This document shows, one piece after another, positions 1 to 63,913 of a stretch of DNA of 63,913 bases. This DNA comes from an uncultured Anaerolineae bacterium (GTDB taxonomy: Bacteria > Chloroflexota > Anaerolineae > Anaerolineales > Villigracilaceae), in contig CAIWAX010000251.1 in the NCBI GenBank assembly GCA_903910795.1, forward strand, positions 1 to 63,913, written 5' to 3'. Positions within the stretch are counted from its first letter, which is position 1, and each line of letters begins with the position of its first letter. Both the position numbers and the translations under genes were made by a program. The notes under the pieces are model-generated. The model saw only the letters and a list, made by a program, of their open reading frames with translations. It ran no database searches and was not told the DNA's origin.

Positions 1-247
1 CAAGCCAGAAACAAGCAATTCACAGGCAACTTCCCTGGCGCAACATAGCCCAGTGGGTTTGTGACCGCAAAGGATATATGTTCGTACTAAAACTTCTAAT
101 TGGGTTAAAATATATTCCTGATGGATTGAAAAATGACATCTGTTCACCACGGGCTCATCTTGAACCCCGCCTTCACACCCAATTTCTTCGGCTCTGACCT
201 CCTTACCGGAATCCAGGCCACCCGCTTTACAGTTTAAAGGAGAAAAA

Positions 248-1144
248 ATGAAAATCGGTCTACAAATTCCCAACTTCACCTGGCCCGGAGGCCCCGCCGC
301 CATCGCCTCCACTCTGAAAGATATCGTCCAGACCGCCGATGATGCCGGTTTTGCCAGCATCTGGGTCATGGATCATTTTTTCCAGATCGGCGGCCCCGAC
401 CGCGTCATGCTCGGCCCCGCCGAAGATGAAATGCTGGAAGGCTACTCCACCCTCAACTACATCGCTGCCCTCACCCAAAAAGCAAAACTCGGCACCATGG
501 TGACGGGGGTCATCTACCGCCAGCCCGGCCTCCTCATCAAGACTGTCACCACGCTGGATGTGCTCTCCGGCGGCCGCGCCTACTTCGGCGTTGGCGCGGC
601 CTGGTTCGAACGCGAAGCCCTGGGCCTCGGCGTGCCCTACCCTCCCATTTCCGAACGCTTCGAACGCCTGGAGGAAACTCTCCAGATCGCCCTGCAGATG
701 TGGTCAGAAACCATCGCCCCCTTTAACGGCAAATATTATCACCTCAACGAAACCCTTAACCACCCCCAATCCCTGCAACGCCCGCACCCCCCCATCCTGA
801 TCGGCGGCTCCGGTGAAAAGAAAACCCTGCGCCTGGTCGCCCAATATGCTGACGCCTGCAACCTCTTTGCCTGGGGCGGCCCCGAAGCCATCCAGGCCAA
901 ACTCGATGTTCTCAAACAGCACTGCGACACCCTGGGCCGTGACTATAACACCATTGAAAAGACCACCCTTTCGACTGCCAACCTCTCCCCCAGCGGTCAG
1001 ACACCCGCCGAGATCATCGCTCAATGCCAGGCCCTCGCCAAAATCGGCGTTCAGCACGTCATCTTCAACATGCCCAATACGCAGGACATCACGCCCCTCG
1101 AGACCTTTGCCAAAGAAATCATCCCAGCTGTGACTGCCTTCTAA
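248..1144 (+). CDS. LLM-class (luciferase-like) F420-dependent oxidoreductase
   Basis: 298-aa ORF with SD-like 'aaaggag' just upstream. Motifs 'ASIWVMDHF', 'GRAYFGVGAAWFE' and 'PPILIGGSGEKKTLRLVAQYAD' are typical of the luciferase-like monooxygenase / F420-dependent oxidoreductase fold. Confidence 0.8.
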   Translation: MKIGLQIPNFTWPGGPAAIASTLKDIVQTADDAGFASIWVMDHFFQIGGPDRVMLGPAEDEMLEGYSTLNYIAALTQKAKLGTMVTGVIYRQPGLLIKTVTTLDVLSGGRAYFGVGAAWFEREALGLGVPYPPISERFERLEETLQIALQMWSETIAPFNGKYYHLNETLNHPQSLQRPHPPILIGGSGEKKTLRLVAQYADACNLFAWGGPEAIQAKLDVLKQHCDTLGRDYNTIEKTTLSTANLSPSGQTPAEIIAQCQALAKIGVQHVIFNMPNTQDITPLETFAKEIIPAVTAF

Positions 1145-1411
1145 CCCCGAGGCCTCATTATCCCAAACTTCCGAATAGCCCGATACCGGCGGAATTCGGA
1201 AGTTTGGCTATTAATTACCTGTTGTCAATACCTTCCTTGTCAAAATGGTAAAAAATGAAGGTTCAGGTTCCTGCGCAACGCTCCTGAAGCCTGGCAAATC
1301 GAATCTTCTACGGTGCAGCGCAAATCAAAATCCCGTTACTGACACCCGAAAGATGTATACTAATCATGTAAAATCGCACCTTGTAAAAATCCAAAAACAA
1401 GATATACTATA

Positions 1412-1429
1412 TTGTGAATATTTTCACAA
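1412..1429. promoter_or_regulatory. CRP/FNR-type palindrome TTGTGA-N6-TCACAA
   Basis: Read directly: ttGTGAatatttTCACaa, with a perfect TGTGA-N6-TCACA core, 20 nt upstream of the ATG at 1449. A second copy lies at 4876-4893. Confidence 0.4.
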
Positions 1430-1448
1430 ACGAACAGGAACAAATTCA

Positions 1449-1976
1449 ATGGAAACTATGACAGCAACCGAACTCATCGCCGCCTTCCAGGCTGGGCGAA
1501 TCGACTTTACTGGACAGGAACTCCAGGGTATCAAACTCCGCGGCGCTCACCTCAACGGCATCATCCTGGACGGCGCCGACCTCCGCGACTCGGACCTCTC
1601 CGGTAGCAGCCTCTTCAAAGCCTCCCTGCGCGGCGCCATGCTCAACCGCGCTCACCTCGGCATTCTCCACGATAACGATATCGACCCCAACCTCGATGAA
1701 ATCGACATGGAACTCGGCTGTGTAGATCTTGCACAGGCCGATCTTACCGGCGTATTCCTCAACAACGCCCACCTCTTCCGCGCCAACCTGCGCGGCGCCA
1801 TCCTCCAAAACGCCGATCTGCGCGGCGCCGTCCTCCGCCAGGCTGACCTGTCTGGCGCGGATCTCACTGGCGCCAACTTTTCCAGCGCCGATCTCACCGA
1901 AGCCCACCTCAACCTCGAAACCCTCAAAACCGCAAACACCACCAACGCCACCCTCAAAGACATCCAAAATGTGTAA
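1449..1976 (+). CDS. Pentapeptide-repeat protein
   Basis: Repeated A(D/N)LxG pentads ('GAHLNGIILDGADLRDSDLSGSSLFKASLRGAMLNRAHL', 'NAHLFRANLRGAILQNADLRGAVLRQADLSGADLTGANFSSADLTEAHL'). The ORF track starts at 1245. I chose the internal ATG at 1449 (METMTATEL...) because the upstream extension is low-complexity and AT-rich. Confidence 0.85.
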   Translation: METMTATELIAAFQAGRIDFTGQELQGIKLRGAHLNGIILDGADLRDSDLSGSSLFKASLRGAMLNRAHLGILHDNDIDPNLDEIDMELGCVDLAQADLTGVFLNNAHLFRANLRGAILQNADLRGAVLRQADLSGADLTGANFSSADLTEAHLNLETLKTANTTNATLKDIQNV

Positions 1977-2058
1977 TCCAGGATCCAACCCGGGCTGTCA
2001 ACACGCATGTGTTGTTTTAGCACCCAAATTTAGCTGCTAAAACGCCTAAAAAAACGCT

Positions 2059-2083
2059 GGGGGGAATATGGGTCCCCCTTTTC
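2059..2083 (+). terminator. Putative intrinsic terminator after the pentapeptide-repeat gene
   Basis: GGGGGA-atatggg-TCCCCC hairpin followed by TTTT. Confidence 0.4.
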
Positions 2084-2198
2084 TGAAATTTCAATGCGTG
2101 CGAGATCACTAAAATCATGCTTGCATTATCCCGAAAACCCTCAGCGGGGTCATAAAATCAGATAAAACAAACTAATATTGGTACAGGAGCACTCATCC

Positions 2199-2579
2199 AT
2201 GAACGTTCAGGAAATGATCAAAATCGTCAACGGCACCCTCCTCACCCCTCAGGCCACCCTCACCCGCGAAGTCAAAGGCGGCTGTGGCGCAGATCTGATG
2301 AGCGACGTTCTCGCCTCCATCAAACCCGAAGCAGTCCTCCTGACTGGACTCTGCAACATCCAGGTAGTCCGTACCGCCCAAATGGCGGATGTCTGCGCCA
2401 TCGTCTTCGTCCGCGGCAAAATGCCCGCAACAGACACGATTGAACTTGCCGCCGAAGAAAACATCCCGCTCATCACCAGTCCCTTCGGCACCTTTGAACT
2501 CTGCGGCCGTCTCTACAAGGCCGGCCTTCACAGCTTTGAATCCGTCATCCCGTCGGACAACCAAAACCGGCAGCCATGA
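2199..2579 (+). CDS. DRTGG-domain protein
   Basis: MNVQEMIKIVNG...'GGCGADLMSDVLA'...'LLTGLCNIQVVRTA' resembles the DRTGG domain seen in hydrogenase-linked signalling cassettes. ATG at 2199 is preceded by 'aggag'. The stop overlaps the next start (ATGA). Confidence 0.75.
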   Translation: MNVQEMIKIVNGTLLTPQATLTREVKGGCGADLMSDVLASIKPEAVLLTGLCNIQVVRTAQMADVCAIVFVRGKMPATDTIELAAEENIPLITSPFGTFELCGRLYKAGLHSFESVIPSDNQNRQP

Positions 2580-3565
2580 CAGAATCTATCCCCATCCCCA
2601 CCCCAAAAAACCGCCCCATCACTGACCAGGACGCCCGCGAAATCAGCCGTATTGAGGAACTCTCATACGACCTGAAAGTTTCCGAAACCATGACTGGCTC
2701 GGTCAAATGCGTCACCCCCGACCAGACCCTCTCCTCCGTTCTTGAAATCCTGCGTATCAACCGCATCTCCGGCGTCCCCGTTCAGCAAAACAACAAACTC
2801 GTTGGCGTCCTTTCCATCGAAGACATCGTTCACGCCATGGAAAAGAACCAGCTCGGCGCCCCTGTGCGAGACTACATGACCCCCAACGTTGTCAGCGTCA
2901 AAATCTACGATCCCGTTTTTAAAGCCATCGAAACTTTCAGCGAGTATCGCGTTGGCCGCCTGCCTGTCGTTGACGAAAACGGCCAGCTCGTTGGCATTAT
3001 CACCAAAGGCGATATCACGCGCGGTTTTCTGAATGCCTTGCAAAAGGATTACAAAGTTGAAGAAATCCGCCGCTACCGTGCCAGCCATCTCTTCGAAGAC
3101 ATCACCTCTGATCGAACCTCTCTCATCCTCCGTTACAACATCAAAGCCCGCGACTACGTCAACGGCGGCAAAGCCTCCAGCAACATCAAACGCGCCCTCT
3201 TGCGCCTCGGCGCCAGCCCCCAACTTGCCCGCCAATGCGGCATTGCCATCTACGAAGCCGAAATCAACCTCATCATCCACTCTGACAATGGCGGCATCAT
3301 CCGCGTTCAGATCGAACCGGAACGCATCCTCATGCAAACCACCGACACCGGCCCCGGCATCAAAGATGTCAAACTTGCACTTCAGGCTGGCTGGTCCACC
3401 GCCACCCAGGAAGCCCGTGACATGGGCTTCGGCGCCGGGATGGGCCTTGTGAACATCCGCCGCTGCGTCGACCGAATGGAACTCGAATCCACCCCCGGCA
3501 AAGGCACCAAACTTTTCATGGAAATCAACCTGAAAGACAACGAACGCTTCAAAGAAGAAACTTGA
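2576..3565 (+). CDS. CBS-pair + HATPase_c-like (anti-sigma-regulatory-factor-type Ser/Thr kinase) protein
   Basis: The N-terminal half has two CBS motifs ('ISGVPVQQNNKLVGVLSIEDIVHAM', 'VGRLPVVDENGQLVGIITKGDITR'). The C-terminal half has a GHKL ATPase-like 'DTGPGIKD...GFGAGMGL...GKGTKL'. Confidence 0.75.
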   Translation: MTESIPIPTPKNRPITDQDAREISRIEELSYDLKVSETMTGSVKCVTPDQTLSSVLEILRINRISGVPVQQNNKLVGVLSIEDIVHAMEKNQLGAPVRDYMTPNVVSVKIYDPVFKAIETFSEYRVGRLPVVDENGQLVGIITKGDITRGFLNALQKDYKVEEIRRYRASHLFEDITSDRTSLILRYNIKARDYVNGGKASSNIKRALLRLGASPQLARQCGIAIYEAEINLIIHSDNGGIIRVQIEPERILMQTTDTGPGIKDVKLALQAGWSTATQEARDMGFGAGMGLVNIRRCVDRMELESTPGKGTKLFMEINLKDNERFKEET

Positions 3566-3596
3566 ACCGAGCCCACCATCCCTGGCCTTCAGCCAA

Positions 3597-3620
3597 ATGG
3601 AAAGTACCCATAAGTTCAGT
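3597..3620 (+). repeat. Dispersed 24-nt motif, copy 1 (ATGGAAAGTACCCATAAGTTCAGT)
   Basis: Exact match to the copy at 50222-50245 (minus). Lies 43 nt upstream of the DRTGG-2 ATG and is co-oriented with it. Confidence 0.8.
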
Positions 3621-3663
3621 AACAAACATTCCAGCACACCATCCCGCCCGAAAGGAATCTCCC

Positions 3664-4002
3664 ATGAATCTCCAAGAAATCATCCAAAAGCTCGACCTAA
3701 AACTCCTCACCACTTCCCAAGACTTTCAAAACACCATCCCCACCGGCGGCTATTCCTCTGACCTGCTCTCCTGCGTTATGGCCGGAGCCAAACCCGGCAA
3801 CCTCTGGATCACCCTCCAGGCCCACATCAACATCGTTGCCGTTGCCGCCCTCGGCGACATCGCTGCCATTATCATCACCGAAAACGCCCTGCCCCCCGAA
3901 GACGTCATCGAAAAAGCCAACCAGCAAAACGTCACACTTCTCTCCACCCCCCTCGGCAACTACCAGATCGCCGGTCAACTCTGGGATCTCGGCCTCTGGT
4001 AA
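3664..4002 (+). CDS. DRTGG-domain protein (second copy)
   Basis: MNLQEIIQKLDL...'GGYSSDLLSCVMA'...'ITLQAHINIVAVAAL' is paralogous to 2199-2579. I preferred the ATG at 3664 with 'aaaggaa' upstream. The longer ORF-track start at 3562 runs through the 24-nt repeat. Confidence 0.75.
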   Translation: MNLQEIIQKLDLKLLTTSQDFQNTIPTGGYSSDLLSCVMAGAKPGNLWITLQAHINIVAVAALGDIAAIIITENALPPEDVIEKANQQNVTLLSTPLGNYQIAGQLWDLGLW

Positions 4003-4037
4003 GGGCGCCTGGCATGGAAGGTAGGTCACCTCACTTC

Positions 4038-4772
4038 ATGCAAACCTACCGCGCCGAACTCCACGTTCACACCGTCCTCTCTCCCTGCGCCGCAATCGAG
4101 ATGATACCCCCATTAATCGTGGAACAAGCTCTCCAACTCGGCATACACCTCCTGGCCATCACAGACCACAACGCCAGCGCCAATGCCAGCGCAGTTATCC
4201 AGGCCGCCCGCGGCACACCCCTTCACATCCTGCCCGGCATGGAACTCCAGACCCGTGAAGAAACCCACCTTCTCTGCCTCTTCGATACCCTTGACCAGCT
4301 CAACACCTGGCAGACCATCGTAGACAACCACCTCCCCAACATCCCCAACAACATCGATTACTTCGGGGAACAATTCATCGTCGATCACCAGGGCGAATTC
4401 ATCCGCCGTGAAAACCGCCTCCTCCTCAACTCCGTCAACCTTACCCTCCAGCAAGCCACAGCCCACATCAACAACCTTGGCGGCCTCCCCATCCCAGCCC
4501 ACGTCGATCGCAAAGCCAATGGCCTCATCGAAACCCTGGGCCTCATTCCACCTGGTTTTGAAGCCCTTGAAATCTCCCGCCATCTCAGCCCCGAAAGCGC
4601 CCGCCTCAAATACCCCCAGCTAAAAGACTACCCCCTCATCCAGAGCGGCGATGTGCATCACATTGACGACTTCCTCGGCAGCACGTTCCTCACCCTGACT
4701 GCCCCCACCATTCCCGAAATTCGCCTCGCTCTCACTTCCCAAAACGGCCGCTCCCTGCGCGTCACCCACTGA
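4038..4772 (+). CDS. PHP-domain (polymerase/histidinol-phosphatase-like) metal-dependent phosphoesterase
   Basis: 'AELHVHTVLSPCA', 'LLAITDHNA' and 'IPAHVDR' match PHP metal-ligand motifs. Confidence 0.75.
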   Translation: MQTYRAELHVHTVLSPCAAIEMIPPLIVEQALQLGIHLLAITDHNASANASAVIQAARGTPLHILPGMELQTREETHLLCLFDTLDQLNTWQTIVDNHLPNIPNNIDYFGEQFIVDHQGEFIRRENRLLLNSVNLTLQQATAHINNLGGLPIPAHVDRKANGLIETLGLIPPGFEALEISRHLSPESARLKYPQLKDYPLIQSGDVHHIDDFLGSTFLTLTAPTIPEIRLALTSQNGRSLRVTH

Positions 4773-4793
4773 CCCTGTCACACACACACTGCA

Positions 4794-4829
4794 CCTGACA
4801 CCTGACACCTGACAGCCGCATACCTGACA
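4794..4829. repeat. Heptamer microsatellite (ACCTGAC x3 tandem + 1 spaced copy), preceded by (AC)5
   Basis: Read directly: acctgac acctgac acctgac agccgcat acctgac, in the intergenic region after the PHP gene. Confidence 0.7.
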
Positions 4830-4870
4830 TTTGTTAGTTGACTTCCCTCCTAACCCAGTGTAAACTTGCA

Positions 4871-4898
4871 TATAATTGTGAAAATATTCACAATTATA
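4871..4898. promoter_or_regulatory. 28-bp palindrome containing CRP/FNR-type TGTGA-N6-TCACA
   Basis: TATAATTGTGAA-aata-TTCACAATTATA has 12-bp perfect arms, with core TGTGAaaatatTCACA. It ends 38 nt upstream of the NuoE-like ATG at 4937. Confidence 0.45.
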
Positions 4899-4936
4899 AT
4901 AAAAACGAATATATAAATAAGCGGAGCTTATTCAAC

Positions 4937-5440
4937 ATGGACAATCCAACAGGCATACAACAAACACAAGAAATTTGCGAAAACAAAAGAGCCATTATCG
5001 ACCAGATCATCGCCGAAAACCAGAACCGTCCCGGTGCCATGATGGTCGTTCTCAATGAAACCCAGGGAAAAATCGGCTACATCTCGCCCGCCATGCAAAA
5101 ATACATTGCCAAGAAACTGCGCGTACCCGTTGGCGCAGTTCATGGAGTCGTCACCTTCTACTCCTTCTTCACCACCGAACCCCGCGGTAAACACACTATG
5201 AAATTTTGCATGGGCACCGCCTGCTACGTTGGAGGCATCCCCCAACTCATGGAAAAAGCGAAACAGATCACTGGCACAGAAATCGGCAAAACCACCGCTG
5301 ATGGCAACCTGACCATGGAAATCTGCCGCTGCGTTGGTGCCTGTTCGCAGGCCCCCGTCGTTACTGTCGATGATGAAGTCATCGGCCATATTAAGCCCAA
5401 CAAATTCCCGGCCCTCATCAAAAAGCTTCTTGAAAGCTGA
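4937..5440 (+). CDS. NuoE/HndA/HydC-like [2Fe-2S] subunit (diaphorase module 1)
   Basis: 'FCMGTACYVGG...EICRCVGACSQAPVVTVDD' is the thioredoxin-like [2Fe-2S] four-Cys pattern of the NuoE family. Internal ATG at 4937 (MDNPTG...) chosen. Confidence 0.85.
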   Translation: MDNPTGIQQTQEICENKRAIIDQIIAENQNRPGAMMVVLNETQGKIGYISPAMQKYIAKKLRVPVGAVHGVVTFYSFFTTEPRGKHTMKFCMGTACYVGGIPQLMEKAKQITGTEIGKTTADGNLTMEICRCVGACSQAPVVTVDDEVIGHIKPNKFPALIKKLLES

Positions 5441-5461
5441 CACACGCCCCACCCGCGCAAT

Positions 5462-6025
5462 ATGAGAGAAATCGCCCTCCACCTGCTCGACCTTGCCGAA
5501 AACAGCGTTTCCGCTGGCGCCAAAACCATCGTCATTACCGTCTGCGAAGACCTCCCCGCCGACAGGTTGACCGCCAGCATCCAGGACGACGGCCGCGGCA
5601 TGGATGCAGAAACCATCCGCAAAGTCACCGACCCCTTCTACACCAGTCGGACAACTCGCAAAGTCGGCCTGGGCATCCCGCTCCTCAAAGGCGCCGCAGA
5701 AGAATCCAACGGCTCTATGAGCATCACTTCCACGCTCGGGCAGGGCACTCTCGTCCAGGTAACCTTCCAGCACTCCCACATCGACCGCATGCCCCTGGGA
5801 GACTTGCCCGAAACTTTCCTCGAACTCACCGTTGGGCACCCAGACACACACTGGATTTTTCACTACACGGCCCGCGGCCCATCCCATCAGGACACCTTCG
5901 AGTTTGACGATCAACCTGTCAAAGACATGCTCACCGGTGTTCCCCTGACCCACCCTGACGTTCTCGCCTACCTTCGCCATCACCTGGAAGACGGCATCCG
6001 GGAAACCAGCCAGGCACTGCAATAA
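5462..6025 (+). CDS. GHKL (HATPase_c-like) ATP-binding protein
   Basis: 'HLLDLAENSVSAGA', 'DDGRGMD' and 'GLGIPLLKGAAE' match the N-, G1- and G2-box motifs. This small protein is commonly inserted between NuoE-like and NuoF-like genes in HydABC/Hnd-type operons. Confidence 0.7.
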   Translation: MREIALHLLDLAENSVSAGAKTIVITVCEDLPADRLTASIQDDGRGMDAETIRKVTDPFYTSRTTRKVGLGIPLLKGAAEESNGSMSITSTLGQGTLVQVTFQHSHIDRMPLGDLPETFLELTVGHPDTHWIFHYTARGPSHQDTFEFDDQPVKDMLTGVPLTHPDVLAYLRHHLEDGIRETSQALQ

Positions 6026-6100
6026 ACTTATCAACCATCACCCCTATCAGAAGACACTGCCCCAGGCTCCGTCCCGGCAGATGTACCCAAGGAGAATAAT

Positions 6101-6469
6101 ATGCCAACCGTAAAATCACTCGAAGACCTCAAGCGGATCCGTGAAGAGGCCCTGCAGAAGCGCGAGATTAAATCCACCCCCGGCAGCGTCCAGATCATCG
6201 TTGGGATGGGCACTCCCGGCATTGCCGCCGGCGCCCGCGAAACCTTGAAAGCCATTTTGAGTTTCATTGAAGAACAACACCTGACCAATATAACAGTCCG
6301 CCAGACCGGCAATATCGGCATGGATTCCTGGGAGCCAATCGTTCAGGTCCAATCTGCCGAAAATGCAGTTGTAACCTATGGCAAAGTCACTCCTTTTGCC
6401 GCCCGTCAAATCATGGAACAACACGTGCTGGCTGGCAAGATCGTTACCGATTTCGTAATACCGGCATAG
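6101..6469 (+). CDS. HndB-like thioredoxin-fold ferredoxin domain protein with no cysteines
   Basis: 'IIVGMGTPGIAAGA...TGNIGMDSWEP' aligns to the canonical 'GMGTCGIAAGA...TGCIGMCxxEP', but all cluster Cys are replaced. The 122-aa protein contains no Cys. Confidence 0.7.
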   Translation: MPTVKSLEDLKRIREEALQKREIKSTPGSVQIIVGMGTPGIAAGARETLKAILSFIEEQHLTNITVRQTGNIGMDSWEPIVQVQSAENAVVTYGKVTPFAARQIMEQHVLAGKIVTDFVIPA

Positions 6470-6540
6470 TCCGCTTCACTTCATCGCGCCAGGCAGAAAC
6501 TACAACTGACGCTCTGACATTTACCAGGTAAGGTATTTAT

Positions 6541-8328
6541 ATGGCTTTTTATCGTTCGCATGTGCTAGTTTCAGTTGACCCGGAGTGTCTGGCAAAAGGC
6601 GCCCATGAGGTCATAGATGCTTTAAATGATGAGTTAATCGCCCAGGGCTTGCTTGATGAAGTCCAGGTGCTGGAAACCTCCCGGATTGGCGACCCATACC
6701 GGCTGGGGCCTGATATGCTCGTTTACCCCGAGAAAGAGCATTACGCCAATCTCAGCGCAGATGACATCCCCTACCTGGTGGAAGAACATTTCCTGAAAGG
6801 TCGGGTGGTTGAAAAATTCCGGGCCCAGGAAAAAGCCGTTTCTGATGAGGAACTCGGCGCTCCCAAACCCAAAGAAGTTCGTATCGTACTGCGCAACTGC
6901 GGCAAGATCGACCCGCATAATATTGAAGATTACATCGCCGAGGATGGTTACCAATCCCTTGCCAAAGTCATCAGCAGCATGACCCCAGAGCAGGTGATCG
7001 CTGAAGTCTCAAAATCCGGGTTACGCGGACGCGGCGGAGCAGGCTTCCCGGCGGCCAGGAAGTGGCAGTTATGCCGCCAGGTTCCTGATAACCCCAAATA
7101 TCTGACCTGTAACGCTGATGAAGGCGACCCGGGCGCGTTTATGAACCGCCGTGTGCTGGAAAGCGATCCGCATTCAGTTGTAGAAGGCATGATTATCGCG
7201 GCTTATGCCATTGGCGCCAGCCGCGGGTATATCTACTGCCGCGCGGAATACCCGATCGCGGTACAAAATCTAAAGATTGCCATCGCCCAGGCGCATGAAT
7301 TTGGTTTTTTGGGAGATGATATTTTTGGAACCGGTTTCTCTTTTGACCTGGAAGTGCGTATGGGCGCTGGCGCTTTTGTATGCGGTGAAGAGACCGCGTT
7401 AATCGCCTCCATTGAAGGCAAACGCGGCGAACCGCGTCCCCGCCCGCCGTTCCCGGCTGTCAAAGGTGTGTGGGGCAAGCCAACCAATAATAACAACGTA
7501 GAAACCTACGCTGTGGTACCACAGATTATTTTGAAAGGCGCCGAGTGGTATGCCAGTATGGGAACTGAAAAAAGCAAAGGCACCAAAACCTTTGCCATTG
7601 CAGGTGATGTGATCAATACCGGCTTGATCGAAGTTCCATTTGGCATCACGCTGCGCGAGGTTATTTTTGATGTGGGCGGCGGCATCAAGGATGGCAAACA
7701 GTTTAAGGCCATTCAAACCGGCGGGCCCATGGGCGGGTGTTTGACGGCCGAACAGCTCGATCTTCCGCTTGATTACGAAGCGCTGACCGCGGCCGGTTCC
7801 ATGATGGGTTCCGGCGGTCTGATTATTATGGATCATGAAACCTGCATGGTGGATATGGCCCGCTTCTTCATGGAGTTCACCCAGGATGAATCGTGCGGGA
7901 AATGCACTCCCTGCCGTGTCGGCACCCGCCGTATCCTTGAAATCCTGGAAAAAATCTGCGCTGGCGAAGGCCAACCCGGCGATCTGGAAACGCTCGAAGA
8001 TCTTTGTTACGAAGTCACTCGCAATTCCCTCTGTGGTCTTGGACAGGGTGCACCCAACCCGGTCATCAGTATGCTGAAACATTTCCGGGCAGAATACGAA
8101 GCCCACATTTATGAAAAGAAATGCCCGGCCAGAGTTTGCAAAGCCTTGATACGCTATGAAATCCAGGCGGCCGCCTGCACAGGCTGCACTGTCTGCGCGC
8201 GCAATTGCCCGGTGGAAGCCATCAACGGCGAACGACGTCAGGCACACATCATTGACGTGGATAAATGCATACGCTGCGGTATATGTGCGCAGGTTTGCAA
8301 TTTCAACGCCATCCAGGTGCTTAGTTAA
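6541..8328 (+). CDS. NuoF/HndC/HydB-like flavoprotein subunit with C-terminal 2x[4Fe-4S] ferredoxin domain (diaphorase module 1)
   Basis: FMN/NAD motifs 'GRGGAGFPAARKW' and 'CNADEGDPGAFMNR'. N3-cluster motif 'ESCGKCTPCRVG'. C-terminal 'CTGCTVCARNCP' and 'CIRCGICAQVCN'. Confidence 0.9.
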   Translation: MAFYRSHVLVSVDPECLAKGAHEVIDALNDELIAQGLLDEVQVLETSRIGDPYRLGPDMLVYPEKEHYANLSADDIPYLVEEHFLKGRVVEKFRAQEKAVSDEELGAPKPKEVRIVLRNCGKIDPHNIEDYIAEDGYQSLAKVISSMTPEQVIAEVSKSGLRGRGGAGFPAARKWQLCRQVPDNPKYLTCNADEGDPGAFMNRRVLESDPHSVVEGMIIAAYAIGASRGYIYCRAEYPIAVQNLKIAIAQAHEFGFLGDDIFGTGFSFDLEVRMGAGAFVCGEETALIASIEGKRGEPRPRPPFPAVKGVWGKPTNNNNVETYAVVPQIILKGAEWYASMGTEKSKGTKTFAIAGDVINTGLIEVPFGITLREVIFDVGGGIKDGKQFKAIQTGGPMGGCLTAEQLDLPLDYEALTAAGSMMGSGGLIIMDHETCMVDMARFFMEFTQDESCGKCTPCRVGTRRILEILEKICAGEGQPGDLETLEDLCYEVTRNSLCGLGQGAPNPVISMLKHFRAEYEAHIYEKKCPARVCKALIRYEIQAAACTGCTVCARNCPVEAINGERRQAHIIDVDKCIRCGICAQVCNFNAIQVLS

Positions 8329-8348
8329 AATATATTTACCTGTCAAAA

Positions 8349-8900
8349 ATGACAGAGGTCCGAAAGAAAAATTACAGGAGGCATTTCGTGTTAAAAATTG
8401 CAGAAACGAAAGATCTCACAGCAATTGTCGAGGCGGCTGTGATTAAACATGGCGCACATGCGGATGCCTTTGTTCCGATCCTGCTGGAAATCAACCATGA
8501 GTTTGGCTATATCCCTGGTGACGCTATTCGAATGGCCCGGAAATTTCTACATGAGTTGTATGGGAAGAACCCAGAAGAACACATCCTTGTGTCAGAAGGT
8601 CAGTTGTATGGTCTGGCATCGTTTTACCACATGCTGCACACTGAAAAAACCGGGCGACATGTCGTCCAGTTTTGCGAGTCCGCACCCTGTCATGTGCAGG
8701 GCGGGCGCGAACTTTGGAAATCCATGCAACAAAGTCTGGGGCTTGCAGCCGGTGAAACCAGCCCGGATGACCGTTTTACATTGAAGACAGTCAGTTGCCT
8801 GGGTGTATGTGGTGTTGGCCCGGTCGTTCTGGTTGATGATGATCTATACGGTAATGTCACTCCGGAACAATTGGCGGATATTTTCGCCAAATACGAATGA
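8349..8900 (+). CDS. hoxE: HoxE/NuoE-like [2Fe-2S] subunit (diaphorase module 2)
   Basis: 'VQFCESAPCHVQGG...VSCLGVCGVGPVVLVDD' is the NuoE-type four-Cys pattern. The exact start is uncertain. Confidence 0.8.
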   Translation: MTEVRKKNYRRHFVLKIAETKDLTAIVEAAVIKHGAHADAFVPILLEINHEFGYIPGDAIRMARKFLHELYGKNPEEHILVSEGQLYGLASFYHMLHTEKTGRHVVQFCESAPCHVQGGRELWKSMQQSLGLAAGETSPDDRFTLKTVSCLGVCGVGPVVLVDDDLYGNVTPEQLADIFAKYE

Positions 8901-8910
8901 GAGGCCTTGA

Positions 8911-10548
8911 ATGAAATTCAAACGCTCAATGGTTTTGGTTTCGAATGATCCAGAAAGTCTGCGAAAAGGCGCAGCCGACGTATTTCGCGCATTTCAACTG
9001 GAACTCGCCAATTTTGACCTGACAGAAGAAATTTCTCTGACGCAATTTACAGATGGCGGGCGCGAAGACGCTCTTCCGCTTGTGATTGTTTACCCTGAAG
9101 CCTGCGCTTATGGGCCCGTCACCGTTGCCGATGTAAAACGCATCGTTGAAGAACATTTATACAAGGGCCGCCAGGTGGACGATCTATTGGCACCCGTCAA
9201 GGAATTGTCCGGTCGCATCGGTTGGCTGAAAACACGCAAGGGCACCCTTCCGTCCGAAAAACGTGTTGTACTGCGCCGCGCAGGCCGGATTGACCCGGAA
9301 AATATTGATGATTACATCGCTGATGAAGGTTATCAGGCGCTGGCAAAGGCCTTAAGCCTGACCCGCATGCAAGTGATCGAAGAATTGGAAGAAGCAGGAT
9401 TGCAGGGTCGCGGCGGTGCAGGGTTTCCTACCGGCCGAAAGTGGCGCTTCGTGGGTGCTACCAAAAGCCCTAAGAAATATGTTGTATGCAATGCTGACGA
9501 AAGCGAACCCGGTACCTTTAAAGACCGTGTGATTCTGGAAGGTGACCCTCACAGCATCCTGGAAGCCATGGCCATTGCCGGCTTTGCGGTTGGCGCAAAT
9601 GAAGGCTATATCTATGTGCGCGGGGAATACCAGCTTGCCCAGTACCGTCTTGAAAAAGCAATCCACCAGGCCCGCGAAATGGGCTTGCTTGGCGAAAATA
9701 TATTTGAATCGGGATTCAATTTCGATATTCATGTGCACAGCGGCGCCGGAGCTTACGTGTGCGGCGAAGAAACAGCCCTGCTCGAATCCATCGAAGGAAA
9801 ACGCGGCGAACCGCGCGCACGCCCACCCTACCCGACTACTCACGGTCTGTGGGGCAAACCAACCGTTGTCAACAATGTTGAGACTCTCGCCAATGTTCCT
9901 GCGATCATCCTGAACGGCGCCGAATGGTACCGTGGTTTAGGCACGCCATCCAGCCCGGGAACAAAAACCTACACTATTCTCGGAAATGTTAACTTCAAAG
10001 GCCTGATTGAAGTGCCGATGGGCATCACGCTGCGCGAGGTTATCAATATTTATGGGCAAGGTATCGTTCCCGGACAATCGTTCAAAATGGCCCAAACCGG
10101 CGGTTCAAGCGGTTCGATCATTCCGGCCAGTCTTCAGGATACACCCATGGATTTTGAATCGTTCCGCAAAGCGGGTGTCTCGCTGGGCTCCGGTGCGCTC
10201 CTGATCTGTGATGAACGAACTTGCATTGTCGATCTGGCTATCACATTGATGAAGTTCTTCAAGTTTGAATCGTGTGGCAAGTGCACCCCCTGCCGGGTTG
10301 GAACAGACCGCGCCTTGCGCATCCTGACAGCCATCAGTCAGGGTCAAGCTCACCTTGACGACCTGGATACCCTTTTGAAGCTCGCTGATGAGATGGAACT
10401 GGCTTCAAATTGTGGTTTGGGCCAAACCGCAGCGGTACCAATCCGGGACACATTGAAGTATTTCCGCGCCGAAGTTGAAGCACATATCCGCCTGGGCGTG
10501 TGCCCAACTGGTGTGTGTGATATGGCTTCCGAACTCGAAATGGCGTGA
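8911..10548 (+). CDS. hoxF: HoxF/NuoF-like NAD(P)H-binding flavoprotein subunit (no C-terminal ferredoxin domain)
   Basis: 'GRGGAGFPTGRKW', 'CNADESEPGTFKDR' and 'ESCGKCTPCRVG'. It ends without the 2x[4Fe-4S] extension present in 6541-8328. Confidence 0.9.
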   Translation: MKFKRSMVLVSNDPESLRKGAADVFRAFQLELANFDLTEEISLTQFTDGGREDALPLVIVYPEACAYGPVTVADVKRIVEEHLYKGRQVDDLLAPVKELSGRIGWLKTRKGTLPSEKRVVLRRAGRIDPENIDDYIADEGYQALAKALSLTRMQVIEELEEAGLQGRGGAGFPTGRKWRFVGATKSPKKYVVCNADESEPGTFKDRVILEGDPHSILEAMAIAGFAVGANEGYIYVRGEYQLAQYRLEKAIHQAREMGLLGENIFESGFNFDIHVHSGAGAYVCGEETALLESIEGKRGEPRARPPYPTTHGLWGKPTVVNNVETLANVPAIILNGAEWYRGLGTPSSPGTKTYTILGNVNFKGLIEVPMGITLREVINIYGQGIVPGQSFKMAQTGGSSGSIIPASLQDTPMDFESFRKAGVSLGSGALLICDERTCIVDLAITLMKFFKFESCGKCTPCRVGTDRALRILTAISQGQAHLDDLDTLLKLADEMELASNCGLGQTAAVPIRDTLKYFRAEVEAHIRLGVCPTGVCDMASELEMA

Positions 10549-10627
10549 AGCTGATTAAATCAAAAACCTGTAGCGCTTTGAAGAAACCCGGCGCTTATTT
10601 TGCAAGAATGAATTTAGCGAGGTTCTC

Positions 10628-12619
10628 ATGGTTCAACTAACGATTAATGGCAAACAGATCGAAGCTGCGGAAGGAACAACTGTTCTTTCTGCGGCAAAAC
10701 AGGCCGGAATTGAAATTCCAACCCTGTGCGCGCACAAAGAATTGACGCCATTCGGCGGCTGCCGCCTGTGTATTGTGGATGTGCAGGGTTTTCGTGTTCC
10801 GATTGCATCCTGTACGCTGCCAGTCAGCAACGGCATGGTGGTCAACACTGAAACCGAGGCCATCCAAAAGTCGCGCAAGTTTATCCTCTCGATGCTCTTC
10901 AGCGAGCGAAACCATTTCTGCCCATTCTGTCAGGTCAGCGGCGGCGATTGCGAGTTGCAAAACGCGGCTTATGCTGAAGACATGACTCACTGGCCGATGC
11001 AGCCCGGTTGGAATAAATACCCGGTTGACAGTTCCCACCCCTATTATGTGCTCGATAATAACCGCTGTATTTTGTGCAGACGCTGTGTTCGCGCTTGCGG
11101 CGAACTTGTCGGCAACTTTACACTGACCATGGCCGAACGCGGCGCATCCACCCTGGTGGTGGCAGATACCAATGTGCCGCTGGGCGAAAGCACCTGTATC
11201 AAGTGCGGCACCTGCGTGCAGGTCTGCCCAACAGGAGCATTGATCGACCGTACCAGCGCCTACCAGGGGCACGACCTGATGATGTCGGAAATCAAATCTG
11301 TGTGCATCGGTTGCTCTGTAGGGTGCGGTATCAAAATGATCGTGCATGACAATCGCATTGTACGCATTGAAGGCGATTGGGACGCACCTGTGAACCGCGG
11401 GGTTTTGTGCGAACACGGGCGGTATGACCCAATGAATGAAAAAAGAAACCGGATCACAAGCCCGATGTTACGCAAAGACGGCAAGTTGACTCCAGTTTCA
11501 TGGGACGAAGCATTGAGTGTTGTAGCGGATAAACTCAAACCCCTGGCTGGCAAAGAGCATGACGGTCTGGCAGCCCTTGCTTCCACCCGCTTGCCTGTGG
11601 AAGCACTTGCCATGTTCAAGGAATTATTTGCAGACGGTTTCAAAAGCGGCATGGTTACCAGTACTGAAGAAGGTATGACCACCGCCAGCGTCAACGCTGT
11701 CGCGGAAAAAGCAGGCGCTTTTGAAGGTAAACTGGATGTACTGAAAAATGCCGATGTGGTTTTGTGCATCGGCGCGAATGTCGCCAAAAGTCACATGGTG
11801 GCCGGTTTTATGATCAAACGCGCCCTGCCAAAAGGTATGCGCCTGGTAAACATCGATCCTGAAGCCAGCGAGCTGGATGACCTGGCAGATGTCTCGCTCA
11901 CACCCAAAACCGGGAGTGACCTGGCATTGGTGGAAGCCCTACAGGCTGTCATTGTCAAGGAAGGCTTGGGGCGCGCCCCACTTTCCATTCAGAATGCAGA
12001 CGGCTTGATTGAAGCCGGCGTCAATGCCAGCGGCGTGGATGCTGAAACTCTAAGCAGGGTTGCCCGCTTGCTGGCAAATGCTGTCAGCCCGGTGATTCTG
12101 TATGGCAAAGGTGTTACAGCCCAACGAGATGAAAAACTGGTTGAAGCCTTACTGGATTTGGCGAAGCTGACCGGCGCAGTGGATGCCGAACGCTTTGGTC
12201 TTCTATCGGTCAAGGGAGAAGCCAACAGTGTGGCGGCCGCGCAGTTCAACCTCGATAAGCAGTTCGTTTTGAACGGTCAGCAGGCAGTCTATGCGCTCAT
12301 TGGCGATGATTTTGTCTCACGGCGTCTGGCTGAACGATTGAGCAAAGCCCCTTACCTGGTTGTACAGGCGACCTACGCATCATTGGTCACTGAAAAAGCT
12401 GATGTGGTTTTGCCGGCCGCCCTCTGGTCGGAACAAGCCGGCCATTATGTCAACATGGACGGCCGCATCCAAACCGCTGAGAAAGCCATCAATGCACCTG
12501 ATGGCGTGCGGGAAAGTACCACAGTTCTGGCTGAAGTTGCCATGCGTATGAATATGCCGATCAAACAAGATTGGAACACCAGCCTGCGCACACGCAAAGC
12601 CAGTGTAACACTCGCTTAA
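10628..12619 (+). CDS. hoxU: HoxU/NuoG-like Fe-S subunit fused to a molybdopterin-oxidoreductase-like domain
   Basis: N-terminal [2Fe-2S] 'CAHKELTPFGGCRLCIV'. His-ligated cluster 'HFCPFCQVSGGDCELQ'. 2x[4Fe-4S] 'CILCRRCVRAC' and 'CIKCGTCVQVCP'. Then 'CIGCSVGCGI' plus about 400 aa of MopB-like sequence. At 663 aa it is far longer than a minimal HoxU. Confidence 0.85.
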   Translation: MVQLTINGKQIEAAEGTTVLSAAKQAGIEIPTLCAHKELTPFGGCRLCIVDVQGFRVPIASCTLPVSNGMVVNTETEAIQKSRKFILSMLFSERNHFCPFCQVSGGDCELQNAAYAEDMTHWPMQPGWNKYPVDSSHPYYVLDNNRCILCRRCVRACGELVGNFTLTMAERGASTLVVADTNVPLGESTCIKCGTCVQVCPTGALIDRTSAYQGHDLMMSEIKSVCIGCSVGCGIKMIVHDNRIVRIEGDWDAPVNRGVLCEHGRYDPMNEKRNRITSPMLRKDGKLTPVSWDEALSVVADKLKPLAGKEHDGLAALASTRLPVEALAMFKELFADGFKSGMVTSTEEGMTTASVNAVAEKAGAFEGKLDVLKNADVVLCIGANVAKSHMVAGFMIKRALPKGMRLVNIDPEASELDDLADVSLTPKTGSDLALVEALQAVIVKEGLGRAPLSIQNADGLIEAGVNASGVDAETLSRVARLLANAVSPVILYGKGVTAQRDEKLVEALLDLAKLTGAVDAERFGLLSVKGEANSVAAAQFNLDKQFVLNGQQAVYALIGDDFVSRRLAERLSKAPYLVVQATYASLVTEKADVVLPAALWSEQAGHYVNMDGRIQTAEKAINAPDGVRESTTVLAEVAMRMNMPIKQDWNTSLRTRKASVTLA

Positions 12620-12646
12620 CGGTAAAAAAAATCAAAGGAGAGAAAA

Positions 12647-13189
12647 ATGGGTAAACCAAAAATAGCATCTGACTGGATGTGCGGCTGCGCAGGTTGTCAC
12701 ATGTCCCTGCTCGATATGGATGAACGCATTCTGAAAGTGGTTGAGCTCGCCGATCTGCGCTCCACGCCCATCACGGATATGAAAGAACCTGATGCAAGCG
12801 GCGTGGATGTGGGCGTGCTCGAAGGCGCCATCAACAATACCGCTAACGAAGAAGTAGCTCACAAATTCCGCCAGCGCTCCAAGATCCTGGTGGCGCTGGG
12901 CGATTGCGCAGTTTTTGGCGGAGTACCGGCCATGCGCAATTTCTGCGGCGTCAAAGAAGCTTTGCAGCGTGCCTACGTGGATGCTGAAAGTAACGAACCT
13001 GGCAGCCAGATTCCCAATGATCCAGAACTGGCGACGATGACCAAAACCCGCGCTATCCAGGAAGTCGTGCCAGTAGACTATAATGTGCCTGGCTGTCCAC
13101 CGGATGCGGATGTAATCTTTTATGTTTTGAGCGAACTGGCCCAGGGTCGCAAGCCAGTGCTTAAAAACGAATTGCTCCACTGGCATTAG
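12647..13189 (+). CDS. hoxY: [NiFe] hydrogenase small subunit (group 3, HoxY-like)
   Basis: 'WMCGCAGCHMSLLD', 'ALGDCAVFGG' and 'VPGCPP' form the proximal-cluster Cys pattern of the NuoB/HoxY family. Confidence 0.9.
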   Translation: MGKPKIASDWMCGCAGCHMSLLDMDERILKVVELADLRSTPITDMKEPDASGVDVGVLEGAINNTANEEVAHKFRQRSKILVALGDCAVFGGVPAMRNFCGVKEALQRAYVDAESNEPGSQIPNDPELATMTKTRAIQEVVPVDYNVPGCPPDADVIFYVLSELAQGRKPVLKNELLHWH

Positions 13190-13205
13190 GCTGAGGAAAA
13201 AAACG

Positions 13206-14633
13206 ATGACCACACAAAAAATTACCATTGAGCCCGTAACCCGGATTGAAGGCCACGCCAAGGTCACCATCCATATAAAAGAGGATGGATCCGTTGAACA
13301 TGCTTACATGCATGTCAATGAGTTCCGCGGTTTCGAGAAATTCTGCGAAGGGCGTCTGTATTTCGAAATGCCTCAGATCACCCCGCGCATTTGCGGAATC
13401 TGCCCGGTGAGCCATCATCTGGCTGCCGCCAAGGCCTCCGACATGCTGACTGGCCAAACGCCTCCGCGACCGGCCAACTTACTGCGTGAACTGATGCACA
13501 TGGGGCAAATCATTCAGAGCCACGGTATGCACTTCTTTGAACTGGCCGGGCCTGACCTACTGCTGGGCTTTGATGCCAACCCGGAAATCCGGAATGTAGT
13601 TGGGTTGATTGGCGCCAACCCGGAATTGACCGTCAAGGCAGTCATGTTGCGTAAATTCGGCCAGGAGATCATTCATACCCTGGGCGGACGGCGTATTCAT
13701 CCCAATTTTGCTGTTCCGGGCGGCGTCAACAAAGCCTTAAAAGCACCTGAACGCGATACCATCCTGGGTGGCATTGATGCTGCCATCTCCACACTGCAAA
13801 TCGGTTTACAAATCATGAAGGATTGGGCCGAACGCAATATGGAAGACATCAACAAATTCGCTGTCTTCCCCACCGGATACTTCGGCCTGGTAACACCTGA
13901 AAACGGTCTGGAGCTATATGACGGTGATATCCGCCTGATCGATCAGCAAGGCAAGGATCTTGAACGCTTTCGCGGCGAAAAATATCTGGATTACATTACA
14001 GAACATGTTGAACCCTGGTCTTACCTGAAATTTCCCTATTACAAACCGATGGGTTTCCCAGGTGGTGTTTACCGGGTTGGGCCGCTGGGACGTTTGAATA
14101 TTGCCGAGAAAATCGATACCCCGCTAGCCAATGCAGAATTGAAACTTTTCAAGGGTCTTAGTGGCGGCAAACCGGTTGAGAATACACTTTATTACCACTA
14201 TGCTCGTCTGATCGAAGCGTTGTTCGCCACGGAGCGCGTGCGGATTTTGTGCGATGATCCAGACATCCTGAGTACTGATATTCTCAACACCCGCCAGAAT
14301 TTCACCGGGCATGGCGTGGGAGTGATCGAAGCCCCGCGCGGCACACTCATCCACGATTACACCACTGACGAAAACGGCAAGTTGCTCAAGGTTAACTTGA
14401 TTGTCTCCACCGGTCACAACAACTGGGCCATGAGCAACTCGGTTGACAGCGTAGCCAAAACATACGTTCACGGCCCGGATGTTACGCAAGGTATGCTCAA
14501 TCGTGTTGAAGCTGCCATTCGCGCTTATGATCCATGCCTTTCCTGTTCCACACATGCCATTGGACAAATGCCCATCCAACTGGAAATCATCGGCCCCGAA
14601 GGTGATTTGATCAAAACGATCACCCGCGACTAA
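13206..14633 (+). CDS. hoxH: [NiFe] hydrogenase large subunit (group 3, HoxH-like)
   Basis: N-terminal 'RIEGHAKV' and 'RICGICPVSH' (L1/L2). C-terminal 'DPCLSCSTH' Ni-binding motif, followed by a 25-aa tail of the kind removed by the maturation protease. Confidence 0.95.
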   Translation: MTTQKITIEPVTRIEGHAKVTIHIKEDGSVEHAYMHVNEFRGFEKFCEGRLYFEMPQITPRICGICPVSHHLAAAKASDMLTGQTPPRPANLLRELMHMGQIIQSHGMHFFELAGPDLLLGFDANPEIRNVVGLIGANPELTVKAVMLRKFGQEIIHTLGGRRIHPNFAVPGGVNKALKAPERDTILGGIDAAISTLQIGLQIMKDWAERNMEDINKFAVFPTGYFGLVTPENGLELYDGDIRLIDQQGKDLERFRGEKYLDYITEHVEPWSYLKFPYYKPMGFPGGVYRVGPLGRLNIAEKIDTPLANAELKLFKGLSGGKPVENTLYYHYARLIEALFATERVRILCDDPDILSTDILNTRQNFTGHGVGVIEAPRGTLIHDYTTDENGKLLKVNLIVSTGHNNWAMSNSVDSVAKTYVHGPDVTQGMLNRVEAAIRAYDPCLSCSTHAIGQMPIQLEIIGPEGDLIKTITRD

Positions 14634-14665
14634 ACCGATTAGAAATAATAATAGGTTCATTATTT

Positions 14666-16224
14666 GTAACTGCTCAGGCAGCAATTTTTTGAAAAAACAT
14701 TGTCAAAAACACAAAAGTCAGCCACAATATACCAATGGAACCGATGTATCAGTTCACCGAGGAAGATATACGCGCCATCTATCGTTTAGGCGAAGATGAA
14801 ACTGTTGCATTTATCTGGAACATGCTCCAAAATTACAAGACACTGTCAGAGCGCATCCAGAAACTCGAAGATCAAATTGCAAAAAACAGTGGCAATAGCG
14901 GTAAACCACCATCGAGTGACGGCCTGACCAAAAAGACGAAAAGCCTGCGGCACAAGAGTGGCAAAAAGAGTGGTGGTCAGGATGGTCATCCTGGGAGCAC
15001 GTTGAAAGCGGTGGAGCACCCAGATTATGTGGAAAAGCATGACGTGAAGCAGTGCCAACATTGTCATGCGAATTTGGAGCATGTAAAAGCGAAAAGGATC
15101 GAAAAGCGCCAAGTTTTTGACGTACCGCCAACCAAAGTAGAAGTCACCGAACATATTGCGGAAGTCAAAGATTGTCCAACTTGTCATCAGACAACGACGG
15201 GTACCTTTCCGCCAGAAGTCAGCCAGCCTGTGCAATATGGCATCCGGATCAAAGCACAAATGGTGTACTTTAATCAGCAGCACCATATTCCTCTGGAACG
15301 TACAGCAGAAATCATAGAAGACCTTTATGACCAATCGATCAGCGAAGGCACGATTGTGGAAGCCTGCAATCAGATGTCTCAACAGGTTGAGCCTATGATC
15401 GAAGCGATCAAAGAAGAACTGAAAAACACGACCGAAACGGCTCATTTTGATGAAACGGGTGGTCGCATCAATGGGAAGTTGTGGTGGTTTCATGTGGTTT
15501 GCACCGCATTCTTGACTTTGTATGCCATCCATCCAAAACGAGGCAGCAAAGCGTTGAATGAGATTGGCATATTCCCAATATTCAAAGGAACGGCGATGCA
15601 CGATGCCTACTGCTCATACTTTCAATATGAGGCTGTGACCAATGCTCTCTGCAATGCCCATCATTTGCGCGACTTGATTTTTATCGAAGAACAATATCAT
15701 CAAGCCTGGGCCTCTGACATGAAAAAATTACTGCTGGAGATTAAGACAGCTGTTGAAGACTCTCCACCTGAGCAAACTTTCTTGCCGCCAGATCAAATCG
15801 CTGACTTTGAAATCCGTTATGATGCCATTGTTGAGGCTGGGTTGCAGATCAACCCGCTTGCAGAACCGGATTTGACATTGCCAAAGAAACGAGGCAAGCC
15901 CAAGAAGCACCCGGCAAGAAACCTCGCCGAACATCTCAAAGCCAGAAAGCGAGAAACACTGGCTTTTATGGTTGATTTTAAGGTTCCGTTTGATAATAAT
16001 CAAGCTGAACGCGATTTGCGCATGGTCAAACTGAAGCAGAAAGTGTCTGGTTGTTTTCGGTCAGAAGATGGCGCCAAAGTCTTTTCTAACATCCGAAGTT
16101 ACATCTCTACTTCTCGTAAAAACGACCAGAGAGTTCTGGATGTCTTGCAATTGGCATTAGCTGGAATTCCTTATGTTCCGCCGATCCTTCAGGCTCATTT
16201 CTGCCTTTCAGCCTGAGCAGTTAC
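14666..16224 (+). mobile_element. IS66-family insertion sequence (single-ORF type), intact
   Basis: 14-bp perfect terminal inverted repeats: GTAACTGCTCAGGC (14666-14679) and GCCTGAGCAGTTAC (16211-16224). They are flanked by an identical 8-bp direct repeat CATTATTT (14658-14665 and 16225-16232). A GTAA terminus and an 8-bp TSD are hallmarks of IS66. Confidence 0.85.
14735..16216 (+). CDS. IS66-family transposase
   Basis: 493 aa. N-terminal leucine-zipper-like region, zinc-finger 'CQHCHANL...CPTCHQ', 'HFDETGGRINGK', 'CNAHHLRDL' and 'DNNQAERDLRMVKLKQKVSGCFRS' are typical of IS66 TnpC. The stop codon lies inside the right IR. Confidence 0.9.
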   Translation: MEPMYQFTEEDIRAIYRLGEDETVAFIWNMLQNYKTLSERIQKLEDQIAKNSGNSGKPPSSDGLTKKTKSLRHKSGKKSGGQDGHPGSTLKAVEHPDYVEKHDVKQCQHCHANLEHVKAKRIEKRQVFDVPPTKVEVTEHIAEVKDCPTCHQTTTGTFPPEVSQPVQYGIRIKAQMVYFNQQHHIPLERTAEIIEDLYDQSISEGTIVEACNQMSQQVEPMIEAIKEELKNTTETAHFDETGGRINGKLWWFHVVCTAFLTLYAIHPKRGSKALNEIGIFPIFKGTAMHDAYCSYFQYEAVTNALCNAHHLRDLIFIEEQYHQAWASDMKKLLLEIKTAVEDSPPEQTFLPPDQIADFEIRYDAIVEAGLQINPLAEPDLTLPKKRGKPKKHPARNLAEHLKARKRETLAFMVDFKVPFDNNQAERDLRMVKLKQKVSGCFRSEDGAKVFSNIRSYISTSRKNDQRVLDVLQLALAGIPYVPPILQAHFCLSA

Positions 16225-16321
16225 CATTATTTTATTTTGGCCCTAAAGGCGTAAAATAGATAAAATAAATACGCCGTTATCAAAAGGGTTTATCCCACCT
16301 GCAACCAAAAGGAAAAAACTC

Positions 16322-16768
16322 ATGACAATCGTTCGAAAATTGCTCAATGAAAAATCAGATTCAACAGTTTACGCAGTTGCGTCCACCAGCACCGTTTTGG
16401 ATGCGCTCAAGGCCATGATCGAAGCCAATACTGGCGCAATTTTGGTCAGCGAAGGAAACAAAATCGTTGGCATTTTCACTGAACGTGATTATGCACGCCA
16501 GGGTGAGATTAAAGGCCGCGCTGCCCAGGATACCCTGATCAGCGAGGTGATGACCAAGGAAATGGTCATGGTTAAACCTGAAACATCAGTTCGCCAGTGC
16601 GTTGATTTGATGAGCAGATACAAAGTCCGCCATTTACCTGTGCTGGAAAATGAGCATGTGATTGGTGTTGTCTCCCTGCGCCGCCTCGCTGAAGCACTGG
16701 TTGATGAACAGAAAGGCACCATCACCGAATTGGAAAACTACATCATGGGGACAGGCTACGGTCGATAA
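16322..16768 (+). CDS. CBS-pair domain protein
   Basis: Two CBS motifs ('TGAILVSEGNKIVGIFTERDYAR', 'VRHLPVLENEHVIGVVSLRRLAE'). Confidence 0.8.
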   Translation: MTIVRKLLNEKSDSTVYAVASTSTVLDALKAMIEANTGAILVSEGNKIVGIFTERDYARQGEIKGRAAQDTLISEVMTKEMVMVKPETSVRQCVDLMSRYKVRHLPVLENEHVIGVVSLRRLAEALVDEQKGTITELENYIMGTGYGR

Positions 16769-16771
16769 ATT

Positions 16772-17254
16772 TTGAACCGTATTCTGTTAATTGGTTTTGG
16801 AAACCCAGACCGGCAGGATGATGGTTTGGCATGGCACATTCTCCAGGCATTTGCCGGGAAGATGGGTTTGCCTGTTCCGCTGAGTTATGAAGATGAATTT
16901 CCGGAAAACAATCACCTGGATTTCGCATTTAATTTACAGCTTACTCCGGAAATGGCCGAAGACATCAGCAAATATGAATGCGTGGTTTTTGTAGACGCGC
17001 ATACCGGTGATATCCCTGAGCCAGTCCGCCTGATAGAAGTTGAAAGCGAATTCCAGCGCTCGCCTTTCACCCATCATCTGACTCCGCAGTCTTTGCTGGC
17101 GATGTGTGAAACAATTTACAATAAAAAGCCCCGGGCTGCATTGCTTTCAGTCCGGGGCTATAAATTTGGTTTTGATCGGGAGCTGTCTGAGATGAGCAGG
17201 GCGCTTGTACCCGAGGCTGTTAATTTGATCGAAGATTGGCTCTCGGGGTTTTAA
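16772..17254 (+). CDS. hoxW: [NiFe] hydrogenase maturation endopeptidase (HoxW/HycI family)
   Basis: 'ILLIGFGNPDRQDDGLAWH' and 'VVFVDAHTG' are the conserved metal-ligand regions of hydrogenase maturation proteases. TTG start as in the ORF track. Confidence 0.85.
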   Translation: MNRILLIGFGNPDRQDDGLAWHILQAFAGKMGLPVPLSYEDEFPENNHLDFAFNLQLTPEMAEDISKYECVVFVDAHTGDIPEPVRLIEVESEFQRSPFTHHLTPQSLLAMCETIYNKKPRAALLSVRGYKFGFDRELSEMSRALVPEAVNLIEDWLSGF

Positions 17255-17309
17255 GCCTGCAAGTCTATGGTATTTTTCTCCACTCATTATCCCAATGAGA
17301 AGGCAAGAA

Positions 17310-18365
17310 TTACAAAAGTGGGTGCCAGAGAATAGAGAGAAGGATGGAAAGCGCTGCCAAAAGCGCGCCAACTGCTGTAAATAGCACACTGATTTCAAAG
17401 GATTCATGCTTAATAACCAGATCCATTGGTAGGCCTTCAAATACTTTTTGAAGTTCACTGGCTGAGACAGCCGTGTAATACGAACCACCCGTCAGATCAG
17501 CTACGCTTTTCAAAGTCACAGCGTCAAGCGCCCGATTGAAACCCCCACCATTCTGCCGCCCACCACCAAATCCAAACTGGCCGCCGCCAAACCCCAGTTG
17601 CTGTCCACAATTCGGAACAGATTCGTTCGCGTTAGTGCCAAATCCAATTGTAAAAACGCGGATACCCCGATTCGCTGCCTCCTGGGCAGCATCCATTGGT
17701 AAAGGTCCAACGTTACTGACACCATCTGTTAGCAATACGATGATCGCAGGCGCGTAAGCGCCTTTGGGAACGGGGGGAGGAATGACACCATTCGTGATAC
17801 TGCTGTCACTAGGCGGAATGCTTTTATCAATTTCAGCAATTGCATCGATAGATTTTTCAATGGCGCTCCCAATGGCAGTCCTGGAAGCGGTAGCGATCCG
17901 TTCTACAGCTATCTGCAACAACTTTTGGTCATCCGTGGGCGGTTGAATAATTGCGGCAAAACCAGCAAAAACAACTATTCCAATCTGGGTTTGAGAATTT
18001 TGGCTCTTTATAAAAGACAGAGCCGCCGATTTGGCTGCTTCGATGCGGTTGGGTTTTATATCTGTGGAACACATGCTGCGCGAGGCATCGATGGCAATGA
18101 TAACTGTGGTTTGATTAGTTGGAACAGTCAGAATGGCCATCGGTCGGGTCAACGCAAAAATTAAGGAAACCAGCCCAAGAACAAATAATACGAAGGGGAA
18201 ATGACGGCGCAACCAGGAATATTTCGGTAGCGCTTCACGAATTAAGGACAGGCTGGAATACCTCACGCTATTACGTGTTTTTCGACGCAAAACCCAAATA
18301 TATACCCCAATCAGGATAGGTATCAACACCAATAACAAAAGAAAACCGGGCCAGATCAAATCCAT
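17310..18365 (-). CDS. VWA-domain membrane protein (BatA-like)
   Basis: N-terminal TM helices, MIDAS 'IIAIDASRSM' and a C-terminal TM segment. Confidence 0.8.
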   Translation of the reverse strand: MDLIWPGFLLLLVLIPILIGVYIWVLRRKTRNSVRYSSLSLIREALPKYSWLRRHFPFVLFVLGLVSLIFALTRPMAILTVPTNQTTVIIAIDASRSMCSTDIKPNRIEAAKSAALSFIKSQNSQTQIGIVVFAGFAAIIQPPTDDQKLLQIAVERIATASRTAIGSAIEKSIDAIAEIDKSIPPSDSSITNGVIPPPVPKGAYAPAIIVLLTDGVSNVGPLPMDAAQEAANRGIRVFTIGFGTNANESVPNCGQQLGFGGGQFGFGGGRQNGGGFNRALDAVTLKSVADLTGGSYYTAVSASELQKVFEGLPMDLVIKHESFEISVLFTAVGALLAALSILLSILWHPLL

Positions 18366-18404
18366 TTAAAACTCCAAAATCGACTGCTGCGCAGCCGGAC
18401 ACAA

Positions 18405-19427
18405 TCAGGGTATACGATTAAACCAGATCAGCGTTAAAAAGCCACCAGTGAGAAGGAAAAGCAGACCCAGCCCAGCCAGCATCGAGGTCACTTCCGTTTT
18501 TTCGGATGTGATCACCATCAGGGGTTTGATATTGGCATAGATGGCGCGCAAGTCATCTTCATTTTGAGCGTTATAGTAAACGCCATCCGTTATCTGAGAA
18601 ATTTGTTTTAGCAGGCCTTCATCCAATTGAGTATGGATGGTAAAACCGTTTACTTCCAAGTTCGCTCCAGTTGGACTTCCGATACCAATGGTGTGTATCT
18701 TCACCCCGCGATCAGCCGCAGACTGCGCAGCTTTCAATGGATCGGGCTGCATATTGTTTTCGCCATCTGTGATCAAAACGATCAGCGCTGATGAATTGCT
18801 GCCAGCCGGGATAGGAATTGGAGTCGGCAACAAGTCAGGAGAAAAATCACTGCTTTGTTGAGGAATTTGACCGGCCTCTTTGGCAATAGTGTCGAGAGAA
18901 ATATTGATTCCGGTAGCCAGTGAAGTACCGCGTTCAGGTTGGATCCGGCCAAGCGAAGCAAGGATGGCCTGCTGATCGTTGGTTGGAGCTTGCACAGAAA
19001 AGCCGCTGTCACTGAATGCGACTATTCCAATCTGTACAGCGGCAGGCTGGCGTTGAACGAAATCTTTCGCGACAGCTTTGGCAGCCTCAAGGCGGGTGGG
19101 TTTAATATCATCGGCTGCCATGCTCCCCGAGACATCAAAAGCCAGGATAACTGTTTCCTTCATTTCTGGCAGACTGATTACCATTTGAGGGCGAGCCAGC
19201 GCGATGATGAGTATGGTCAAACCAGCCAGGAAGAACAAAACGGGCAGTCTTTGGCGCAATCCGAATCGGCGTTCACTGGCTTGCCGAAAAAAAGCCAGGT
19301 TTCCGCTTTTGTTCGCCAGTTGGCGCCGGTGAGCCAAAAAACGCACATAAAGCACGATGGCGATGGGATTGAATAACAACAACCAGAGCAAAACCGGCCA
19401 GATAAATGTCACAGGCGGGTTTTCCAT
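18405..19427 (-). CDS. VWA-domain membrane protein (BatB-like)
   Basis: TM helices, MIDAS 'ILAFDVSGSM', 'LITDGENN' and a C-terminal TM segment. Confidence 0.8.
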   Translation of the reverse strand: MENPPVTFIWPVLLWLLLFNPIAIVLYVRFLAHRRQLANKSGNLAFFRQASERRFGLRQRLPVLFFLAGLTILIIALARPQMVISLPEMKETVILAFDVSGSMAADDIKPTRLEAAKAVAKDFVQRQPAAVQIGIVAFSDSGFSVQAPTNDQQAILASLGRIQPERGTSLATGINISLDTIAKEAGQIPQQSSDFSPDLLPTPIPIPAGSNSSALIVLITDGENNMQPDPLKAAQSAADRGVKIHTIGIGSPTGANLEVNGFTIHTQLDEGLLKQISQITDGVYYNAQNEDDLRAIYANIKPLMVITSEKTEVTSMLAGLGLLFLLTGGFLTLIWFNRIP

Positions 19428-20326
19428 TACCTTTTGTGCCTTTCCCGAAGTGACGCAAAACGGACGATGGCCGCCACCATATCTTCTTCTGTCGATAAGG
19501 TTAAAACATCCACCCCGGCATGTTTCAAAGCGCCATGAATGGCAATCTGGCGCTGTTGGGATGCCAGTTTAAATCGCTTTCGGAAACCCTGATCGTGGGT
19601 ATCCACATATAATTGTTCTCCAGTTTCAGAATCTTCCAAAACAATCGAACCAACATCCGGCAGTTCGAGTTCACGCGGATCTAAAATTTGAATTGCAATC
19701 ACTTCGTGGTGTTGGTTAAGCAAATTCAAGGGTTTTTCCCAGCCCGGCGAACTAATAAAATCGGTGATTATAAAGACAAGCGAACGTTTTTTAATTGAAG
19801 CAAGAGCGCCCTGGAACAACACTGACAAATTCGTCAACGGCGCATTATTTAAATGGGGCTGTTTAAGCATGTCACTGATCAACCGCAAGACCTGGAACCG
19901 GCCTCCCCGGGCAGGAATAACCTTCTCAACCTGACTGTTGTAGAACATGGCCCCCACCCGGTTGCCGTGGCGGGTTAGCAGTCTGGCGAAAGTAGCAACA
20001 AAATCTATCAATAGGGTGCGCTTGGAATTCTCTACCAAACCAAAATCCAGGGATGGACTGAAATCAAGCAAAAACCAGGCCGTGATATCGCGGTCTTCAA
20101 TATACTGCCGCACATAAAGCGAATCCATTCTGGCGCTGACGTTCCAATCAATATAACGAATATCATCGTCCGGCTGGTATTCACGCAGGTCTGCAAAATC
20201 CACGCCATAGCCGTAAAACAGGCTGCGGTAATCACCTTGCAGCAAACCATCCAGGCGGCGGATTACCTGCCAGTCCAGGCGATACAGGATGCGCTCAGGC
20301 GTTTGATTTGAGTTCAAGATGCTCAT
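19427..20326 (-). CDS. DUF58-family protein
   Basis: 'DFADLREYQPDDDIRYIDWNVSAR' is the DUF58 signature. The start is uncertain: ATG at 20326 or TTG at 20359. Either one overlaps the end of the MoxR gene. Confidence 0.8.
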   Translation of the reverse strand: MSILNSNQTPERILYRLDWQVIRRLDGLLQGDYRSLFYGYGVDFADLREYQPDDDIRYIDWNVSARMDSLYVRQYIEDRDITAWFLLDFSPSLDFGLVENSKRTLLIDFVATFARLLTRHGNRVGAMFYNSQVEKVIPARGGRFQVLRLISDMLKQPHLNNAPLTNLSVLFQGALASIKKRSLVFIITDFISSPGWEKPLNLLNQHHEVIAIQILDPRELELPDVGSIVLEDSETGEQLYVDTHDQGFRKRFKLASQQRQIAIHGALKHAGVDVLTLSTEEDMVAAIVRFASLRERHKR

Positions 20327-21305
20327 GGAGGGGTACCAACGGGAGTGGGATGCGTCCAAGGATTTTATTCAATAACTCGTCGGTGGTGACATTATCGGAG
20401 AGGGCTTCATAAGAAAGCACGATACGGTGACGCAAAACATCATACGCCATATCCAAAATATCCTGCGGAAAAACATAATTCCTCCCGCGCACAAAAGCCA
20501 GCGCCCGGGCAGTCAAAATCAGATTGATCGAGGCGCGCGGACTGGCGCCAAACATAATGTAATGGCTCAGTTCTTTCAAGCCTACATCGGCTGGTTTCCG
20601 TGTGGCGGTGACCACTTTCACCGCGTATTCAATCAAGGCAGAATCGACAAAAACATTATCCACTTTTTTTTGGAGGTCAATCAACTGCTCGGTTTCCAAA
20701 ACTTTCTGGACAGCCTGAATTACCCCGGTCATTCTTTCCACAATGACGAATTCTTCAGTAGGACTGGGGTACCCCACCAATACCTTGAGCATAAACCTAT
20801 CAACTTGAGCTTCAGGTAGAGCATAAGTACCTTCCGTTTCAATTGGGTTTTGGGTGGCCAGAACCAGAAATGGGTTGGGTACCTGGAAAGTTTCACGTCC
20901 AATGGTTACCTGTCGTTCCTGCATTACTTCAAGCAAAGCGCTTTGAACCTTGGCAGGTGCGCGATTGATTTCATCAGCCAGTAACAAATTTGTAAATACC
21001 GGGCCCAGGGAAGTATTAAATTCGCCAGTCTTCTGGTTGTAAATGCGAGTGCCCACCAAATCAGCAGGTACAAGGTCAGGGGTGAACTGGATACGTTTAA
21101 AATCGCCCCCAATTGCTTCAGCCAGAGTTTTAATTGCCATGGTCTTCGCCAATCCGGGCACTCCTTCAACCAGGATGTGGCCGCGCGCCAGTAACGCCAC
21201 CACCAGGCGTTCCAATAAATGATCCTGCCCAACAATCACCTTTTTTACTTCATAAAGAACACGTTCCATGGGAAGTTTATTTTCCTGATTATTCGTAGAA
21301 ACCAT
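20295..21305 (-). CDS. MoxR-family AAA+ ATPase
   Basis: Walker A 'GVPGLAKT', Walker B 'LLADEINRA' and 'ATQNPIETEGTYALPEAQVDRF'. Confidence 0.9.
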   Translation of the reverse strand: MVSTNNQENKLPMERVLYEVKKVIVGQDHLLERLVVALLARGHILVEGVPGLAKTMAIKTLAEAIGGDFKRIQFTPDLVPADLVGTRIYNQKTGEFNTSLGPVFTNLLLADEINRAPAKVQSALLEVMQERQVTIGRETFQVPNPFLVLATQNPIETEGTYALPEAQVDRFMLKVLVGYPSPTEEFVIVERMTGVIQAVQKVLETEQLIDLQKKVDNVFVDSALIEYAVKVVTATRKPADVGLKELSHYIMFGASPRASINLILTARALAFVRGRNYVFPQDILDMAYDVLRHRIVLSYEALSDNVTTDELLNKILGRIPLPLVPLHEHLELKSNA

Positions 21306-21332
21306 CGATCTTCTCCTTTAGCTAAAAATAAT

Positions 21333-21564
21333 GTAACTGCTCACGGGTTGTATACTTTTAGGCAAGAACCTATCCTCGCTAAGAACGTGCGAGGTGAAAG
21401 AACCCTTCCCGAAACGGGAAGGGGGAGACGGTACTTTTTGTGGTGATTTCGCGCCAAATTTGGGCGCGAAATCACCACTTGCGAGGGGACCCAGCGATTG
21501 TCGTTTCACTTGGGCATTAAATCGTGATGGTTATGCCCAAACCAAGACACGGGTGAGCAGTTAC
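21333..21564. mobile_element. Possible degenerate non-autonomous (MITE-like) element with IS66-type ends
   Basis: GTAACTGCTCAC at 21333-21344 and its reverse complement GTGAGCAGTTAC at 21553-21564. A degenerate third copy GTGAGCAGTAAC lies at 21624-21635. These ends match the first 11 nt of the IS66 IR at 14666. I found no TSD. The interior contains two strong hairpins. Confidence 0.3.
21440..21478. repeat. Perfect 16-bp-stem hairpin/palindrome
   Basis: GTGGTGATTTCGCGCC-aaatttg-GGCGCGAAATCACCAC. A second hairpin, CCCTTCCCG-aaa-CGGGAAGGG, lies at 21403-21423. Confidence 0.8.
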
Positions 21565-21643
21565 CCATATTCTTTCATCCGCAGACCGAAGTCGGAAAGG
21601 ATTATGGTCAAACCGGCAAACCGGTGAGCAGTAACATAAAAAA

Positions 21644-22501
21644 TTAATAAAGCGGAGGGGAACCCAGACTGCCTACCGCAACCGTAATTGGCACAGCAAA
21701 ACCGATGCCGACAAAGAAATTTTGGTCAGTTGGATTGACAATCCCGGTAATAATCCCAATTACACTCCCATCGCGATTTAGCAAAGGACCACCAGAATTG
21801 CCAGGGTTTACCGCTGCGTCAATCTGGATCATGCCATGCAGTTCAATATCACTTTTGGGAATCTTGAATACACGGTCAAAGCCTGAAATGACTCCCGAAC
21901 TCATCGAACTGTATAGACCAAAGGGATTTCCGACCACATAGGCTTCATCGCCTACATGCATCGCGGCTGGATTTCCCAAAACTGCCGGGATCACTTTTTG
22001 AGGCGGGGTTTGCGCCTGCAAAACTGCGATATCGTTATCGGGCTGTGAACTTATAACCCTGGCAGCAGATTGGCTGCCGTCGGCAAAGGTTACTCTGATA
22101 TCAGTCGCATCCTTCACCACATGCAAGCTGGTAAGAATATCACCGCTTTTATCAATCACCACCCCGCTTCCCAGACCATAATCAGGTGCACTGGTGGCTT
22201 TTGAATCTGAGGTCTCAATCAAAACCAGAGAAGGTTGAATAATCTGATAGACCCGGGAAGAAAAAGATGGTTCAGGTGTAGCCGAAGCCAGAACCTGATT
22301 AACAGTGTTCTTGATATCGGTTGTCGTGATTTGTTTTGGCGGTGGAAAAATGGCAAAGTAAATAAAAACCGCCAAAAAAGCCGCCAGAACCCCCAATGTG
22401 AAAGGCGCTATTTTAACCAACAGCAAAATCACGCTTTTAGCCAGGCTGCGGAGTTTTTCTAGTTTCGTAACAGATGGGGTATTTGGATTATTTTCCATCA
22501 T
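21644..22501 (-). CDS. Trypsin-like (S1C/HtrA-like) serine protease, membrane-anchored, no PDZ domain
   Basis: N-terminal TM helix. 'LTSLHVV' (His), 'DIAVLQ' (Asp) and 'GNSGGPLL' (Ser) form the catalytic triad context. Confidence 0.8.
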   Translation of the reverse strand: MMENNPNTPSVTKLEKLRSLAKSVILLLVKIAPFTLGVLAAFLAVFIYFAIFPPPKQITTTDIKNTVNQVLASATPEPSFSSRVYQIIQPSLVLIETSDSKATSAPDYGLGSGVVIDKSGDILTSLHVVKDATDIRVTFADGSQSAARVISSQPDNDIAVLQAQTPPQKVIPAVLGNPAAMHVGDEAYVVGNPFGLYSSMSSGVISGFDRVFKIPKSDIELHGMIQIDAAVNPGNSGGPLLNRDGSVIGIITGIVNPTDQNFFVGIGFAVPITVAVGSLGSPPLY

Positions 22502-22858
22502 TAAATGTACAAACAGAAAGAAAAATGTGGCTTCGTTGATTTTTATTATTCATTCAAAAGTTCCAATACTTAACTATATGTTCAGATTCTAAATCCAGAA
22601 TGAGAAAACAGCCGGGAGTTTCAATATCCACAATATCTGTATAATTCATTCAAGTTTTATTCGGACAGAATGCCCCTGCTGCCCCAGTCAATATGATCCC
22701 TTTCACCTGAATTAAATGACAAAAATATGAACATACTCCACGGCGAAACATGTTATATTTCTGATCATTAGAATGTCATGGTTCCTTTTCGTGATATCGG
22801 TCTACGCCAAATTAATCAACCTTCCTGCTAACACAAACAAGAACATGGAGTTTTTAGG

Positions 22859-23341
22859 ATGAATACAACAAAAATCCTGGAATATGCCCTGGAACGCGAG
22901 TACGAAGGCAAACGATTTTTCCTCGAAAACGCATCCCGTTTGCAAAACGCCGCCGCGCAAGGCGCCTTCAAGGCCATCGCCGCCGAAGAACAAAGACATA
23001 TTGATTTTATCGCCGCGCAGTTGGCTGCCCAAAATGCCGGCACCCCGAGCGAACTACCCGAATTGCCTACCGCTGGCTTTTTTGCCGATCGCGCTGAGAA
23101 TGAAGAAATAGAGCAGAAGGTGGCCGAATCCATGGTTGCCGATTTGCCGGTGTTACGCATGGCTTACTTGATCGAACGGGATTTTGCAGAATTTTATGCC
23201 ATGGCTGCTTCAAAGACAGAGGGCGATGCGCACAAAGTTCTGGACATGCTGGCGCGCTGGGAATCGGGTCATGAGCGCCTTTTTAAACATTTGCACGACA
23301 AAGCTTTTGAGCAATACGCGGGGATGCCCTGGGGTGGATAG
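22859..23341 (+). CDS. Ferritin-like / rubrerythrin-family diiron protein
   Basis: 'EREYEGKRFF' and 'AAEEQRHIDF' give ExxH-type diiron motifs, with a second half 'ERDFAEFY' and 'ESGHERLF'. Confidence 0.65.
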   Translation: MNTTKILEYALEREYEGKRFFLENASRLQNAAAQGAFKAIAAEEQRHIDFIAAQLAAQNAGTPSELPELPTAGFFADRAENEEIEQKVAESMVADLPVLRMAYLIERDFAEFYAMAASKTEGDAHKVLDMLARWESGHERLFKHLHDKAFEQYAGMPWGG

Positions 23342-23435
23342 CCCGCAGCCAAAAAGTGATTCAGCATACAAACGAGCCGTGAATGGGAAGTGATATCTTA
23401 CCCAATCACGGCTTATGTTTGGTAAAATCGCCATT

Positions 23436-25079
23436 ATGCGTAAATTTTCTTTTGTCTTTTTGACTCTGGCAATACTTGTCAGTTCCTGTACTCGAACCGC
23501 ACCGGTTCAACCTCAAAGCACACCCATCCTAATCACACCGATTGCCGATCCGAATCTCCCCACTACCATCCCGATTCAAACCTTTCTACCGCCCACACGC
23601 ATGCCAGGGGTACCCATCTCGAGTCCAACTCCGAACGGCGGAGTGATTGCATTTCCAACATTTACGGCTTTACCCGCCATACCAACTGAAAAGCCCACGG
23701 ATGCATCCACAACCGCCTCAGTCCCTGCATCCACACCTGGGCAGCAAACCTACACTGTTCAAGCAAACGACTTCCCATCCGCCATCGCTGAAAAATTTGG
23801 CATATCTACTGATACACTCCTGTCAGCCAACAATCTCGGGACGGATGCTGTGATTTATCCCGGTGATACTCTCATCATTCCAGTTGACAGTACACCGCTT
23901 CCAGCAGATGCCAGCCCCACGGCTTCAACCGCCGCACAATCTGCCGGAGGTTCAGGTTATTTTAAAATTGTTCCTGATTCCGAACTGGTTTACGGCCCGC
24001 TCAGTTCCATGCTGGATGTGAACGCGTATGTTCAAAAACAGGGCGGTTACCTGGCTTTTTATACGCAAGATGTCAACGGCCAGACATTGTCTGGCGCCCA
24101 GGTTGTCACGCTGGTCTCGCAAAATTACTCTGTCAATCCAAGATTATTGCTCGCCCTGCTGGAATACCGTGCCCAATGGGTCACAAACCCCAACCCGGCG
24201 CCTTCCACCAAATACACACCGATTGGTTATGTTGATGATTTCCACCAGGGACTATACCGCCAGTTGACGTGGAGCGCGAATGCGTTAAACGAGGGTTTCT
24301 ATCACTGGAAAGAAGGAAAAATCCAGTCCTGGACACTGGCTGATGGTAGTTCAGTGGTACCCCAGCCCGGCATTAACCCGGGCACAGCCGCGATTGAAAA
24401 TATATTTGCCAAGCTGGACAGCCATGATACCTGGCAAAATGACACAGGATCTGATGGTCTGTTCAATACATTTAACAAAATGTTCGGATATTCCTTTGAT
24501 TTAGCGGTAGAACCGCTCATTCCCCAGGGACTGACTCAGCCAACGCTCACTCTGCCTTTTGCAAAAGGAGAAGTCTGGCAATTCACCGGCGGGCCGCACG
24601 GTGGATGGGATGAAGGATCCACCTGGGCCGCTGTAGATTTTGCACCGCCCGGAGATCCAGTCGGATGCGGGCCATCGGATGCCTGGGCTTTGGCCTCGGT
24701 TCCTGGTCTGATCGTCCGCGCAGACAATGGTGCAGTGATGGAAGACCTGGACGGCGACGGCCTGGAACAAACCGGTTGGGACATCCTTTATATGCACATG
24801 GAGAGCCGCGATCGCGTAAAGGCTGGTACCTATGTTCAAACCGGTGATCGGATTGGTCACCCTTCGTGCGAAGGTGGCCTGGCAAACGCGGATCACCTGC
24901 ACATTGCCAGAAAATACAACGGTGTATGGATCGCGGCGGCTGATCCGAGCGTTCCTTTTGTGATGGATGGGTACGTTGTCAGTGGCACGGATGTGGAATA
25001 TGACGGATGGTTGAAAGGCAATGGCAAGGTGATTGAAGCCTGGAACGGTAAAGGCAGCATCAATCAAATCCAGCGCTAG
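23436..25079 (+). CDS. LysM + M23 metallopeptidase lipoprotein (paralog 1)
   Basis: Lipobox 'LVSSC'. LysM 'YTVQANDFPSAIAEKFGISTDTLLSANNL...GDTLIIP'. M23 core 'GWDILYMHM...GDRIGHPSCEGG...ADHLHIARKYNG'. Confidence 0.85.
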   Translation: MRKFSFVFLTLAILVSSCTRTAPVQPQSTPILITPIADPNLPTTIPIQTFLPPTRMPGVPISSPTPNGGVIAFPTFTALPAIPTEKPTDASTTASVPASTPGQQTYTVQANDFPSAIAEKFGISTDTLLSANNLGTDAVIYPGDTLIIPVDSTPLPADASPTASTAAQSAGGSGYFKIVPDSELVYGPLSSMLDVNAYVQKQGGYLAFYTQDVNGQTLSGAQVVTLVSQNYSVNPRLLLALLEYRAQWVTNPNPAPSTKYTPIGYVDDFHQGLYRQLTWSANALNEGFYHWKEGKIQSWTLADGSSVVPQPGINPGTAAIENIFAKLDSHDTWQNDTGSDGLFNTFNKMFGYSFDLAVEPLIPQGLTQPTLTLPFAKGEVWQFTGGPHGGWDEGSTWAAVDFAPPGDPVGCGPSDAWALASVPGLIVRADNGAVMEDLDGDGLEQTGWDILYMHMESRDRVKAGTYVQTGDRIGHPSCEGGLANADHLHIARKYNGVWIAAADPSVPFVMDGYVVSGTDVEYDGWLKGNGKVIEAWNGKGSINQIQR

Positions 25080-25235
25080 AAATACTTTGGTTACTGATCC
25101 AACAAAGAAGTGAAACTGGGCCAGGGATGATACGCCCAGTTTCTTTTCTTTGTTGGATCAACTGGTTGGATTTCATTAGTGCTTCATAATTTTTAAGTGG
25201 AGATTCTTCCTGCTGGTATAATCTTCTCAACAGCT

Positions 25236-26861
25236 ATGAATAAACTCCTGTACATTTTCCATGTCACCATCATCAGCGCATTACTGACCTCTTGCGCTGG
25301 TAAAACTCCCGGATTGTGGAGCGCGCAAGCCACACCCACACATCCAAGCCAGCCAGCTCCAACCATCACCCTCACCCTCCAACCGACAATCAGCCCATCC
25401 CCCAGTATCACCCCTTTAATGGTGATCCCCATGCCTGGCACCCAAACACCAGAAATAGGTAGCACGCCCGTGCTGCAAACTCCCGACCCAAAACTCACAA
25501 CGAAACCAGCAACCGCCACGCTTCCACCAGTAAATACATCCGGGGTACCCATGGATCAATACTGGACTCAGGGCGGCGATACACTTAACATTCTGTCCAA
25601 ACGGTTTTCCTTAAGTCCCGATCAGTTCATCGCCAATATCAACCTGCCGCTGCCCGATCAACTCATCCCAGTTAATACCCTGCTCCTGGTGCCTAAACCC
25701 GCCCCAGATAGTAAGTTTACTTCCTCCGAGCGCACCATCCCGGATAGCGAAGTGGCTTTTGGCCCATCGAGCATCAATTTCAGCTCTCAGGATTATGTGG
25801 TTTCCAAAGGTGGATTCCTTTCAACCTACCGGGTTTATACCGTTTTTGCCGGATGGTTAACAGGCTATCAGGCAGTGGATAGCATATCGCAAGACAATTC
25901 CTTGAGCCCGCGCATTCTACTGGCGATTATTGAGTATGAAAGTCACTGGGTACTCGGACAGCCCACCAACCTGGCCCAGGAAGACTATCCGTTGGGATAC
26001 ATCGATTTTAGTTACCGCGGTCTCTTCAGGCAGTTGATGTGGGCATCAGGCGCGCTCTCGGATGGATACTACCGCTGGCGTTCTGGCGACTTGCACGAAA
26101 TTAAATTTAAAGATGGATCAAAACTGCGTCTTAGCCCTTTCCTGAACGCTGGTTCCGTGGCAGTGCAATATTATTTTGCCCAAAACCACACTCGCGCTGA
26201 ATGGGAACAAGCCATGTCGCCAAACGGGTTCCCCGCGCTTTATGCGCGTATGTTCGGCCCCACCTTGCAGCGCGCCGAGGCTTTTGAGCCCACCATTCCC
26301 GATGGATTGACCCAACCCGCTTTGACATTACCTTTTGAACTCGGAAAACTATGGGCGCTGACCAGTGGCCCGCACTCGGCCTGGGAAAAACAGGGCGGCG
26401 CATTGGCAGCGCTCGACCTGGCCCCTGGCTCAATGGAATCAGGCTGCGTATTAAGCGATGCCTGGGTTGTGGCACCCGCGGCTGGCAAAGTTGTGCGAGT
26501 TGGACAGGGCGAAGTCATCTTCGATCTGGATATGGATGGTTACGAGCAAACTGGATGGGATATTTTGTTCATGCACATTCGAAACGATGAGAAGGCGCAA
26601 CTTGGCCAGGTGCTTCAACCGGGCGATCACATTGGGCATCCTTCCTGTGAAGGCGGCGTGGCAACCGGTACCCATCTACACATCGCGCGAAAATACAACG
26701 GCGAATGGATTCTGGCCGATGGGCCGTTGGCTTTCAATATGGATGGCTGGATCGCTCATAATGGCAGTCTTCCCGAAAAAGGCACCATGACACGCAACGG
26801 ACAGACCGTCACCGCCTGTACCTGTTCATCAAAAGAAACTAACCTGATCCGCGGTCAATAA
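25236..26861 (+). CDS. LysM + M23 metallopeptidase lipoprotein (paralog 2)
   Basis: Lipobox 'LLTSC'. Same architecture, with 'GWDILFMHI...GDHIGHPSCEGGVATGTHLHIARKYNG'. Confidence 0.85.
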   Translation: MNKLLYIFHVTIISALLTSCAGKTPGLWSAQATPTHPSQPAPTITLTLQPTISPSPSITPLMVIPMPGTQTPEIGSTPVLQTPDPKLTTKPATATLPPVNTSGVPMDQYWTQGGDTLNILSKRFSLSPDQFIANINLPLPDQLIPVNTLLLVPKPAPDSKFTSSERTIPDSEVAFGPSSINFSSQDYVVSKGGFLSTYRVYTVFAGWLTGYQAVDSISQDNSLSPRILLAIIEYESHWVLGQPTNLAQEDYPLGYIDFSYRGLFRQLMWASGALSDGYYRWRSGDLHEIKFKDGSKLRLSPFLNAGSVAVQYYFAQNHTRAEWEQAMSPNGFPALYARMFGPTLQRAEAFEPTIPDGLTQPALTLPFELGKLWALTSGPHSAWEKQGGALAALDLAPGSMESGCVLSDAWVVAPAAGKVVRVGQGEVIFDLDMDGYEQTGWDILFMHIRNDEKAQLGQVLQPGDHIGHPSCEGGVATGTHLHIARKYNGEWILADGPLAFNMDGWIAHNGSLPEKGTMTRNGQTVTACTCSSKETNLIRGQ

Positions 26862-28372
26862 TGAAACACAGTCAAAATGATATGCACCGGTTGATCTTCC
26901 AAAACCAGCCTGCCCGTGTGCAGGGAAAAATCATCCTGATGCTTCTGGTCATACTGCTGGGGGGCTGCACACCGGACGGAATAGCAACAACCGTCGCCAA
27001 TAATTCCACCCAGTTACCAGGTTTTCCGACACCGGAAGCCCTTTTTACCCCCCTGCCCGCCCGCCCGCCATACAGCCCGGGCCAGTTGGTAGATTACATT
27101 GCACAGAGCGGAGATACGCTCCCCGCGCTGGCGGCTCGTTTTAATACAAACATTTCAGAAATCCGTAAGGCCAACCCGATCATTCCGCAAACAGCCACCA
27201 GCATGCCGCCGGGTTTCCCGATGAAAATCCCTATTTATTACCTGCCATTGTGGGGGACTCCTTACCAGATCATTCCAGATAGTGTATTTGTAGACGGCCC
27301 GGCGAGTCTTGATTTCAATATGGAGGCCTTTGTACAATCCCAACCTGGCTGGTTCAAAAATTACCGCGAACAACTTGGAGATGGCCCTCACAGCGGCACT
27401 GAAATTATCCGGCTGGTGGCCAATAACTTCAGCGTTAGCCCACGACTGATGCTGGCTTTACTGGAATATTACGCTCAGGCACTCAGCAACCCCACGCCAC
27501 CCACCACACCCTATGTTCTGGGATTCCAGGATCAATTTCACCAGGGGGTCTATCTCCAACTGGTTTACCTGGCCAACATCCTGAACAACGGCTATTACGG
27601 CTGGCGGCGGGGCAGCCTGCTCGAATTTGAACACCCGGACGGGCGCATCGAGCGGCCTGATCCGTGGCAAAACGCCGCCACAGTTGCAATCCAATACATC
27701 TTTGCCCAGCAATATTCTTCACCAGTCTTCGATCAAATGATCGGCCCTGGCGGCCTGGCCCAAACCTACAGCAAATTATTTGGAGATCCCTGGACCAACG
27801 TCAAGCCGCCTATCCCTGGCAGCCTGCTGCAGCCTGCGCTGATTCTGCCATTTGAACCGGGTAAGGGCTGGACGTTGACCGGCGGGCCGCATACAGGCTG
27901 GGGCAAAGGCGAACCTTACGCTGCCATTGATTTTGCCCCCAACGGCGTTTCAGGGTGTGGCATTTCGGATGATTGGGTTACTGCCATGGCAGATGGCGTG
28001 ATCGCGCGTTCTGATTTTGGCGAGGTGCTGCTGGACCTGGATGGAGACGGCAAGGAACAAACCGGCTGGGTAATTTTTTACTTGCATCTGGGCAGTAATG
28101 ACAAGGTGGCACAGGGCGTTCATGTCAAAGCCGGAGACCGGCTGGGGCATCCTTCCTGCCAGGGTGGCGAGACAACCGGCACGCATGTGCATATCGCGCG
28201 AAAATATGATGGGGAGTGGATGTTGGCCGACAGCCCGATACCCTTTGATATGGAAGGTTGGATATTACATGACGGGCCTGAACCTTACCTGGGCACCATG
28301 ACGCGTTACTCACAGATTGTGATTGCCTCCGATCAATCGGAAGGCAAATCCTATATCCGCTCGGATCGGTAA
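26861..28372 (+). CDS. LysM + M23 metallopeptidase lipoprotein (paralog 3)
   Basis: Lipobox 'LLGGC', with 'GWVIFYLHL...GDRLGHPSCQGGETTGTHVHIARKYDG'. The start overlaps the stop of paralog 2 (TAATG). Confidence 0.85.
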   Translation: MKHSQNDMHRLIFQNQPARVQGKIILMLLVILLGGCTPDGIATTVANNSTQLPGFPTPEALFTPLPARPPYSPGQLVDYIAQSGDTLPALAARFNTNISEIRKANPIIPQTATSMPPGFPMKIPIYYLPLWGTPYQIIPDSVFVDGPASLDFNMEAFVQSQPGWFKNYREQLGDGPHSGTEIIRLVANNFSVSPRLMLALLEYYAQALSNPTPPTTPYVLGFQDQFHQGVYLQLVYLANILNNGYYGWRRGSLLEFEHPDGRIERPDPWQNAATVAIQYIFAQQYSSPVFDQMIGPGGLAQTYSKLFGDPWTNVKPPIPGSLLQPALILPFEPGKGWTLTGGPHTGWGKGEPYAAIDFAPNGVSGCGISDDWVTAMADGVIARSDFGEVLLDLDGDGKEQTGWVIFYLHLGSNDKVAQGVHVKAGDRLGHPSCQGGETTGTHVHIARKYDGEWMLADSPIPFDMEGWILHDGPEPYLGTMTRYSQIVIASDQSEGKSYIRSDR

Positions 28373-28457
28373 ACATTCAAGGCTGTCGGTAACATAAGCG
28401 ACACATTATGGAACGTTTTTTTTTGTTTCCCGCAAGAAACAAGTTCTTCAGCACTGC

Positions 28458-28913
28458 CTATTTTGGTGTCCACTCTCCACTTTTTACAAAACTGCCATCC
28501 TGGGCATAAATCTCATAAACCAGATCCATCGGAAAAGCTTTAGAGAGCATGGTTTGAGCCGGACAGTATTTCAGCGCCGAAAGCTCGATGGCTCGCAACA
28601 ACGCGGACTCTTCGATATTCTTCCCTGTAACTTTATAAAGGATGCGGGCATGCGTGAAAACATGAGGGTGAGTTTCGGGCTGGCTGGCCTGAACCTGAAC
28701 TTCAAAAGCGGTGACTTCCTGCTGCTTTTTACGCAGAATTGACATCACATCCATCGAAGTACAGCCCGCCAGACTGATAGCCATTAATTCCAATGGGTAA
28801 AAACCGTCATTTTGCCCACCCACAGAAGGATCTGTACCCAGGGGCACATTAAACCCTGATCCGGCTGTGCCGGTAAAACTCATTCCCTGACTCCAGGTTA
28901 CTTTGGCATCCAT
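28458..28913 (-). CDS. OsmC/Ohr-family peroxiredoxin-like protein
   Basis: 'LAGCTSMDVMSIL' and 'ALKYCPA' are the two conserved Cys contexts of OsmC. Confidence 0.85.
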   Translation of the reverse strand: MDAKVTWSQGMSFTGTAGSGFNVPLGTDPSVGGQNDGFYPLELMAISLAGCTSMDVMSILRKKQQEVTAFEVQVQASQPETHPHVFTHARILYKVTGKNIEESALLRAIELSALKYCPAQTMLSKAFPMDLVYEIYAQDGSFVKSGEWTPK

Positions 28914-29003
28914 GTATTTTCCTGTTTACAAAATGAAAGTACATCCAAGAAGGTGAGCTTGAACCCTTCACGGTCACAAAACCGCACATAGCCCTGCAAT
29001 ATA

Positions 29004-29603
29004 TTACGGCTGGTTGATGATGGGTGTGACATATTTTTCAAGATTTTCCTGGCTGATTGGGCCAGTCCAGGTTAAGATCACCTGGCCTTTTCGGTTAATC
29101 AAAAATGAAGTCGGGAGCACCTGTGACTTAAAAGCTGTGGTTGCCACCCAGTTAGGGTCTGGCCAAACCGGAAAAGTAAGGCCGTTGGCTTTGACATAAT
29201 CAGCCACTTCCGAGCGGGGCTCGCCATCTTCAATGGCTACAACTGCAAATCCATCCTGGCGATGCGCCTGGTAATAAGCGTTCAAAGTGGGCATTTCTTC
29301 TTTGCAGGGTGGGCACCAGGTTGCCCAGGCGTTATACAAAACAACCTGACCTTGAAAATTCGACAAAGCCACAGGTTGATTATCCAAGTCGGTCAGCCTG
29401 ACATCCGGCGCCGGAAAATCAACCGCGATGGGCATGGCGGAGTTTGTAACCTGCTGTATTTCTGTTTGCGCCTTTGGAATAGAAAGAAATGCAGCAATCG
29501 CCACAAGGATCAATCCGGCGCCAATCACCAGAAGAATCATGCTTTGGGGTTTATTTCTGGAATTTCGCCCACCGCCGCGCGAGGGGAGTTTTTCTTCGGT
29601 CAT
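29004..29603 (-). CDS. TlpA/ResA-like membrane-anchored thiol:disulfide oxidoreductase
   Basis: N-terminal TM helix and a thioredoxin fold with 'WATWCPPCKEEMP'. Confidence 0.85.
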   Translation of the reverse strand: MTEEKLPSRGGGRNSRNKPQSMILLVIGAGLILVAIAAFLSIPKAQTEIQQVTNSAMPIAVDFPAPDVRLTDLDNQPVALSNFQGQVVLYNAWATWCPPCKEEMPTLNAYYQAHRQDGFAVVAIEDGEPRSEVADYVKANGLTFPVWPDPNWVATTAFKSQVLPTSFLINRKGQVILTWTGPISQENLEKYVTPIINQP

Positions 29604-29609
29604 GTTTTT

Positions 29610-30329
29610 TTACTTTACTCCGGTACGCATCAATTCAGCCAGGAAGTTTTGTTCAGGATATGCGCCTACTACACGTCCAACACCCTCATTGATTACCGTA
29701 TCGGGAACAGAACTGATGCCGTATTTTTCAGAAATTTCGTTGAAATCCATCGCGCCAACGCCTTCTGCCAGTACCATGGCGGGGTTTTCCATAGCAATTC
29801 GGTGCGCAAGCAGCACGGCTTGCGGGCAATATGGTCAGGTGGGAGTTACAAAGACTTCCAAATGCAACGGTTTCGCCAGACCCTTTATATACTTGCGGGT
29901 TTGAGGGGAAAGACCGGAATCGCGCCCAGATACCAGCAGAAGATCATTAATCAATGTTGCGAATTCATGTCCAGCCGGTATTCCCAGAATGCGGATGCCA
30001 TAATCTGTCACCTGGTTTGATTCTTTACCGAACTTAAGGGTACTTTCCATGGCAGCGATCACGATGGCAGGCGCCTTGTCCTGTACCTTATAAAGACTGG
30101 CCAGGTCTGCATGCTCTCCAATGTCAAAAACTGATAAAGACAACAAATCTGAAAGCTCAACCACTTCTTCGAGTAGCTGCTGAGTTGGTTCGCAAGTTTC
30201 CTGTTTATCTTTGGAAGTGAACAATAAAACCTGCACAGGGTTGGTTAGTTTTCCAAACAACTGACCTACCTGGGCAATCAAATCATCTGTCAGAAATTTT
30301 TCCATATTTTTTCCTTTTGATGTATTCAT
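29610..30329 (-). CDS. Two-domain thioredoxin-fold (glutaredoxin-like / PDO-like) protein with in-frame TGA at the redox motif: candidate selenoprotein (U-P-Y-C)
   Basis: ORFs 29835-30329 and 29610-29816 are in the same frame, separated only by TGA (29835-29837). The read-through gives '...HLEVFVTPT-U-PYCPQAVLLAHRIAMENP...'. The TGA therefore sits exactly where the first Cys of the CPYC motif is expected. A 7-bp hairpin begins 11 nt downstream. Confidence 0.6.
29805..29824 (-). promoter_or_regulatory. SECIS-like hairpin downstream of the in-frame UGA
   Basis: mRNA reads UGA-CCAUAUUGCC-[CGCAAGC-CGUGCU-GCUUGCG]. The stem is 7 bp and perfect. The 6-nt apical loop contains GU, with its G at +19 from the UGA. 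Confidence 0.45.
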
Positions 30330-30362
30330 TATGTCATCCAGACCTGGATGGTTAATTATTTA

Positions 30363-30584
30363 TCAAGTACAGCCAGCCCCAGACCCTTCGCTGTAACCGC
30401 ATGCTGGACATTCCAGATCCAGCAGCCCATTGTAATCCAACCTGCCAACCTCACAACGAGGACAGGCTTCCCCACGCCGTACAGGCGCGCGCCCGTGTTT
30501 CACATCTTCCAAATCACTCGATACCGAACTTATGGGTACTTTCCATTGCGTCAAAACCAATGAAGTCCTGGTAATTTGCTCCAT
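30363..30584 (-). CDS. Possible small zinc-ribbon protein (start uncertain)
   Basis: The C-terminal half has 'CPRCEVGRLDYNGLLDLECPACG' (CxxC...CxxC). The N-terminal 25 aa of the ORF-track model are a translation of the 24-nt dispersed repeat. A shorter product from an internal TTG/GTG is therefore more likely, if the gene is real. Confidence 0.3.
   Translation of the reverse strand: MEQITRTSLVLTQWKVPISSVSSDLEDVKHGRAPVRRGEACPRCEVGRLDYNGLLDLECPACGYSEGSGAGCT
30523..30546 (-). repeat. Dispersed 24-nt motif, copy 2 (ATGGAAAGTACCCATAAGTTCGGT)
   Basis: 23/24 identical to copy 1. Minus orientation, upstream of the minus-strand candidate selenoprotein gene. Confidence 0.8.
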
Positions 30585-30595
30585 TCAAAATCATC

Positions 30596-30874
30596 TCAAC
30601 TTTCATGTGCCCTGCGGGTGGGCTTTATTAAATCATCAAGTTTTAGAGTATTGAACAATCGACCTCGCACATCTTCCGGCAACGCCGTTTCATTCGCAAC
30701 AGTCTGATACAGATAAATCGTACGGGTGGTGGTATCAAATACCAACCGGCAGTTTTCACAACCGGACATATGACTGCGAAGTTTTTCGCAAGTTTCATCG
30801 TCAAGTCCGCCATCAATAAATTCTGAAAGGTTCCCCAATAAATCCCTGCACTCCAAACCATGTTCGTGAATCAT
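30596..30874 (-). CDS. Anti-sigma factor, zf-HC2 (ZAS) type
   Basis: 'HGLECRDLLGNLSEFIDGGL...SHMSGCENCR' gives an H-x3-C-x2-C-type zinc motif. The start overlaps the stop of the sigma-factor gene (ATGA). Confidence 0.75.
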   Translation of the reverse strand: MIHEHGLECRDLLGNLSEFIDGGLDDETCEKLRSHMSGCENCRLVFDTTTRTIYLYQTVANETALPEDVRGRLFNTLKLDDLIKPTRRAHES

Positions 30875-31494
30875 TTTTTATTCTCCTGGCGCAATCTCTC
30901 GCCAAAATACGCCGATAACTTCTCACGCAATTGCAGCCGGGCACGTAAAAGACGGGTCTTAACCGCTGTTTCTGTCAAACCAAGCGCTTCACCAGTGTCT
31001 CGAATAGATAACCCTTCGATATCACGCATTAGAAAGACGGCACGCAGCCTGACAGGCAAACTTCGAATGGCCTTTTCAAGCTGGGTGCGAGCTTCAACAT
31101 CCAACAAATCGCCTTCAGGTAATTTGGTCCAATCTGCCAGTTCATGCGGTTGAAAAGAATCACCTTCATCATCTGATTTTTCCTCATCGAGGGAAACCGA
31201 GGCATCTTTGCGCCGCATCAACATCAAAGCTTCGTTGGTGGCAACCCTGTAAAGCCAGGTGGACAGGCTTGAACGCCCTTCAAATTCGCCGAGATGCTGG
31301 AAGGCTTTAACGAATGTAATTTGCAGCACATCCTCCGCATCCTGCTGATTGCCCAACATTTGAAGTGCCAACCGGTAAATGGATACGGAAAATGATTCCA
31401 CCAGCCGGGCAAATTCTACGCGATCGCCGGCTCGCAATAATTCAAGAGAAAATTCAGCAACTGTTTCCATTAATTTAGATGTTCGACCATTCAA
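30871..31494 (-). CDS. ECF (sigma-70 group 4) RNA polymerase sigma factor
   Basis: Region 2 'DAEDVLQITFVKAFQHL...STWLYRVATNEALM'. Region 4 'RAVFLMRDIEGLSIRDTGEALGLTETAVKTRLLRARLQLR'. Confidence 0.9.
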   Translation of the reverse strand: MNGRTSKLMETVAEFSLELLRAGDRVEFARLVESFSVSIYRLALQMLGNQQDAEDVLQITFVKAFQHLGEFEGRSSLSTWLYRVATNEALMLMRRKDASVSLDEEKSDDEGDSFQPHELADWTKLPEGDLLDVEARTQLEKAIRSLPVRLRAVFLMRDIEGLSIRDTGEALGLTETAVKTRLLRARLQLREKLSAYFGERLRQENKK

Positions 31495-31645
31495 AATGTT
31501 TCATTTCAGAGATAAGTTCCAACAGTATAACTGATATGCACATACGCAGTACTACAAATGTCATAATTAATAAGAATTTTTATCAAGCATTTTCATGAAG
31601 TTTGCCACTATATGCAGCAGCCCGGGACGTTATATCATCTAGACA

Positions 31646-32380
31646 ATGCTTGAAAAATTAACCCGCTTCCCGTTATTTCTTGACCTTAGCACCGCAGATC
31701 TGAAAATTATTGCGCCGCTGTTTCATGTTCGCACGTTTAATCAGGGCTCTGTGATTATCGAGCAAGGCGAGAAAGCTACCTGTTTGTATCTTCTAACCAT
31801 TGGCCAGGTGGAAATTCGGTATAAACCGTACGATGGTGAAAAAATCAAGTTAAACAACCTTTTTTCCGGCAGCGTTTTTGGTTGGTCTTCGGTGCTTGGC
31901 AATAACATATACAGTTCATCTGTGATCTGCACAAACGATTGCGAGGTATTGATGATTCGCGGGGATGATTTGCGTCTGCTGCGCGAAAACCATCCTCAGA
32001 CTGGCCAATTGGTCATGGATCGATTGGCGCGCTCGGTTTCAAAACGATGGACCAAGGCGCAAAGTCAAGTGAAATCTATGCTCCATAAGGGTGTTGTTGA
32101 AAATATTTCCCCATTAGGGAAAGGGACAGAGATAATGAATACACCAGTTACCAGCCCCAAAGAAGAACAATTGAAAGTATTGTTGAGCCAACTGAGCGCG
32201 TATATTGAGCAGTTTCATGGCGGCTCAGTTGATTTTGTAGCCTTCGACGGAGAAACTTTGACCGTGCACCTGGGAGGCGCCTGCCTGGGCTGCCCGCTTT
32301 CACCCTCTACGCTGCATGGCTGGGTGGAAGGCACAGTCAAACAGTTTTTCCCTGAAATCAAGCATGTTCAGGCTGACTAA
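31646..32380 (+). CDS. Cyclic-nucleotide-binding domain fused to a NifU/Nfu-like C-terminal domain
   Basis: N-terminal cNMP-binding beta-barrel ('FNQGSVIIEQGEKATCLYLLTIGQVEI...GSVFGWSS'). C-terminal 'LTVHLGGACLGCPLSPSTLHGWVEGTVKQFFPEI' (Nfu CxxC). No HTH is visible. Confidence 0.7.
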   Translation: MLEKLTRFPLFLDLSTADLKIIAPLFHVRTFNQGSVIIEQGEKATCLYLLTIGQVEIRYKPYDGEKIKLNNLFSGSVFGWSSVLGNNIYSSSVICTNDCEVLMIRGDDLRLLRENHPQTGQLVMDRLARSVSKRWTKAQSQVKSMLHKGVVENISPLGKGTEIMNTPVTSPKEEQLKVLLSQLSAYIEQFHGGSVDFVAFDGETLTVHLGGACLGCPLSPSTLHGWVEGTVKQFFPEIKHVQAD

Positions 32381-32425
32381 ACAGCCAGAAATAGGTTTTG
32401 GCAATAAAACAGTTCGATAAAAAAC

Positions 32426-33307
32426 TCATTCGGGCGGCTGAATGAGTTCGGCTGAAACAAAATATTCACCCGGAAGGCCAGTGAAGGAAATCTCCGGTAT
32501 GATCTGTTTTATATCTACGAGATGGTTGAGAGTTCGTTGAGTTATTTCAGGGCTCCACGAAAATAGTTTTTGAACATCCCGGACTTGAGCTGCCCCAACT
32601 GAACGAATATATAAACCCGCAAGCTTCATGCGCGCCTCAGCCTCCCCCAACAGGCGCGCTTTCTCTGGAAGGTCAGGAAAATGATGTGGCACCAAATCAT
32701 AAATGAAAGCGTAATTCCACGCGCCTGCTTCAGCAATTCCAACTGGCAAGATTTTCATATCCATTTGTAGAATTTCCATCGCCCGATTAAATTCAGAATT
32801 ACTTTGCTTGCTGGTCAGGCGCGCTGCCTTGCGAAGATCAATCGTATTGAGGGAGCCCTCTTTTAACAAAGCTTCGTAAACCAGTTTAGCCGCCAGGGTT
32901 AATCGTCCCTGCTCGTACATGATCAAATGATCATCTTCGGGGGAACCATAATTTTCTGTCAAAGCATAAAAATAAGGAGCAATCTCCAGGGAAATGAGCG
33001 TGGCTTTTCGGCGCAACAGCTTGGAGTAATACCAGATACGTTTTCCGAGCGCTCCATCCTTCCACCCCCAGGTGATATGACCGGGATCATCATGCCCATC
33101 CGCAACAGGCCGGTCGCCAGCAACTGTCACCCACAAACTTGGAAAGGTGATCCCTTTGATTGGCCAAAAGTACACAAAACCGCGCTGGTTAACCCAATTT
33201 AGAGCCTGGTTAATGTTTTGAATACGGGGGGCAGGCAGCAGATGAAATGTTCGGGCTTGATAAGCATCCAGAATTTCCTTTGGAAGCTGAAGTGCGGAGA
33301 GTGGCAT
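32426..33307 (-). CDS. Hypothetical protein (no family assigned)
   Basis: 293-aa ORF with good coding appearance and 'aaggaa' 6 nt before the ATG. I could not confidently assign a family. Confidence 0.5.
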   Translation of the reverse strand: MPLSALQLPKEILDAYQARTFHLLPAPRIQNINQALNWVNQRGFVYFWPIKGITFPSLWVTVAGDRPVADGHDDPGHITWGWKDGALGKRIWYYSKLLRRKATLISLEIAPYFYALTENYGSPEDDHLIMYEQGRLTLAAKLVYEALLKEGSLNTIDLRKAARLTSKQSNSEFNRAMEILQMDMKILPVGIAEAGAWNYAFIYDLVPHHFPDLPEKARLLGEAEARMKLAGLYIRSVGAAQVRDVQKLFSWSPEITQRTLNHLVDIKQIIPEISFTGLPGEYFVSAELIQPPE

Positions 33308-33318
33308 ATTTATTCCTT

Positions 33319-33342
33319 ACTGAACTTATGGGCATTTTCCAT
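33319..33342 (-). repeat. Dispersed 24-nt motif, copy 3 (ATGGAAAATGCCCATAAGTTCAGT)
   Basis: Ends 11 nt upstream of the ATG at 33307 and is co-oriented with it. Confidence 0.8.
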
Positions 33343-33429
33343 TCCGATGGATTGCCCTTTTGTCTTCGGCTGGAATATTTACGCCTGACAAACCGCGATC
33401 GCCAAACCTGGGCATACGCTTCCAGCTAT

Positions 33430-33699
33430 TTATAATGAACGGTAATTCATCAGCAGCCAGAAAACGCTCACCAACACCCAGCCTATCAGCAAAATTCCCA
33501 TCAAATAAAGAAAACGAAGGCGAACCCCCTGCAAATATCTACGCCACCAGCTTCGGGCAGCTTTTTTGGAATCAGCCCGGGAGGCCTGGCGAAGAAAGGA
33601 TACACCCGCAAAACCTGAAACCAACCAGACAAATATGAGAATAATGAGTTTCCAAGATTCTAATTTCATGCTGCCTATTTTATCAGGTGTTTTTCCCAA
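33430..33699 (-). CDS. Small membrane protein (hypothetical)
   Basis: Two predicted TM helices ('LIILIFVWLVSGFAGV', 'LMGILLIGWVLVSVFWLL'). The start is either TTG at 33699 or ATG at 33669. Confidence 0.4.
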   Translation of the reverse strand: MGKTPDKIGSMKLESWKLIILIFVWLVSGFAGVSFLRQASRADSKKAARSWWRRYLQGVRLRFLYLMGILLIGWVLVSVFWLLMNYRSL

Positions 33700-33709
33700 A
33701 AGAGTTCAT

Positions 33710-33733
33710 ACTGAACTTATGGGTATTTTCCAT
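33710..33733 (-). repeat. Dispersed 24-nt motif, copy 4 (ATGGAAAATACCCATAAGTTCAGT)
   Basis: Immediately upstream of the small membrane-protein ORF and co-oriented with it. Confidence 0.8.
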
Positions 33734-33862
33734 TCCGTGAGAAATAAAAATAAACTAAGTTAAATGTAAAGCCCAACAAAAAAATACACAGCCGGGGTAG
33801 AATTGTGTATAATATTGACACTTATTATCATGAATAAAGTCCAAATATCCACCAAAATCAAT

Positions 33863-33886
33863 ACTGAACTGATGGGTACTTTCCAT
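33863..33886 (-). repeat. Dispersed 24-nt motif, copy 5 (ATGGAAAGTACCCATCAGTTCAGT)
   Basis: In the divergent intergenic region, 129 nt upstream (minus sense) of copy 4. Confidence 0.8.
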
Positions 33887-33943
33887 AAATTTTTCACAGC
33901 CAATTCCTCTATACTTTAATACCTCATTCTACAAGGAGATACT

Positions 33944-34927
33944 ATGGCGGCGGCTTTTGTGGTTGGAATACTGGTTGGGCTCATTGCCTGGTTTGTGTTA
34001 CGTTATATCCTGACTTCATTCTACACAGTCAATCAGAATGAAAGAGCAATAAAAACAATCTTTGGAAGGGCCGAGCGGGTCGGGAGCGCCATGACCGCCG
34101 ATACACCCATTGGCGAAGCCCTGACTCCGGAAGATAAGGAACGCTACAATTATCCGCAGGTGCGGGTTATTCAGCCCGGCGGTCCCTATTTTAAATGGCC
34201 CTGGGAAAAAGTCTACAAAGTTTCCATTGCAACACAGACCATTAATATGGCGCAGGATCCTGACGACCCGCGCGCAAATTCGAACGGCACCCTTCTGGAA
34301 GCTGTAACAAAAGATCAATTAAACACCGGTCTGACCGGCCAGATTCGCTACAGGGTGGCTGAAAGCAACCTGTATGCCTACCTGTTTGGAGTTAAGCGGC
34401 CCATTTTGCACGTAATGGGCTATTTTGTCTCAGTTCTGCGCGAACGCATTGCCAGCTTTGAAGCTCCCAAACCAGCGGCTGAGCGCGGTGAGGATATGAG
34501 TGTCGTGACGGGTGTTTCAATCAACGATTTGCGAAAAAATCTGCGCGACTTAAATGAACACATGGAAAGAGAGTGCGCCTCGTCCGCTGCGCGCTACGGT
34601 ATCATCCTGGATGCATCTCTGATCACTGGTATCGATCCGCCGCCTGATGTTGAATCTGCCCTGGCCGCCATCAACACAGCTCATAACCAGATTTCATCTG
34701 ACATCAGCCTGGCCCAGGCATCTGCCGATCAAAAAATAGTCCAATCCAAACGAGCGGTTGAAATTGAAACGCTGAATGCCCAGGCAGAAGTTGAACCATT
34801 GACGGCTCTGGCCGACCAGCTTTACGAACTGCGAAAAACTGGCCCGGATGTCATGCAGGCCTATTTACGCAATGTACGTCTGAAACTATACATCCAGGCT
34901 CAACAAATCATACGGGAGGTGCGCTAA
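33944..34927 (+). CDS. SPFH/Band-7 (stomatin/prohibitin-like) domain protein
   Basis: N-terminal TM helix, then 'YTVNQNERAIKTIFGR' and a coiled-coil tail 'AQASADQKIVQSKRAVEIETLNAQAE'. Confidence 0.8.
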   Translation: MAAAFVVGILVGLIAWFVLRYILTSFYTVNQNERAIKTIFGRAERVGSAMTADTPIGEALTPEDKERYNYPQVRVIQPGGPYFKWPWEKVYKVSIATQTINMAQDPDDPRANSNGTLLEAVTKDQLNTGLTGQIRYRVAESNLYAYLFGVKRPILHVMGYFVSVLRERIASFEAPKPAAERGEDMSVVTGVSINDLRKNLRDLNEHMERECASSAARYGIILDASLITGIDPPPDVESALAAINTAHNQISSDISLAQASADQKIVQSKRAVEIETLNAQAEVEPLTALADQLYELRKTGPDVMQAYLRNVRLKLYIQAQQIIREVR

Positions 34928-35829
34928 TGGATACAATCTACGGCTTCCTGGGAGGCGTTGCGCTTTCCTTCTTCGGGATGTTGTTTGCAGTTCCGATTGG
35001 GCTTTTTTTCATTCGTTTGCTTGGTTTTTACACCATTGTCGATGAAGGTACCTGCCAGGTATTTGTACTCTTCGGCAAAGTGATCGGTATTTTAGATGAT
35101 CCCGGATTACATATCCTGCCGCTGCGATTAGGTATCAATGCTTTCCTGGTTAACTGGCTTGGCAGCCGCCGCGTTCTCGATATGCGCCTGGATCAACAGT
35201 ACTTACGTAGTAACCCGGTTAACTCCGAAGAGGGCGCTCCGATGGGAGTTGGCATCTGGTATGAGATGTATATCAGCGATCCGGTCTCCTATCTTTTCAA
35301 AAACGCAGATCCGCGCGGCTCGCTGGGAGCCAATGTCAGTAACGCAGTGGTCCGCTCGCTCAGCAACTTGCCCCTTGATCAGATGCTTGTCAACCGTCAC
35401 TCAATGAGTAAAACGGTGCGCGAAGAAGTTTCGCCACGTTCTCACGAATGGGGCTACAAATTGGGCTCGGTTTATATCCGCAAAGTGCACTTCCGCGATG
35501 CCGCCATGATCCAACAAATTGCGGCCAAGGTTGTAAATCGCCTGCGCCAGGTCACTTCTGCCATCAAACAGGATGGAGCCAACCAGGTAAACATCATTAC
35601 AAGCACTGCAGACCGCCAGGCAGCCATTGAATTTGCCAAAGCTGGCGCAATCCGGCCCAAAATCGTTGGTCAGGCCATGGCTGCAATTACCGCTGACCAC
35701 GAAGTAGCTGACGCCGTTTTTGAAATTTTGGAAACACAGAAAATTCTGGACAGTAAGGGTCAACTGACGCTTATCCCGGCAAACAACAAGTTGCTAAGCC
35801 AGTTGCTTGTCGCAGGCAAAAAATCCTGA
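34927..35829 (+). CDS. SPFH/Band-7 domain protein (second copy)
   Basis: TM helix, then 'YTIVDEGTCQVFVLFGKV' and 'WGYKLGSVYIRKVHF'. The start overlaps the previous stop (TAATG). Confidence 0.8.
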   Translation: MDTIYGFLGGVALSFFGMLFAVPIGLFFIRLLGFYTIVDEGTCQVFVLFGKVIGILDDPGLHILPLRLGINAFLVNWLGSRRVLDMRLDQQYLRSNPVNSEEGAPMGVGIWYEMYISDPVSYLFKNADPRGSLGANVSNAVVRSLSNLPLDQMLVNRHSMSKTVREEVSPRSHEWGYKLGSVYIRKVHFRDAAMIQQIAAKVVNRLRQVTSAIKQDGANQVNIITSTADRQAAIEFAKAGAIRPKIVGQAMAAITADHEVADAVFEILETQKILDSKGQLTLIPANNKLLSQLLVAGKKS

Positions 35830-35954
35830 GCGAATAGAATAGTATTGATCGAAAACAAAAATATTTATTGTCTTGCTTTTACACCCATTAGTACTAACAC
35901 TTAACAATTTTGTAAGGTTGATGATAAGTAGGGGTATTTGTGGTAATATATAAG

Positions 35955-36050
35955 TGAAGTTCGAAACGAAAAGGCAAAGCTGATTAAAGTCAGCGACGCA
36001 AAGCCACGGGTCTAAAACCGAGAAATCGGTCATGATCGCCAGGCCGCCGA
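35955..36050 (+). ncRNA. Probable c-di-GMP-I (GEMM-I) riboswitch
   Basis: Sequence '...AAAGGCAAAGCUGAUUAAAGUCAGCGACGCAAAGCCACGGGUCUAAAACCGAGAAAUCGG...' carries the conserved GGCAAA - hairpin - GACGCAAAGCC - xCGGxxCUAAA blocks as I recall them from the Vc2-type aptamer. A possible extended -10 'TGgTAATAT' lies at 35941-35949. The boundaries are approximate. Confidence 0.6.
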
Positions 36051-36077
36051 AAACGAGACATTTTTTTTATGTCTTGT

Positions 36078-36109
36078 AGGCCTGGCTTAAAATAAGCCAG
36101 GCCTATTTT
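36078..36109 (+). terminator. Intrinsic terminator (likely the riboswitch expression platform)
   Basis: AGGCCTGGCTTA-aaa-TAAGCCAGGCCT is a 12-bp perfect stem followed by ATTTT. It lies between the aptamer and the ATG at 36138. Confidence 0.65.
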
Positions 36110-36137
36110 GCTTAAAAAATGCACTTTGGAGAAAGCC

Positions 36138-38003
36138 ATGAAAACAAGTCATAACAACCCACTTTCCCGTTTCCTGATGCTCACACTTGTTATCGCATTC
36201 ATGTTTGCGTTGACCGGCGCCAAACCTGCCCAGGCAATTGAAAACCAGGCATCTTATATTATTCAAGCTTCAAGCACCGATCTGGCTGCTTCACTGGTTA
36301 CGAAAGTCGGAGGCGAAATAACCTCCCAACTGGATATCATCCAGGGTGTGGCAGCAAATTTGACACCGAGTGAAGTTGCCAATCTGCGTTCCGAAAAAGA
36401 CATTGTTGCAATTACGCCCAATGGCCCGGTGAAATCCAGCGACAATTCCAAGGCCGGAACCCAATCTATCAATGACAGCCAGAACAATAATGTACCCACC
36501 ACAGATTATCCAGATGTGACAGGCGCAAATCTGGTATGGGAAAAGGGTGATATTGGCGATAACGTGACAGTTGCAATTCTGGATACCGGTATATCCAATA
36601 TGAGCCAATTCAAAGATGGTAGCAGTAACAACAGCCGAGTCATCGCTTGGAAGGATTATATTGATAGAAGTAGAAATCCTATTGACCCTAACGGCCACGG
36701 CACGCATGTTGCTGGTATCATCGCCAACGGCCAACAAGGCAGCGATGGCGAATATAATGGCATGGCGCCAAGTGCAAATATCGCCGCAGTACGTGTGTTG
36801 GACTCCACGGGCGCCGGAACGTACGAAACGGTGATCAACGGTCTGCAATGGGTCATTCAGAACAAAGCCGCCTATAACATCCGTGTCGTCAATCTGTCGC
36901 TGGTTTCACCTGCTGTGTCACCCTATTGGGCCGATCCCTTGGATCAGGCTGTCACCGCTGCCTGGGCAAACGGGCTGGTTGTGATCGTGGCAGCCGGTAA
37001 TGGCGGGCCAAACCCGATGAGCATCAGCGTGCCCGGCAATAATCCCTACGCCATCACCGTCGGAGCCTTCACAGATAATTACACTCCTGCCAACTGGGAT
37101 GATGACTATATTCCTGATTTTTCGGCGGCTGGCCCGACACTGGATGGTTTTGCAAAACCAGACCTGGTTGCCCCCGGAGGTCATATCGTTTCGCTGATAC
37201 CACAAAATTCATATCTGTCTAACCAGTATCCGGATAATTTAGTTGGCGCCAACTATTTCAAACTGGCTGGCACCTCCCAAGCCACCGCGATTGTCTCAGG
37301 TATCGCAGCTTTGGCGCTCTCGAAGAACCCCAGTCTATCAAATGATCAAGTGAAGTTGCGGCTCACAGCCACTGCCCTGCCCTGGGTGGACAACTCCAGC
37401 AATCCCAATGTCTCCAGTATTTGGCAACAGGGGGCAGGTCGGGCCAACGCTTATGATGCGGTTTTTGCAAAAACAAGCGAAATGGCAAACAAGGGTATGA
37501 ACTCACGAAATGACCTGAATGGGGGCCAACACTACGCAGGCTATTCTTATTACGATAAAAGCACAGCCAGCTTCCGCCTTTACGCTCCGTATGATAACTG
37601 GGATAATGGCTACAGTTCATGGTCAAGTGGACATGGTTCATGGTCAGGTGGACATGGTTCATGGTCAGGTGGACATGGTTCGTGGTCAGGCGGTCATGGT
37701 TCATGGTCGGGCGAATACGGTTCGTGGTCAGGTGGTCATGGTTCATGGTCTGGCGGTCAAGGTTCCTGGTCGGGTGGGCATGGCTCATGGTCTGGTGATT
37801 TTCAAACATGGTCGGGTGGACACGGCTCATGGTCCGGTGGTTATACCAGTTGGGCAGGTGGACACGGCTCGTGGTCAGGCACTGAACCCTGGACAGGTTC
37901 TCAGCTTGCGAACTCAGCTTTCATGAAGAACTTTGCCGATGGGGTAAGCCCAAGCATTTCCATCGCCACAGCAACTATTTCAATTTATCTGCTCGACCAG
38001 TAA
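36138..38003 (+). CDS. Secreted subtilisin-like (S8) serine peptidase with C-terminal GHGSWSG heptad-repeat region
   Basis: Signal peptide 'LMLTLVIAFMFALTGAKPAQA'. Catalytic motifs 'VAILDTGI' (Asp), 'GHGTHVAGI' (His) and 'GTSQATAIVSG' (Ser). ATG at 36138 chosen because it lies downstream of the terminator. Confidence 0.85.
   Translation: MKTSHNNPLSRFLMLTLVIAFMFALTGAKPAQAIENQASYIIQASSTDLAASLVTKVGGEITSQLDIIQGVAANLTPSEVANLRSEKDIVAITPNGPVKSSDNSKAGTQSINDSQNNNVPTTDYPDVTGANLVWEKGDIGDNVTVAILDTGISNMSQFKDGSSNNSRVIAWKDYIDRSRNPIDPNGHGTHVAGIIANGQQGSDGEYNGMAPSANIAAVRVLDSTGAGTYETVINGLQWVIQNKAAYNIRVVNLSLVSPAVSPYWADPLDQAVTAAWANGLVVIVAAGNGGPNPMSISVPGNNPYAITVGAFTDNYTPANWDDDYIPDFSAAGPTLDGFAKPDLVAPGGHIVSLIPQNSYLSNQYPDNLVGANYFKLAGTSQATAIVSGIAALALSKNPSLSNDQVKLRLTATALPWVDNSSNPNVSSIWQQGAGRANAYDAVFAKTSEMANKGMNSRNDLNGGQHYAGYSYYDKSTASFRLYAPYDNWDNGYSSWSSGHGSWSGGHGSWSGGHGSWSGGHGSWSGEYGSWSGGHGSWSGGQGSWSGGHGSWSGDFQTWSGGHGSWSGGYTSWAGGHGSWSGTEPWTGSQLANSAFMKNFADGVSPSISIATATISIYLLDQ
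37615..37880 (+). repeat. 21-bp in-frame tandem repeat array (about 13 units) encoding (G-H-G-S-W-S-G)n
   Basis: Read directly: ggacatggttcatggtcaggt and variants. Protein reads 'SWSSGHGSWSGGHGSWSGGHGSWSGGHGSWSGEYGSWSGGHGSWSGGQGSWSGGHGSWSGDFQTWSGGHGSWSGGYTSWAGGHGSWSG'. Confidence 0.9.
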
Positions 38004-38030
38004 AAGTAATCGAAAGCTAGAGAATTTGAT

Positions 38031-38066
38031 AGACCTCCGGGTAAATTTACCGGAGGTCTTCTTTTA
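38031..38066. terminator. Terminator hairpin between convergent genes
   Basis: AGACCTCCGG-gtaaattta-CCGGAGGTCT is a 10-bp stem followed by TCTTTTATT. Confidence 0.6.
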
Positions 38067-38142
38067 TTCCAACGAGAAATAAATATGTCAAATTTGACCT
38101 AACACAACTCAGCTTACAGGCGTCTAATCCCTTTTTTAATGC

Positions 38143-41100
38143 TTAAAGCTTCATTGTTTCTAATTTCTGCAGGTCAAGGCTGGCGCCAAGCTGCTCAAAC
38201 AACACTTGAGCTTCGGCAATGCACTCTTTCGCCAGGATAGGTTTGGATTCGGCAACCGCCAGACGAGCCATGGCTGCCAGTAGGCGACCGCTTTCGAGAT
38301 GATTTCCAACTACCTTAAATGTTTTATCAGCCTGAAGATAGTATGACTTGGCATTCTGGTAATTACCCATCTTTTGAGAAATATCACCTAACACAACTAA
38401 CGCACGCCCTTTATCTTCAGTTTGCTCGTCACCAGTCAGACGCTGCCGCAAACTTAGAGCCTGTTCAGCATATTCAGAGGATTTCTTAAATTCCTGCGTG
38501 CCCAAATAAATGGCGCTGAGATTTACAGAAACATCCACCACGAAATCTTCATCACCCAGGCTTCTTAAAAGCCTTTCGCTATTCAAGCTGTATTCCAGGG
38601 CTTTCGGCCAGTTTTCCTGGACCATATACAATTTGCCAAGGTAATTGGAAACCAGGGCAATATGATGACCGTGTCCAATTTCCTGGGCGCGGTGCCAGGC
38701 TTCTTCCAGGTATTTAGAAGCTTCATCCAAATAGCCGCGGTCAATTTCCAGCAAGCCCATGTTGCTGTTCAATTCTATGATGCCTTCCGCATCCCCCAGG
38801 TTTACCTGGTATTCAGCGCTTCTTTTGAAATTAAGCAAGGCATTATCCCAAAAGCCGCGTTTCCAACTGAGCAACCCGAGGTTGTTATAAGAACGTGCAA
38901 CGCCAGGGATATCACCAATTTCCTTGCGCAGAGACAGGCTTTTTGCAGCAAAATCGCTGGCTTCCTTGAGCCGGTCTTTCTGAAAATAGACACCACCCAG
39001 ACGATTATAGATAGATGACACAACCTCAAGGCGGGTGGTTTCTTCTGCCAGAGTTTGCGCCTGTACCAGAAAATTTTCAGCCTCATCCAAACGACCACGG
39101 CGGAAAAATATCCAACCAGTGTCATTCAAAATTTGAGAAAGCTCAGCCGGGGAATTCACTCCCGCCCTTTGAAGTACTTGTTTGGCATCCTCCAGGCATT
39201 TCAAAGCTTGATCGTAATCACCCTGGCGTTCAAAAGTCATCCCAATTTTGCGCTGCAGCTCACAGGCAGTTTCGGGGTTTGAATCCTGTGCAGATTGAAT
39301 AGCTTTCGCCGCCTGCTGATAAGCGGCGCGAGCAGCAGGATAGTCACCTGCCAACGCCCTGGCATCGCCCAAACCGCTATAAACCTGAACAATTTGCTGT
39401 GGGGTGGGGTGCGCCTCAACAAGCACAAGCAGGGCATCTTCAAAATATTTCTGAGATTGGCTGGTATTGAAGTTTCGGCCAGCTTTTTGTCCGGCCAGAA
39501 TAAGATAATGTAAAGCCCGATCTTTATAATCGCTCCAGAAATAATGGCGCGCCAGAATATCAATCTGGTTTTCCAGATTATCAAAGGAAGCGCTTTCAAT
39601 GGTGTTTGCTACCAGTCCATGCAGTTCCTTACGCTCGCGCTTAAGCAGAGTACTGTAAATCGTTTCTGAAACAAGCACATGTTTATACATGTATTCACCG
39701 CCCGGGGACGGATCCGGTAGGATGAATTCACGTTCAAGCAGAACACTAAGCGCCATTTTCGATTCGTCTTCTTCGAGGTTGGGCAGGCAACCCACCAGCA
39801 GTTGACGGGTAAAAGTGCGGCCAATCACGCTGGCAACTTTGAGAATATGGCGCTGCACCGGCTCCAGGGTATCAAAACGGGTCAGCACCAGACCTTCGAG
39901 AGTATCGGGCACACCCAGGTTTTTCAGATCGATGGCTTTTTTAAGCTGCCAGTGCCCCTCTTCACGCACCAATAAATTTCGATCCATCAACATGCGTAAA
40001 ATTTCTTCCAGGTAGAATGGAATACCAGATGCCCTGTGAACAATATCATTTCGCAAACTTTCGGGCATGTCGTGAATGGATGTCAACTGTGAGAGCAACC
40101 GGTCTGCCTGATCCGGTGAAAGACTTTTTAACGGGAGATCCGTAAAGCGCAGTCGTAATAGATCAGAAGCGCGTTGCGTGATATCAACAAGTTTTCCTTC
40201 TGAAAACGAGCGTGAGACAGCCACAATCGCGATCGGGTTTTTAACCAGGGAATCGAGCAAGTAATCAATCAACTGAAGCGAGCCTTCATCCGCCCAATGT
40301 AAGTCTTCAAGGATCAAAACAATGGGCCGAAGGTTGGAATCCGCAATCAATATATCACGCACTGAAAGGAAAATTTGCTGCTGCAGTTGGTCTGCCGCCA
40401 GGAATTCGATGCGCCGGGATGCATTTGGATCAGAAAGCGGCAAAGAGAGAAAATGTTCCAGGTATGGCAGAATATCATCAACCCGTTCGGGCAAAACATG
40501 TTCGATATGTTCGCGTAAGCGGATCTGACATTCTGACTTTGAGGTTTCCACATCCAGTTCAAGCATGTGGAAAAAAGCATCTTGAAAAAGCCAATAGGCT
40601 ACGCCTTTGCGAAAAACCAGGCTGGCGCCCTCTAGCAACTGGATAGGTAATTGAGATACGGCTGATTTGAATTCAGAGATGAGGCGGCTTTTACCAATAC
40701 CGGCTTCACCGTGCACAATTACAAAACGGCCGGTTTCTGAATTTAGCATGGCAGTCACGGTCTGGCGAAGACGTTCAAGTTCGCCATCCCGGCCAATCAT
40801 AGGAGCGTAAAGGCCCTCTATTCCGCGCACAGAGCCCGGCTTTGTCAGGGCACCCAAAACTCGATAAGTCTGAACAGGTTGAGCAATGCCTTTCAACGCG
40901 ATCCGTGGCAACGTTTCGAAGCTGAAAAGAGCTCGAACCTGGCGATATACAACATCGCTTACCAGGGTTTCTCCGGCTGCGGCGGCTGTTTCAATACGGC
41001 TGGATAGATTGACCACATCGCCAATTGCCGTATAGTTCATCATCATATTGGAGCCAATGCCACCCACGATGACGCTGCCAGAGTTCATCCCGATATGCGC

Positions 41101-41610
41101 TTTTATTTTGGTACCGAGTTTGCCTTCCAGTGAATCGCTTAGTTTCGCAAGCTCAGCCTGCATATCCAGCGCGGCTCTAATGGCAAGTTCGGCGTTGTTC
41201 TCATGAGCGATGGGCGCGCCAAATAACGCCATCAAACCATCACCGGTAAATTTATCTACGATTCCATCATATTTGTAAACGTTGTTTGCAAACATTTTAG
41301 AACACTGTTGAACCAGGTCATACAGCTCTTCACTATCGATTTGTTCGGAGATATGGGTAAATTCAGAAAGATCAACAAAAAGAACGGTCACCTGGCGCCG
41401 TTGACCAGCCGCCTCCAGCCCCGCCTGGCGGAAACGATCGAGCAGATCGGCCCCGATCATGACCCCCAGCTTGTTTGTCGATTCAGTATCTGCCAGATGT
41501 TCACTGGAAGCCATCATGCCAGTTGTAAGCAGGCGCAGTCCGCAGTTACCGCAAAAGCGCATGTTATCTGGATTTACAAAACCGCAGTTTCTACATTGAT
41601 TTGGCATCAC
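38143..41610 (-). CDS. Zinc-ribbon + class III adenylate/guanylate cyclase + AAA(STAND-like) ATPase + TPR-repeat signalling protein
   Basis: 'CRNCGFVNPDNMRFCGNCG'. Cyclase core 'VTVLFVDLSEFT...KFTGDGLMALFGAP...GMNSGSVIVGGIG'. P-loop 'HGEAGIGKS'. Long C-terminal TPR array. Confidence 0.85.
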   Translation of the reverse strand: MMPNQCRNCGFVNPDNMRFCGNCGLRLLTTGMMASSEHLADTESTNKLGVMIGADLLDRFRQAGLEAAGQRRQVTVLFVDLSEFTHISEQIDSEELYDLVQQCSKMFANNVYKYDGIVDKFTGDGLMALFGAPIAHENNAELAIRAALDMQAELAKLSDSLEGKLGTKIKAHIGMNSGSVIVGGIGSNMMMNYTAIGDVVNLSSRIETAAAAGETLVSDVVYRQVRALFSFETLPRIALKGIAQPVQTYRVLGALTKPGSVRGIEGLYAPMIGRDGELERLRQTVTAMLNSETGRFVIVHGEAGIGKSRLISEFKSAVSQLPIQLLEGASLVFRKGVAYWLFQDAFFHMLELDVETSKSECQIRLREHIEHVLPERVDDILPYLEHFLSLPLSDPNASRRIEFLAADQLQQQIFLSVRDILIADSNLRPIVLILEDLHWADEGSLQLIDYLLDSLVKNPIAIVAVSRSFSEGKLVDITQRASDLLRLRFTDLPLKSLSPDQADRLLSQLTSIHDMPESLRNDIVHRASGIPFYLEEILRMLMDRNLLVREEGHWQLKKAIDLKNLGVPDTLEGLVLTRFDTLEPVQRHILKVASVIGRTFTRQLLVGCLPNLEEDESKMALSVLLEREFILPDPSPGGEYMYKHVLVSETIYSTLLKRERKELHGLVANTIESASFDNLENQIDILARHYFWSDYKDRALHYLILAGQKAGRNFNTSQSQKYFEDALLVLVEAHPTPQQIVQVYSGLGDARALAGDYPAARAAYQQAAKAIQSAQDSNPETACELQRKIGMTFERQGDYDQALKCLEDAKQVLQRAGVNSPAELSQILNDTGWIFFRRGRLDEAENFLVQAQTLAEETTRLEVVSSIYNRLGGVYFQKDRLKEASDFAAKSLSLRKEIGDIPGVARSYNNLGLLSWKRGFWDNALLNFKRSAEYQVNLGDAEGIIELNSNMGLLEIDRGYLDEASKYLEEAWHRAQEIGHGHHIALVSNYLGKLYMVQENWPKALEYSLNSERLLRSLGDEDFVVDVSVNLSAIYLGTQEFKKSSEYAEQALSLRQRLTGDEQTEDKGRALVVLGDISQKMGNYQNAKSYYLQADKTFKVVGNHLESGRLLAAMARLAVAESKPILAKECIAEAQVLFEQLGASLDLQKLETMKL

Positions 41611-41869
41611 AAAACATTATACAGGATAACAATAAATAGTAACTTAAGAAAAGTGAAAGGTCTGAAAACCTGAAATATCACTGCTAAACACTTGACATAC
41701 TATATCAAGTTTATACTTTTATGGAACTACCTATTTTCCGCTATCCCTATTTTGGGGTTTAAACGGATGATTCTTGAGCCATTTTTCTGTTTGTTGTTTT
41801 CATCAGCGAAAACTCAAACCCATGATTAATTACCGATTTTCGCTCATTGCCAGTAATCTCAACCCCATC

Positions 41870-43447
41870 CTATTGAAAGGTACCCAGCACCCTGTCAACA
41901 TAATCGGACGCATTTTTACAGTTTCCCAACATCTGGGCAACAACTTGCTGCCAGGTGAGTTCAAGACCGTTTCCAGTGATGCTTTGAAGCGCGTTCCCGA
42001 TGCAGCCCGAACCCGCGTTGTAATTTCCGATCGTGATTTTCCACATTTCTTCGTACGTGGACTGCGCAGCCGGTTCCCGTCCTCCCGTGTTGACCACAAG
42101 TTGACCAACCTGCTTGGAACTGGCCAGAAGAGAGGCTGCCAGCATATCGATCTCATGCGGGGTGCCGACCTTGCTCAGCACTGCGTTGCGCAACATCAAG
42201 CGGGCGATCGGACTCAGGAGGGAATAGCCTGAAGAACAAGTGATGCGATCATAGGCCGGGATGCACAGGTCAAGGTAATAACTTGTATTCCACTTCAAAA
42301 GCATATCGGCGCCATTTTCGGTCATCCTGCCCAGGCCGAGTTCGTAAGGGTTGGTTTTAAGCGGCCAGAATTGTGATTCCTGTGAAAGGATGCCTTTTAA
42401 GATCATGGCCGGCACATTATATTTCAACGCCGCGGCAAAGATCTGATCGTTATATTTATTTTGCCAATCTAAAACCACTTTAGCGGTGGCTTCCTGCCCG
42501 CATTGCGAGGCTGTGCCATCCGGCATCAAACCATTGCCGGGACAGTTGGGGGCTTTTACCAACCCCATACTGATCAAATGACCACTCAGGAAAAGATAAT
42601 GGTTATTGGTGTACAGAGCATCCGAAGATGCCGGTTGGTTCAGTTGTTTCAAACCGGGTACTTCTGTGGGTAAGAACAGATTCCAATCCAGGGAGCCGGG
42701 CGGAATGGAAACAGCCCATTGTTTGTCAAGCATATCAAATCGGTAAATTTTTGAGCCCGGACTGATTGGCAGATAACGATATTTGATTTGAAAAAAGCGG
42801 CTGGCATCGTTATCATGGTTCGAAATTGCCCTGTAACCCAGCCAGGCTCCCTGGGCAGATGTGACAGGCAGTGAAATGAGCACATCCGAACCACTATGGA
42901 TACTGACCTGATCGTTAAACGAAATATAGATTTGTTCAATTTCAAAACCTTTGATGGGTTCGGTTGCCACAAAGTGCATTTGCGGGATCAGTTTACAGGG
43001 CTGCCAGGGGGTGCAGTTATTGATTTCAACCACAAAGCTTATTTCACTTTTGGTGTTGCCGTTGTGAATGAGCAGAGGTGTGGTGTTTTGCGGGGCAGGG
43101 GAAGTCTTTGTGGCGGCTGGCTGCATGTTTGCCAGGGCGCGCTTGACATAACTTTTTGACAACTCCTGGATTTCAATCATGGCTACCTGGTTGGGATTAA
43201 CATTCACCTGCGAAGGAGGCAGGCTGGTAGCGTAAGTGTTTGTCAGTACCCCCAGGGAAAGCAAGCAGGTAAATAGAACCGCCCAGAACAGACGCAACGA
43301 AATAACAACCCTGGATGCGAGCCTTCCACGGTTTGTCAATTGTCTAAGAAGGTTACGTCCGGATCGCCAATCCATTGATTGAGAGATATTTTCCCTGGTT
43401 AGCCCAGCGGTCGTTGAATGGCAAATTGGATCAAATTCATCCCCCAT
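41870..43447 (-). CDS. Membrane-anchored protein with C-terminal lytic-transglycosylase (SLT/GH23-like) domain
   Basis: TM anchor 'VVISLRLFWAVLFTCLLSLGVL'. 'ILKGILSQESQFWPLK...LGLGRMTENGA' resembles the SLT catalytic-Glu context. An alternative ATG at 43375 would remove the 49-nt overlap with the upstream gene. Confidence 0.55.
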   Translation of the reverse strand: MGDEFDPICHSTTAGLTRENISQSMDWRSGRNLLRQLTNRGRLASRVVISLRLFWAVLFTCLLSLGVLTNTYATSLPPSQVNVNPNQVAMIEIQELSKSYVKRALANMQPAATKTSPAPQNTTPLLIHNGNTKSEISFVVEINNCTPWQPCKLIPQMHFVATEPIKGFEIEQIYISFNDQVSIHSGSDVLISLPVTSAQGAWLGYRAISNHDNDASRFFQIKYRYLPISPGSKIYRFDMLDKQWAVSIPPGSLDWNLFLPTEVPGLKQLNQPASSDALYTNNHYLFLSGHLISMGLVKAPNCPGNGLMPDGTASQCGQEATAKVVLDWQNKYNDQIFAAALKYNVPAMILKGILSQESQFWPLKTNPYELGLGRMTENGADMLLKWNTSYYLDLCIPAYDRITCSSGYSLLSPIARLMLRNAVLSKVGTPHEIDMLAASLLASSKQVGQLVVNTGGREPAAQSTYEEMWKITIGNYNAGSGCIGNALQSITGNGLELTWQQVVAQMLGNCKNASDYVDRVLGTFQ

Positions 43448-44496
43448 TCGTGGGCGCTGCGAATATCTGAGCGCGAGGCATGTTCCGGGGGCAAGTCACC
43501 GTTCCAGGCCAGGCAGTAACCCGCCGTAGAATAGATCACCTGGCGGCTGACCATTACTTGATCTCCGAGCGCACCTTGAGGGGGTTTCATGAACAGGTAA
43601 GGTTCTTTCAAAATGGCCGAATCAGAAGACAGCGGGGCAAGCTTCACGTCCAATTTTTCAAAGAGGTTCGCGCAAGACTTACTGGCAGGGTCATCCAACG
43701 CCTCCACCAGCAGCTTTTTCCCACCGTCAAGCACGGCACGAAGTGCTTTTATTTCCGCGGTTCCCGCTTCAAATTCACCTTTGGCGCTGATAAACACAGC
43801 ATCAAAGGCAGCCAGGCTGCTTGTGAAGGTTGTGAATGTATCAACCACAGGATAAATTTTTAAAGAGCGTTCACATTCCCGGGCGAGATAATCCCATCCG
43901 GCAACAACTTCAGGAACCCTGGCACCCAGGCTGCAAAGTGCGACGCTTGTCCGCAATTTTGTTTGGGTAGCGATCATTTCTCTGTAACGCAAATCCAGTT
44001 CTTCGCTGCGCGGGTGCCCAGGATCGGCAGCATTTTTAATGGTTTTTCCTGATGCAGAGAGGGTTATTCTGGCAAGTTCAACTACCGGGCGCTTGGGCAG
44101 GCTGGAACGGGCCGCAATCACAAACTCGTTTTGAATGTACTTGATCTCCTGATCCACCCCTCCGATTTCGCGTTCGCCATGTACCAGCAGCAGGTACAGT
44201 GTTCCATCCGCGCTATTGCCAAAATCATAGGCGACTGGTTCAGGCAAAACGATCACATTCCCCACCGGATCAACCGCCGCGCCGGGTGAGATAAAAACCA
44301 TCTGGTTTGGCGGATCATTGGCCAGCACTTCGAGCCCCGCGATGATCCCACTGCCATGAAAGAGCAGATCATGTGCGCGTCTTGACTGGCGGTGTTCGTC
44401 ATGGGCTTCAGCCCATACGGCTGCCGAAACGGACATCCCATCGTAAGGTTTTACACGCATCTTTGGATAGATGGTTAATACGCTGTTGTCTTTCAT
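43399..44496 (-). CDS. Hypothetical CIS-associated protein (occupies the slot where a fibre or anchor gene is expected)
   Basis: 365-aa ORF tightly packed after the gpI-like baseplate gene. I recognised no fibre-like repeats or collagen/beta-helix motifs. Confidence 0.45.
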   Translation of the reverse strand: MKDNSVLTIYPKMRVKPYDGMSVSAAVWAEAHDEHRQSRRAHDLLFHGSGIIAGLEVLANDPPNQMVFISPGAAVDPVGNVIVLPEPVAYDFGNSADGTLYLLLVHGEREIGGVDQEIKYIQNEFVIAARSSLPKRPVVELARITLSASGKTIKNAADPGHPRSEELDLRYREMIATQTKLRTSVALCSLGARVPEVVAGWDYLARECERSLKIYPVVDTFTTFTSSLAAFDAVFISAKGEFEAGTAEIKALRAVLDGGKKLLVEALDDPASKSCANLFEKLDVKLAPLSSDSAILKEPYLFMKPPQGALGDQVMVSRQVIYSTAGYCLAWNGDLPPEHASRSDIRSAHEWGMNLIQFAIQRPLG

Positions 44497-44512
44497 GAAC
44501 GGCTCCTATTTT

Positions 44513-45484
44513 TCAGGCTTTCGGGATGAATTCACAATTCAATTCAAAAGTGACGTGGGCAGGGATCTGGGTGCGCACAATCTCATTTATTTTACGCTGG
44601 TACATTTCCGGCGAGTATTTGGTGCGCTCCAGTTCTTCGTTGGGGATGCTCAGTTTGATGGACACAGAATTGGGAGAATTCTTTTTTCCCAGAGCCACTA
44701 CCACTCCCAGACTGGCATCTCCCAGTACAAAATTTTTGGCACGCCGTTCAGCGATTTCAACCTGCCCGGCTGTATAAATTTCAAGGTATTTTTTCAGGGC
44801 CGCAACTGTCCCGCGGCATTGTGAAATCTGCATGGCATTCTGGATCAACAACCGGTTTCGCTCTATGGGCAGGTGATTATCGATTGGCAGCCCCAGCCAG
44901 GATGCCAGCCAGGGCAAAAATTCACTGGGCGTCAACAAGGGATCGAAATACATTTCCACCTGGTCGACCTGCCGTGTGATAGGTTTCCAGAAACTCTCAA
45001 AAAGCATCAGAAAACGTGAGGTAAAGTCATCACTTTCGTAAATTTCGGGCAGATAATGTAGATAGGCTCCCTTGCCGATCACCGCCACGTTCAATTCTTC
45101 GGTATGAACGGGCTCAGTATCCTTGTTCAACAGGGTAGCCTGGATGATCAAATACTGGTCAATATAAAAGGTGTTGATACGCGAATGTACCGTCACAATG
45201 TATTCCTGCCCAACGACAAATTCCTCGTTGAGGGGAATGTATACGATCAATTCCTGTTCAGCTTCTATGACGGCAGGTTGAAGCACTGAACTGGAAGGGG
45301 AGACCTCGTAAGATTCAACCACCATCACCTTGGGCAAGGATAATTGCACCTTGGCATTGGGCAGGTCTGGAGCGGTGAAGCGTAGGAAAATCGTCAGCGC
45401 CTCGCCCGGGTAACGGTTGTAGAAATCCACTGCCAGGTCAAAATGGGTATCATTGATTGTTATCGCCGGCGCAGTCTTAGGCAT
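44513..45484 (-). CDS. Baseplate wedge protein, phage P2 gpI-like / Afp12-like
   Basis: 'YLHYLPEIYESDDFTSRFLMLFESFWKP...FDPLLTPSEFLPWLASWLGLP...QISQCRGTVAALKKYLEIY' matches the conserved phage-tail-protein domain found next to Baseplate_J genes. Confidence 0.7.
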   Translation of the reverse strand: MPKTAPAITINDTHFDLAVDFYNRYPGEALTIFLRFTAPDLPNAKVQLSLPKVMVVESYEVSPSSSVLQPAVIEAEQELIVYIPLNEEFVVGQEYIVTVHSRINTFYIDQYLIIQATLLNKDTEPVHTEELNVAVIGKGAYLHYLPEIYESDDFTSRFLMLFESFWKPITRQVDQVEMYFDPLLTPSEFLPWLASWLGLPIDNHLPIERNRLLIQNAMQISQCRGTVAALKKYLEIYTAGQVEIAERRAKNFVLGDASLGVVVALGKKNSPNSVSIKLSIPNEELERTKYSPEMYQRKINEIVRTQIPAHVTFELNCEFIPKA

Positions 45485-45489
45485 GCTGG

Positions 45490-47574
45490 TTAGCCCTTCT
45501 TATACGCAATCGTGATGTCCACGCACTCAATCTCGTGAGTGAGAGATAGCAGCAACCCATCATCGGGCAGTTGCAATACTTTGTCCACCGGGGTAAGAGG
45601 CACCTCGGCCACCTCTTCGGTGTTGTTGCTTTCCTCTACTGGCACGATCGGGCGAGAGGAAACTTCCACATCCAGCACATATTTAACGGTGGGTACCTGT
45701 TGGATCAGCGAGATAACCTCAGCCGTAAACAAATCGCGGCCGAAAGGCCAGCCCTCCCATTTTTCGCCGATCTGCAGCACAGGCTGCTTGTCATCGAAGA
45801 CCAGCGGGGCCAGGTAACGCTGCAGTTCTTCATTGACCTGGCGAGCAACCTCAGTGGGCGGAATGAAATCATGCGGCACAATGCGGGCTTTTACCTTGAC
45901 ACCGGTATAACGCGGTTCGCGAATATTGAGCGATGTGGTGATCAGACGGTACTTGTCCAGGTAAGTCCGTATTTCTTTCTGAAGCTTATCATCCAGGTGC
46001 AGGGACTTTATCGAGCCAGCCCTGAGAGAGTCGGGCACATCTGGAACAACCAGGATTGATACGGTGCCTGCAACTCCATTTGGATCATTGGGGGTCAGGC
46101 ACCTGGTACGTGCCACTGCCCGGCTGCAACTGAGTGTAAACTGCTCATAATCCTGGGCTGTCACTGCCCGGCGTTGAGCCTGAAGCTCACGTTGGGCGCG
46201 CATTTTCATCTCATCCAGGGTTTCCTGGTCTCGTCCGCTCACCGCCCGCGTCAGATTGGAAACACGCGACACGTAAGCCACAGACATGGACATGGTGGAC
46301 AGGCTCCCGATTGGAAGGTTTCCGCGCACACCGCCGCCGTAGCGATATCTTGAGAAGCGCACCTGGCGGCCGCTTTCTGGCGTGCGGCCGTACTGGATGA
46401 CGGTGCTATCCGGTTGGCGCACGGACGGGCCAAACCGGATCGTCCCGCTGTCCATATCCAGATGATAATGCCGGTCGAAGCGGGTTGATTTAGAAAAATC
46501 ATCAACCTGTTGCCAGGGCACAAAGACATCCTCGCCGTGCCGGGTTTCCTCCACCTCCAGTGTCTCACCGGCCCGCAGCGTCAGGATCGGTGAATGTGCC
46601 AGGGTAAATATCTGCCCGGCCTCACCGGTGCTCCTTCCAAGCGTTTCCGATTCAATGGCGACCGAGTGCATCGCAGTTGTTTTGGCGCCCAGGCTGTAGG
46701 CTTCCACACCGATAACCTTTGGGGATTCTGAATACATACCCTGCAGAGCATTGCGCTGTTCAATCCGGCAGCGCAGCCAGAAGGCATTGATACCGTGCAA
46801 GTTGGCGGGGTTGGCAGAAAGTGGTAAATAAAGCACGAGCTGACCAGTGGGATTGTTCAAACCACCGGTTGTATCCTTTTCGCCGTCTGCCGTGCTGAGC
46901 TTCAGCTCATGCCAGATGCCGTCCGCCGTCAGGCATTCCCAAATCCATGGCGGGTCTTCGCGGCGAATACCAACCGCCTCGGTTGGTTCGGCGGTGAAGT
47001 TTAGCCGCAAAATATGCCCGGAGATGTTGTGGTCGGGATCAAAACCCAGGTAAAAGGTATCACCCACCCTCGGTTCTCTCTGATCGAATGGGTAGAATAT
47101 TTCGATCCCCAGGCGGGATAAATAGTTCTTATTGAATTCCTGTTCTTTGCGCAGGTGGGTCAGCACCGGCGGGATAATCTCCAGGGTGGAATCCGAGGTG
47201 AACAAAACTTCTTCATCGGTCATCTCGGAGCGCACTTCGAAACCCTGTGGCACAGTCACCGTTTGGCGGTTTTCCCTGGAAAGCGGCAGGGGGGCGGAAA
47301 GCCAGAAGGTTAACTCGGTATGGGCGCTGCTGGCAGGCATGCGCTGCAGCCCCAGCATATCCAGGAATTTGAGGTAGTTCTTGTCTGGGACACGGTTCAG
47401 GCGGTAAACCATCAACTCGGTCATCCAGGCAAAAAGCTCGATCAATGTGATCCCGGGGTCGCTCAGGTTATATTCAGTCCATTCGGGACAGAAATTAATA
47501 ATGCGCCTGCGGGCTTCGTCAACCAGATCGCTTTGAAAACGCAGGTCATCCAGATTCGGGGCGGGTAAGGTCAT
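45490..47574 (-). CDS. Baseplate J-like protein (T4 gp6 / Afp11-like)
   Basis: 'LDDLRFQSDLVDEARRRIINFCPEWTEYNLSDPGITLIELFAWMTELMVYRLNRVPDKNY' is the typical N-terminus of CIS baseplate assembly proteins. 694 aa. Confidence 0.85.
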   Translation of the reverse strand: MTLPAPNLDDLRFQSDLVDEARRRIINFCPEWTEYNLSDPGITLIELFAWMTELMVYRLNRVPDKNYLKFLDMLGLQRMPASSAHTELTFWLSAPLPLSRENRQTVTVPQGFEVRSEMTDEEVLFTSDSTLEIIPPVLTHLRKEQEFNKNYLSRLGIEIFYPFDQREPRVGDTFYLGFDPDHNISGHILRLNFTAEPTEAVGIRREDPPWIWECLTADGIWHELKLSTADGEKDTTGGLNNPTGQLVLYLPLSANPANLHGINAFWLRCRIEQRNALQGMYSESPKVIGVEAYSLGAKTTAMHSVAIESETLGRSTGEAGQIFTLAHSPILTLRAGETLEVEETRHGEDVFVPWQQVDDFSKSTRFDRHYHLDMDSGTIRFGPSVRQPDSTVIQYGRTPESGRQVRFSRYRYGGGVRGNLPIGSLSTMSMSVAYVSRVSNLTRAVSGRDQETLDEMKMRAQRELQAQRRAVTAQDYEQFTLSCSRAVARTRCLTPNDPNGVAGTVSILVVPDVPDSLRAGSIKSLHLDDKLQKEIRTYLDKYRLITTSLNIREPRYTGVKVKARIVPHDFIPPTEVARQVNEELQRYLAPLVFDDKQPVLQIGEKWEGWPFGRDLFTAEVISLIQQVPTVKYVLDVEVSSRPIVPVEESNNTEEVAEVPLTPVDKVLQLPDDGLLLSLTHEIECVDITIAYKKG

Positions 47575-47588
47575 GGGTCTCTCCTGGT

Positions 47589-48002
47589 TCAGGGAAGTTC
47601 TTGTTCGTCAGCGATATAGAATGGGTAAACAATGCTGCGAGTATCGTGGGTGGATTTGATCTGATATCGAATTTCTGCCAGAAGAATGCCGGTCTGTCCA
47701 TCTTCAGATGAAACAGTGACGTTCAACACTTCGATACGGGGTTCCCACATGCGCAGGGCCTCGTAGACGTAATCCTGCAGCATACTGATCGTGCCCGCTG
47801 TGCGGGGTTCAAAGAGCAGTTCATTGGCCCGGCATCCAAAGGTGGGGCGCATGACCCGTTCTCCGGGTGTGGTGCTGATGATAATGCGGATGGATTGATC
47901 AATATCCTCGCTGCCCGTGACAAGCACGATCTGTCCGCGGGCATCGGTGCGAAGAGGAAAACTCAAACCATTCCCCAAAAATGTTTTAGCATTCTGCGGC
48001 AT
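47589..48002 (-). CDS. gp25-like baseplate wedge protein (GPW_gp25 / Afp9-like)
   Basis: 'FLGNGLSFPLRTDARGQIVLVTGSEDIDQSIRIIISTTPGERVMRPTFGCRANELLFEP'. I started it at ATG 48002. The longer ORF-track model (to 48419) overlaps the PAAR gene in another frame. Confidence 0.85.
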   Translation of the reverse strand: MPQNAKTFLGNGLSFPLRTDARGQIVLVTGSEDIDQSIRIIISTTPGERVMRPTFGCRANELLFEPRTAGTISMLQDYVYEALRMWEPRIEVLNVTVSSEDGQTGILLAEIRYQIKSTHDTRSIVYPFYIADEQELP

Positions 48003-48031
48003 ACCTGTTCTCCAATCCCAATCATACTGAG

Positions 48032-48331
48032 TTATCCACCGATCATTACTGTGAAACAGCCGCTCACAATCGAATCGGGTGGGCCAACACAAACGCACAT
48101 CCCGCCCATAACGGCTGCTGGCAGCCCGCCAATCAAGACGGTCGGCATACCGGGCGGCATGATCGGCCCGCCGACATGCGGGATGGGCGGCACCCCCGGA
48201 GTTTGCATGGGGCACACATGCATATCGCTGATGCGAGCCGCCGGTTGTCCGCCGATCAACACGGTCGGGCAACCCATTACAATTTTTCCACCGTGGGCAG
48301 TTGAGTCGCCCAGTCGCGCAGCAGGAGGCAT
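48032..48331 (-). CDS. PAAR-domain spike-tip protein (Afp10-like)
   Basis: 'PPAARLGDSTAHGG...VLIGGQPAARISD...VLIGGLPAA...VMIGG' are PAAR repeats. 99 aa with no toxin extension. Confidence 0.85.
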   Translation of the reverse strand: MPPAARLGDSTAHGGKIVMGCPTVLIGGQPAARISDMHVCPMQTPGVPPIPHVGGPIMPPGMPTVLIGGLPAAVMGGMCVCVGPPDSIVSGCFTVMIGG

Positions 48332-48345
48332 AGGTACATCCCTTT

Positions 48346-50205
48346 CTAGTTGATCTTGACGATTGCGCCCTGGATTTGAACCATTGCGCCGGCCTTGACA
48401 GAAGTCTCGGCCTGGCCATTCACTTCGACAGTGGGCGCCTTCAGTGCGGCTTGCGCCGGATTCAAGGCCAGTTCGGCGGGGCCAGCTTTCAGGCTCAAAC
48501 CGGCGGGGGCTTCGAGCTTGCCTGTCGCCGGGGAACTGATCTCAAAGCCAGCAGTGCCTTTCAAGGTAAGCTTGCCGGTTGCTTCCAGGGTCATATTCCC
48601 CAGGCACTTGAGAGTTATTTCATTTTTTATTGAGTCAATATCGATCTTGTTTCCCATTTTATCCTGGATCAGGATCTTTTCCATACCGGGCGTATCATCC
48701 AGGACGATGACATGCCCGCTGGGTGAGCGGATGATGCGCTGGTTGACCTCGCCAGCCAGCACCGGCACACCGGTTGGCCCCCTGGGCGCCATATCCCGTC
48801 CATTCCAAAGCACGCCAACAATATAAGGATGATTGATGTCACCGTTTTCAAAAACTACCAGGACTTCATCATTGACAACCGGTGAAAAATAGATACCGCC
48901 CTTGCCGCTCCCTAAACTGGCCATGCGCGCCCAGTTGCTACCCATTTCGAGCGGATCAGCCGGCATCCACGGGAATTTCACTTTCAAACGGCCTTGCAGA
49001 AGCGGATCCATGAGGTCTGTCACAACACCGACCACTGCGCCGTAAATCTTGTTAGCTTCCGGATCCTTGCCCATCATGTGCCCGAAGGTGTATGGGTTGC
49101 GGCCAGAGACCTCAAAGGAAACCTTATAATCCCCGTGCCGGTAAACATGGCGAGCCTGGGTGACAAAGTAGGAACCGGCAAACCGTATACCAACATTGGT
49201 GATAAGCGCCAGGCTGCCGGCCTGCAAGGAGGGTACAGCATCGGCTTCACCGCTGGCAGCCACGTATTGGCTCTCATGCTGCAGGAAGCGCGCATTTGCC
49301 ATGATTGTACCGATCCCTGGATTACTGACCATGGGGTCAAGCACATAATCCTTGGCGTTCGAACTAAACCCGGATCTGATTGCAATACTTCCCGTTATAC
49401 CCTTGGAAACCGTTGGCGAGGATGTCGGGTCTAAATTGGCTGCCAATGGAAGGCTCGGGCCTGAAATACCTACCTTCATGTCAGGATTCCAACCGCGGGC
49501 AATAACGGAAGTAACAGCTCCGGCCGTCACAAAACGCGGTTTAAAGCTTCTCAAGTTCGAAGCCCAGGTCAAATTGACCGGAAGAAGTTGGCGCGGCATG
49601 GAAGCCGGTGAAAAAACCAATTTGCTGTCATCCACATAGACCTGGTATCCAAGCATGCGCGCGCGCGACCACAAAAAGTCCCAATCGCTCTGGTTGTACT
49701 GCATGACATAGGTGTATATTACACCCACCAACCCTGTAAGGTTGACCATGGGTATGAGCCCATGCTCTCCCGCGATTTTCGCAACGATTTCCATGTCTGT
49801 TACAGTTGGCAGAGACCCTGTTCCCCAGGCGCGGGTCTTTTTACCCAGGGTCAGACGGTGAGACTTGTCATAGCCCCGGATTAAAAGTTGGATCTGTCCA
49901 TCCTCGCGAAACTGGGGCTCGATCGAAGTGATCTCTCCTTTCATCAAGGTGTGCGAGATGGCGATTGGCATGCCAGGTCTCTTTACCTTGGCAATTACCT
50001 CTACCGAGGCGCCGATCCGAAACAGCAAGATATCATCGGTGTGCTTAAGCAGTGGGGCAGAAAATACTACCGGCGAATCTTTGAGAGTGATTGTGAACAT
50101 GGATGGCATAAAGACATCCGTATCGACGGTGATCTCCAAAATGTCGCCGTAAATAATCCCGGGCAGTGAGATGCCATTAATCTTTATAGAGAATTCATCA
50201 GGCAT
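48346..50205 (-). CDS. VgrG / phage gpD + gp5-like baseplate hub-spike protein (Afp8-like)
   Basis: The N-terminal region is late-control-gene-D-like. Then an OB-fold 'GAVVGVVTDLMDPLLQGRLKVKFPWM...SNWARMASLGSGKGGIYFSPVVNDEVLVVFENGDINHPYIVGVLWNG'. The C-terminus is a beta-helix. Confidence 0.85.
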   Translation of the reverse strand: MPDEFSIKINGISLPGIIYGDILEITVDTDVFMPSMFTITLKDSPVVFSAPLLKHTDDILLFRIGASVEVIAKVKRPGMPIAISHTLMKGEITSIEPQFREDGQIQLLIRGYDKSHRLTLGKKTRAWGTGSLPTVTDMEIVAKIAGEHGLIPMVNLTGLVGVIYTYVMQYNQSDWDFLWSRARMLGYQVYVDDSKLVFSPASMPRQLLPVNLTWASNLRSFKPRFVTAGAVTSVIARGWNPDMKVGISGPSLPLAANLDPTSSPTVSKGITGSIAIRSGFSSNAKDYVLDPMVSNPGIGTIMANARFLQHESQYVAASGEADAVPSLQAGSLALITNVGIRFAGSYFVTQARHVYRHGDYKVSFEVSGRNPYTFGHMMGKDPEANKIYGAVVGVVTDLMDPLLQGRLKVKFPWMPADPLEMGSNWARMASLGSGKGGIYFSPVVNDEVLVVFENGDINHPYIVGVLWNGRDMAPRGPTGVPVLAGEVNQRIIRSPSGHVIVLDDTPGMEKILIQDKMGNKIDIDSIKNEITLKCLGNMTLEATGKLTLKGTAGFEISSPATGKLEAPAGLSLKAGPAELALNPAQAALKAPTVEVNGQAETSVKAGAMVQIQGAIVKIN

Positions 50206-50221
50206 AGCGCCAGCTTTCTAT

Positions 50222-50245
50222 ACTGAACTTATGGGTACTTTCCAT
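50222..50245 (-). repeat. Dispersed 24-nt motif, copy 6 (ATGGAAAGTACCCATAAGTTCAGT)
   Basis: Fills the 43-nt gap between the LysM-protein stop (50249) and the VgrG ATG (50205). Identical to copy 1. Confidence 0.85.
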
Positions 50246-50248
50246 TGC

Positions 50249-50917
50249 TTAAATATCTTGAGGAACTACCAATATTTGCCCATCCACAAGCTGGAAGGGA
50301 TCATCCATGCCATTGGCTTCAGCCAGGACACGCCAGTAGCGCGAATCGCCGTACTCTTCGTAGGCGATCTGATCCAGCCGCTGCCTGGCGTGCGCTATGC
50401 GGGTTTTCCGTGGGTCGGTGCGGCTGGTGGGGTTCTGGGCCGGAATGATGTCATCGCCAAATAATTCGTTTTGAGTGAACTCAACACTGGCCTTGGCGCG
50501 AATGGGTGTGCCATCCGGCGCGAACAAAATAAACTTGATGGTTACACTCGAAACGACGGCATCAAAAAGTTTTATTTTTCCCCAGACGAATGTCACGGTC
50601 GGGGGTGAAGCGTAGGGCAGTAAGAACATCGAGTAACCGGCTCCGCGCAAGGTCAGCGTGAGCAGTTGGTTGGTAAAGACGCGCACATCCTTGGGGCCGT
50701 TTGCCGCACTATACGAGTCAAAAAAAAGTTCCAGGCTATACGTGGCTGATTCGCCGCCGGCAAATTGCAAATAGGGCGAGTTAAAGCTCGGTGATGGTTC
50801 GCCAGCCCACTTTGTCTCTTTTTTGATTGTCAACTCCGAAGGATTAAATTGACATTCCAATTCACCCCAAACGGGAGGAATGATAGATAACCACTTGAGT
50901 TTGGCTTTTTCCAACAT
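50249..50917 (-). CDS. LysM-domain CIS tube-initiator/baseplate protein (Afp7-like)
   Basis: Tube-like N-terminal region ('ECQFNPSELTIKKETKW'). C-terminal LysM 'QRLDQIAYEEYGDSRYWRVLAEANGMDDPFQLVDGQILVVP'. Confidence 0.8.
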   Translation of the reverse strand: MLEKAKLKWLSIIPPVWGELECQFNPSELTIKKETKWAGEPSPSFNSPYLQFAGGESATYSLELFFDSYSAANGPKDVRVFTNQLLTLTLRGAGYSMFLLPYASPPTVTFVWGKIKLFDAVVSSVTIKFILFAPDGTPIRAKASVEFTQNELFGDDIIPAQNPTSRTDPRKTRIAHARQRLDQIAYEEYGDSRYWRVLAEANGMDDPFQLVDGQILVVPQDI

Positions 50918-50935
50918 TTATCACCTCTTTATCGA

Positions 50936-53749
50936 TTATCGAAACAGGCGTCCAGATCGTTCGGCCTCAATTTGCAGCATACGTTTTACGATTGGCAGTA
51001 TTTTTTCCGCCATATCCGCCAAATTTATTTGGCTTGATAGTTCACTACCGCCGCTAGACTGGTTATCATCCGCCCCGCTGCCATCATTATCATCATCCAT
51101 CACGCGCTGGATTAAATTTGACGAGCTGTTTTTTTGTGCGGGCGGCATCGGGGTTGACTGTTGAGGCGCGTTCATTGATGGCTGGTCAGGCTTGCTCCCA
51201 ACCGGCTCCGGTTTTCTTGAAGGTTCCCTGGCGGGTTCCGGCGGTTTGGGCGGGCGCGCCAATTCCATGGGCGCAGGCTTCACCGCGGATGTATAAGTCG
51301 TTTGCGGGCGCAGGCCTGCAGGAGCAACGGGGAACATTCTGGAAAGGTCCATGCGGGGAGCTGATATTGGTTTGGGCCCATCCACCCTGGAGGGGGATGC
51401 CATCGCAGCCGGGAGCGCGGCAGCCAATTTGGACGCAGGTGGCCGGTTTGAACCAATTTCAGGGGTCTGGGGCTGCGCCAGCGGAGGCCTTGAGGTGGCT
51501 GGTAAATTTTCTCCCAAAGCTGGTGAGGAAGTTTCTGCCTCTGCCGACTTCGGCCCGGGCGGTAAATACTTGCTGGGCTTGACCAGCGGTTCTCGCGGGC
51601 GGCTCACGCTCGGATCCACATGCGGGGTCACTACGCGGTTGGCGGGCTGGATCGATCTCAACTGGAGAGGAGCCTGCTGGCGATATTCGATATGTTTTTG
51701 GAGCGGCCCTTCCTCCGGGCGCGTCGGCGCGCTATCGGTAGAAAGAGATACATTCTCAGGTTGGGCTTCCGGTTTTGAAGCCGGTCTGCCTGATCCAACC
51801 CGCGCGGCTGATTCTGGTGCAGATCCTTTGTCCGTTGAAACCCCTGCCTGCGGTGCAGTTGGCGCGGGTTTCGAATCGATCTGGCGCTGTACCACAGATG
51901 AGCCGCCAGAGTGGGCCGCCGAAGCGTTCCTGGTTGGCCGGGCAACCGGCAGGCGTGGGGCTTTGGGTGCTGAAAGTTTTTTGCGCGGGGCCGGTTGGGC
52001 GGTGGGCGCAGCCGGGTGACGAGCCTGTGTGCCTTGATTTGGCCCGGCCTCAGGCAACTCGGATTTGACCGGCACCGCCAAAGGCAACCTGTCTTCAGGT
52101 GCAGTCAGGGTCGGTCGGGCAACCGGCAGGCGCGGGGTTTTGGGCGCTGAAAGTTTTTTGCGCGGGGCTGGTTGGGCAGCGGGCGCAGCCGGGTGGCGAG
52201 CCTGTATACCTTGATTCGCCCCGGCATCCGGCAGCTCGGATTTGACCGGCACTGCCAAAGGCAGCCTGTTTTCAGGTGGTTCCAGGGTTGGTCGGGCAGG
52301 TTGCTCAGGTTTTTCGAGCTGCCGGGGCCCGGTCTCGCTTGGTAGAGACGGCCTTGCCAGGGGCATATCCTGCGGCTGGGAAAAGCGGACGGAGGGGTTC
52401 TTTTCTGAGTCTTCGGCTTTTTCTTCAGTTCTTGCTTCAAGCCTGGGGCTTGAAGCAGCAGTTTTATCGACTGGTAAAGCGGGGTGCTCGAAGCCTTCAG
52501 GCTTCGCCTGGGATACCGTTTCAGGCGCGGACGCAGGCCTGGGTTGCGAAGGTGCCTGTTTCTCCAGGGGAAGACTTTCGGGTATTGATTTGGCTGCACC
52601 AACCGCTTCAACTTTCGGCTCAGGTCTGGCGGGAAGGGCAGCCGACAACTTTTCAGCCAGGTCAGCCTTTTTTTCGGGGTTGACTGGCCCGGCAGCCGGA
52701 GAGATGGCGGGTGATTCAGAAACCTGAGCGAGTCTGGCTGGCACAGGAGCGGCGTCCGCGGGTTTGACAGGCGCCTGTGATGCGTGTTCCTGTGTACGCG
52801 CATTCTGGGCCAGCGGCATGTCAAGCGGGCCAGGCTTGTGTTCAAGCGAGTCGCTCGATGATTCCAGCGTCTCGGATGGGCGGGACGTGTCATCAGCCAT
52901 CTGCAGTTTGGGGGATGCCTTGTGATCACCCTCAGACCTGTTTTCGGGCTTTACTGACGAGGAGGGTGCCGCAGGTTTTGGCCCGTTTGCAGGTCGTATT
53001 GACTCAGGCGTGCTTCCCGGCTCTACCGGCCGGATCGCTTCTTGCGCCGCTTGCCTCGCGGCAGAAGCTTTTGCTGGCGGGCCGGGCTGCCTGGTGTCTG
53101 GCTGTCGCTGGACAGTCGAGTTGGCAGTCGGGGAAGCTGCCGGGGGGGTAGAATCTGCTCCGGAGTCGGCTTTCTTGTCGTTATCTGATGAGCCGGGTGT
53201 AATTTCCTGTACCTGAGTGAATAAACGATCCCTGGGGGAGAGCCGCGGGATAATGGGGGCTGCCTTACGGGCTGGCTGAATGCTTTGAACCTGATCCTTG
53301 AATGATCCCAGCGATTGGCCTGGTTTCGGGAAAGTGCTCATTTTTGGAATGACGCTGCCCGCGCGCATCATTCCCGGATCGTTGGATGCTTGCGGCTTTT
53401 CAGATGCTCCGCCGCGAGGAATGGTCATATCAACTTTCGACCAGCCACTGCTCGCGCCTGCGCTTTTGGTTGGCAGGTGCAGCAACTGGTCCACATGCGC
53501 AAACCTGGACTTGATTTCCGCACCCATCCTGGCCTTATCCGCTGGCAGGACATGACCCATCCGCTCGGGGTTTAAGATTTGCATCTTTTTCGCCGCGAGC
53601 TGAAATTTTCTGCCAGCAAAATCAGCAGCAACCGGCGAAAAGTTCGCAGGCGACTGCGCCTGGTCAGATTTCTTGCCCGGCGAGAGCATGCGCGCGATGC
53701 GGCTGCTGTTTTGTTGCAGATGGTCAATTAACGGATCAGGGGTGCTCAT
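50936..53749 (-). CDS. Pro/Ala/Ser-rich tape-measure-like protein (Afp14 position) with internal 57-aa duplication
   Basis: 937 aa, in the position between the tube-like and LysM genes. The start overlaps the upstream stop (ATGA). C-terminal 'LADMAEKILPIVKRMLQIEAERSGRLFR'. The assignment rests mainly on position. Confidence 0.5.
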   Translation of the reverse strand: MSTPDPLIDHLQQNSSRIARMLSPGKKSDQAQSPANFSPVAADFAGRKFQLAAKKMQILNPERMGHVLPADKARMGAEIKSRFAHVDQLLHLPTKSAGASSGWSKVDMTIPRGGASEKPQASNDPGMMRAGSVIPKMSTFPKPGQSLGSFKDQVQSIQPARKAAPIIPRLSPRDRLFTQVQEITPGSSDNDKKADSGADSTPPAASPTANSTVQRQPDTRQPGPPAKASAARQAAQEAIRPVEPGSTPESIRPANGPKPAAPSSSVKPENRSEGDHKASPKLQMADDTSRPSETLESSSDSLEHKPGPLDMPLAQNARTQEHASQAPVKPADAAPVPARLAQVSESPAISPAAGPVNPEKKADLAEKLSAALPARPEPKVEAVGAAKSIPESLPLEKQAPSQPRPASAPETVSQAKPEGFEHPALPVDKTAASSPRLEARTEEKAEDSEKNPSVRFSQPQDMPLARPSLPSETGPRQLEKPEQPARPTLEPPENRLPLAVPVKSELPDAGANQGIQARHPAAPAAQPAPRKKLSAPKTPRLPVARPTLTAPEDRLPLAVPVKSELPEAGPNQGTQARHPAAPTAQPAPRKKLSAPKAPRLPVARPTRNASAAHSGGSSVVQRQIDSKPAPTAPQAGVSTDKGSAPESAARVGSGRPASKPEAQPENVSLSTDSAPTRPEEGPLQKHIEYRQQAPLQLRSIQPANRVVTPHVDPSVSRPREPLVKPSKYLPPGPKSAEAETSSPALGENLPATSRPPLAQPQTPEIGSNRPPASKLAAALPAAMASPSRVDGPKPISAPRMDLSRMFPVAPAGLRPQTTYTSAVKPAPMELARPPKPPEPAREPSRKPEPVGSKPDQPSMNAPQQSTPMPPAQKNSSSNLIQRVMDDDNDGSGADDNQSSGGSELSSQINLADMAEKILPIVKRMLQIEAERSGRLFR

Positions 53750-54273
53750 TGGCCTAATTGAAAGTAATCGAAGGATAATTCAAGTGATTCAACCACAATT
53801 TTTGAGGAGTCATCGAGGCTCAGATCGGAAATCTTCCAGCCGACCGGGAAGGCGTTCGTGAATTCCCAACGCTTCAGTACCGGGAAGATAGTCGGGTCCT
53901 TTGAAAGCTCCGGGTTGGGCCGTCTCTGGACGAGGGTAAAATTTTTGGACACTCCAAAACCCAGGGAGGTACCGCCCATCATCCATTTCCAAAAAAAGTC
54001 GGAAGAAGTCAGGCCAACCTCTAAAGTGATGTGGCTGAAAGAAACTTGCCCGGCAAATTCAAGTCCGTAATCATTCTGGCCGCCAACATCAAGTGGTTCT
54101 ATCTTCCGCTTGACTTCCATCCCGCTGACGCTCTGGAAGAGCGCCACTGTTTTCCCAGACATTTCGATCGAAAATTGATAGATTGGAACAGGAAATTCGC
54201 CAATATCGTCGAGGGGTAACGGCGTTGGATCTGTTGCAGTGGTAACGCTGGATGTAGATTGGAGTAAGCCCAT
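53746..54273 (-). CDS. Phage T4 gp19-like tail-tube family protein (third tube paralog, Afp5-like)
   Basis: 'YQFSIEMSGKTVALFQSVSGMEV...GQVSFSHITLEVGLT...WEFTNAFPVGWKISDLSLDDSSKIVVESLELSFDYF' has the pattern of the CIS tube family. Confidence 0.7.
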   Translation of the reverse strand: MGLLQSTSSVTTATDPTPLPLDDIGEFPVPIYQFSIEMSGKTVALFQSVSGMEVKRKIEPLDVGGQNDYGLEFAGQVSFSHITLEVGLTSSDFFWKWMMGGTSLGFGVSKNFTLVQRRPNPELSKDPTIFPVLKRWEFTNAFPVGWKISDLSLDDSSKIVVESLELSFDYFQLGQ

Positions 54274-54284
54274 GATTTGTCTCG

Positions 54285-54422
54285 CTATACGTACCCGGTG
54301 CGCTCGCGCTCAAGTTCGAGTTCGCGCAGCAGCAGTTCAAAAACTTCACGAGCCAGCTCTTCCAGGTCTGGTTCAGCCTGGTCTGGCGTATCTTGCGGCT
54401 GGGGGGTGTTTTGTGATGGCAT
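54285..54422 (-). CDS. Unannotated 45-aa ORF sharing the tape-measure C-terminal motif
   Basis: ATG at 54422 to TAG at 54285: MPSQNTPQPQDTPDQAEPDLEELAREVFELLLRELELERERTGYV. It is below the ORF-track size cutoff. It starts 4 nt after the -1-frame stop upstream and ends 11 nt before the next start. Confidence 0.45.
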   Translation of the reverse strand: MPSQNTPQPQDTPDQAEPDLEELAREVFELLLRELELERERTGYV

Positions 54423-54426
54423 GTGT

Positions 54427-54594
54427 TCAAGCTCCCTGGTTCAACCGTTTATTGATCTCGGCGATTTCTTTCACCCATCGCCTTCTGTACAGGTGATCCA
54501 TGTCCAAGATCGCCTCCGGCGGCCAGTGAAAATAATAGGCGATATAGGCTACCTCCTGGTGGAGCAGTTCCAGAGGGTAGCCGGTTACCCCCCC
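54427..54594 (-). other. -1 frame extension downstream of a G7 slippery run (candidate programmed frameshift or homopolymer indel)
   Basis: mRNA reads CUG GGG GGG UAA (G-run 54594-54588). In the -1 frame it reads on as VTGYPLELLHQEVAYIAYYFHWPPEAILDMDHLYRRRWVKEIAEINKRLNQGA, stopping at 54427-54429. That frame has a TGA just upstream and no ATG/GTG/TTG before the 'ELLHQEVAY' segment. Confidence 0.5.
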
Positions 54595-54950
54595 AGCGTG
54601 GAGAGGTCCAATTCAAAGGGTTGCTGGCAGTGCGGGCAAATAAATTCGCGCCGGGTGCTGCCAGTTTCATTGATCTGGCGGTAAAACTCCTGCAGGTAAG
54701 TCAGGTCAGACGCGAACAGATTTTCGATCACGTTGGGGTTAATCGAAGCCAGGGTCCCCAAGCTGGTGATGACGCGCGCCAGCAGGACGATGACAATATA
54801 GGCATTATTGCTCTGCACGCGCATGTCGTTCAGGATGGTTATCTCATCCATGGCAGTTGCCAGGCGCATGCTGCCCTGCTTGTGCAAATTACCTTCCCTA
54901 TCCACAAAACCCATGGGCAGTTCAAACTCAAATTCTGTTTTTAGATTCAT
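54585..54950 (-). CDS. Tail-assembly-chaperone-like protein (Afp6 position), 0-frame product
   Basis: 121 aa from ATG 54950 (SD 'GGAGAG' 7 nt upstream): MNLKTEFEFELPMGFVDREGNLHKQGSMRLATAMDEI...CPHCQQPFELDLSTLGG. It sits between the tube genes and the tape-measure-like gene, as phage G/GT chaperones do. Confidence 0.6.
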   Translation of the reverse strand: MNLKTEFEFELPMGFVDREGNLHKQGSMRLATAMDEITILNDMRVQSNNAYIVIVLLARVITSLGTLASINPNVIENLFASDLTYLQEFYRQINETGSTRREFICPHCQQPFELDLSTLGG

Positions 54951-55000
54951 CACTTCTCTCCGTTCGACCTGCACAAACAGGCAAGCCTGATCACAACCTG

Positions 55001-55480
55001 CTAAGGCACGAATTCGATGGATTCAGCCTGGAAATATATTTCAAAATCGGTGTAGTTAACGCCCGTCCCATCTGGGCCAGCGATCCTTCCATTAAAGCTG
55101 AAACCATCCAGCTTGGTAGGCAATGCGTTAATCAGATTCCACCAGGCCACAGGGTTACCCTGACTATCGTTCATAGAGATTGAATAATTTTTGCGCTCGC
55201 ACTTTCCAAGGATCGCATCGGCCAGTAGCTTGTACATGCCCGCGCTGCTGGCGTCCACCGGCCGCAGAAGAGCCACCGGTTCGAAAGTAGTCTGGCCTGG
55301 CATAACGCGGGTGGTCACCATACCAAGTGCATCAATGACATTGTACGTGACCATCGAGATGCTTTGGTCGCCGCCCGTCAAAGCGTCAAACGAGGCCAGA
55401 AAGGGATTCCCGTTAGTAACTGTAAAATCATATAATGAAAATTGTGCGGACGGAGTTGGTTCATAGTTTAACGTTGACAT
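55001..55480 (-). CDS. Tail-tube family protein (second tube paralog)
   Basis: 159 aa, 'AQFSLYDFTVTNGN...FEPVALLRPVD...WWNLINALPTKLDGFSFNG...VNYTDFEIYFQAESIEFVP', a gp19-like pattern. Confidence 0.7.
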   Translation of the reverse strand: MSTLNYEPTPSAQFSLYDFTVTNGNPFLASFDALTGGDQSISMVTYNVIDALGMVTTRVMPGQTTFEPVALLRPVDASSAGMYKLLADAILGKCERKNYSISMNDSQGNPVAWWNLINALPTKLDGFSFNGRIAGPDGTGVNYTDFEIYFQAESIEFVP

Positions 55481-55500
55481 AAGAAACCATTCCTGTGATT

Positions 55501-55622
55501 ACGTACCCTGCGGGTCAGTCTTAACCGAAACAGGTCGCTGCAACGTACCCTGTGGGCTGAGCGGGCGAAGAACCTCCTGGCAAACTTTTCAGTCTGCCAG
55601 GAAATCCTACGTACCCTGTGGG
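55501..55622 (-). repeat. Three copies of the intergenic repeat ACGTACCCTG(T/C)GGG (plus-strand reading)
   Basis: Copies at 55501-55514, 55543-55556 and 55609-55622, in the 168-nt gap between the two tube genes. A 7-bp hairpin CCTGGCA...TGCCAGG lies between copies 2 and 3. Confidence 0.8.
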
Positions 55623-55648
55623 CTCGCCGCGCTCAAGGCGAATAAAAA

Positions 55649-56095
55649 TCAGCTTACTCTGACAACACCTTCGTGAACAATGGTCATATCTTCGACCATG
55701 TAGTCCACCGCGCCGGAATCCATATCCGGGCCAACCACTTTGCTCGGCCAGGCGTTTACAAAATTCCAGCGGGCAATTTCTTTTTGACTCTGATCGTAAG
55801 CCACGATCGAACAGTTGGTGCGGGCGGCGTCCACTTTGCCTTCCACAACCTTCTGGCGCCATTGCCAAATATCGATATTGCTGGTGACACCACGTTTGAG
55901 TGTGACCGGGGTCCAGCTCAGGCGGCCGGGGATTTGTTGAATGAGAGTTTCACCGGTTTTGTCATTTACGATTTTGTGCGCGATGACCTCGGTTTCGGAA
56001 CCGATGCCGCCCACATTGGTAAAAAAGCCGCTCAGTTTGCCTTCGAGTTCCAGGCCAAACTTAAATGCAACAAGGGGATTTTCTGGATCAGCCAT
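55649..56095 (-). CDS. Major tail-tube protein (T4 gp19-like, Afp1-like)
   Basis: 'LVAFKFGLELEGKLSGFFTNVGGIGSETEV...GRLSWTPVTLKRGVT...WNFVNAWPSKVVGPDMD' is the classic CIS tube signature. SD 'AAGGAG' upstream. Confidence 0.85.
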   Translation of the reverse strand: MADPENPLVAFKFGLELEGKLSGFFTNVGGIGSETEVIAHKIVNDKTGETLIQQIPGRLSWTPVTLKRGVTSNIDIWQWRQKVVEGKVDAARTNCSIVAYDQSQKEIARWNFVNAWPSKVVGPDMDSGAVDYMVEDMTIVHEGVVRVS

Positions 56096-56110
56096 TTTGT
56101 ACGCTCCTTA

Positions 56111-56160
56111 TAGTAATCCCGGCTTTAGTACGGGATAGTAATCCCGGCTTTAGCACGGGA
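56111..56160 (-). repeat. 2 x 25-nt tandem hairpin unit upstream of the tube gene
   Basis: tagtaatcccggctttagtacggga / tagtaatcccggctttagcacggga (24/25 identical). Each unit contains ATCCCG-N9-CGGGAT. About 80% identical to the tandem units at 63769-63818. Confidence 0.85.
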
Positions 56161-56177
56161 ATCAAGTATTCTTTAAT

Positions 56178-56201
56178 ACTGAACTTATCGGTACTTCCTA
56201 T
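56178..56201 (-). repeat. Dispersed 24-nt motif, copy 7 (degenerate: ATAGGAAGTACCGATAAGTTCAGT)
   Basis: 21/24 match to the consensus. Overlaps the sheath stop codon (56198-56200). Confidence 0.6.
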
Positions 56202-57859
56202 TCCGTTCCGGGCCCAGCCCACTGGCTGATGCGGAAGATGACAAATTCGGCAGGTTTGACCGGCGCCATGCCAATTTCAATATACAGGCGGCCCATATCA
56301 CGTGTTTCCGACGGGTTCAGTTCATCATCGATCTTGACATAGAAGGCATCCGAAGGAGCCGCGCCAAACAGGGCGCCATCCCGCCAGACAGTGCGCAGGA
56401 AGGAGGATACATCACGGTTGACACGCGCCCACAGCTTGCGATCATTCGGTTCGAACACGACCCACTGGGTACCGTTCTCGATCGATTTTTCAACAAAGTT
56501 GAACAGGCGGCGCACGTTAATGTAGCGCCAGGATGGGTTGCTGGAGAGGGTGCGCGCGCCCCAAACGCGGATGCCGCGGCCGGGGAAGGAACGCACACAG
56601 TTAATGCCGATCGGGTTGAGCGTATCCTGCTCGCCCTTGGTAGTCTGGTAGGACAGGCCTACTACGCCCTGCACCACTTCATTGGCAGGGGCCTTGTGAA
56701 CGCCGCGCGTATTATCGCTGCGCGCCCACACGCCTGCAATGTGACCGGAGCTCGGAATTTTGATAACCGTGTCAGTGGCTGGATCCATGACTTTGACCCA
56801 GGGGTAATACATGGCTGCATAGCTGCTATCGAAGCCGGTAACGTTCATGCGCCAGTTTTTGACTTCCTGGGGGGTCAGATCGGGCGGAGCATCCAGGATG
56901 GCCACGCGGTCACCCATGCGTTCGCAGTGCGCGATCATCATGGTTTGGACACCCTTGACCATATCCAGGTTGAGCTTCTCGCCAGGCATGGTGGTCATCA
57001 AATCGGGCACCACTACCATGGTAACATCATCCAACACTTCCAGACCTTCGACGCCCTTGCGTTCGCTGACATCACCGCGGAAATCGCTGGCAACGGGCGC
57101 TTCCAGCAGCTTCTTGTCAATCGAGAGGGTCTGCTCCTGTTCACGGGGAGTGGCTTTCTCGATGGAAGCAGCCTCGAGCACAATCAGCTCAATGAATTTG
57201 GGCAGCTTGTTGTTTTTGTAGGCCAGCACAACCTGTTTCTTGCCATCCACCAACGCGGTTTGAACCTTGACATCCGGGACGGTTTCGAGGGGTTTCCAGC
57301 CGCCATTGGTGGCTTCTTTTTCGACATACAGGGTGAATAACGGCTCACTGCTTACTTCAGTTGGTGCTTCAGCTTCCGGGGCGGCGCCTTCAGCGGGCGC
57401 AGCAGCACCCTTCTTCCCGGTCGCAGCCGGTGCTGGCAGAGCCAGGTTGCCCACGCGGGCGCGCAGCTTCATGCCATCCACGCCAGCCTGACGCGAACGT
57501 ACAGTCAAAGCGGGTTTGCCTGCCGCGTTGATCAAGGTGGCTTCGGCCTTCGGGAAAGTGCGCACGCTGACGACATAGCAGCGCGAACCGCCATTGGTGA
57601 AATAGCCATAAACAGCCTGGGGCAGGTTGATGCCAGGCACGAAGCCGCCAAAACGTTCAACGAACTGGGTCCAATTGGTCACCAGTTGGGGGCGGTTGAG
57701 CAGATCTTCCACCACCAGTTCGTTGTCAATTTCGCGGGTGTATTCGGCTTTTTCAGAAAAACCGACAAAAGCAGCCATGGCGGTACCAACGCCTTCAATT
57801 GGTTTTGGCCCACGGTCCACTTCTTCAACATAGACTCCGGGCGACAGATACTCTGGCAT
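56198..57859 (-). CDS. Contractile tail sheath protein (Afp2-4-like)
   Basis: 'MPEYLSPGVYVEEVDRGPKPIEGVGTAMAAFVGF' plus C-terminal 'YAAMYYPWVKV...GVHKAPAN...INCVRSFPGRGIRVWGARTL' are hallmark sheath motifs. SD 'AAGGAGG' upstream. Confidence 0.95.
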   Translation of the reverse strand: MPEYLSPGVYVEEVDRGPKPIEGVGTAMAAFVGFSEKAEYTREIDNELVVEDLLNRPQLVTNWTQFVERFGGFVPGINLPQAVYGYFTNGGSRCYVVSVRTFPKAEATLINAAGKPALTVRSRQAGVDGMKLRARVGNLALPAPAATGKKGAAAPAEGAAPEAEAPTEVSSEPLFTLYVEKEATNGGWKPLETVPDVKVQTALVDGKKQVVLAYKNNKLPKFIELIVLEAASIEKATPREQEQTLSIDKKLLEAPVASDFRGDVSERKGVEGLEVLDDVTMVVVPDLMTTMPGEKLNLDMVKGVQTMMIAHCERMGDRVAILDAPPDLTPQEVKNWRMNVTGFDSSYAAMYYPWVKVMDPATDTVIKIPSSGHIAGVWARSDNTRGVHKAPANEVVQGVVGLSYQTTKGEQDTLNPIGINCVRSFPGRGIRVWGARTLSSNPSWRYINVRRLFNFVEKSIENGTQWVVFEPNDRKLWARVNRDVSSFLRTVWRDGALFGAAPSDAFYVKIDDELNPSETRDMGRLYIEIGMAPVKPAEFVIFRISQWAGPGTE

Positions 57860-57927
57860 GTATTCCTCCTTACAAAAATATGAGAGACGACGGAAAGCTG
57901 TTCGATTAATAGATGGGTTGTACGGTT

Positions 57928-57973
57928 ATGTACCCTGTGGGTCAGATAAACTCCTTTCTACGTACCCTGTGGG
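57928..57973 (-). repeat. Two copies of the A(C/T)GTACCCTGTGGG repeat upstream of the sheath gene
   Basis: 57928-57941 (atgtaccctgtggg) and 57960-57973 (acgtaccctgtggg), in the 151-nt gap between the DUF4255 gene and the sheath gene. Confidence 0.8.
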
Positions 57974-58010
57974 TGGATTTTAGGTCAGGAATTCACAGTA
58001 TGCAAGCTTC

Positions 58011-58934
58011 TTATACCTGAATATCGTATCCATCAGGGGCTGGCACAAGAATTTTTTGACGTTTGAGAACCTTCTTGTTAAAAAGAATATCGATATGATA
58101 TTCTCCTTCCACAATTCCATGCAGTGCATAATTTCCCTGTGCGTCGATCTGGAGCGGCGCCTGTTTTTCCACCAAAATGGCGGAGAGGGTCGAGAGGTCA
58201 TATTTATCACTGCGAATCTTCCCGGTCGCGGCAAAATAAGATTTTGAGCTGGCTAGGGTAACCTCCACCTGGCTTTCCTGCCCGTCCGGGCCCTCTAGGT
58301 ATCCTGTGGGTGTGCTGGCAGCGGGCGGTCGGCCGTACGTAGCCTGTGGTTTGGATGTGTCCTGGAAGACGCTCAATTCGCGGGTACTGACCTTCTTGAC
58401 GGTGATCGGTTTGTAGGGGTCCATCGTGACGGTCACAATCACCATCACAGCCGGGCGCATTTCGTTATCCAGCACGCCCCACAGCTCTGAAAATTTATCC
58501 ATCGGGCCCTGTTCATTGGGGAAATTGGCTACTTCAATTGGTATTTGCGTGGGCTGGCTGCGCAAACTCTCTGGCAGGAGATCCTCTGGCACAAATGGAT
58601 TGCGAAACAGACCCATCAGCGCGTTGGAGAGCAGGATATGCTCATCTTCAGCCTCCTTGACCCAGGCGGTCAGCAAGTAGCGCAACGAGATGTGCACCGG
58701 GTTACGGTGGATATCGGCGCTGCCATCGTCGCGCGCGACGGTGCGATATTGTTCCGAACCGCGCAGACGCAGGTTCTCACGAATATCGAAGAGATACAGG
58801 TTTATGGTGGGCTTGCTCAAGCGTGATGACCATTCGCGTTTGGGCATGTCGAACTGAACATCGATCTCGTTGCCCTTAATATCGATCTCACGGATCAACA
58901 GCTTGCGCAGAACTTCATCCACATCCGCAATCAT
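58011..58934 (-). CDS. DUF4255 (Pvc16_N) tail terminator/cap protein (Afp16-like) with C-terminal CarboxypepD_reg-like beta-sandwich
   Basis: 'IADVDEVLRKLLIREI...VQFDMPKREWSSRLSKPTINLYLFDIRENLRLR' is the DUF4255 signature. C-terminal 'GNYALHGIVEGEYHIDILF'. Confidence 0.85.
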   Translation of the reverse strand: MIADVDEVLRKLLIREIDIKGNEIDVQFDMPKREWSSRLSKPTINLYLFDIRENLRLRGSEQYRTVARDDGSADIHRNPVHISLRYLLTAWVKEAEDEHILLSNALMGLFRNPFVPEDLLPESLRSQPTQIPIEVANFPNEQGPMDKFSELWGVLDNEMRPAVMVIVTVTMDPYKPITVKKVSTRELSVFQDTSKPQATYGRPPAASTPTGYLEGPDGQESQVEVTLASSKSYFAATGKIRSDKYDLSTLSAILVEKQAPLQIDAQGNYALHGIVEGEYHIDILFNKKVLKRQKILVPAPDGYDIQV

Positions 58935-59208
58935 GGTTTACCAGCTTCCTTGTCTGGTGTGCTCATGGTTCATCCCATTCACTGTCGTCTTTAGCATTTT
59001 CGGTTTCAGGATCGTCTTGCATGGCTTCGCGTCTTCCGAGCTTTGGGTCCAGACTTGGGATTAGTCTGCTGTGGATTTTTTCCACATGTTTCAGCGGCAG
59101 ACCTTTCTTTACTATTCACTCAGGCTCAAACCACTTCCAAACTGGTTCGGTGCCTTGAGTGCCGGCGGCAGGTTAGAGGGGTAACTCGTCAGGCAGCTCG
59201 TCAAAATC

Positions 59209-61617
59209 TCAAATTAGTTTTTCATCATCCGTTGGTACCTTTTCTTCTTCTTTCACTTCTTCCTTTGGCGCCTTGTCTTCCTCTTTCACTTCTTCCTTTG
59301 GCGCCTTGTCTTCCTCTTTTATTTCTTCCTTTGTATTCGTTGAATTGCCAGTCTGTATTGGAATCGTTGAAATGTCAGGCTCTATTGGGTCATTTGACTT
59401 GTTAGTCTGGACTTGATCCGTTAAAGTCGGCGACGGGGTTTTGGGCAGAGATGGCATCGTCATAGGCTTGGGCAGGTTTTTTGGCTTGGGCCAGGAGCTC
59501 TTCGGCTTGGGGGACAGCGGTTTCCTTGGTTTGGGTGGAATCGTTGGTAATTTGCGCTTGTCTTTGGCGTTGGCCTTTTTCATCATCAAGTCATGGGCCA
59601 TTTTCGGATTGGAGTAAATGCCAGATTCTGGAGCATCCTTCGAGTTGGCTTGTTTCACCATTAAATCGTGATTGCCCTTCGCGTTGGCCCGTTTCATCAT
59701 TACGTCATGCGCCGTTTTCGGATTGGAGTACATATCTGACTCGGGCGCATCCTTCGCGTTGGCCTGCGTTTTCATCTGGGTAAAGGCTGTCTGTGCGCCT
59801 TCCGCCTCTTTGTCACGTTTATCTTTTTCTCGCTTTGACACCATCTCGTCAGTTTCGGGCGGCACCCAGCGCTTGTCTTCCTTGGGTTTGGGTTGGAGCC
59901 CGGGTTTATATTTTTTCTGGTTCTCTTCAAACCTGGCTTCTGAACCCGTGGAAGTAACGCCTTCGCCTTTTTTCGGTGCGTCGTGCCCTTCTTTCTTGGG
60001 CGCGTCGTGCCCTTCTTTCTTGGGTGCATCGTGTCCCGTGGTGGAACCTTCTTCAGACTTGGAGCCACCCGACTTGGAAATTTGGGCTTTCAGATTCTCA
60101 TTTTCCTTCATCACGTCAAAAAGCTTTTTGTAAACGTCACCGCCACCGCCACCGCCGCCACCGACGTCCTTGCCGCCATGCTCGCCGCCACCTTCGTGAC
60201 CAGTGCCCTCTTTACCGCCACCTTCCTTGCCGCCATGAGCGTCCTCTTTTCCGCCTTCTTTTTCTTCAGGTTTCTTGCCCAGGAAGTGGTCCTTATATTC
60301 GCTGCCAAGCTGCTTGCCCTGTTCTTTCACGGCTCCGCCCACAGCACCACCAATCTTCCCCAGCAGGCCGCCCAGGGCGCCCTTAATCTTGGATCCGGTC
60401 GAATTCTTTTTGCGCTCTTCCTTCTCAGCCATCATGGTTTTAAAGGCGTTATCATCGCCGCCCTTGGCGGAAGCCTCCAGGTTTTTCTTGCGGGCTGACA
60501 TGGCTTGCTTGGCATAGCTGCGGCCATCCTTGCCGCGCGTCAGCTTGGCTTTAAGGGTTTCCATTTTTCCGCGCTTGTGTAGAACATTCAGTTTCTGCTG
60601 AGCCAGCTTGGCATCTTCCGTGCTGGTGGATGGATCCTTGAGCTTGGCCATCAGCGCTTCGCGGGAATTGTTGACATTGTTCTTTTTCGATTCTTCCTTA
60701 TAGGAAGAATGCAGATCCTGGGCTCGATCCTTTTCCTTCTCGTTCCGCTCGGAGACGTCTGTTTTCTTGAGGTTCGCCAGAGCCTCCATCGGGTTGCTGC
60801 CCAATGATTTGGTTTTTATAGGTTCAGATGGCTTGCCAGTTCCAAGTTTCGGAGCTGGCCCGATGGGCGGGGCGGGAATAGGGGCGGGAGCCTTTTTCTT
60901 TTTGAACTTATCCAGGAATCCCGTCGACAATCTCTGGATGGTGCCACCGGCATGTAGCTGGCGTTGGACAGCTTTGCCAGCCCCCGCAGCGGCCCTGGCG
61001 GTAGGATTGGCGGCGCCTTTGCTCTTGCTGACCTTTTCCGCTTCCTTTTCCATGGCAGTGTCCGGCGCGCCCAGCTTCAGTTGCGCGCTGCCACCCTGGC
61101 TGCCCGACTGCTGGGCAACATGTGTCAATTCATGCATCAGGGTTTCGCGGCCCTGGCTGGTACCCGGTTCGAAGACACCCTCTTTAAAGAAGATGTCCGA
61201 ACCAATCGTAAAGGCGCGCGCGCTGATCGACCGGTTCAACTGGTCGGCTTTGGCATCCGTATGCACACGCACATCCGAAAAACTGCGTCCCATCTTCTGC
61301 CCGACTTCCTTGCGGATATTGCCAGGCAGAGGGCTGCCGCTGCCGCGTTTTTGCTGGATTTGCTGCGCGAGATCCTTGCGCAAATTTCCCTGTTGGTCGG
61401 CAGCTTGATCGCTGTGCTGATGGGAATCCAGCGCGCGCTGCACCACCTGGTTGCCCACCTGCTTCTGCGCCCCAATCACATCCTCGGATCGCATGGTTTC
61501 GGGGGCCTGCATCAACTGCGCCGGGTTCAGGCTGGCTTTTTGCTTATGCTCTGTTTTGGCTGACTTGATGACGGCCTTGGCCGGGCTGCTTTGGTGAGAT
61601 TTTTGCATATTAGACAT
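59209..61617 (-). CDS. DUF4157-domain protein (HExxH metallopeptidase-like) with long Lys/Glu/Gly-rich repetitive tail: candidate CIS cargo/effector
   Basis: 'GSPLPGNIRKEVGQKMGRSFSDVRVHTDAKADQLNRSISARAFTIGSDIFFKEG...ETLMHELTHVAQQ' is the DUF4157 core. Downstream repeats include 'GHDAPKKE' x3, 'KEEVKEEDKAP' x2 and 'ANAKDAPESxxYSNPKxAHDxMMK' x2. Confidence 0.8.
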   Translation of the reverse strand: MSNMQKSHQSSPAKAVIKSAKTEHKQKASLNPAQLMQAPETMRSEDVIGAQKQVGNQVVQRALDSHQHSDQAADQQGNLRKDLAQQIQQKRGSGSPLPGNIRKEVGQKMGRSFSDVRVHTDAKADQLNRSISARAFTIGSDIFFKEGVFEPGTSQGRETLMHELTHVAQQSGSQGGSAQLKLGAPDTAMEKEAEKVSKSKGAANPTARAAAGAGKAVQRQLHAGGTIQRLSTGFLDKFKKKKAPAPIPAPPIGPAPKLGTGKPSEPIKTKSLGSNPMEALANLKKTDVSERNEKEKDRAQDLHSSYKEESKKNNVNNSREALMAKLKDPSTSTEDAKLAQQKLNVLHKRGKMETLKAKLTRGKDGRSYAKQAMSARKKNLEASAKGGDDNAFKTMMAEKEERKKNSTGSKIKGALGGLLGKIGGAVGGAVKEQGKQLGSEYKDHFLGKKPEEKEGGKEDAHGGKEGGGKEGTGHEGGGEHGGKDVGGGGGGGGDVYKKLFDVMKENENLKAQISKSGGSKSEEGSTTGHDAPKKEGHDAPKKEGHDAPKKGEGVTSTGSEARFEENQKKYKPGLQPKPKEDKRWVPPETDEMVSKREKDKRDKEAEGAQTAFTQMKTQANAKDAPESDMYSNPKTAHDVMMKRANAKGNHDLMVKQANSKDAPESGIYSNPKMAHDLMMKKANAKDKRKLPTIPPKPRKPLSPKPKSSWPKPKNLPKPMTMPSLPKTPSPTLTDQVQTNKSNDPIEPDISTIPIQTGNSTNTKEEIKEEDKAPKEEVKEEDKAPKEEVKEEEKVPTDDEKLI

Positions 61618-61639
61618 ATAAGCTCTCCATTGTCAACTA

Positions 61640-63769
61640 TTATAAGACAAAATCAGCATCCTGTACCAATTTACCCATTTTTTGTATTTCGCGTTTGGCG
61701 CCGTGCAGCAAATGGGTCATGTTGACCACGCCGCCGTCGGCGGCGGCCACATAGGCGGCGCTGACGATAATATTGCGAATATTGCCGCCCGATAGTTTGA
61801 AACGTTTGGCCATCAGGGGCAGATCGAGATCGGGAACGATGGGAAGATCGGGCGGCATGAGGACTTTCCAGATGCGCAGGCGATATTCTTCATCCGGGAA
61901 AGGAAAATTAATAATGAACTGCAGGCGCCGGGTGAAGGCTTCATCCAGGTTGGCGCGCAGGTTGGTGGCCAGGATGGCCACCCCGCTGTAGCTTTCCATG
62001 CGTTGCAGCAAATAGCCGACTTCAATGTTGGCGTACCGATCATGCGCATCCTTGACCTCGGAACGCTTGCCAAAGATGGCATCCGCTTCATCAAAAAAAA
62101 GGATGGCGTTGCTCGAGGAGGCTTCGGTAAAAATGTGTTCCAGGTTTTTTTCGGTTTCGCCGATGTACTTGCTGACCATGGTGGAGAGATCGATACGATA
62201 AAGATCGATGCCAAGCTGATTGGCCATGATCTGGGCGGCCAGGGTTTTGCCCGTGCCGGGAGGCCCGGAGAAAAGCGCCGAGATGCCCGCCCCGGCAGTC
62301 AATTTTCGTCCCAAACCCCAAGTATCCAGCACCAAGGGCCGCAGCCTGACCATGTCGACCATTTCTTTGAGCATATCGGTGGCGGTCTTTGGCACGACCA
62401 GATCTTCCCACGAATAACGCGGTTCAATCTTGTGGGTCAGTTCGTCCAGATGGTGCTCAGAATGAAAACGGGCCGCGCTGAACAGGTCGACCATCTCCAG
62501 AGAACGCTCTTCCTGCAAGGCGTGTGACATGGCGGTGGAGGCTGCCGCCACAATCTGCCCACTGCTCAGATTAAACTGTCCGGCCAGGATACTCATTTCG
62601 TTTTCCAGCAGGTTATCATCCACGCCAGCCACCGCAGAGGACCATAGATCAGCCCGTTCGGCGGCGCTCAGTTCCGTGAAGGGCACATGCATCAACGGGT
62701 AATCATTGCCAGCCATGTCCGGGTTGAATTTAAAGGGACGCTGGCTGCCGATCAGCGTGCAATCACCGGTCTGTCGCAAAAGATTGAAGATGCTGGTGAG
62801 CAGACAACCATTGCCATCTATTAGCGTATCACAATCGCTGAGGTAAATCAATGCCTTCTGCAGGCGCGCATCCCTGACAGCCAGGCTGACGATGTGAATG
62901 GCAGAATCGGCCTGATCATCGGGCGAAAGCCTGACCAGCAGCAGCGCGCGCCCCAGGCTGGCGGCTACCTGCCGGGCGGACAGTTGTTTCAGCAAGGCAT
63001 CGCCGCCCTGCAGCGAAATGAATGGCCGCGCGGAATCCAAAACACTTGCGGCGGGCAGCCTGGCGGGTGTCTCTACGTCGGCAGCCTCATCGAAGATCAG
63101 TTCCGCGCGGCCAGCCAGCGCGGCGGAGGTGGTGTAATGTCCCAGCAGCCAGTCGATCAACCCGTCCGAGATTTGAAAAGCCTGGCGCAGCCGGTTGAAT
63201 GGTTTTCCGGGCTCTTCCACCGCTTCCAGCAGCCTGGAATAGATCAGCGGAGCATCGGGGTTAAAGGAGTTGAGCGCATCCAGGCGCGCCAGCCCTTCGG
63301 GCATCAGCAGTCCGAGGATCAGGTTCGCACTGGCATACGTGCGGGTGACATCATCTTGCAAATAACTGTAAATACGTTCGTAGCGCAAATCCAGGCCGGG
63401 TGCCAGGCACACGATCAGCGCCCACCACTCAAAGTCACTCAGCGAAAAAATTTCTTTCAACTGCTTCAGGCGCAGGCGCACATTTTGCGCATCAGCCTGT
63501 TCTTCAACTTCCCGGATGCGTTCCGTGGCGCGCTCCAGGGCCTGCTGCAGTGTCCGTTCATCTTCTTCCGGCAGGCTTGTGCCGCCGGCGCCCCGCTGGG
63601 TCAGCGCCAACGCATCGGTATCCGAAATATACAAGCCTCTGAAGCGGTCATTCGGGTTCTGCCCGGCAATCTGCCACCGCCGGACTTCCAGTTCCAGGCG
63701 CGCGTCCAGCCAGGAAAGGGTGACCTGCAGGTATTGGCGTTCAAGTGTGACCGGTTCAGTCTTCGTCAT
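61640..63769 (-). CDS. CIS AAA+ ATPase (Afp15/Pvc15-like, CDC48-type C-terminal module)
   Basis: Walker A 'GPPGTGKTLAAQ', Walker B 'ILFFDEADAIFGKR', 'ILATNLRANLDEAFTRRL'. Start set at ATG 63769 (MTKTEPV...). The ORF-track GTG at 63814 would translate the tandem repeat. Confidence 0.9.
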   Translation of the reverse strand: MTKTEPVTLERQYLQVTLSWLDARLELEVRRWQIAGQNPNDRFRGLYISDTDALALTQRGAGGTSLPEEDERTLQQALERATERIREVEEQADAQNVRLRLKQLKEIFSLSDFEWWALIVCLAPGLDLRYERIYSYLQDDVTRTYASANLILGLLMPEGLARLDALNSFNPDAPLIYSRLLEAVEEPGKPFNRLRQAFQISDGLIDWLLGHYTTSAALAGRAELIFDEAADVETPARLPAASVLDSARPFISLQGGDALLKQLSARQVAASLGRALLLVRLSPDDQADSAIHIVSLAVRDARLQKALIYLSDCDTLIDGNGCLLTSIFNLLRQTGDCTLIGSQRPFKFNPDMAGNDYPLMHVPFTELSAAERADLWSSAVAGVDDNLLENEMSILAGQFNLSSGQIVAAASTAMSHALQEERSLEMVDLFSAARFHSEHHLDELTHKIEPRYSWEDLVVPKTATDMLKEMVDMVRLRPLVLDTWGLGRKLTAGAGISALFSGPPGTGKTLAAQIMANQLGIDLYRIDLSTMVSKYIGETEKNLEHIFTEASSSNAILFFDEADAIFGKRSEVKDAHDRYANIEVGYLLQRMESYSGVAILATNLRANLDEAFTRRLQFIINFPFPDEEYRLRIWKVLMPPDLPIVPDLDLPLMAKRFKLSGGNIRNIIVSAAYVAAADGGVVNMTHLLHGAKREIQKMGKLVQDADFVL

Positions 63770-63830
63770 GGTAATCCAGGTTTCTGCACGGGATGGTAAT
63801 CCAGGTTTATGCACGGGATGGTAATCAAAC
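63769..63830 (-). repeat. 2.5 x 25-nt tandem unit abutting the ATPase start codon
   Basis: tggtaatccaggtttctgcacggga / tggtaatccaggtttatgcacggga / tggtaatcaaac. Same family as 56111-56160. Confidence 0.85.
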
Positions 63831-63913
63831 GTAATTCAATTTACCGCAAAGGCGCAAAGTGCGCAAAGTTTTTTTGTGGCATTTCCTGGCGCACTTAGCG
63901 CCCTGGCGGTGAA

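Follow-up and report, generated by a model that had tools for sequence, protein, structure and literature searches.

The stretch of DNA analysed here, in the following called the window, comprises 63,913 nucleotides from an uncultured Anaerolineae bacterium (GCA_903910795.1 CAIWAX010000251.1:1-63913). On its minus strand two open reading frames (ORFs) follow each other in the same frame and are parted by a single TGA, and this raises the question of whether the codon ends a gene, as TGA does elsewhere in the window, or is read as an amino acid, and if so as which one. On the basis of sequence comparison we consider it highly probable, at about 0.9, that the in-frame TGA is the selenocysteine (Sec) codon of an oxidoreductase with two thioredoxin folds and that it is accompanied by a selenocysteine insertion (SECIS) hairpin. 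A selenocysteine-containing thioredoxin-fold protein had been proposed as a candidate in an earlier note on this DNA, and the proposal is now supported by the protein family, by the existence of Sec- and Cys-containing orthologs, by conservation of the hairpin and by purifying selection downstream of the TGA.

Gene, reading frame and start codon

Translation of the minus strand from 30329 to 29610 yields 239 codons with one internal stop (...LHLEVFVTPT*PYCPQAVLLAHRIA...), which confirms the arrangement of two same-frame ORFs separated by one TGA. The internal stop is the TGA at 29837..29835 in the context FVTPT-[TGA]-PYC. The gene is assigned to 29610..30305 on the minus strand, with 231 codons and a stop codon, as judged from the translation, the family model TIGR02187.2, the match to the structure 1A8L and the start of its homologs. 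The proposed UGA selenocysteine codon (29835..29837, minus strand) replaces the first cysteine of the C-terminal CPYC motif, which would thereby become U-P-Y-C.

Two ATG codons come into consideration as start of the gene. The upstream one is located at 30329, and the second one at 30305 (MEKFL...) is probably the true start, because a Shine-Dalgarno-like AAGGA, read from the sequence at 30312..30316 on the minus strand, lies 6 nt upstream of it and because the homologs as well as the gene-called 156-aa product P0001 begin there. The joined product of 239 codons described earlier is thus correct for the frame opened at 30329, but the protein made from the probable start would have 231 residues. 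Gene callers break the gene into the 156-aa ORF (P0001) and a 55-aa ORF. TGA is the usual terminator within the window, where it ends 19 of the 52 long ORFs including the adjoining sigma and anti-sigma genes, in agreement with what had been stated about its ordinary use as a stop.

Protein family and redox motifs

With the TGA translated as C for scoring, the joined protein reaches 230.1 bits (cutoff 185) against the NCBIfam model TIGR02187.2 (PDO_seleno_TRX), an equivalog model named 'protein disulfide oxidoreductase', and residues 17-235 align to positions 4-208 of the 209 profile positions. The protein disulfide oxidoreductase (PDO) of P. furiosus, 1A8L, matches the joined protein over its full length (E = 1.8e-39), and the active-site segment FVTPTCPYCP is identical in 1A8L if the TGA is read as Cys. 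Full-length sequence alignments were also obtained with the solved PDOs 1J08 and 2YWM, which predicts two tandem thioredoxin folds within about 220 aa. Stand-alone thioredoxins of the TIGR00411 type with 80-85 aa were matched as well (1FO5, 1NHO). The protein is accordingly classified, by similarity, as a predicted stand-alone oxidoreductase of the family of PDOs and AhpF N-terminal domains, with two thioredoxin folds.

The PDO of P. furiosus and the archaeal and Aquifex PDOs (1J08, 2YWM, 2AYT, 2HLS) are likewise composed of two thioredoxin-fold units. The solved PDOs use Cys and carry a CxxC motif in both units, whereas the window protein has QETC in the first and UPYC in the second. This degenerate N-terminal motif is encoded at 30192..30203 on the minus strand, where most orthologs have CxYC; its first Cys is missing only in the window protein and in the ortholog L001 (QEIC). 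As the first unit contains QETC, a complete redox site is found in the second unit only (UPYC), an arrangement shared with the N-terminal domain of AhpF. A coupling between loss of the N-terminal CxxC and the use of Sec was considered and rejected, since the motif is kept by 18 of the 20 Sec forms, and it is also kept by nearly all Cys forms. The window protein furthermore contains a 7-residue insertion, MESTLKF, that is absent from L001 and from all other orthologs.

Similarity to the AhpF N-terminal domain (1ZYN, 1HYU, 4O5Q) is weaker but significant, with E-values of 1e-8 to 1e-10. This domain, which passes electrons on to a peroxidase, resembles the window protein in having tandem thioredoxin folds of which only the second contains a redox-active CxxC. 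In AhpF, however, it is fused to a flavoprotein reductase domain, whereas the window protein stands alone. Moreover, no AhpC gene adjoins the window gene, its neighbours being a TlpA-like redoxin gene and an OsmC gene.

Selenocysteine and cysteine orthologs

When species-representative genomes were scanned, 80 Anaerolineae/Chloroflexota loci were obtained, the window's own species not being among them, and the closest of these is 62% identical to the window protein. TGA was found at exactly this codon in 18 of the 80 loci and TGC or TGT in the remainder; the fraction of Sec forms is possibly underestimated, because one of the two search patterns contained a Cys codon. The set used for comparison consists of 20 distinct TGA forms (the window and 19 other species) and 62 TGC/TGT forms, so that both the Cys- and the Sec-containing orthologs that an alignment had been expected to reveal were obtained. 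Alignment A2, which contains 14 Cys-form homologs, has an invariant Cys of these homologs in the TGA column, within the motif TPT-C-P[YH]-C; the placement of the TGA at the first Cys of CPYC is thereby verified, as it aligns exactly with the otherwise invariant Cys of CP[YH]C.

The two forms are interleaved, and the nearest pair of a Sec form and a Cys form (L020 and L021) is 87% identical. Fitch parsimony on a neighbour-joining tree with 20 Sec tips among 82 requires at least 13 changes of state, a count that is rough because the protein is short.

The hairpin downstream of the UGA

From the stop onward the mRNA reads UGA-CCAUAUUGCC-CGCAAGC-CGUGCU-GCUUGCG, which was found by folding to form a perfect stem of 7 bp with a loop of 6 nt; the stem, loop and distance of 11 nt described earlier were thus reproduced on the sequence and by folding. 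The putative SECIS hairpin occupies 29805..29824 on the minus strand, with the 5' arm CGCAAGC at 29824..29818, the loop CGUGCU at 29817..29812 and the 3' arm GCUUGCG at 29811..29805. The conserved core is formed by the inner 6 bp and the loop (29823..29806). Between UGA and hairpin lies the 10-nt spacer CCAUAUUGCC (29825..29834, minus strand), which encodes P-Y-C of the UxxC motif. Its length is constant in all 20 Sec forms, the hairpin beginning at the 11th nucleotide after the UGA.

Taken alone, the window hairpin has a folding energy of -10.4 kcal/mol (z = -1.45), which was equalled by 17 of 200 shuffled sequences. In the single sequence it is therefore not beyond chance, and its significance comes from the comparison of orthologs only. 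The hairpin is present in each of the 20 distinct TGA forms and follows the pattern C-GC[A/G/C][A/G]GC for the 5' side, CGUG[C/U/G]U for the loop and GCU[U/C/G]GC for the 3' side. Of the seven stem positions, 6-7 are paired in 19 of the 20 Sec forms, whereas for 61 Cys forms the median is 4 (Mann-Whitney p = 1e-8); the Sec form L065, which has its stem in a slightly shifted register, scores 3/7 in the fixed register. The mean hairpin energy is -10.1 kcal/mol in Sec forms versus -5.9 kcal/mol in Cys forms. Of all the evidence, this contrast between Sec and Cys orthologs carries the most weight. In the alignment of Sec forms the six inner pairs are paired in 95-100%. One stem pair covaries (G-C, n=12; A-U, n=6; C-G, n=1) and is the only one with two-sided changes, while a second one varies between A-U and G-U. 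The observed covariation score was reached by none of 500 column shuffles, and sliding the partners by 1-3 columns lowers pairing from 87% to 12-56%. The covarying pair is formed in 95% of the Sec forms compared to 37% of the Cys forms.

The codon usage within the hairpin follows the same division. For the Ala-Val pair of the loop all Sec forms (20/20) use GCC-GUG, compared to 8/62 Cys forms (Fisher p = 5e-13), and for Arg the Sec forms have no codons other than CGA and CGG, whereas Cys forms mostly have CGC or CGT. Such a constraint on synonymous sites, present only together with the TGA codon, is the mark of an RNA element whose function is linked to the UGA. About 4/7 of the hairpin pairs are already favoured by the peptide P-[RQ]-A-V-x-L-A itself. 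Five Cys forms (L021, L022, L023, L070 and L083) have 6/7 hairpin pairs and energies of about -10 to -12 kcal/mol, and these near-intact hairpins may be relic SECIS elements left by a recent replacement of Sec by Cys. As the peptide alone accounts for the pairing of about four positions, however, the change between Sec and Cys may have run in either direction.

For E. coli, the minimal SECIS was described as an upper stem-loop located 11 nt from the UGA with a G and a U exposed in the apical loop (PMC8659212). The conserved 6-bp stem of the window element starts at nucleotide 15, counting the U of UGA as 1, and in its loop CGUGNU the residues G22 and U23 are invariant; the suggested bacterial SECIS geometry thus agrees with the E. 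coli minimal SECIS in spacing and in the G-U of the loop. The SECIS of E. coli fdhF likewise is a hairpin within the coding sequence with 11-nt placement and an apical-loop G-U. It has a bulged U in its 5' arm, whereas the window element is a perfect helix of 6-7 bp with no bulge. The window element is thus predicted to work like the fdhF SECIS without being a copy of it, putatively by recruiting SelB. A search against Rfam with permissive E-values returned no SECIS family and only matches at chance level.

Selenocysteine machinery and decoding of the UGA

When practically all long ORFs of the 64-kb window were scanned with NCBIfam models, no selA, selB or selD gene was detected, and no tRNA-Sec was found in the window or in the 19 Sec-form loci. 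Sel genes are also absent from 10 kb of gene calls beyond the left end of the window, and none of selA, selB, selD and tRNA-Sec was found in the flanks of the other Sec loci. SelB was reported in single-cell genomes of Anaerolineales and in Anaerolinea thermophila (PMC4959059), and this occurrence in the lineage, together with the comparative pattern of the hairpin and the TGA, supports Sec competence indirectly.

The lack of sel genes and of tRNA-Sec within the window would also suit a read-through of another kind, in which near-cognate or suppressor decoding places Trp, Cys or Arg at the UGA and the hairpin acts as stimulator, and it is established that downstream structures can favour read-through in general. 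This is nevertheless very unlikely here. The codon stands at the catalytic Cys of the CxxC motif in a family with catalogued Sec members, the hairpin has bacterial SECIS geometry with a conserved G-U loop, TGA is a normal stop for 19/52 of the window genes, and Anaerolineales relatives carry SelB.

Equally improbable is that the halves are separate genes, i.e., that a 156-aa N-terminal domain is followed by a small thioredoxin-like subunit translated from an internal GTG or ATG (e.g., at 29816). A GTG-initiated ORF of 68 aa does exist at 29816..29610, and the stand-alone thioredoxins of 80-85 aa mentioned above (1FO5, 1NHO; TIGR00411) set a precedent for such a subunit. However, the small product would be without a whole UxxC/CxxC motif, and the six codons from the UGA to the GTG (PYCPQA) are conserved. 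Two-gene homologs, raised earlier as a possible objection, were not seen: each homolog is encoded by one full-length gene (about 221-224 aa), the Cys forms being single proteins of 221-224 aa. A split gene would also leave the covariation of the hairpin and the fixed 11-nt spacing without a role.

For the preferred reading, i.e., selenocysteine insertion, the following mechanism is proposed. One cytoplasmic thiol-disulfide oxidoreductase of 231 residues with two thioredoxin folds would be produced, in which the attacking Cys of the C-terminal CPYC would be exchanged for selenocysteine. The UGA at 29837..29835 would be decoded by Sec-tRNA(Sec) brought by SelB, and SelB would in turn be recruited by the hairpin 11 nt after the UGA that shows G and U in its loop, as in the standard bacterial mechanism with a SECIS inside the coding sequence.

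Recurrence of the TGA and selection past it

The 156-aa product that ends at the TGA was called on at least 18 contigs, which stem from unrelated samples of ENA, JGI and Logan, and on each of those 18 contigs it is followed by a small thioredoxin-like ORF. In five of the 18, which were those read at DNA level, the TGA and the hairpin are identical to those of the window. The ortholog L001, which shows 91% identity across the aligned protein, keeps the TGA and the identical hairpin, and synonymous sites flanking the hairpin differ between L001 and the window. Over the 74 codons after the TGA, window and L001 show dS of 0.47 and dN of 0.033, i.e., a dN/dS of 0.07, which indicates that the part after the TGA is translated and under strong purifying selection. 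In every TGA form the frame continues intact past the TGA, with no second stop and no frameshift, and the products have 217-231 aa. The presence of the TGA in independent assemblies and in 19 other species means that it is neither a read error nor a one-off pseudogene, and the possibility that 29835-29837 is in truth TGC or TGT, raised earlier, is thereby ruled out.

That a nonsense mutation from TGC/TGT to TGA inactivated a Cys-type PDO gene, or that the TGA is an assembly or sequencing error, would fit the 156-aa and 55-aa ORFs of the gene callers and the fact that no Sec machinery is visible in the window, but is scarcely credible given the truncated product on 18 contigs from independent samples with the TGA read in five, the TGA at this codon in 19 additional species that show no later stop or frameshift, the downstream dN/dS of 0.07 and the hairpin-specific synonymous constraint that is found only in TGA forms.

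Gene neighbourhood and proposed function

The selenoprotein gene is part of a cluster on the minus strand. At its head an ECF sigma factor (30871..31494; Pfam Sigma70_r2/r4_2) and a zf-HC2 (ZAS-type) anti-sigma factor (30596..30874; Pfam PF13490) are encoded, both in conserved synteny. Between the anti-sigma and PDO genes lies a small Cys-rich zinc-ribbon-like ORF (CPRC...CPAC; 30363..30584), for which other assemblies have a gene call of 65 aa and which tblastn located at the corresponding place in 10/19 of the Sec loci and 20/62 of the Cys loci. Downstream of the PDO gene follows a gene for a TlpA/redoxin-like, membrane-anchored thiol-disulfide oxidoreductase with a WCPPC motif (29004..29603; Pfam AhpC-TSA/Redoxin), which adjoins the PDO gene in 13/19 of the Sec loci and in 30/62 of those with Cys. 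The cluster ends with an OsmC-family gene of the hydroperoxide reductase type (28458..28913; Pfam OsmC), kept in 16/19 Sec loci and 48/62 Cys loci. The context of TlpA, OsmC and an ECF sigma/ZAS pair described earlier is confirmed by these Pfam assignments. The order ECF sigma, zf-HC2 anti-sigma, zinc-ribbon ORF, PDO, TlpA-like, OsmC is found in most related loci, with Sec and with Cys alike, and this shared order shows that the Sec and the Cys genes are true orthologs. The related contig L001 carries at 2189-3007 a DDE transposase together with extra genes (Ser/Thr kinase, LiaF-like) between the AlkZ-related and the cNMP-binding/NifU genes, which are adjacent in the window.

From this neighbourhood it is assumed that the oxidoreductase would belong to a regulon for thiol/oxidative stress under the control of the ECF sigma/zinc anti-sigma pair. 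The product probably hands reducing equivalents to peroxidase or redoxin partners, for which the OsmC and TlpA-like proteins of the cluster are candidates. Systems of PDO with thioredoxin reductase and the electron transfer from AhpF to AhpC serve as analogy for the proposed shuttling. By this analogy, and as judged from the gene neighbourhood only, the most likely role of the selenoprotein is to carry reducing equivalents to such partners when the cell is under thiol or oxidative stress.

Other features of the window

Among the same-frame ORF pairs joined by a TGA, no other credible selenoprotein gene was found in the window or in the flanks of the related loci. The only other candidate pair in the window, located on the plus strand (4838-6025, joined by a TGA at 5438), was rejected as two ordinary adjacent genes for a HoxE/NuoE-like 2Fe-2S protein and a HATPase-domain protein; it constitutes a negative control for the heuristic of searching TGA-joined ORFs. 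One public assembly instead calls a 368-aa ORF on the minus strand at 4928-6034, which has no family match and is probably spurious.

The region 4838-17254 encodes a soluble NAD(P)-linked [NiFe] hydrogenase cluster. It comprises a NuoE/HoxE-like, two NuoF-like and a NuoG/HoxU-like protein with a molybdopterin-type domain, as well as a VhuG-like small subunit, a VhuA-like large subunit and a maturation protease, with an IS66-family transposase (14735-16216) located between the genes of the large subunit and the protease. The VhuA-like large subunit was considered as a selenoprotein and rejected, as it ends in DPCLSCSTH and is of the Cys type.

A contractile-injection-system or phage-tail-like cluster is located on the minus strand at 43399-63814, encoding a baseplate assembly protein, a VgrG-related spike, CIS1/CIS5-like inner-tube and adaptor proteins and a phage tail domain protein, with a CDC48/IteA-like AAA ATPase at the contig end. 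On the same strand, 38143-41610 encodes a protein of 1155 aa with TPR repeats and partial similarity to a kinase/cyclase fusion of TOMM systems, adjoined by a gene for a mycosin/subtilisin-like protease (36108-38003).

Relation to known selenoproteins and significance

The TIGR02187 family is among the known prokaryotic selenoproteins, with the motif UxxC (PMC13188914; also PMC9312934, PMC1794560). In a survey of 2006 it was described for Carboxydothermus hydrogenoformans and Symbiobacterium thermophilum (PMC1794560), and it was also reported in Asgard archaea (PMC13188914); ABB15282.1 is a catalogued example (PMC13188914). With the catalogued PDO_seleno_TRX selenoproteins the window protein shares the HMM family, the UxxC at the C-terminal redox site, the pairs of Sec and Cys orthologs and a SECIS within the coding sequence after the UGA. 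It differs from them in the location of its gene in an ECF-sigma/ZAS cluster and in the degenerate N-terminal motif (QETC). The host lineage, Anaerolineae/Chloroflexota, is not mentioned for the PDO_seleno_TRX family in the reviews (PMC13188914, PMC9312934).

The window gene is thus a genuine addition to a known selenoprotein family and represents no new mechanism or family. Members of the family have been catalogued as selenoproteins since the mid-2000s, and the name of the NCBI model itself carries 'seleno'; because the family was already known to include selenoproteins, the finding amounts to a correction of annotation and not to a new kind of system. The correction matters for the protein catalogues of uncultured Anaerolineae, from which the selenoprotein is missing because gene callers split the gene, and recognising the selenoprotein sets this annotation right. 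It would further imply selenium use by the organism, which would then have to possess the Sec machinery. The locus also provides a well-sampled case of Sec/Cys interchange at a CxxC motif, with 20 Sec and 62 Cys orthologs at one syntenic locus and a clearly defined SECIS. More tentatively, at slightly below even odds, the PDO of this Anaerolineae stress cluster would have switched between Sec and Cys many times using the same SECIS within the coding sequence, and the lineage of the window would additionally have lost the N-terminal CxxC, so that one selenol-thiol site is left. If this is true, the locus would be a natural system for studying gain and loss of Sec at a CxxC motif and a possible effect of selenium availability.

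What the first reader, a model, noticed from the sequence alone, without database searches (positions are those of the whole stretch)
41870..63830. Complete contractile injection system operon with no recognisable tail fibre and ATPase-first gene order
About 18 co-directional, tightly packed minus-strand genes supply every core CIS part. In order they are:
- AAA+ ATPase (Afp15-like)
- DUF4157 protein
- DUF4255 cap (Afp16-like)
- sheath
- two gp19-like tubes
- chaperone-like protein
- a 45-aa ORF
- a third tube-like protein
- tape-measure-like protein
- LysM protein
- VgrG
- PAAR
- gp25
- Baseplate_J
- gpI-like protein

No capsid, portal, terminase, integrase or lysis cassette is present in the window. 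That argues for a tailocin/eCIS-type machine rather than a prophage. I could not recognise any fibre or receptor-binding gene (Afp13 equivalent). The slot after the gpI-like gene holds an unassignable 365-aa protein and a membrane-anchored SLT-domain protein.

Fibre-less loci with this gene order resemble, as far as I recall, the cytoplasmic or membrane-anchored CIS described in Streptomyces and cyanobacteria rather than Afp/PVC. This locus could therefore be an uncharacterised intracellular or envelope-attached CIS variant.
Basis: partly seen in the sequence, partly recalled or inferred. Interest (0 to 1): 0.8.

Follow-up and report, generated by a model that had tools for sequence, protein, structure and literature searches.

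The report
Streptomyces-type injection system with membrane module
This is a complete phage-tail-like injection machine in the chromosome of an uncultured Anaerolineae (Chloroflexota) bacterium, related to the cell-internal systems of Streptomyces, whose "missing tail fibre" is a short TssK-like adaptor that always travels with a set of membrane and FHA-domain genes, which suggests the machine is docked to the cell's own membrane.

Summary
Every core contractile-injection-system (CIS) call passes HMM tests, the genes are co-directional and tightly packed, and no capsid, terminase, portal or integrase lies in the window or in the 10 kb beyond its edge.

- **Host and lineage.** The host is an Anaerolineae (Chloroflexota) MAG. 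Sheath and Baseplate_J are closest to the solved Streptomyces cytoplasmic CIS (subtype IId), a lineage already imaged in other Chloroflexota.
- **Fibre-slot protein.** The "unassignable" 365-aa protein has a TssK / phage-RBP-shoulder / tCIS-Cis19-like N-domain and a DUF4159 (GIFT-like) head. It follows the gpI gene, directly or with one gene between, in all 32 related loci examined. It is a stub adaptor, not a long fibre.
- **SLT protein.** The 525-aa protein is a signal-anchored, Cys-rich lytic-transglycosylase-like exoprotein.
- **Locus boundary.** The locus is cut by the window edge. Upstream of the ATPase lie at least three further genes: a TM protein (partly seen), a 2,702-aa FHA–TM–Ig-repeat protein and an SBP-like lipoprotein. 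Related loci add an FHA protein. The same module sits directly after the 365-aa gene in other Anaerolineae.
- **Gene order.** "ATPase-first" is therefore partly an artefact.
- **Side finding.** The tail chaperone carries a conserved −1 frameshift site (G GGG GGG).

Verdict: a new variant of a known kind, moderately interesting.

The parts
61640..63769 (-). AAA+ ATPase (Afp15/Cis15-like), 709 aa
   Evidence: Pfam WHD 5.6e-37 and AAA 6.7e-29. The 709-aa form is the one found on public contigs. The 724-aa GTG form is not on record.
59209..61617 (-). DUF4157/eCIS_core protein, 802 aa, with an intact HExxH motif at aa 162 and a long K/G/A/E-rich low-complexity tail. It is a candidate cargo or effector.
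   Evidence: Pfam eCIS_core 2.5e-28. HELTH motif and composition. The protein is 827 aa on the same organism's contig from another sample.
58011..58934 (-). Cap / tail terminator (Pvc16_N, Cis16-like)
   Evidence: Pfam Pvc16_N 2.4e-34.
56198..57859 (-). Contractile sheath (Cis2-like), 553 aa
   Evidence: Pfam Phage_sheath_1 plus Phage_sheath_1C. Best solved relatives are the Streptomyces CIS sheaths 8bky/9gtp (1.9e-156) and 8bl4 (1.4e-153), both over the full length.
55649..56095 (-). Inner tube protein (gp19-like, Cis1)
   Evidence: Pfam Phage_T4_gp19 1.2e-31.
55001..55480 (-). Second gp19-like tube protein (tube adaptor, Cis5-like)
   Evidence: Pfam Phage_T4_gp19 2e-15. NCBIfam CIS5_fam hit at 3.8e-6, below cut-off.
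54585..54950 (-). Tail assembly chaperone, 121 aa. It is the most conserved protein seen in the related loci (77-89 % identity).
   Evidence: PHROG 508 'tail assembly chaperone' 5.4e-9. Conservation.
54427..54594 (-). Slippery run G GGG GGG (54588-54594) directly before the chaperone stop codon, followed by a conserved 53-aa ORF in the -1 frame. This is a predicted G/GT-type programmed -1 frameshift extension.
   Evidence: Sequence read. In 12 of 12 loci a run of 7-8 G lies 0-9 nt before the stop and a conserved -1 frame ORF follows.
54285..54422 (-). Conserved 45-aa micro-protein with a C-terminal helix motif that is shared with the C-terminus of the 937-aa protein
   Evidence: Called as a gene on public contigs. 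An equivalent ORF with the same motif occurs in 11 of 11 related loci.
53746..54273 (-). Third gp19-like tube-family protein (tube initiator, Cis1b-like)
   Evidence: Pfam Phage_T4_gp19 5.4e-23.
50936..53749 (-). 937-aa P/A/S-rich protein in the tape-measure slot. It contains an internal direct repeat of about 57 aa (two copies). Only about 11-26 % of it aligns with related loci at E<=1e-5.
   Evidence: No Pfam, NCBIfam or PHROG hit. Composition P16 A14 S11 %. Sequence. Coverage in relatives.
50249..50917 (-). Tube initiator / baseplate hub (CIS_tube, Afp7/Cis7-like)
   Evidence: Pfam CIS_tube 1.7e-26.
48346..50205 (-). VgrG-like spike (Cis8)
   Evidence: Pfam Phage_base_V 1.3e-18. Phage_GPD 5.5e-6 is below cut-off.
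48032..48331 (-). PAAR spike tip (Cis10)
   Evidence: Pfam PAAR_motif 1.6e-23.
47589..48005 (-). gp25-like sheath initiator (Cis9)
   Evidence: Pfam GPW_gp25 1.5e-24.
45490..47574 (-). Baseplate wedge protein Baseplate_J (Cis11)
   Evidence: Pfam Baseplate_J 6.7e-16. Best solved relative is Streptomyces Cis11, 9gtp_1K, at 1.3e-115 over aa 1-638.
44513..45484 (-). gpI / TssG-type wedge protein (Cis12), with an N-terminal extension of about 140 aa
   Evidence: Pfam Tail_P2_I 1.2e-12. TIGR02242 1.5e-29 and CIS12_fam 8e-23, the latter below cut-off. Streptomyces 9gtp_E matches at 5.3e-12 over aa 143-246.
43399..44496 (-). Fibre-slot protein, 365 aa. Its N-terminal domain (aa 1 to about 175) is a TssK / RBP-shoulder / Cis19-like baseplate-attachment domain. 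Its C-terminal domain (aa about 180-362) is a DUF4159 (GIFT / flavodoxin-like) head. No TM segment or signal peptide is predicted.
   Evidence: AF2 model with pLDDT 95.7. Foldseek hits to TssK 5y0e/6n38/5mwn (7e-6 to 1e-4), Anabaena Cis19 7b5h (9e-4) and 4i66 (5.8e-10). Profile hits to 4i66 (3e-7), IFT52 (5e-6) and All3314 aa 31-90 (2.2e-5). Phage tail-fibre and RBP hits. CIS13_fam weak hit. Synteny.
41870..43372 (-). Exported, signal-anchored Cys-rich protein with a C-terminal lytic-transglycosylase (SLT)-like domain, about 500 aa
   Evidence: A single N-terminal TM segment is predicted in the window protein and in all 13 homologues examined. The motifs ESQ(F)W, GLG..T and NYxAGSG and many Cys residues are invariant or nearly so in the 13-sequence alignment. 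Pfam SLT hits only weakly, at 0.0039. The family comprises 39 proteins; the two that carry an organism name are an Anaerolineaceae MAG and an unclassified bacterium.

Best explanation
The window holds 18 of about 21-22 genes of a chromosomal, Streptomyces-type (dbeCIS IId-like) contractile injection system of an uncultured Anaerolineae bacterium.

Proposed assembly and action:
1. The particle is built in the cytoplasm from these parts: spike (VgrG and PAAR); hub and three tube-family proteins; wedges made of gp25, Baseplate_J and gpI; sheath; Pvc16 cap. Assembly is helped by an Afp15-like AAA+ ATPase, a frameshifting tail chaperone and a proline-rich protein in the tape-measure slot.
2. In place of a long fibre, the wedge carries the 365-aa protein. 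Its TssK / RBP-shoulder-like N-domain binds the gpI/TssG-type wedge protein, probably as trimers. Its DUF4159 head points outward.
3. That head is proposed to couple the baseplate to a dedicated membrane module that always accompanies this CIS clade. The module comprises a soluble FHA protein, a polytopic TM protein, a giant protein (FHA, cytoplasmic Ig-like domains, TM, then more than 2,000 aa of extracellular Ig repeats), an SBP-like lipoprotein, and the exported SLT-like protein encoded in the window.
4. The machine would therefore fire at the producer's own cytoplasmic membrane. The FHA domains (phospho-threonine readers) and the extracytoplasmic sensor-like parts would gate docking or firing. 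The transglycosylase would open the peptidoglycan locally.

Shown here: the gene content, the homologies, the fold of the 365-aa protein, the strict synteny, and fusions of FHA domains to 365-aa-type proteins.

Inferred only: the physical docking, the direction of firing (outward into a neighbour, or self-lysis as in Streptomyces) and the cargo.
For: - Core parts pass HMM tests.
- Nearest solved relatives of sheath, Baseplate_J and gpI are all from the Streptomyces CIS 8bky/9gtp.
- The host is Anaerolineae.
- The 365-aa protein follows the gpI gene in 28 of 28 genome loci, and directly or with one gene between in 4 of 4 distant metagenomic loci.
- Its N-domain family has 1,464 clusters at 50 % identity. 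Of 36 diverse members, 31 keep the DUF4159 head.
- The high-confidence model (pLDDT 95.7) matches TssK, Anabaena Cis19 and phage RBP shoulders.
- Two family members carry an N-terminal FHA domain. Others carry a trimeric-type coiled coil between shoulder and head.
- On the same organism's contig, the 370-aa TM protein, the 2,702-aa FHA-TM-Big_3_5 protein and the 438-aa ANF_receptor-like lipoprotein lie directly upstream of, and co-directional with, the ATPase.
- The same module lies upstream of the ATPase in 4 further metagenome loci. It lies directly downstream of the 365-aa gene in at least 16 other loci; in two of these an SBP-like gene and then a 525-aa-like gene follow the module.
- All 8 metagenome loci with enough flank that encode the giant protein's N-terminal region also hold CIS genes.
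- The 525-aa protein has a conserved signal anchor and SLT catalytic motifs.
- Precedents exist. CisA, a membrane protein encoded after Cis12, is needed for firing in Streptomyces (PMC12237407). A lineage-specific membrane protein marks T6SS-like haloarchaeal CIS (PMC11566945). eBAP3 fibres that follow Tail_P2_I are TssK-like (PMC12923769).
Against: - No protein-protein contact was tested.
- No homology to TssJ, TssL or TssM, or to CisA, was found.
- The cytoplasmic tail of the 525-aa protein is only about 17-20 residues, so it cannot itself be a CisA-like recruiter.
- The module's position relative to the ATPase could be checked in only 5 loci of the window's sub-clade.
- DUF4159/GIFT domains have been proposed to bind sugars, which would suit an extracellular receptor-binding role instead.
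- The locus keeps cap, chaperone and tape-measure-slot genes, which are typical of free particles of fixed length.
Confidence: 0.55

Rival explanations
1. It is a classical extracellular CIS or tailocin. Particles are released by lysis of the producer. The 365-aa protein is a minimal tail fibre or 'tail pin' whose DUF4159/GIFT head binds a sugar on a target cell. The signal-anchored SLT protein is the lysis or release enzyme. The FHA/TM/Ig genes only regulate expression or are neighbours by descent.
For: - The N-domain fold is that of phage receptor-binding proteins and tail fibres.
- Some relatives have a coiled-coil shaft between shoulder and head, like short fibres.
- The head is related to the IFT52 GIFT domain, a domain class proposed to bind sugars (my recollection of the literature).
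- The locus has cap, chaperone and tape-measure-slot genes, typical of free particles of fixed length.
- An exported muralytic enzyme sits at the operon end.
Against: - The head domain is conserved across the whole family (31 of 36) rather than swapped, unlike receptor-binding domains, which diversify rapidly (PMC12923769).
- No holin or spanin-like partner was seen, and the SLT protein has a 280-aa Cys-rich middle domain unlike endolysins.
- FHA domains are fused to the 365-aa-type protein in two relatives, which places it in the cytoplasm next to signalling proteins.
- The membrane module keeps strict linkage in two different gene arrangements.
- The closest characterised relatives act inside the cell (PMC10066040, PMC12998442).
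Confidence: 0.2
2. It is a free-floating cytoplasmic CIS exactly like Streptomyces, Roseiflexus and Deinococcota systems. The 365-aa protein is only a structural decoration of the wedge. The membrane and FHA genes act, at most, as a remote stress sensor without physical docking.
For: - Sheath and baseplate proteins are closest to CIS-Sc.
- IId particles in Chloroflexota and Deinococcota were imaged unattached in the cytoplasm (PMC12998442).
- No fibre shaft is present.
Against: - Streptomyces loci have no gene between Cis12 and CisA (PMC12237407, PMC10020575), so the TssK-like protein is an addition specific to this clade.
- TssK-type shoulders are connectors in every solved context: T6SS baseplate to membrane complex, tCIS crown, and phage RBPs.
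- Even in Streptomyces, firing needs a membrane protein (PMC12237407).
Confidence: 0.2
3. It is a defective myovirus prophage tail module.
For: All tail-like parts derive from phage tails. A G/GT-type frameshifting chaperone is a phage hallmark.
Against: - No capsid, portal, terminase, integrase or lysis cassette was found among the 30 larger ORFs scanned in the other 42 kb of the window, nor in the 10 kb beyond the ATPase.
- The eCIS-specific genes Pvc16_N, eCIS_core and the Afp15-like ATPase are present.
- The locus is conserved in order across 28 Anaerolineae genomes.
- Third-position composition is near that of neighbouring host genes.
Confidence: 0.02

Closest known systems
Streptomyces coelicolor cytoplasmic CIS (CIS-Sc, dbeCIS subtype IId; PDB 8bky, 9gtp) with its membrane factor CisA
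   Same: - Sheath (1.9e-156), Baseplate_J (1.3e-115) and the gpI/Cis12 core (5e-12) find this system as their best solved relative.
- The cap gene precedes the sheath, the baseplate genes come last, and a membrane protein with a carbohydrate-related exodomain sits at the 3' end (PMC12237407, PMC10020575).
- No Afp13-type fibre is present.
- The host is filamentous.
   Different: - This locus has an extra TssK-like 365-aa gene between Cis12 and the membrane protein.
- The membrane protein here has a very short cytoplasmic tail and an SLT-like domain. CisA has a roughly 285-aa cytoplasmic region and an SBP-like or sugar-binding C-terminal domain.
- This locus has PAAR, a frameshifting chaperone, a 937-aa protein in the tape-measure slot and a DUF4157 protein without a TM segment.
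- An FHA/TM/giant-Ig/lipoprotein module accompanies this locus; the Streptomyces papers read here do not describe one.
Roseiflexus / Chloroflexota-Deinococcota cytoplasmic CIS clade (PMC12998442)
   Same: Same phylum, same IId-type affiliation, and intracellular particles are expected.
   Different: Those particles were imaged unanchored. That paper, as read here, makes no mention of tail fibres or Cis13, and TssK, FHA and DUF4159 were not searched in it. The hosts are Chloroflexia, Thermogemmatispora and Deinococcota, not Anaerolineae. Direct sequence comparison was not possible with the tools at hand.
T6SS baseplate adaptor TssK with TssG (PDB 5y0e, 6n38, 5mwn, 6giy)
   Same: The N-domain of the 365-aa protein has the TssK shoulder fold (Foldseek 7e-6 to 1e-4, probability 1.00). 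It is encoded next to a TssG/gpI-type wedge gene. Accessory FHA proteins, a lipoprotein and a peptidoglycan-cutting enzyme are also typical companions of T6SS.
   Different: - No TssJ, TssL, TssM, TssA or ClpV is present.
- The head is DUF4159, not the TssK head.
- The particle keeps eCIS features: Pvc16 cap, Afp15-like ATPase, chaperone, tape-measure-slot protein and DUF4157.
Anabaena thylakoid-anchored CIS crown protein Cis19/All3314 (PDB 7b5h), and the eBAP3/eBAP4 fibre attachment domains (PMC8894136, PMC12923769)
   Same: The family profile matches All3314 residues 31-90 in register (2.2e-5) and the fold matches too (9e-4). eBAP3 and eBAP5 fibres likewise follow Tail_P2_I genes, and eBAP3 fibres are described as TssK-like.
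   Different: Cis19 is 1,476 aa with flexible distal domains. eBAP3 fibres carry variable lectin, Ig or enzyme modules, whereas here a single conserved DUF4159 head follows. Neither Chloroflexota nor DUF4159 appears in the held text of that catalogue's supplements.
Haloarchaeal T6SS-like CIS with the membrane protein Hbor_38620 (PMC11566945; sheath 9ezm)
   Same: It is an eCIS-type gene set converted to membrane attachment by a lineage-specific membrane protein encoded beside the cluster. Its sheath is the third-ranked solved relative, after the two Streptomyces sheaths (1.3e-112).
   Different: The anchor candidates are unrelated (a six-TM protein there, the FHA/TM/Ig module here). The haloarchaeal cluster lacks a Cis19 homologue.

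Membership tests
Contractile injection system of the eCIS/Afp-PVC gene-set type | Sheath, tube, gp25, Baseplate_J, gpI-type wedge, VgrG spike and PAAR | tested here: met
   All pass Pfam cut-offs, except that Phage_GPD in VgrG is weak.
Contractile injection system of the eCIS/Afp-PVC gene-set type | eCIS-specific markers: Pvc16_N cap, Afp15-like AAA+ ATPase and DUF4157/eCIS_core | tested here: met
   Pvc16_N 2.4e-34; WHD plus AAA; eCIS_core 2.5e-28.
Contractile injection system of the eCIS/Afp-PVC gene-set type | No head, packaging or integration genes (distinguishes it from a prophage) | tested here: met
   Pfam scans of 30 of the larger ORFs in the remaining 42 kb, and gene calls for the 10 kb upstream on contig L034, show none.
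dbeCIS subtype IId / Streptomyces-type cytoplasmic CIS | Sheath and Afp11 cluster with IId references in a phylogeny | tested here: inconclusive
   No tree could be built. As a proxy, the best solved relatives of sheath, Baseplate_J and gpI are all from CIS-Sc, with large margins (525 bits against 380 for the next system).
dbeCIS subtype IId / Streptomyces-type cytoplasmic CIS | No conventional Afp13 tail fibre | tested here: met
   The fibre-slot protein models as two compact domains without a shaft. It does retain a fibre-type attachment domain.
dbeCIS subtype IId / Streptomyces-type cytoplasmic CIS | CisA homologue encoded after Cis12 | not testable with these tools
The 525-aa protein is a positional and topological analogue only (TM segment plus carbohydrate-active exodomain), with a much shorter cytoplasmic part (PMC12237407).
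dbeCIS subtype IId / Streptomyces-type cytoplasmic CIS | Particles free in the cytoplasm, firing linked to cell death | not testable with these tools
   This needs cryo-ET and genetics.
Type VI secretion system | TssK-type adaptor on a TssF/TssG-type wedge | tested here: met
   Foldseek hits to TssK 5y0e, 6n38, 5mwn and 6giy. The gene is adjacent to the gpI/Tail_P2_I gene.
Type VI secretion system | TssJ-TssL-TssM membrane complex, TssA and ClpV; no tape measure | tested here: not met
   Pfam scans of locus and module proteins gave no T6SS membrane-complex families. The ATPase is Afp15-like. A chaperone and a tape-measure-slot protein are present.
eBAP3/eBAP4-type CIS fibre (PMC12923769) | An N-terminal shoulder-like domain of about 200 aa, encoded directly after Tail_P2_I | tested here: met
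   Position confirmed in 31 of 32 loci, with one intervening gene in the other. Fold and profile match TssK and Cis19. The published eBAP3 model itself was not available for a direct comparison.
eBAP3/eBAP4-type CIS fibre (PMC12923769) | A variable C-terminal receptor-binding module | tested here: not met
   The C-terminal module is the same DUF4159 domain in 31 of 36 diverse members.
Tail assembly chaperone with programmed -1 frameshift (lambda G/GT type) | A slippery heptamer near the 3' end, a conserved -1 frame extension, and a position upstream of the tape-measure gene | tested here: met
   phrog_508 hit. G GGG GGG sits directly before the stop codon in the window, and a conserved 52-53-aa -1 ORF follows in 12 of 12 loci. 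Translation of the fusion was not tested.

The most novel reading that the evidence does not exclude
Anaerolineae have independently turned a Streptomyces-type, fixed-length CIS into an envelope-docked, T6SS-like firing platform.

- A TssK-like adaptor with a DUF4159 head links the baseplate to a new membrane complex.
- That complex consists of an FHA protein, a polytopic TM protein, a giant FHA-TM-Ig-repeat surface protein, an SBP-like lipoprotein and a dedicated lytic transglycosylase.
- Docking or firing is controlled by threonine phosphorylation and by an extracellular ligand.
Probability: 0.3. Interest if true: 0.8.

Novelty: new variant of a known kind. Interest (0 to 1): 0.6.

Why it matters
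How fibre-less, Streptomyces-type CIS find and fire at a membrane is an open question. CisA is required in Streptomyces, but no physical link to the baseplate has been shown.

This Anaerolineae clade offers a more explicit parts list:
- a conserved TssK-like adaptor in the fibre slot;
- natural fusions of that adaptor to FHA domains;
- a five-gene membrane-associated module, including the exported SLT-like protein, that stays linked to the CIS in two different gene arrangements.

That makes the docking and triggering hypothesis directly testable by multimer modelling, pull-downs and cryo-ET. One carrier, Ornatilinea apprima P3M-1, is cultured.

It would also be a further independent case of an eCIS-type machine acquiring a T6SS-like connection to the envelope, in a phylum with an atypical cell wall.

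The conserved -1 frameshift in the CIS chaperone links CIS assembly to the phage G/GT paradigm.

Tried and rejected
1. A first AlphaFold run of the 365-aa protein used 27 close homologues. It left the N-domain unfolded (pLDDT below 50) and gave only generic flavodoxin matches. A 116-sequence alignment of distant relatives solved this.
2. An exact look-up of the 724-aa ATPase failed because the start codon was wrong. The 709-aa form worked.
3. A profile of the 525-aa family against PDB sequences found nothing. Its SLT assignment rests on conserved motifs and a weak Pfam hit.
4. Literature searches for DUF4159 with CIS, for FHA/TssK with Chloroflexota, and for CIS with Anaerolinea found no description of this module. 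The held supplement text of the fibre catalogue contains neither DUF4159 nor Chloroflexota.
5. A search for extra shoulder-domain paralogues among downstream genes found none.
6. The +1-frame ORF at 54449-54670 overlapping the chaperone was rejected as non-coding because of its R/G/A/P-rich composition. The conserved extension is in the -1 frame.
7. Promoter and terminator scans were no better than shuffled sequence.
8. A profile search of the large protein database with A4 returned only close relatives and no new taxa.
9. PDB sequence searches with the FHA protein, the TM protein and the giant protein's N-region gave only sub-threshold FHA matches.
10. The adenylate cyclase-AAA-TPR gene downstream was considered as part of the locus. 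It was rejected because it has no counterpart in any related locus.

Full report
**Observation.**
The minus strand between 41870 and 63769 carries 18 co-directional ORFs, plus a conserved -1 frame extension. Gaps between consecutive ORFs range from -4 to 274 nt.

Pfam confirms every core assignment above the curated cut-offs:
- WHD plus AAA (ATPase)
- eCIS_core/DUF4157
- Pvc16_N
- Phage_sheath_1 plus Phage_sheath_1C
- three Phage_T4_gp19 proteins
- CIS_tube
- Phage_base_V (VgrG)
- PAAR_motif, at 48032-48331
- GPW_gp25, at 47589-48005
- Baseplate_J
- Tail_P2_I

The 121-aa 'chaperone-like' protein matches PHROG 508, a tail assembly chaperone (5.4e-9). The 937-aa protein has no family match. It is P/A/S-rich and occupies the tape-measure slot.

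The larger ORFs in the rest of the window encode ordinary cellular functions, and none encodes a phage head, packaging or integration function:
- hydrogenase- and NADH-dehydrogenase-like genes
- an IS66 transposase
- a MoxR-DUF58-BatA/VWA operon
- three LysM/M23 peptidases
- SPFH proteins
- a subtilase
- an adenylate cyclase-AAA-TPR protein

**Host and genomic context.**
The sheath and ATPase proteins occur with identical sequence on metagenome contigs. Homologues of the 365-aa protein are annotated from Chloroflexota and Anaerolineaceae MAGs. A genome scan found 28 loci, all in Anaerolineae, including the cultured Ornatilinea apprima P3M-1. Third-codon-position composition of the locus is close to that of neighbouring genes.

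On the 59-kb contig from the same organism, the 10 kb beyond the window edge hold no phage genes. They hold three further co-directional genes:
- a TM protein called as 370 aa on the contig, of which only the last 61 codons lie in the stretch fetched
- a 2,702-aa Big_3_5 protein
- a 438-aa ANF_receptor-like lipoprotein

**Lineage.**
Against all solved structures, the sheath is closest to the Streptomyces CIS sheaths: 8bky/9gtp at 1.9e-156 and 8bl4 at 1.4e-153, both over the full length. Next come the haloarchaeal T6SS-like CIS (9ezm, 1.3e-112) and, far lower, Anabaena tCIS, AlgoCIS, PVC and Afp.

Baseplate_J matches Streptomyces Cis11 at 1.3e-115. The gpI core matches Streptomyces Cis12.

The Streptomyces system is the reference for dbeCIS subtype IId. 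It acts from the cytoplasm and needs the membrane protein CisA, encoded directly after Cis12 (PMC10066040, PMC12237407, PMC10020575). IId-type CIS of other Chloroflexota (Roseiflexus, Thermogemmatispora) and of Deinococcota were recently imaged as unattached cytoplasmic particles (PMC12998442).

**The fibre-slot protein (43399-44496).**
- *Family size and architecture.* It has more than 190 close homologues. A profile of its N-terminal 182 residues finds 1,464 clusters at 50 % identity, mostly 360-420 aa long. Of 36 diverse members, 31 also carry the C-terminal DUF4159 domain. It is a conserved two-domain protein, not a scaffold with swapped tips.
- *Position.* It follows the gpI gene in 28 of 28 genome loci and in four distant metagenomic loci, one of them with a single intervening gene.
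- *Model.* A shallow alignment failed to fold the N-domain. A 116-sequence alignment gave a model with mean pLDDT 95.7.
- *N-domain.* Foldseek matches it to the TssK shoulder (5y0e, 6n38, 5mwn, 6giy; 7e-6 to 8e-4) and to Anabaena Cis19/All3314 (7b5h, 9e-4). It also matches many phage tail-fibre and receptor-binding proteins. The family profile matches All3314 residues 31-90 in register (2.2e-5). NCBIfam's CIS13 family hits weakly in register.
- *C-domain.* It matches 4i66 (Hoch_4089; 5.8e-10 by fold, 3e-7 by profile) and the IFT52 GIFT domain.
- *Localisation.* No TM segment or signal peptide is predicted.
- *Variants.* Some family members insert a coiled coil between the two domains. Two carry an N-terminal FHA domain.
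- *Conclusion.* The protein is the fibre-slot, TssK/Cis19-like baseplate adaptor with a compact head. This fits the recent description of eBAP3-type, TssK-like fibres that follow Tail_P2_I genes (PMC12923769). It differs in that its distal domain is conserved rather than variable.

**The SLT protein (41870-43372).**
Thirteen homologues from related loci share four features:
- a single N-terminal hydrophobic anchor after a short, arginine-rich tail
- a Cys-rich middle region
- a C-terminal domain with invariant or near-invariant ES, GLG..T and NYxAGSG motifs, typical of family-1 lytic transglycosylases
- a position directly after the 365-aa gene in the 13 genome loci where it was found

Pfam SLT itself hits only weakly. 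The family is small (39 proteins). No organism outside Anaerolineae is named for it, but only two of the 39 carry any organism name. It is an exported enzyme. Because of its short cytoplasmic tail it is only a positional analogue of CisA.

**The accessory module.**
- *Where it sits in more distant loci.* In more distant Anaerolineae and Caldilineaceae loci, the genes after the 365-aa homologue are, in order:
  - an FHA/YscD-like protein of about 372 aa
  - a protein of about 370 aa with TM helices at both ends
  - a giant protein
  - a Peripla_BP_6/ANF_receptor-type lipoprotein
  - in two loci, a 525-aa-like protein
- *Architecture of the giant protein.* It has an N-terminal FHA domain, cytoplasmic Ig-like domains, a TM segment at about residue 355-392, and 1,500-2,300 residues of Big_3_5 repeats.
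- *Relation to the window's organism.* The 2,702-aa protein upstream of the window's ATPase is a clear relative of these giants (31-34 % identity over about 900 residues, E as low as 1e-130).
- *Test of linkage.* A metagenome scan with the giant's N-terminal region returned 20 loci. All eight with enough flank also hold CIS genes. In four the module lies before the ATPase, as in this organism. In four it lies after the 365-aa gene. Re-screening all loci confirmed the two arrangements.
- *Left boundary.* In one locus a glucose-6-phosphate dehydrogenase gene lies about 0.7 kb upstream of the FHA gene, with no other large ORF between them.
- *Consequence.* The system has about 21-22 genes, and the window cuts it. 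'ATPase-first' is therefore partly an artefact. The Streptomyces cluster also places the cap (SCO4260) before sheath and tube (SCO4253/4252) and the baseplate (SCO4248-4243).

**Mechanism.**
- *Shown here:* homology of all parts, the adaptor fold, strict gene linkage in two arrangements, and domain fusions of FHA to the adaptor.
- *Inferred:* the adaptor trimers sit on the gpI/TssG-type wedge. Their DUF4159 heads connect the baseplate to the cytoplasmic portions of the membrane module. FHA domains and the extracytoplasmic lipoprotein and Ig-repeat parts gate docking or firing. The transglycosylase opens the wall locally.
- *Unknown:* whether firing is outward into a neighbour (T6SS-like) or kills the producer (as in Streptomyces and proposed for Anabaena).
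- *Cargo candidates:* the DUF4157 protein with an intact HExxH motif, and the 937-aa protein. No recognised toxin domain was found.

**Rivals.**
- An extracellular tailocin with a minimal sugar-binding pin and a release enzyme (0.2).
- A free-floating cytoplasmic CIS without docking (0.2).
- A defective prophage (0.02).

**Comparison and novelty.**
The locus is a member of the eCIS-type CIS class and most probably of subtype IId. It is not a T6SS: no TssJLM, TssA or ClpV is present, while a cap, a chaperone and a tape-measure-slot protein are.

No paper searched describes any of the following:
- the conserved shoulder-plus-DUF4159 adaptor
- its linkage and fusion to FHA proteins
- the FHA/TM/giant-Ig/lipoprotein/SLT module

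I rate it a new variant of a known kind.

**Side findings.**
- *Frameshift in the chaperone.* The chaperone gene ends ...CTG GGG GGG TAA, and a 53-aa ORF follows in the -1 frame. Both the G-run and the ORF are conserved in 12 of 12 loci. This predicts a lambda G/GT-type programmed frameshift.
- *The 45-aa ORF.* It is conserved in 11 of 11 loci and shares a helix motif with the C-terminus of the 937-aa protein.
- *Unusual codon usage at the window start.* The first 6 kb of the window have cytosine at 55 % of third codon positions, against 33 % in the genes that follow.

Noticed in passing
window 54427-54594 (minus strand): The tail assembly chaperone gene ends ...CTG GGG GGG TAA. The G7 run (54588-54594) is a perfect X XXY YYZ slippery site. 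A 53-aa ORF in the -1 frame (VTGYPLELLHQEVAYIAYYFHW...RRRWVKEIAEINKRLNQGA) fills the apparent 162-nt gap before the 45-aa ORF. Both the G-run and the -1 ORF are conserved in 12 of 12 related loci. This predicts a G/GT-type programmed frameshift in a CIS.
   Followed up: yes
window 54285-54422 and 50936-51020 (minus strand): The 45-aa ORF is conserved in 11 of 11 related loci. Its C-terminal motif (LAxK[IV]xxLLRxE[LI]E[IL]ExERxG) recurs at the extreme C-terminus of the 937-aa tape-measure-slot protein (MAEKILPIVKRMLQIEAERSG). This suggests a shared binding site, for example for the spike/hub or the chaperone.
   Followed up: partly
beyond the window's right edge; locus L034 1-9682: Three co-directional genes precede the ATPase on the same organism's contig: a TM protein called as 370 aa (only its last 61 codons fetched), a 2,702-aa FHA-TM-Big_3_5 protein, and a 438-aa ANF_receptor-like lipoprotein. 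They belong to a module that is always linked to this CIS clade.
   Followed up: yes
window 59209-61617 versus L034 12153-14636: The DUF4157 protein is 802 aa in the window but 827 aa on the contig from another sample (97 % identity). This is a length polymorphism in its K/E/G-rich repeat tail, which includes HDAPKKEG x3 and KEEDKAPKEEV repeats.
   Followed up: no
window 50936-53749: The 937-aa protein contains a near-perfect internal direct repeat of about 57 aa (…RLPLAVPVKSELP[DE]AG[AP]NQG[IT]QARHPAAP…RKKLSAPK[TA]PRLPVARPT…). It is 16 % proline, so it is unlikely to be the usual alpha-helical tape measure.
   Followed up: no
window 1-6100: The eight plus-strand genes at 248-6025 have cytosine at 55 % of third codon positions, against 33 % in the genes that follow. 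They encode luciferase-like monooxygenase, pentapeptide, DRTGG, CBS-HATPase, PHP and 2Fe-2S thioredoxin-like proteins. The bias gives a GC skew of about -0.27. The segment is compositionally distinct, and its origin is unexplained.
   Followed up: partly
window 14735-16216: An IS66-family transposase lies next to a NiFeSe-hydrogenase-like ORF (13206-14633). That ORF matches the hydrogenase model in two stretches, the best covering profile positions 1-77 of 508. The insertion may have disrupted the hydrogenase / NADH-dehydrogenase-like cluster at 4838-14633.
   Followed up: no
window 17310-21305 (minus strand): A MoxR (AAA_3) - DUF58 - two BatA/VWA gene operon. From my recollection, stand-alone DUF4159 proteins are often annotated near such Bat operons. 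Here DUF4159 appears instead as the head of the CIS adaptor. No link was tested.
   Followed up: no
window 23415-28372: Three tandem paralogous proteins of about 500-550 aa with Peptidase_M23 domains (two also have LysM). They are candidate peptidoglycan hydrolases and are not conserved next to related CIS loci.
   Followed up: no
window 38143-41610 (minus strand): A 1,155-aa protein with zinc-ribbon, adenylate/guanylate cyclase, AAA_16 and TPR domains lies 259 nt downstream of, and co-directional with, the CIS operon. It has no counterpart in any related locus, so it is probably not part of the system.
   Followed up: partly
loci L026, L027, L029, L030 and L032 (downstream of the 365-aa homologue): In Caldilineaceae-type loci, one or two PKMT-like methyltransferase genes (Methyltransf plus MethyTransf_Reg plus winged helix) are inserted between the adaptor gene and the FHA module. 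VWA plus Big_7 proteins also appear. These are further lineage-specific accessories of unknown role.
   Followed up: no

What the first reader, a model, noticed from the sequence alone, without database searches (positions are those of the whole stretch)
54427..54950. G7 slippery run joins the chaperone-like ORF to a start-less -1 frame ORF (G/GT-style frameshift or homopolymer error)
The 121-aa ORF ends ...CUG GGG GGG UAA. A slip back by one nucleotide on the seven-G run reads GUA ACC GGC... instead. That continues for 53 codons (VTGYPLELLHQEVAYIAYYFHWPPEAILDMDHLYRRRWVKEIAEINKRLNQGA) to a TGA only 4 nt before the next ATG.

The -1 frame opens right after a TGA. It has no ATG, GTG or TTG upstream of the ordered-looking 'ELLHQEVAYIAYYFHW' segment, so it cannot be initiated independently in full. 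Without the extension there would be about 160 nt of untranslated sequence in an otherwise gap-free operon.

The gene sits between the tube genes and the tape-measure-like gene. That is where tailed phages encode the G/GT tail-assembly chaperone pair, which is made by -1 programmed frameshifting. I am not aware that such recoding is an established feature of CIS loci.
Basis: seen in the sequence. Interest (0 to 1): 0.72.

Follow-up and report, generated by a model that had tools for sequence, protein, structure and literature searches.

The report
Frameshifted assembly chaperone of injection system
A bacterial phage-tail-like injection-system gene cluster encodes its tail-assembly chaperone the way phages P2 and lambda do: a conserved slippery G run followed by an RNA hairpin most likely makes some ribosomes slip back one base and add a 53-residue domain that has no start codon of its own, a recoding event not annotated or described for these systems.

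Summary
On the minus strand a 121-aa ORF (54950-54588) ends CUG GGG GGG UAA. The -1 frame then stays open for 53 codons to a TGA (54429-54427), with no ATG, GTG or TTG before its conserved part.

The -1 peptide is real coding sequence. It matches Pfam DUF6760 (E 1e-13) and is homologous to the E' extension of phage P2 gpE+E', which is made only by -1 frameshifting. The upstream ORF is a tail assembly chaperone by PHROG hit and by fold.

In 86 of 87 related loci (Chloroflexota, Myxococcota, Chthonomonas, KSB1, an archaeon, viral contigs) the two parts keep the -1 relationship. An in-register slip motif lies within 12 nt of the upstream stop: G_GGG_GGG, G_GGG_GAA, G_GGG_GGA, G_GGA_AAC or A_AAT_TTT. 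The slip-site Gly codons are fixed as GGG, whereas other invariant Gly codons vary freely. A covarying hairpin follows 5-8 nt downstream. Most loci have no usable start codon.

A homopolymer sequencing error is excluded. The best explanation is programmed -1 ribosomal frameshifting, a P2 E/E+E' (lambda G/GT) style chaperone pair in a lineage-II-type contractile injection system. This is a new member of a known kind. Searched CIS literature does not report it, and databases annotate the extension as a stand-alone DUF6760 gene.

The parts
54588..54950 (-). Upstream ORF (121 aa), the tail assembly chaperone ('E/G-like') part; the zero-frame product ends ...STLGG
   Evidence: sequence and translation. 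PHROG phrog_508 'tail assembly chaperone', E = 5.4e-9. AF2 model pLDDT 82.7. Foldseek matches to T4-like baseplate hub assembly proteins (1e-7) and Mu FS-gp41 (prob 1.0, E 0.013). 1378 homologs; the closest 120 are all 121-123 aa.
54588..54594 (-). Slippery heptamer G_GGG_GGG, in zero-frame register (CU[G GGG GGG] UAA)
   Evidence: In-register junction motifs in 75 loci: G_GGG_GGG 39, G_GGG_GAA 29, G_GGG_GGA 4, G_GGA_AAC 2, G_GGG_GAG 1. A_AAT_TTT in L089/L090 and C_CCG_GGG in L087. Slip-site Gly codons are GGG in 48/48 and 39/43 cases, against 10-19% GGG at other invariant Gly columns.
54585..54587 (-). Zero-frame stop codon UAA, immediately 3' of the slippery heptamer
   Evidence: In relatives the zero-frame stop lies 0-2 codons after the slip motif.
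54547..54582 (-). Hairpin GGCUACC-C-UCUGG / 10-nt loop / CCAGG-A-GGUAGCC, starting 5 nt after the heptamer; putative frameshift stimulator
   Evidence: Fold of the hairpin alone: -19.4 kcal/mol, z = -3.75, 0 of 200 shuffles as stable. RNAalifold consensus on 49 loci: 11 pairs, 5 with compensatory changes. 93.9% of cells paired against 86.8% in shuffles (0/500); covariation 0.239 against 0.137 (0/500); slid registers 34-60%. Present in archaeal L077 and, with unrelated sequence, in L089.
54430..54588 (-). -1 frame extension, 53 codons (VTGYPLELLHQEVAYIAYYFHWPPEAILDMDHLYRRRWVKEIAEINKRLNQGA); DUF6760 / P2 E'-like domain with no start codon of its own
   Evidence: Pfam DUF6760 E = 1.3e-13 (above the gathering score) and Phage_P2_GpE E = 0.0026. 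PF06528 maps to the P2 E' extension. hhalign of the C-part profile against P2 E': 90.9%, E = 1.2e-6. Conserved in 86 loci.
54427..54429 (-). UGA stop of the -1 frame, 4 nt before the next gene's ATG (54422)
54430..54950 (-). Predicted frameshift fusion product (174 aa), ...FELDLSTLGG|VTGYPLE...
   Evidence: Inference from the parts above. Natural in-frame N+C fusions exist in other lineages (P0190 150 aa; P0214 311 aa).
55001..56095 (-). Two gp19-type tube genes immediately upstream (55649-56095 and 55001-55480)
   Evidence: Pfam Phage_T4_gp19, E = 1.2e-31 and 2e-15.
50936..53749 (-). 937-aa Pro/Ala/Ser-rich protein in the tape-measure position, two genes downstream; candidate client of the chaperone (inferred)
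   Evidence: No Pfam, PHROG or NCBIfam hit. Sequence. The equivalent position in L089 holds an 1112-aa protein directly after the chaperone pair.

Best explanation
The locus encodes a phage-type tail assembly chaperone pair by programmed -1 ribosomal frameshifting.

Most ribosomes translate the 121-aa chaperone and terminate at UAA. A fraction slip back one nucleotide while Gly-tRNAs occupy G_GGG_GGG, either as a tandem slip or as a P-site slip with the stop codon in the A site. The slip is probably helped by the -19 kcal/mol hairpin that begins 5 nt downstream at the mRNA entry channel. Those ribosomes continue in the -1 frame for 53 codons and produce a 174-aa protein whose C-terminal DUF6760 domain is the counterpart of P2 E' (or lambda T).

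By analogy with lambda G/GT and P2 E/E+E' (established knowledge: Levin 1993, Christie 2002, Xu 2004), the short form would coat the tape-measure-like protein. The long form would use the extra domain to recruit tube subunits or the initiator complex, in a ratio fixed by the recoding efficiency.

Shown here: the sequence anatomy; conservation of frame, slip motif and hairpin; the coding nature of the extension and its homology to E'; and the chaperone nature of the upstream ORF.

Inferred: that slippage happens on the ribosome, its efficiency, that the hairpin stimulates it, and the roles of the two products.
For: 1. Anatomy in the window.
2. The -1 peptide is DUF6760 (E 1.3e-13). It is homologous to P2 E', which P2 makes only by a -1 frameshift (annotated in AF063097; PF06528 covers E'; hhalign 90.9%, E 1.2e-6, shared FHWPP motif).
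3. The upstream ORF is a tail assembly chaperone: phrog_508, E 5.4e-9; fold matches to T4-like baseplate hub assembly proteins, Mu FS-gp41 and a tape-measure chaperone; its relative in L089 hits Phage_TAC_7 (E 2.4e-4) and T4_baseplate (1e-11).
4. 75 of 75 analysed genome loci, plus 11 of 11 viral-collection loci that have both parts, keep the -1 relationship. They span Chloroflexota, Myxococcota, Chthonomonas, Paracoccaceae, KSB1 and Ca. Methanoperedens.
5. The slip motif is always in register within 12 nt of the stop, but its sequence differs between lineages: G_GGG_GGG, G_GGG_GAA, G_GGG_GGA, G_GGA_AAC, A_AAT_TTT, C_CCG_GGG. In L081, L084 and L086 the overlap is only 10-13 nt, which confines the shift to the motif.
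6. Nucleotide-level constraint on GGG GGG.
7. 32 of 75 loci have no ATG, GTG or TTG at all in the -1 frame before the conserved motif, and another 32 have one only 16 or more codons upstream.
8. A hairpin with covariation.
9. Natural in-frame N+C fusions exist.
10. There is no promoter or terminator at the junction.
Against: - There is no expression data. The frameshift product, its abundance and the role of the hairpin are all unobserved.
- G_GGG_GAA, the most widespread motif outside Anaerolineae, is not a perfect X_XXY_YYZ heptamer: the A-site Glu-tRNA would re-pair with GGA through a central G.U.
- I cannot cite an efficiency for G_GGG_GGG in any bacterium.
- 11 of 75 loci have an ATG or TTG just before the conserved domain, so independent initiation is possible there.
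- The hairpin arms encode conserved residues (GYP and EVAY), so part of the pairing could be a by-product of protein conservation. The shuffle control does not remove phylogenetic relatedness (caveat stated). The Chthonomonas hairpin is weak.
- The upstream ORF does not reach Pfam Phage_TAC_7 significance in the window (E 0.2), and the hhalign comparison with P2 gpE is not significant.
- One viral-collection locus, L088, has the chaperone but no detectable extension.
Confidence: 0.8

Rival explanations
1. Transcriptional slippage. RNA polymerase stutters on the G7 (or G8) template run and adds one G to a fraction of transcripts. Standard translation of those transcripts then yields the same fusion protein.
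For: The window and 39 relatives have homopolymeric runs of 7-8 G. Inserting one G gives exactly the -1 reading. Transcriptional realignment is a known way to express out-of-frame genes in bacteria (established knowledge, Baranov et al. 2005).
Against: 36 of 75 relatives have only G5-G6 or non-homopolymeric heptamers (G_GGG_GAA, G_GGA_AAC), and L089 has A_AAT_TTT. These are too short for efficient polymerase slippage but fit the tandem-tRNA slippage rule and its register. The motif is always in the zero-frame register, which is irrelevant to a polymerase. The conserved hairpin 5-8 nt downstream is the classic ribosomal stimulator geometry. Known bacterial cases use runs of 9 or more A or T (from my own knowledge).
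Confidence: 0.07
2. Two independent genes. The DUF6760 peptide is initiated separately, by translational coupling, by re-initiation after the UAA, or from a non-canonical start. The G run would serve as a Shine-Dalgarno-like element.
For: Gene callers and NCBI list about 2000 stand-alone 'DUF6760 family proteins' of 52-95 aa. 11 of 75 loci have an ATG or TTG one or two codons before GYP (ATGA overlap). A G-rich run can pair with the anti-SD sequence.
Against: The window has no ATG, GTG or TTG in the -1 frame before the conserved segment. 32 of 75 loci have none at all and 32 have one only far upstream. Where traced, NCBI calls start at ATA or ATT (the P0271/L066 ATA by my comparison; L077 ATA and L078 ATT). 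The Met or Ile at that position simply tracks whether the upstream stop is TGA or TAA/TAG, so the ATG is not conserved. The homologous P2 E' has no independent expression. Natural in-frame fusions exist. Register-specific conservation of the slip motif and the GGG codons has no explanation under this model.
Confidence: 0.06
3. Sequencing or assembly error in the homopolymer. The true sequence has 8 G and the locus is a plain 174-aa fused gene.
For: Homopolymer runs are error-prone. One related locus, L026, does show a 1-nt difference (G7 against G8 in its relative L031) that breaks the arrangement.
Against: 86 of 87 loci from independent assemblies keep a stop 0-2 codons after the motif and the extension in the -1 frame, with G5, G6, G7 or G8 runs each compensated by the neighbouring bases. 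The 120 closest protein clusters, from ENA, JGI, NCBI and Logan, are all 121-123 aa. Seven member sequences on 18 contigs share the window's exact 121-aa protein (P0001).
Confidence: 0.01
4. The downstream frame is a decaying remnant of a formerly fused or separate gene and is no longer expressed.
For: There is no start codon, and one relative, L088, lacks the extension.
Against: The frame stays open for 50-63 codons in 86 loci, with 11 invariant residues. The third codon position is far more variable than the first and second (1.26 against 0.73 and 0.47 bits). The Pfam hit is above the gathering score.
Confidence: 0.01

Closest known systems
Phage P2 gpE / gpE+E' (programmed -1 frameshift in the FETUD tail operon; Pfam Phage_TAC_7 + Phage_P2_GpE)
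   Same: It belongs to a contractile-tail machine. The chaperone gene lies after the sheath and tube genes. The extension is in the -1 frame and has no start. A slippery heptamer sits a few codons before the zero-frame stop. The extension is homologous (FHWPP...L..M....W; hhalign 90.9%, E 1.2e-6; PF06528 hit E 0.0026). A relative of the upstream ORF (L089) hits Phage_TAC_7.
   Different: - Slip site is G_GGG_GGG rather than T_TTT_TTG.
- The stop is directly adjacent rather than 6 codons later.
- There is a conserved downstream hairpin; I did not examine P2 for one.
- The upstream ORF is larger (121 against 91 aa), carries a CPxC motif, and is not detectably similar to gpE by pairwise profile.
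- The host system is a CIS with an AAA+ ATPase and Pvc16, not a phage.
- E' overlaps the tape measure gene T in P2, whereas here a 45-aa ORF and a gp19-like gene intervene.
Phage lambda gpG / gpGT and the conserved tail-chaperone frameshift of long-tailed phages (Levin 1993; Xu, Hendrix and Duda 2004; cited from my own knowledge)
   Same: The logic is the same: two products from overlapping ORFs placed after the tube genes and ahead of the tape-measure-position gene, a -1 shift at an X_XXY_YYZ heptamer, and an extension made only as a fusion. The Chthonomonas relatives use G_GGA_AAC, close to lambda's G_GGA_AAG.
   Different: No sequence similarity to G or T was detected. Lambda has a non-contractile tail. 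The ratio and roles of the two products were not measured here.
Phage Mu gp41 / FS-gp41 and T4-like 'baseplate hub assembly' proteins (Pfam T4_baseplate)
   Same: These are the best fold matches to the upstream ORF (BFVD E 1e-7 to 1e-2, prob about 1.0). L089's tandem N-N protein hits T4_baseplate at 1e-11. From its name, Mu FS-gp41 is itself a frameshift product.
   Different: The T4-like proteins are about 260 aa with two domains and, to my knowledge, are not known to be recoded. Sequence identity is only 14-24%.
Afp6 / Pvc6 / Cis6 / Alg6 'spike plug' of characterised eCIS
   Same: It is a small helical protein of about 55 aa encoded after the tube genes, and it is essential for particle assembly (PMC12546770, PMC8894136).
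   Different: No sequence match to any PDB chain, including these, for either the single sequence or the profile. Cis6 has its own start codon and no upstream chaperone partner. If anything here is Cis6-like, it is the neighbouring 45-aa ORF (weak DUF5908 hit, E 0.09). So DUF6760 is not shown to be the plug.

Membership tests
Tail assembly chaperone pair made by programmed -1 frameshift (lambda G/GT, P2 E/E+E' type) | Two overlapping ORFs, with the downstream one in the -1 frame and lacking its own initiation codon | tested here: met
   for the window. 86 of 87 related loci are in the -1 frame. 64 of 75 have no nearby ATG, GTG or TTG.
Tail assembly chaperone pair made by programmed -1 frameshift (lambda G/GT, P2 E/E+E' type) | Slippery heptamer X_XXY_YYZ in the zero-frame register inside the overlap, conserved in position among relatives | tested here: met
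   G_GGG_GGG at 54594-54588. Junction motifs are in register in all 75 loci, with A_AAT_TTT in L089. 30 loci carry the imperfect G_GGG_GAA or G_GGG_GAG.
Tail assembly chaperone pair made by programmed -1 frameshift (lambda G/GT, P2 E/E+E' type) | Position between the tail tube gene and the tape measure gene | tested here: inconclusive
   The pair is directly after two gp19-type tube genes. The 937-aa protein in the tape-measure position is two genes downstream and has no recognisable TMP domain. In L089 an 1112-aa protein follows directly.
Tail assembly chaperone pair made by programmed -1 frameshift (lambda G/GT, P2 E/E+E' type) | The upstream ORF belongs to a tail assembly chaperone family | tested here: met
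   phrog_508 'tail assembly chaperone', E 5.4e-9. Foldseek matches to Mu FS-gp41 and a tape measure chaperone. PDB top compact hits are YqbN and the HK97 TAC, but neither is significant. Pfam Phage_TAC_7 scores only E 0.2 in the window and 2.4e-4 in relative L089.
Tail assembly chaperone pair made by programmed -1 frameshift (lambda G/GT, P2 E/E+E' type) | Both the short and the frameshifted long product are synthesised, in a fixed ratio, and both are needed for tail assembly | not testable with these tools
   This needs proteomics, reporter assays and genetics.
Pfam PF06528 Phage_P2_GpE (the P2 E' extension) | Score at or above the gathering threshold (23 bits) | tested here: not met
   17.6 bits, E 0.0026, covering only profile positions 2-18 of 37. 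Remote homology is nevertheless supported by hhalign at 90.9%, E 1.2e-6. It is therefore a relative of the family, not a member.
Pfam PF20546 DUF6760 | Score at or above the gathering threshold (27 bits) | tested here: met
   51.3 bits, E 1.3e-13. Homologs carry precomputed PF20546.
Extracellular/cytoplasmic contractile injection system (Afp/PVC-related, lineage II-like organisation) | Sheath, tube, VgrG spike, gp25, baseplate J, plus the CIS-specific AAA+ ATPase (Cis15) and Pvc16/Afp16 cap; no capsid or terminase genes | tested here: met
   Pfam hits: AAA+WHD, eCIS_core, Pvc16_N, Phage_sheath_1, Phage_T4_gp19, CIS_tube, Phage_base_V/GPD, GPW_gp25, Baseplate_J and Tail_P2_I, across 44513-63814. 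The flanking genes are a cyclase-STAND-TPR protein and a subtilase, not phage head genes.
Cis6/Afp6 spike plug | Sequence similarity to solved Cis6, Pvc6 or Alg6 chains | tested here: not met
   No PDB chain of these families was matched by the DUF6760 sequence or profile at E up to 10.

The most novel reading that the evidence does not exclude
A frameshift-dependent E'/DUF6760 chaperone module, with an in-register G_GGN slip site and a covarying hairpin, may be an ancestral and near-universal component of lineage-II-type contractile injection systems in Bacteria and Archaea, including Ca. Methanoperedens.

If so, it would supply the 'missing' phage-like chaperone and tape-measure assembly route that surveys report as absent or unrecognised in these systems. 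It would be the first recoding event described for CIS, would include a rare case of -1 programmed frameshifting in an archaeon, and would mean that thousands of 'DUF6760 family protein' gene calls are mis-annotated fragments of a fusion protein.
Probability: 0.6. Interest if true: 0.65.

Novelty: new member of a known kind. Interest (0 to 1): 0.5.

Why it matters
1. Annotation. The DUF6760 family (about 2000 clusters) is called as stand-alone genes, sometimes from ATA or ATT 'starts'. It should instead be annotated as the ribosomal-slippage extension of the upstream tail assembly chaperone and linked to P2 E'.

2. CIS biology. Surveys state that lineage II eCIS and Streptomyces CIS lack a recognisable tape measure (Afp14) and carry conserved genes of unknown function (PMC6899500, PMC10066040). 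Recognising a phage-type chaperone pair next to a long disordered protein in the tape-measure position gives a concrete, testable model for how these particles set tube length and start assembly.

3. Engineering. Heterologous expression or re-coding of such clusters would lose the long product if codon optimisation removed the G run or the hairpin.

4. Recoding. The family offers a natural series of slip sites (G_GGG_GGG, G_GGG_GAA, G_GGA_AAC, A_AAT_TTT) with one conserved stimulator, spread across phyla and in an archaeon. That is useful for studying the rules of -1 frameshifting outside E. coli.

Tried and rejected
- Sequence searches against the PDB found nothing meaningful. This covered the DUF6760 peptide, its profile, the N-part, the 45-aa ORF and its profile. 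I therefore cannot equate DUF6760 or the small ORF with the solved Cis6/Pvc6 plug.
- NCBIfam gave no hit for any of the four proteins tried.
- tblastn of the fusion against 50,697 GenBank phage records gave no match. Close relatives are not in cultured phages.
- hhalign of the N-part profile against P2 gpE was not significant. The link to Phage_TAC_7 rests on the PHROG hit, the fold matches and the L089 relative.
- Foldseek against the PDB gave only non-significant hits.
- Rfam has no matching frameshift element.
- The search for related loci with the diverse alignment A5 failed for lack of a conserved stretch. I used A3 instead.
- The energy z-score for the 81-nt junction segment as a whole was unimpressive (-1.15). 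Only the hairpin on its own is significant.
- I considered the hairpin as a terminator or attenuator. It has no U-tract, and the scan found no terminator there.
- I considered that the conserved GTG 67-69 nt upstream in the -1 frame of the Myxococcota loci might be a start. I rejected this because it lies inside the N-part coding sequence and would add about 22 out-of-frame residues.
Full report
**Observation**

The finding lies on the minus strand. A 121-aa ORF starts at ATG 54950 and ends ...CUG GGG GGG UAA. The G run is 54594-54588 and the TAA is 54587-54585.

The -1 frame opens after a TGA 25 nt upstream of that stop. From GUA (54588) it reads VTGYPLELLHQEVAYIAYYFHWPPEAILDMDHLYRRRWVKEIAEINKRLNQGA, which is 53 codons, up to a TGA at 54429-54427. 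The next gene's ATG at 54422 follows 4 nt later. No ATG, GTG or TTG occurs in that frame before the conserved part.

In zero-frame register the run is CU[G GGG GGG], a perfect X_XXY_YYZ heptamer.

**Context**

The surrounding 20 kb is a contractile injection system cluster. In order on the minus strand it contains:
- an AAA+ ATPase with a winged-helix domain
- an eCIS_core (DUF4157) protein
- Pvc16_N
- sheath
- two gp19-type tube genes
- the ORF pair discussed here
- a 45-aa ORF
- a third gp19-like gene
- a 937-aa Pro/Ala/Ser-rich protein
- CIS_tube
- VgrG
- gp25
- Baseplate_J
- Tail_P2_I

The flanking genes are cellular: a cyclase-STAND-TPR protein and a subtilase. No capsid or terminase genes are present. 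The closest relatives are Anaerolineae MAGs.

**Is the -1 frame coding?**

Yes.
- It matches Pfam DUF6760 above the gathering score (51.3 bits, E 1.3e-13) and weakly matches Phage_P2_GpE (E 0.0026).
- I fetched phage P2 and found that PF06528 'Phage_P2_GpE' covers exactly the E' extension of gpE+E' (E 2.4e-22). P2 makes that part only by a -1 frameshift at T_TTT_TTG.
- The two extensions share a visible motif...DVAVIFHWPPSELYPMSLTELITW... in P2 and ...EVAYIAYYFHWPPEAILDMDHLYRRRW... in the window. A profile of 25 extension sequences aligns to P2 E' with hhalign probability 90.9%, E 1.2e-6.
- Across 73 distinct orthologous DNA sequences, entropy by codon position is 0.73/0.47/1.26 bits, which is a coding signature.

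**What is the upstream ORF?**

It has no Pfam or NCBIfam hit in the window. Other evidence identifies it as a chaperone.
- It matches phrog_508 'tail assembly chaperone' at E 5.4e-9.
- An AlphaFold2 model (pLDDT 82.7) matches T4-like 'baseplate hub assembly' proteins in the viral structure library (E down to 1e-7). It also matches Mu 'tail assembly protein FS-gp41' (prob 1.0, E 0.013) and a 'tape measure chaperone'.
- The only compact PDB matches are YqbN and the HK97 tail assembly chaperone, but they are not significant.
- A distant relative, L089, hits Pfam T4_baseplate (1e-11) and Phage_TAC_7, the gpE/gp41 family (2.4e-4, below the cutoff).
- NCBI names one homolog 'phage tail assembly protein'.

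**Comparative test of recoding**

The 120 closest protein clusters are all 121-123 aa, so the stop is reproducible.

I retrieved 75 genome loci, two more through DUF6760 proteins and 13 from the viral-contig collection. The results are as follows.

- *Frame.* In 75 of 75 analysable loci, and in 11 of 11 viral-collection loci with both parts, the DUF6760 part is in the -1 frame. The one exception, L026, has G7 where its close relative L031 has G8, and I suspect it is a long-read MAG, so a homopolymer indel is likely. One locus, L088, lacks the extension altogether.
- *Slip motif.* All 75 loci have a slip motif in zero-frame register within 12 nt of the upstream stop: G_GGG_GGG 39, G_GGG_GAA 29, G_GGG_GGA 4, G_GGA_AAC 2 (Chthonomonas) and G_GGG_GAG 1. 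The low-GC L089 and L090 have A_AAT_TTT two codons before the stop, and L087 has C_CCG_GGG. So the position and register are kept while the sequence changes.
- *Shift window.* In L081, L084 and L086 the -1 frame opens only 10-13 nt before the stop, which pins the shift to the motif.
- *Start codons.* 32 of 75 loci have no ATG, GTG or TTG in the -1 frame before the conserved GYP motif. Another 32 have one only 16 or more codons upstream. 11 have a nearby ATG or TTG, produced by GAA-TGA.
- *Nucleotide-level constraint.* The two slip-site Gly codons are GGG in 48/48 and 39/43 loci. Five other Gly columns of the same protein, invariant or nearly so, use GGG in only 10-19% of cases, with GGC dominant, and GGG is 20% of Gly codons in the loci overall.
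- *Natural fusions.* In-frame N+C fusions without a G run exist elsewhere (P0190, P0214). The fused architecture is therefore biologically used.

**RNA structure**

A hairpin (54582-54547; GGCUACC-C-UCUGG, 10-nt loop, CCAGG-A-GGUAGCC) begins 5 nt after the heptamer.
- On its own it folds at -19.4 kcal/mol with z = -3.75, and 0 of 200 shuffles fold as well. The 81-nt segment as a whole was not remarkable.
- On 49 loci, RNAalifold recovers it with 11 pairs, 5 of them compensatory.
- With one further outer pair added to the structure, 93.9% of cells pair against 86.8% in shuffles (0/500). The covariation score is 0.239 against 0.137 (0/500), and all slid registers give 34-60%.
- One pair is C-G in 42 sequences and U-A in 7, and is never broken. 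It links a synonymous Tyr wobble position (UAC or UAU) with a Val or Ile codon (GUA or AUA) 24 nt away.
- Equivalent hairpins occur in the archaeal locus (-19.9 kcal/mol, z -4.4) and in L089, the latter from unrelated sequence (-23.8 kcal/mol, z -4.85). The Chthonomonas hairpin is weak.

Two caveats apply. The stem arms encode conserved residues, and the shuffle control ignores phylogeny.

Rfam has no matching family. There is no promoter or terminator at the junction.

**Annotation status**

A profile search finds 1988 DUF6760 clusters, called as stand-alone proteins of 52-95 aa and named 'DUF6760 family protein' by NCBI. Many begin M-x-GYPL. Where I traced them, the 'M' is an ATA (L066, Ca. 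Methanoperedens L077) or ATT (KSB1 L078) codon, or an ATG created by the upstream TGA stop. Both traced loci lie in CIS clusters and have G_GGG_GAA plus the hairpin.

**Mechanism**

The most likely mechanism is programmed -1 ribosomal frameshifting, confidence about 0.8. It would yield a 121-aa chaperone and a 174-aa chaperone-E' fusion, and by analogy with lambda G/GT and P2 E/E+E' both act in tube and tape-measure assembly.

Rivals:
- Transcriptional slippage on the G run (0.07). It is disfavoured by the relatives with short or non-homopolymeric motifs and by the register dependence.
- Independent initiation (0.06). It is possible only in the minority of loci with an ATGA overlap.
- Sequencing error (0.01).
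- A dead remnant (0.01).

What is not shown: the product itself, its ratio to the short form, the hairpin's effect, and the identity of the client protein.

**Comparison with what is known, and novelty**

The kind of mechanism is well known for phage tails. The extension is a remote homolog of P2 E', although it does not reach PF06528's threshold, so it is a relative rather than a member of that Pfam family.

For CIS I found no report. No searchable paper contains DUF6760. None combines CIS terms with programmed frameshifting. The core eCIS papers listed never use 'slippery' or 'ribosomal frameshifting'.

Chen et al. 2019 say that afp14 tape-measure homologs are generally absent from lineage II and that conserved subtype-specific genes there lack known domains (PMC6899500). 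Casu et al. 2023 say that Streptomyces CIS lack a typical tape measure protein (PMC10066040). The Cis6/Pvc6 'spike plug' is a different small protein (PMC8894136, PMC12546770), and DUF6760 shows no match to it.

I therefore rate this as a new member of a known kind. A specialist would not find it very surprising, but it is unannotated, phylogenetically broad (it includes an archaeon), and useful for CIS assembly models, annotation and engineering. Interest 0.5.

Noticed in passing
window 54285-54422 (-) and window 50936-53749 (-): The 45-aa ORF after the extension (MPSQ...DLEELAREVFELLLRELELERERTGYV) is conserved in the Chloroflexota loci (consensus DLxxLAExIxxLLxxELxxExERxG). The same motif ends the 937-aa protein (...NLADMAEKILPIVKRMLQIEAERSGRLFR). 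This may be a shared docking helix. The small ORF has only a weak DUF5908 hit (E 0.09) and no PDB match, so its identity as a Cis6-like plug is open.
   Followed up: partly
window 50936-53749 (-): The 937-aa protein in the tape-measure position is extremely Pro/Ala/Ser-rich and looks disordered. It has an internal duplication of about 57 aa (PENRLPLAVPVKSELP...PRLPVARPT) and no hit in Pfam, PHROGs or NCBIfam. That is unlike the typical helical tape measure proteins.
   Followed up: partly
L066 junction (about 1025-1192); L077 4001-4183; L078 329-493: Public 'DUF6760 family protein' gene calls start at non-canonical ATA or ATT codons placed just after the upstream stop. This looks like an annotation work-around for a frame that has no real start.
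   Followed up: yes
L026 3340-3380: This is the only locus with the extension in the +1 frame. It has G7 where its close relative L031 has G8, and it comes from a MAG I suspect is long-read, so a homopolymer deletion error is likely.
   Followed up: yes
L089 5494-6345; proteins P0121, P0122, P0126, P0128: Tandem duplications of the chaperone domain (N-N, about 250-283 aa) are common among relatives. They hit Pfam T4_baseplate, and the best fold matches are T4-like 'baseplate hub assembly' proteins. This suggests those T4-type proteins are duplicated tail assembly chaperones.
   Followed up: partly
L077 (Ca. Methanoperedens, VEPM01000008) 3636-4183: An archaeal CIS cluster carries the same chaperone/-1 extension arrangement (CGG GGG GAA TAG) with the hairpin. 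If it is expressed by slippage, it would be a -1 programmed frameshift in an archaeon.
   Followed up: partly
window 54620-54650 (-); alignment A3 columns C105/C108: The chaperone ORF carries a nearly invariant CPxC motif (CPHC in the window) shortly before the slip site. It gives weak zinc-ribbon-like hits, and only one Cys pair is present. Its function is unknown.
   Followed up: no
window 59209-61617 (-); L078 1067-2953: An 802-aa eCIS_core (DUF4157) protein sits between the AAA+ ATPase and the Pvc16 gene in the window. In the KSB1 locus a 628-aa eCIS_core protein instead occupies the tape-measure position after the gp19-like gene.
   Followed up: no
window 38143-41610 (-): A 1155-aa protein with zinc-ribbon, adenylate/guanylate cyclase, AAA_16 (STAND) and TPR domains lies on the same strand about 3 kb beyond the last baseplate gene, after two unassigned ORFs. 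It may be a regulator or an unrelated neighbour.
   Followed up: no
L046-L075 (Myxococcota loci), about 20-60 nt after the extension's stop: In the Myxococcota loci the gene after the extension is a protein of about 400 aa beginning MSSLYKSPGVHIESAGDRY..., not the small ORF. I suspect from its N-terminal sequence that it is a second sheath-like protein, but I did not check it against Pfam.
   Followed up: no
L088 6300-6480: One viral-collection locus has the chaperone ORF but no detectable DUF6760 extension downstream. The sequence there is an AT-rich repeat (GGATAGGAATTTTAA twice).
   Followed up: no
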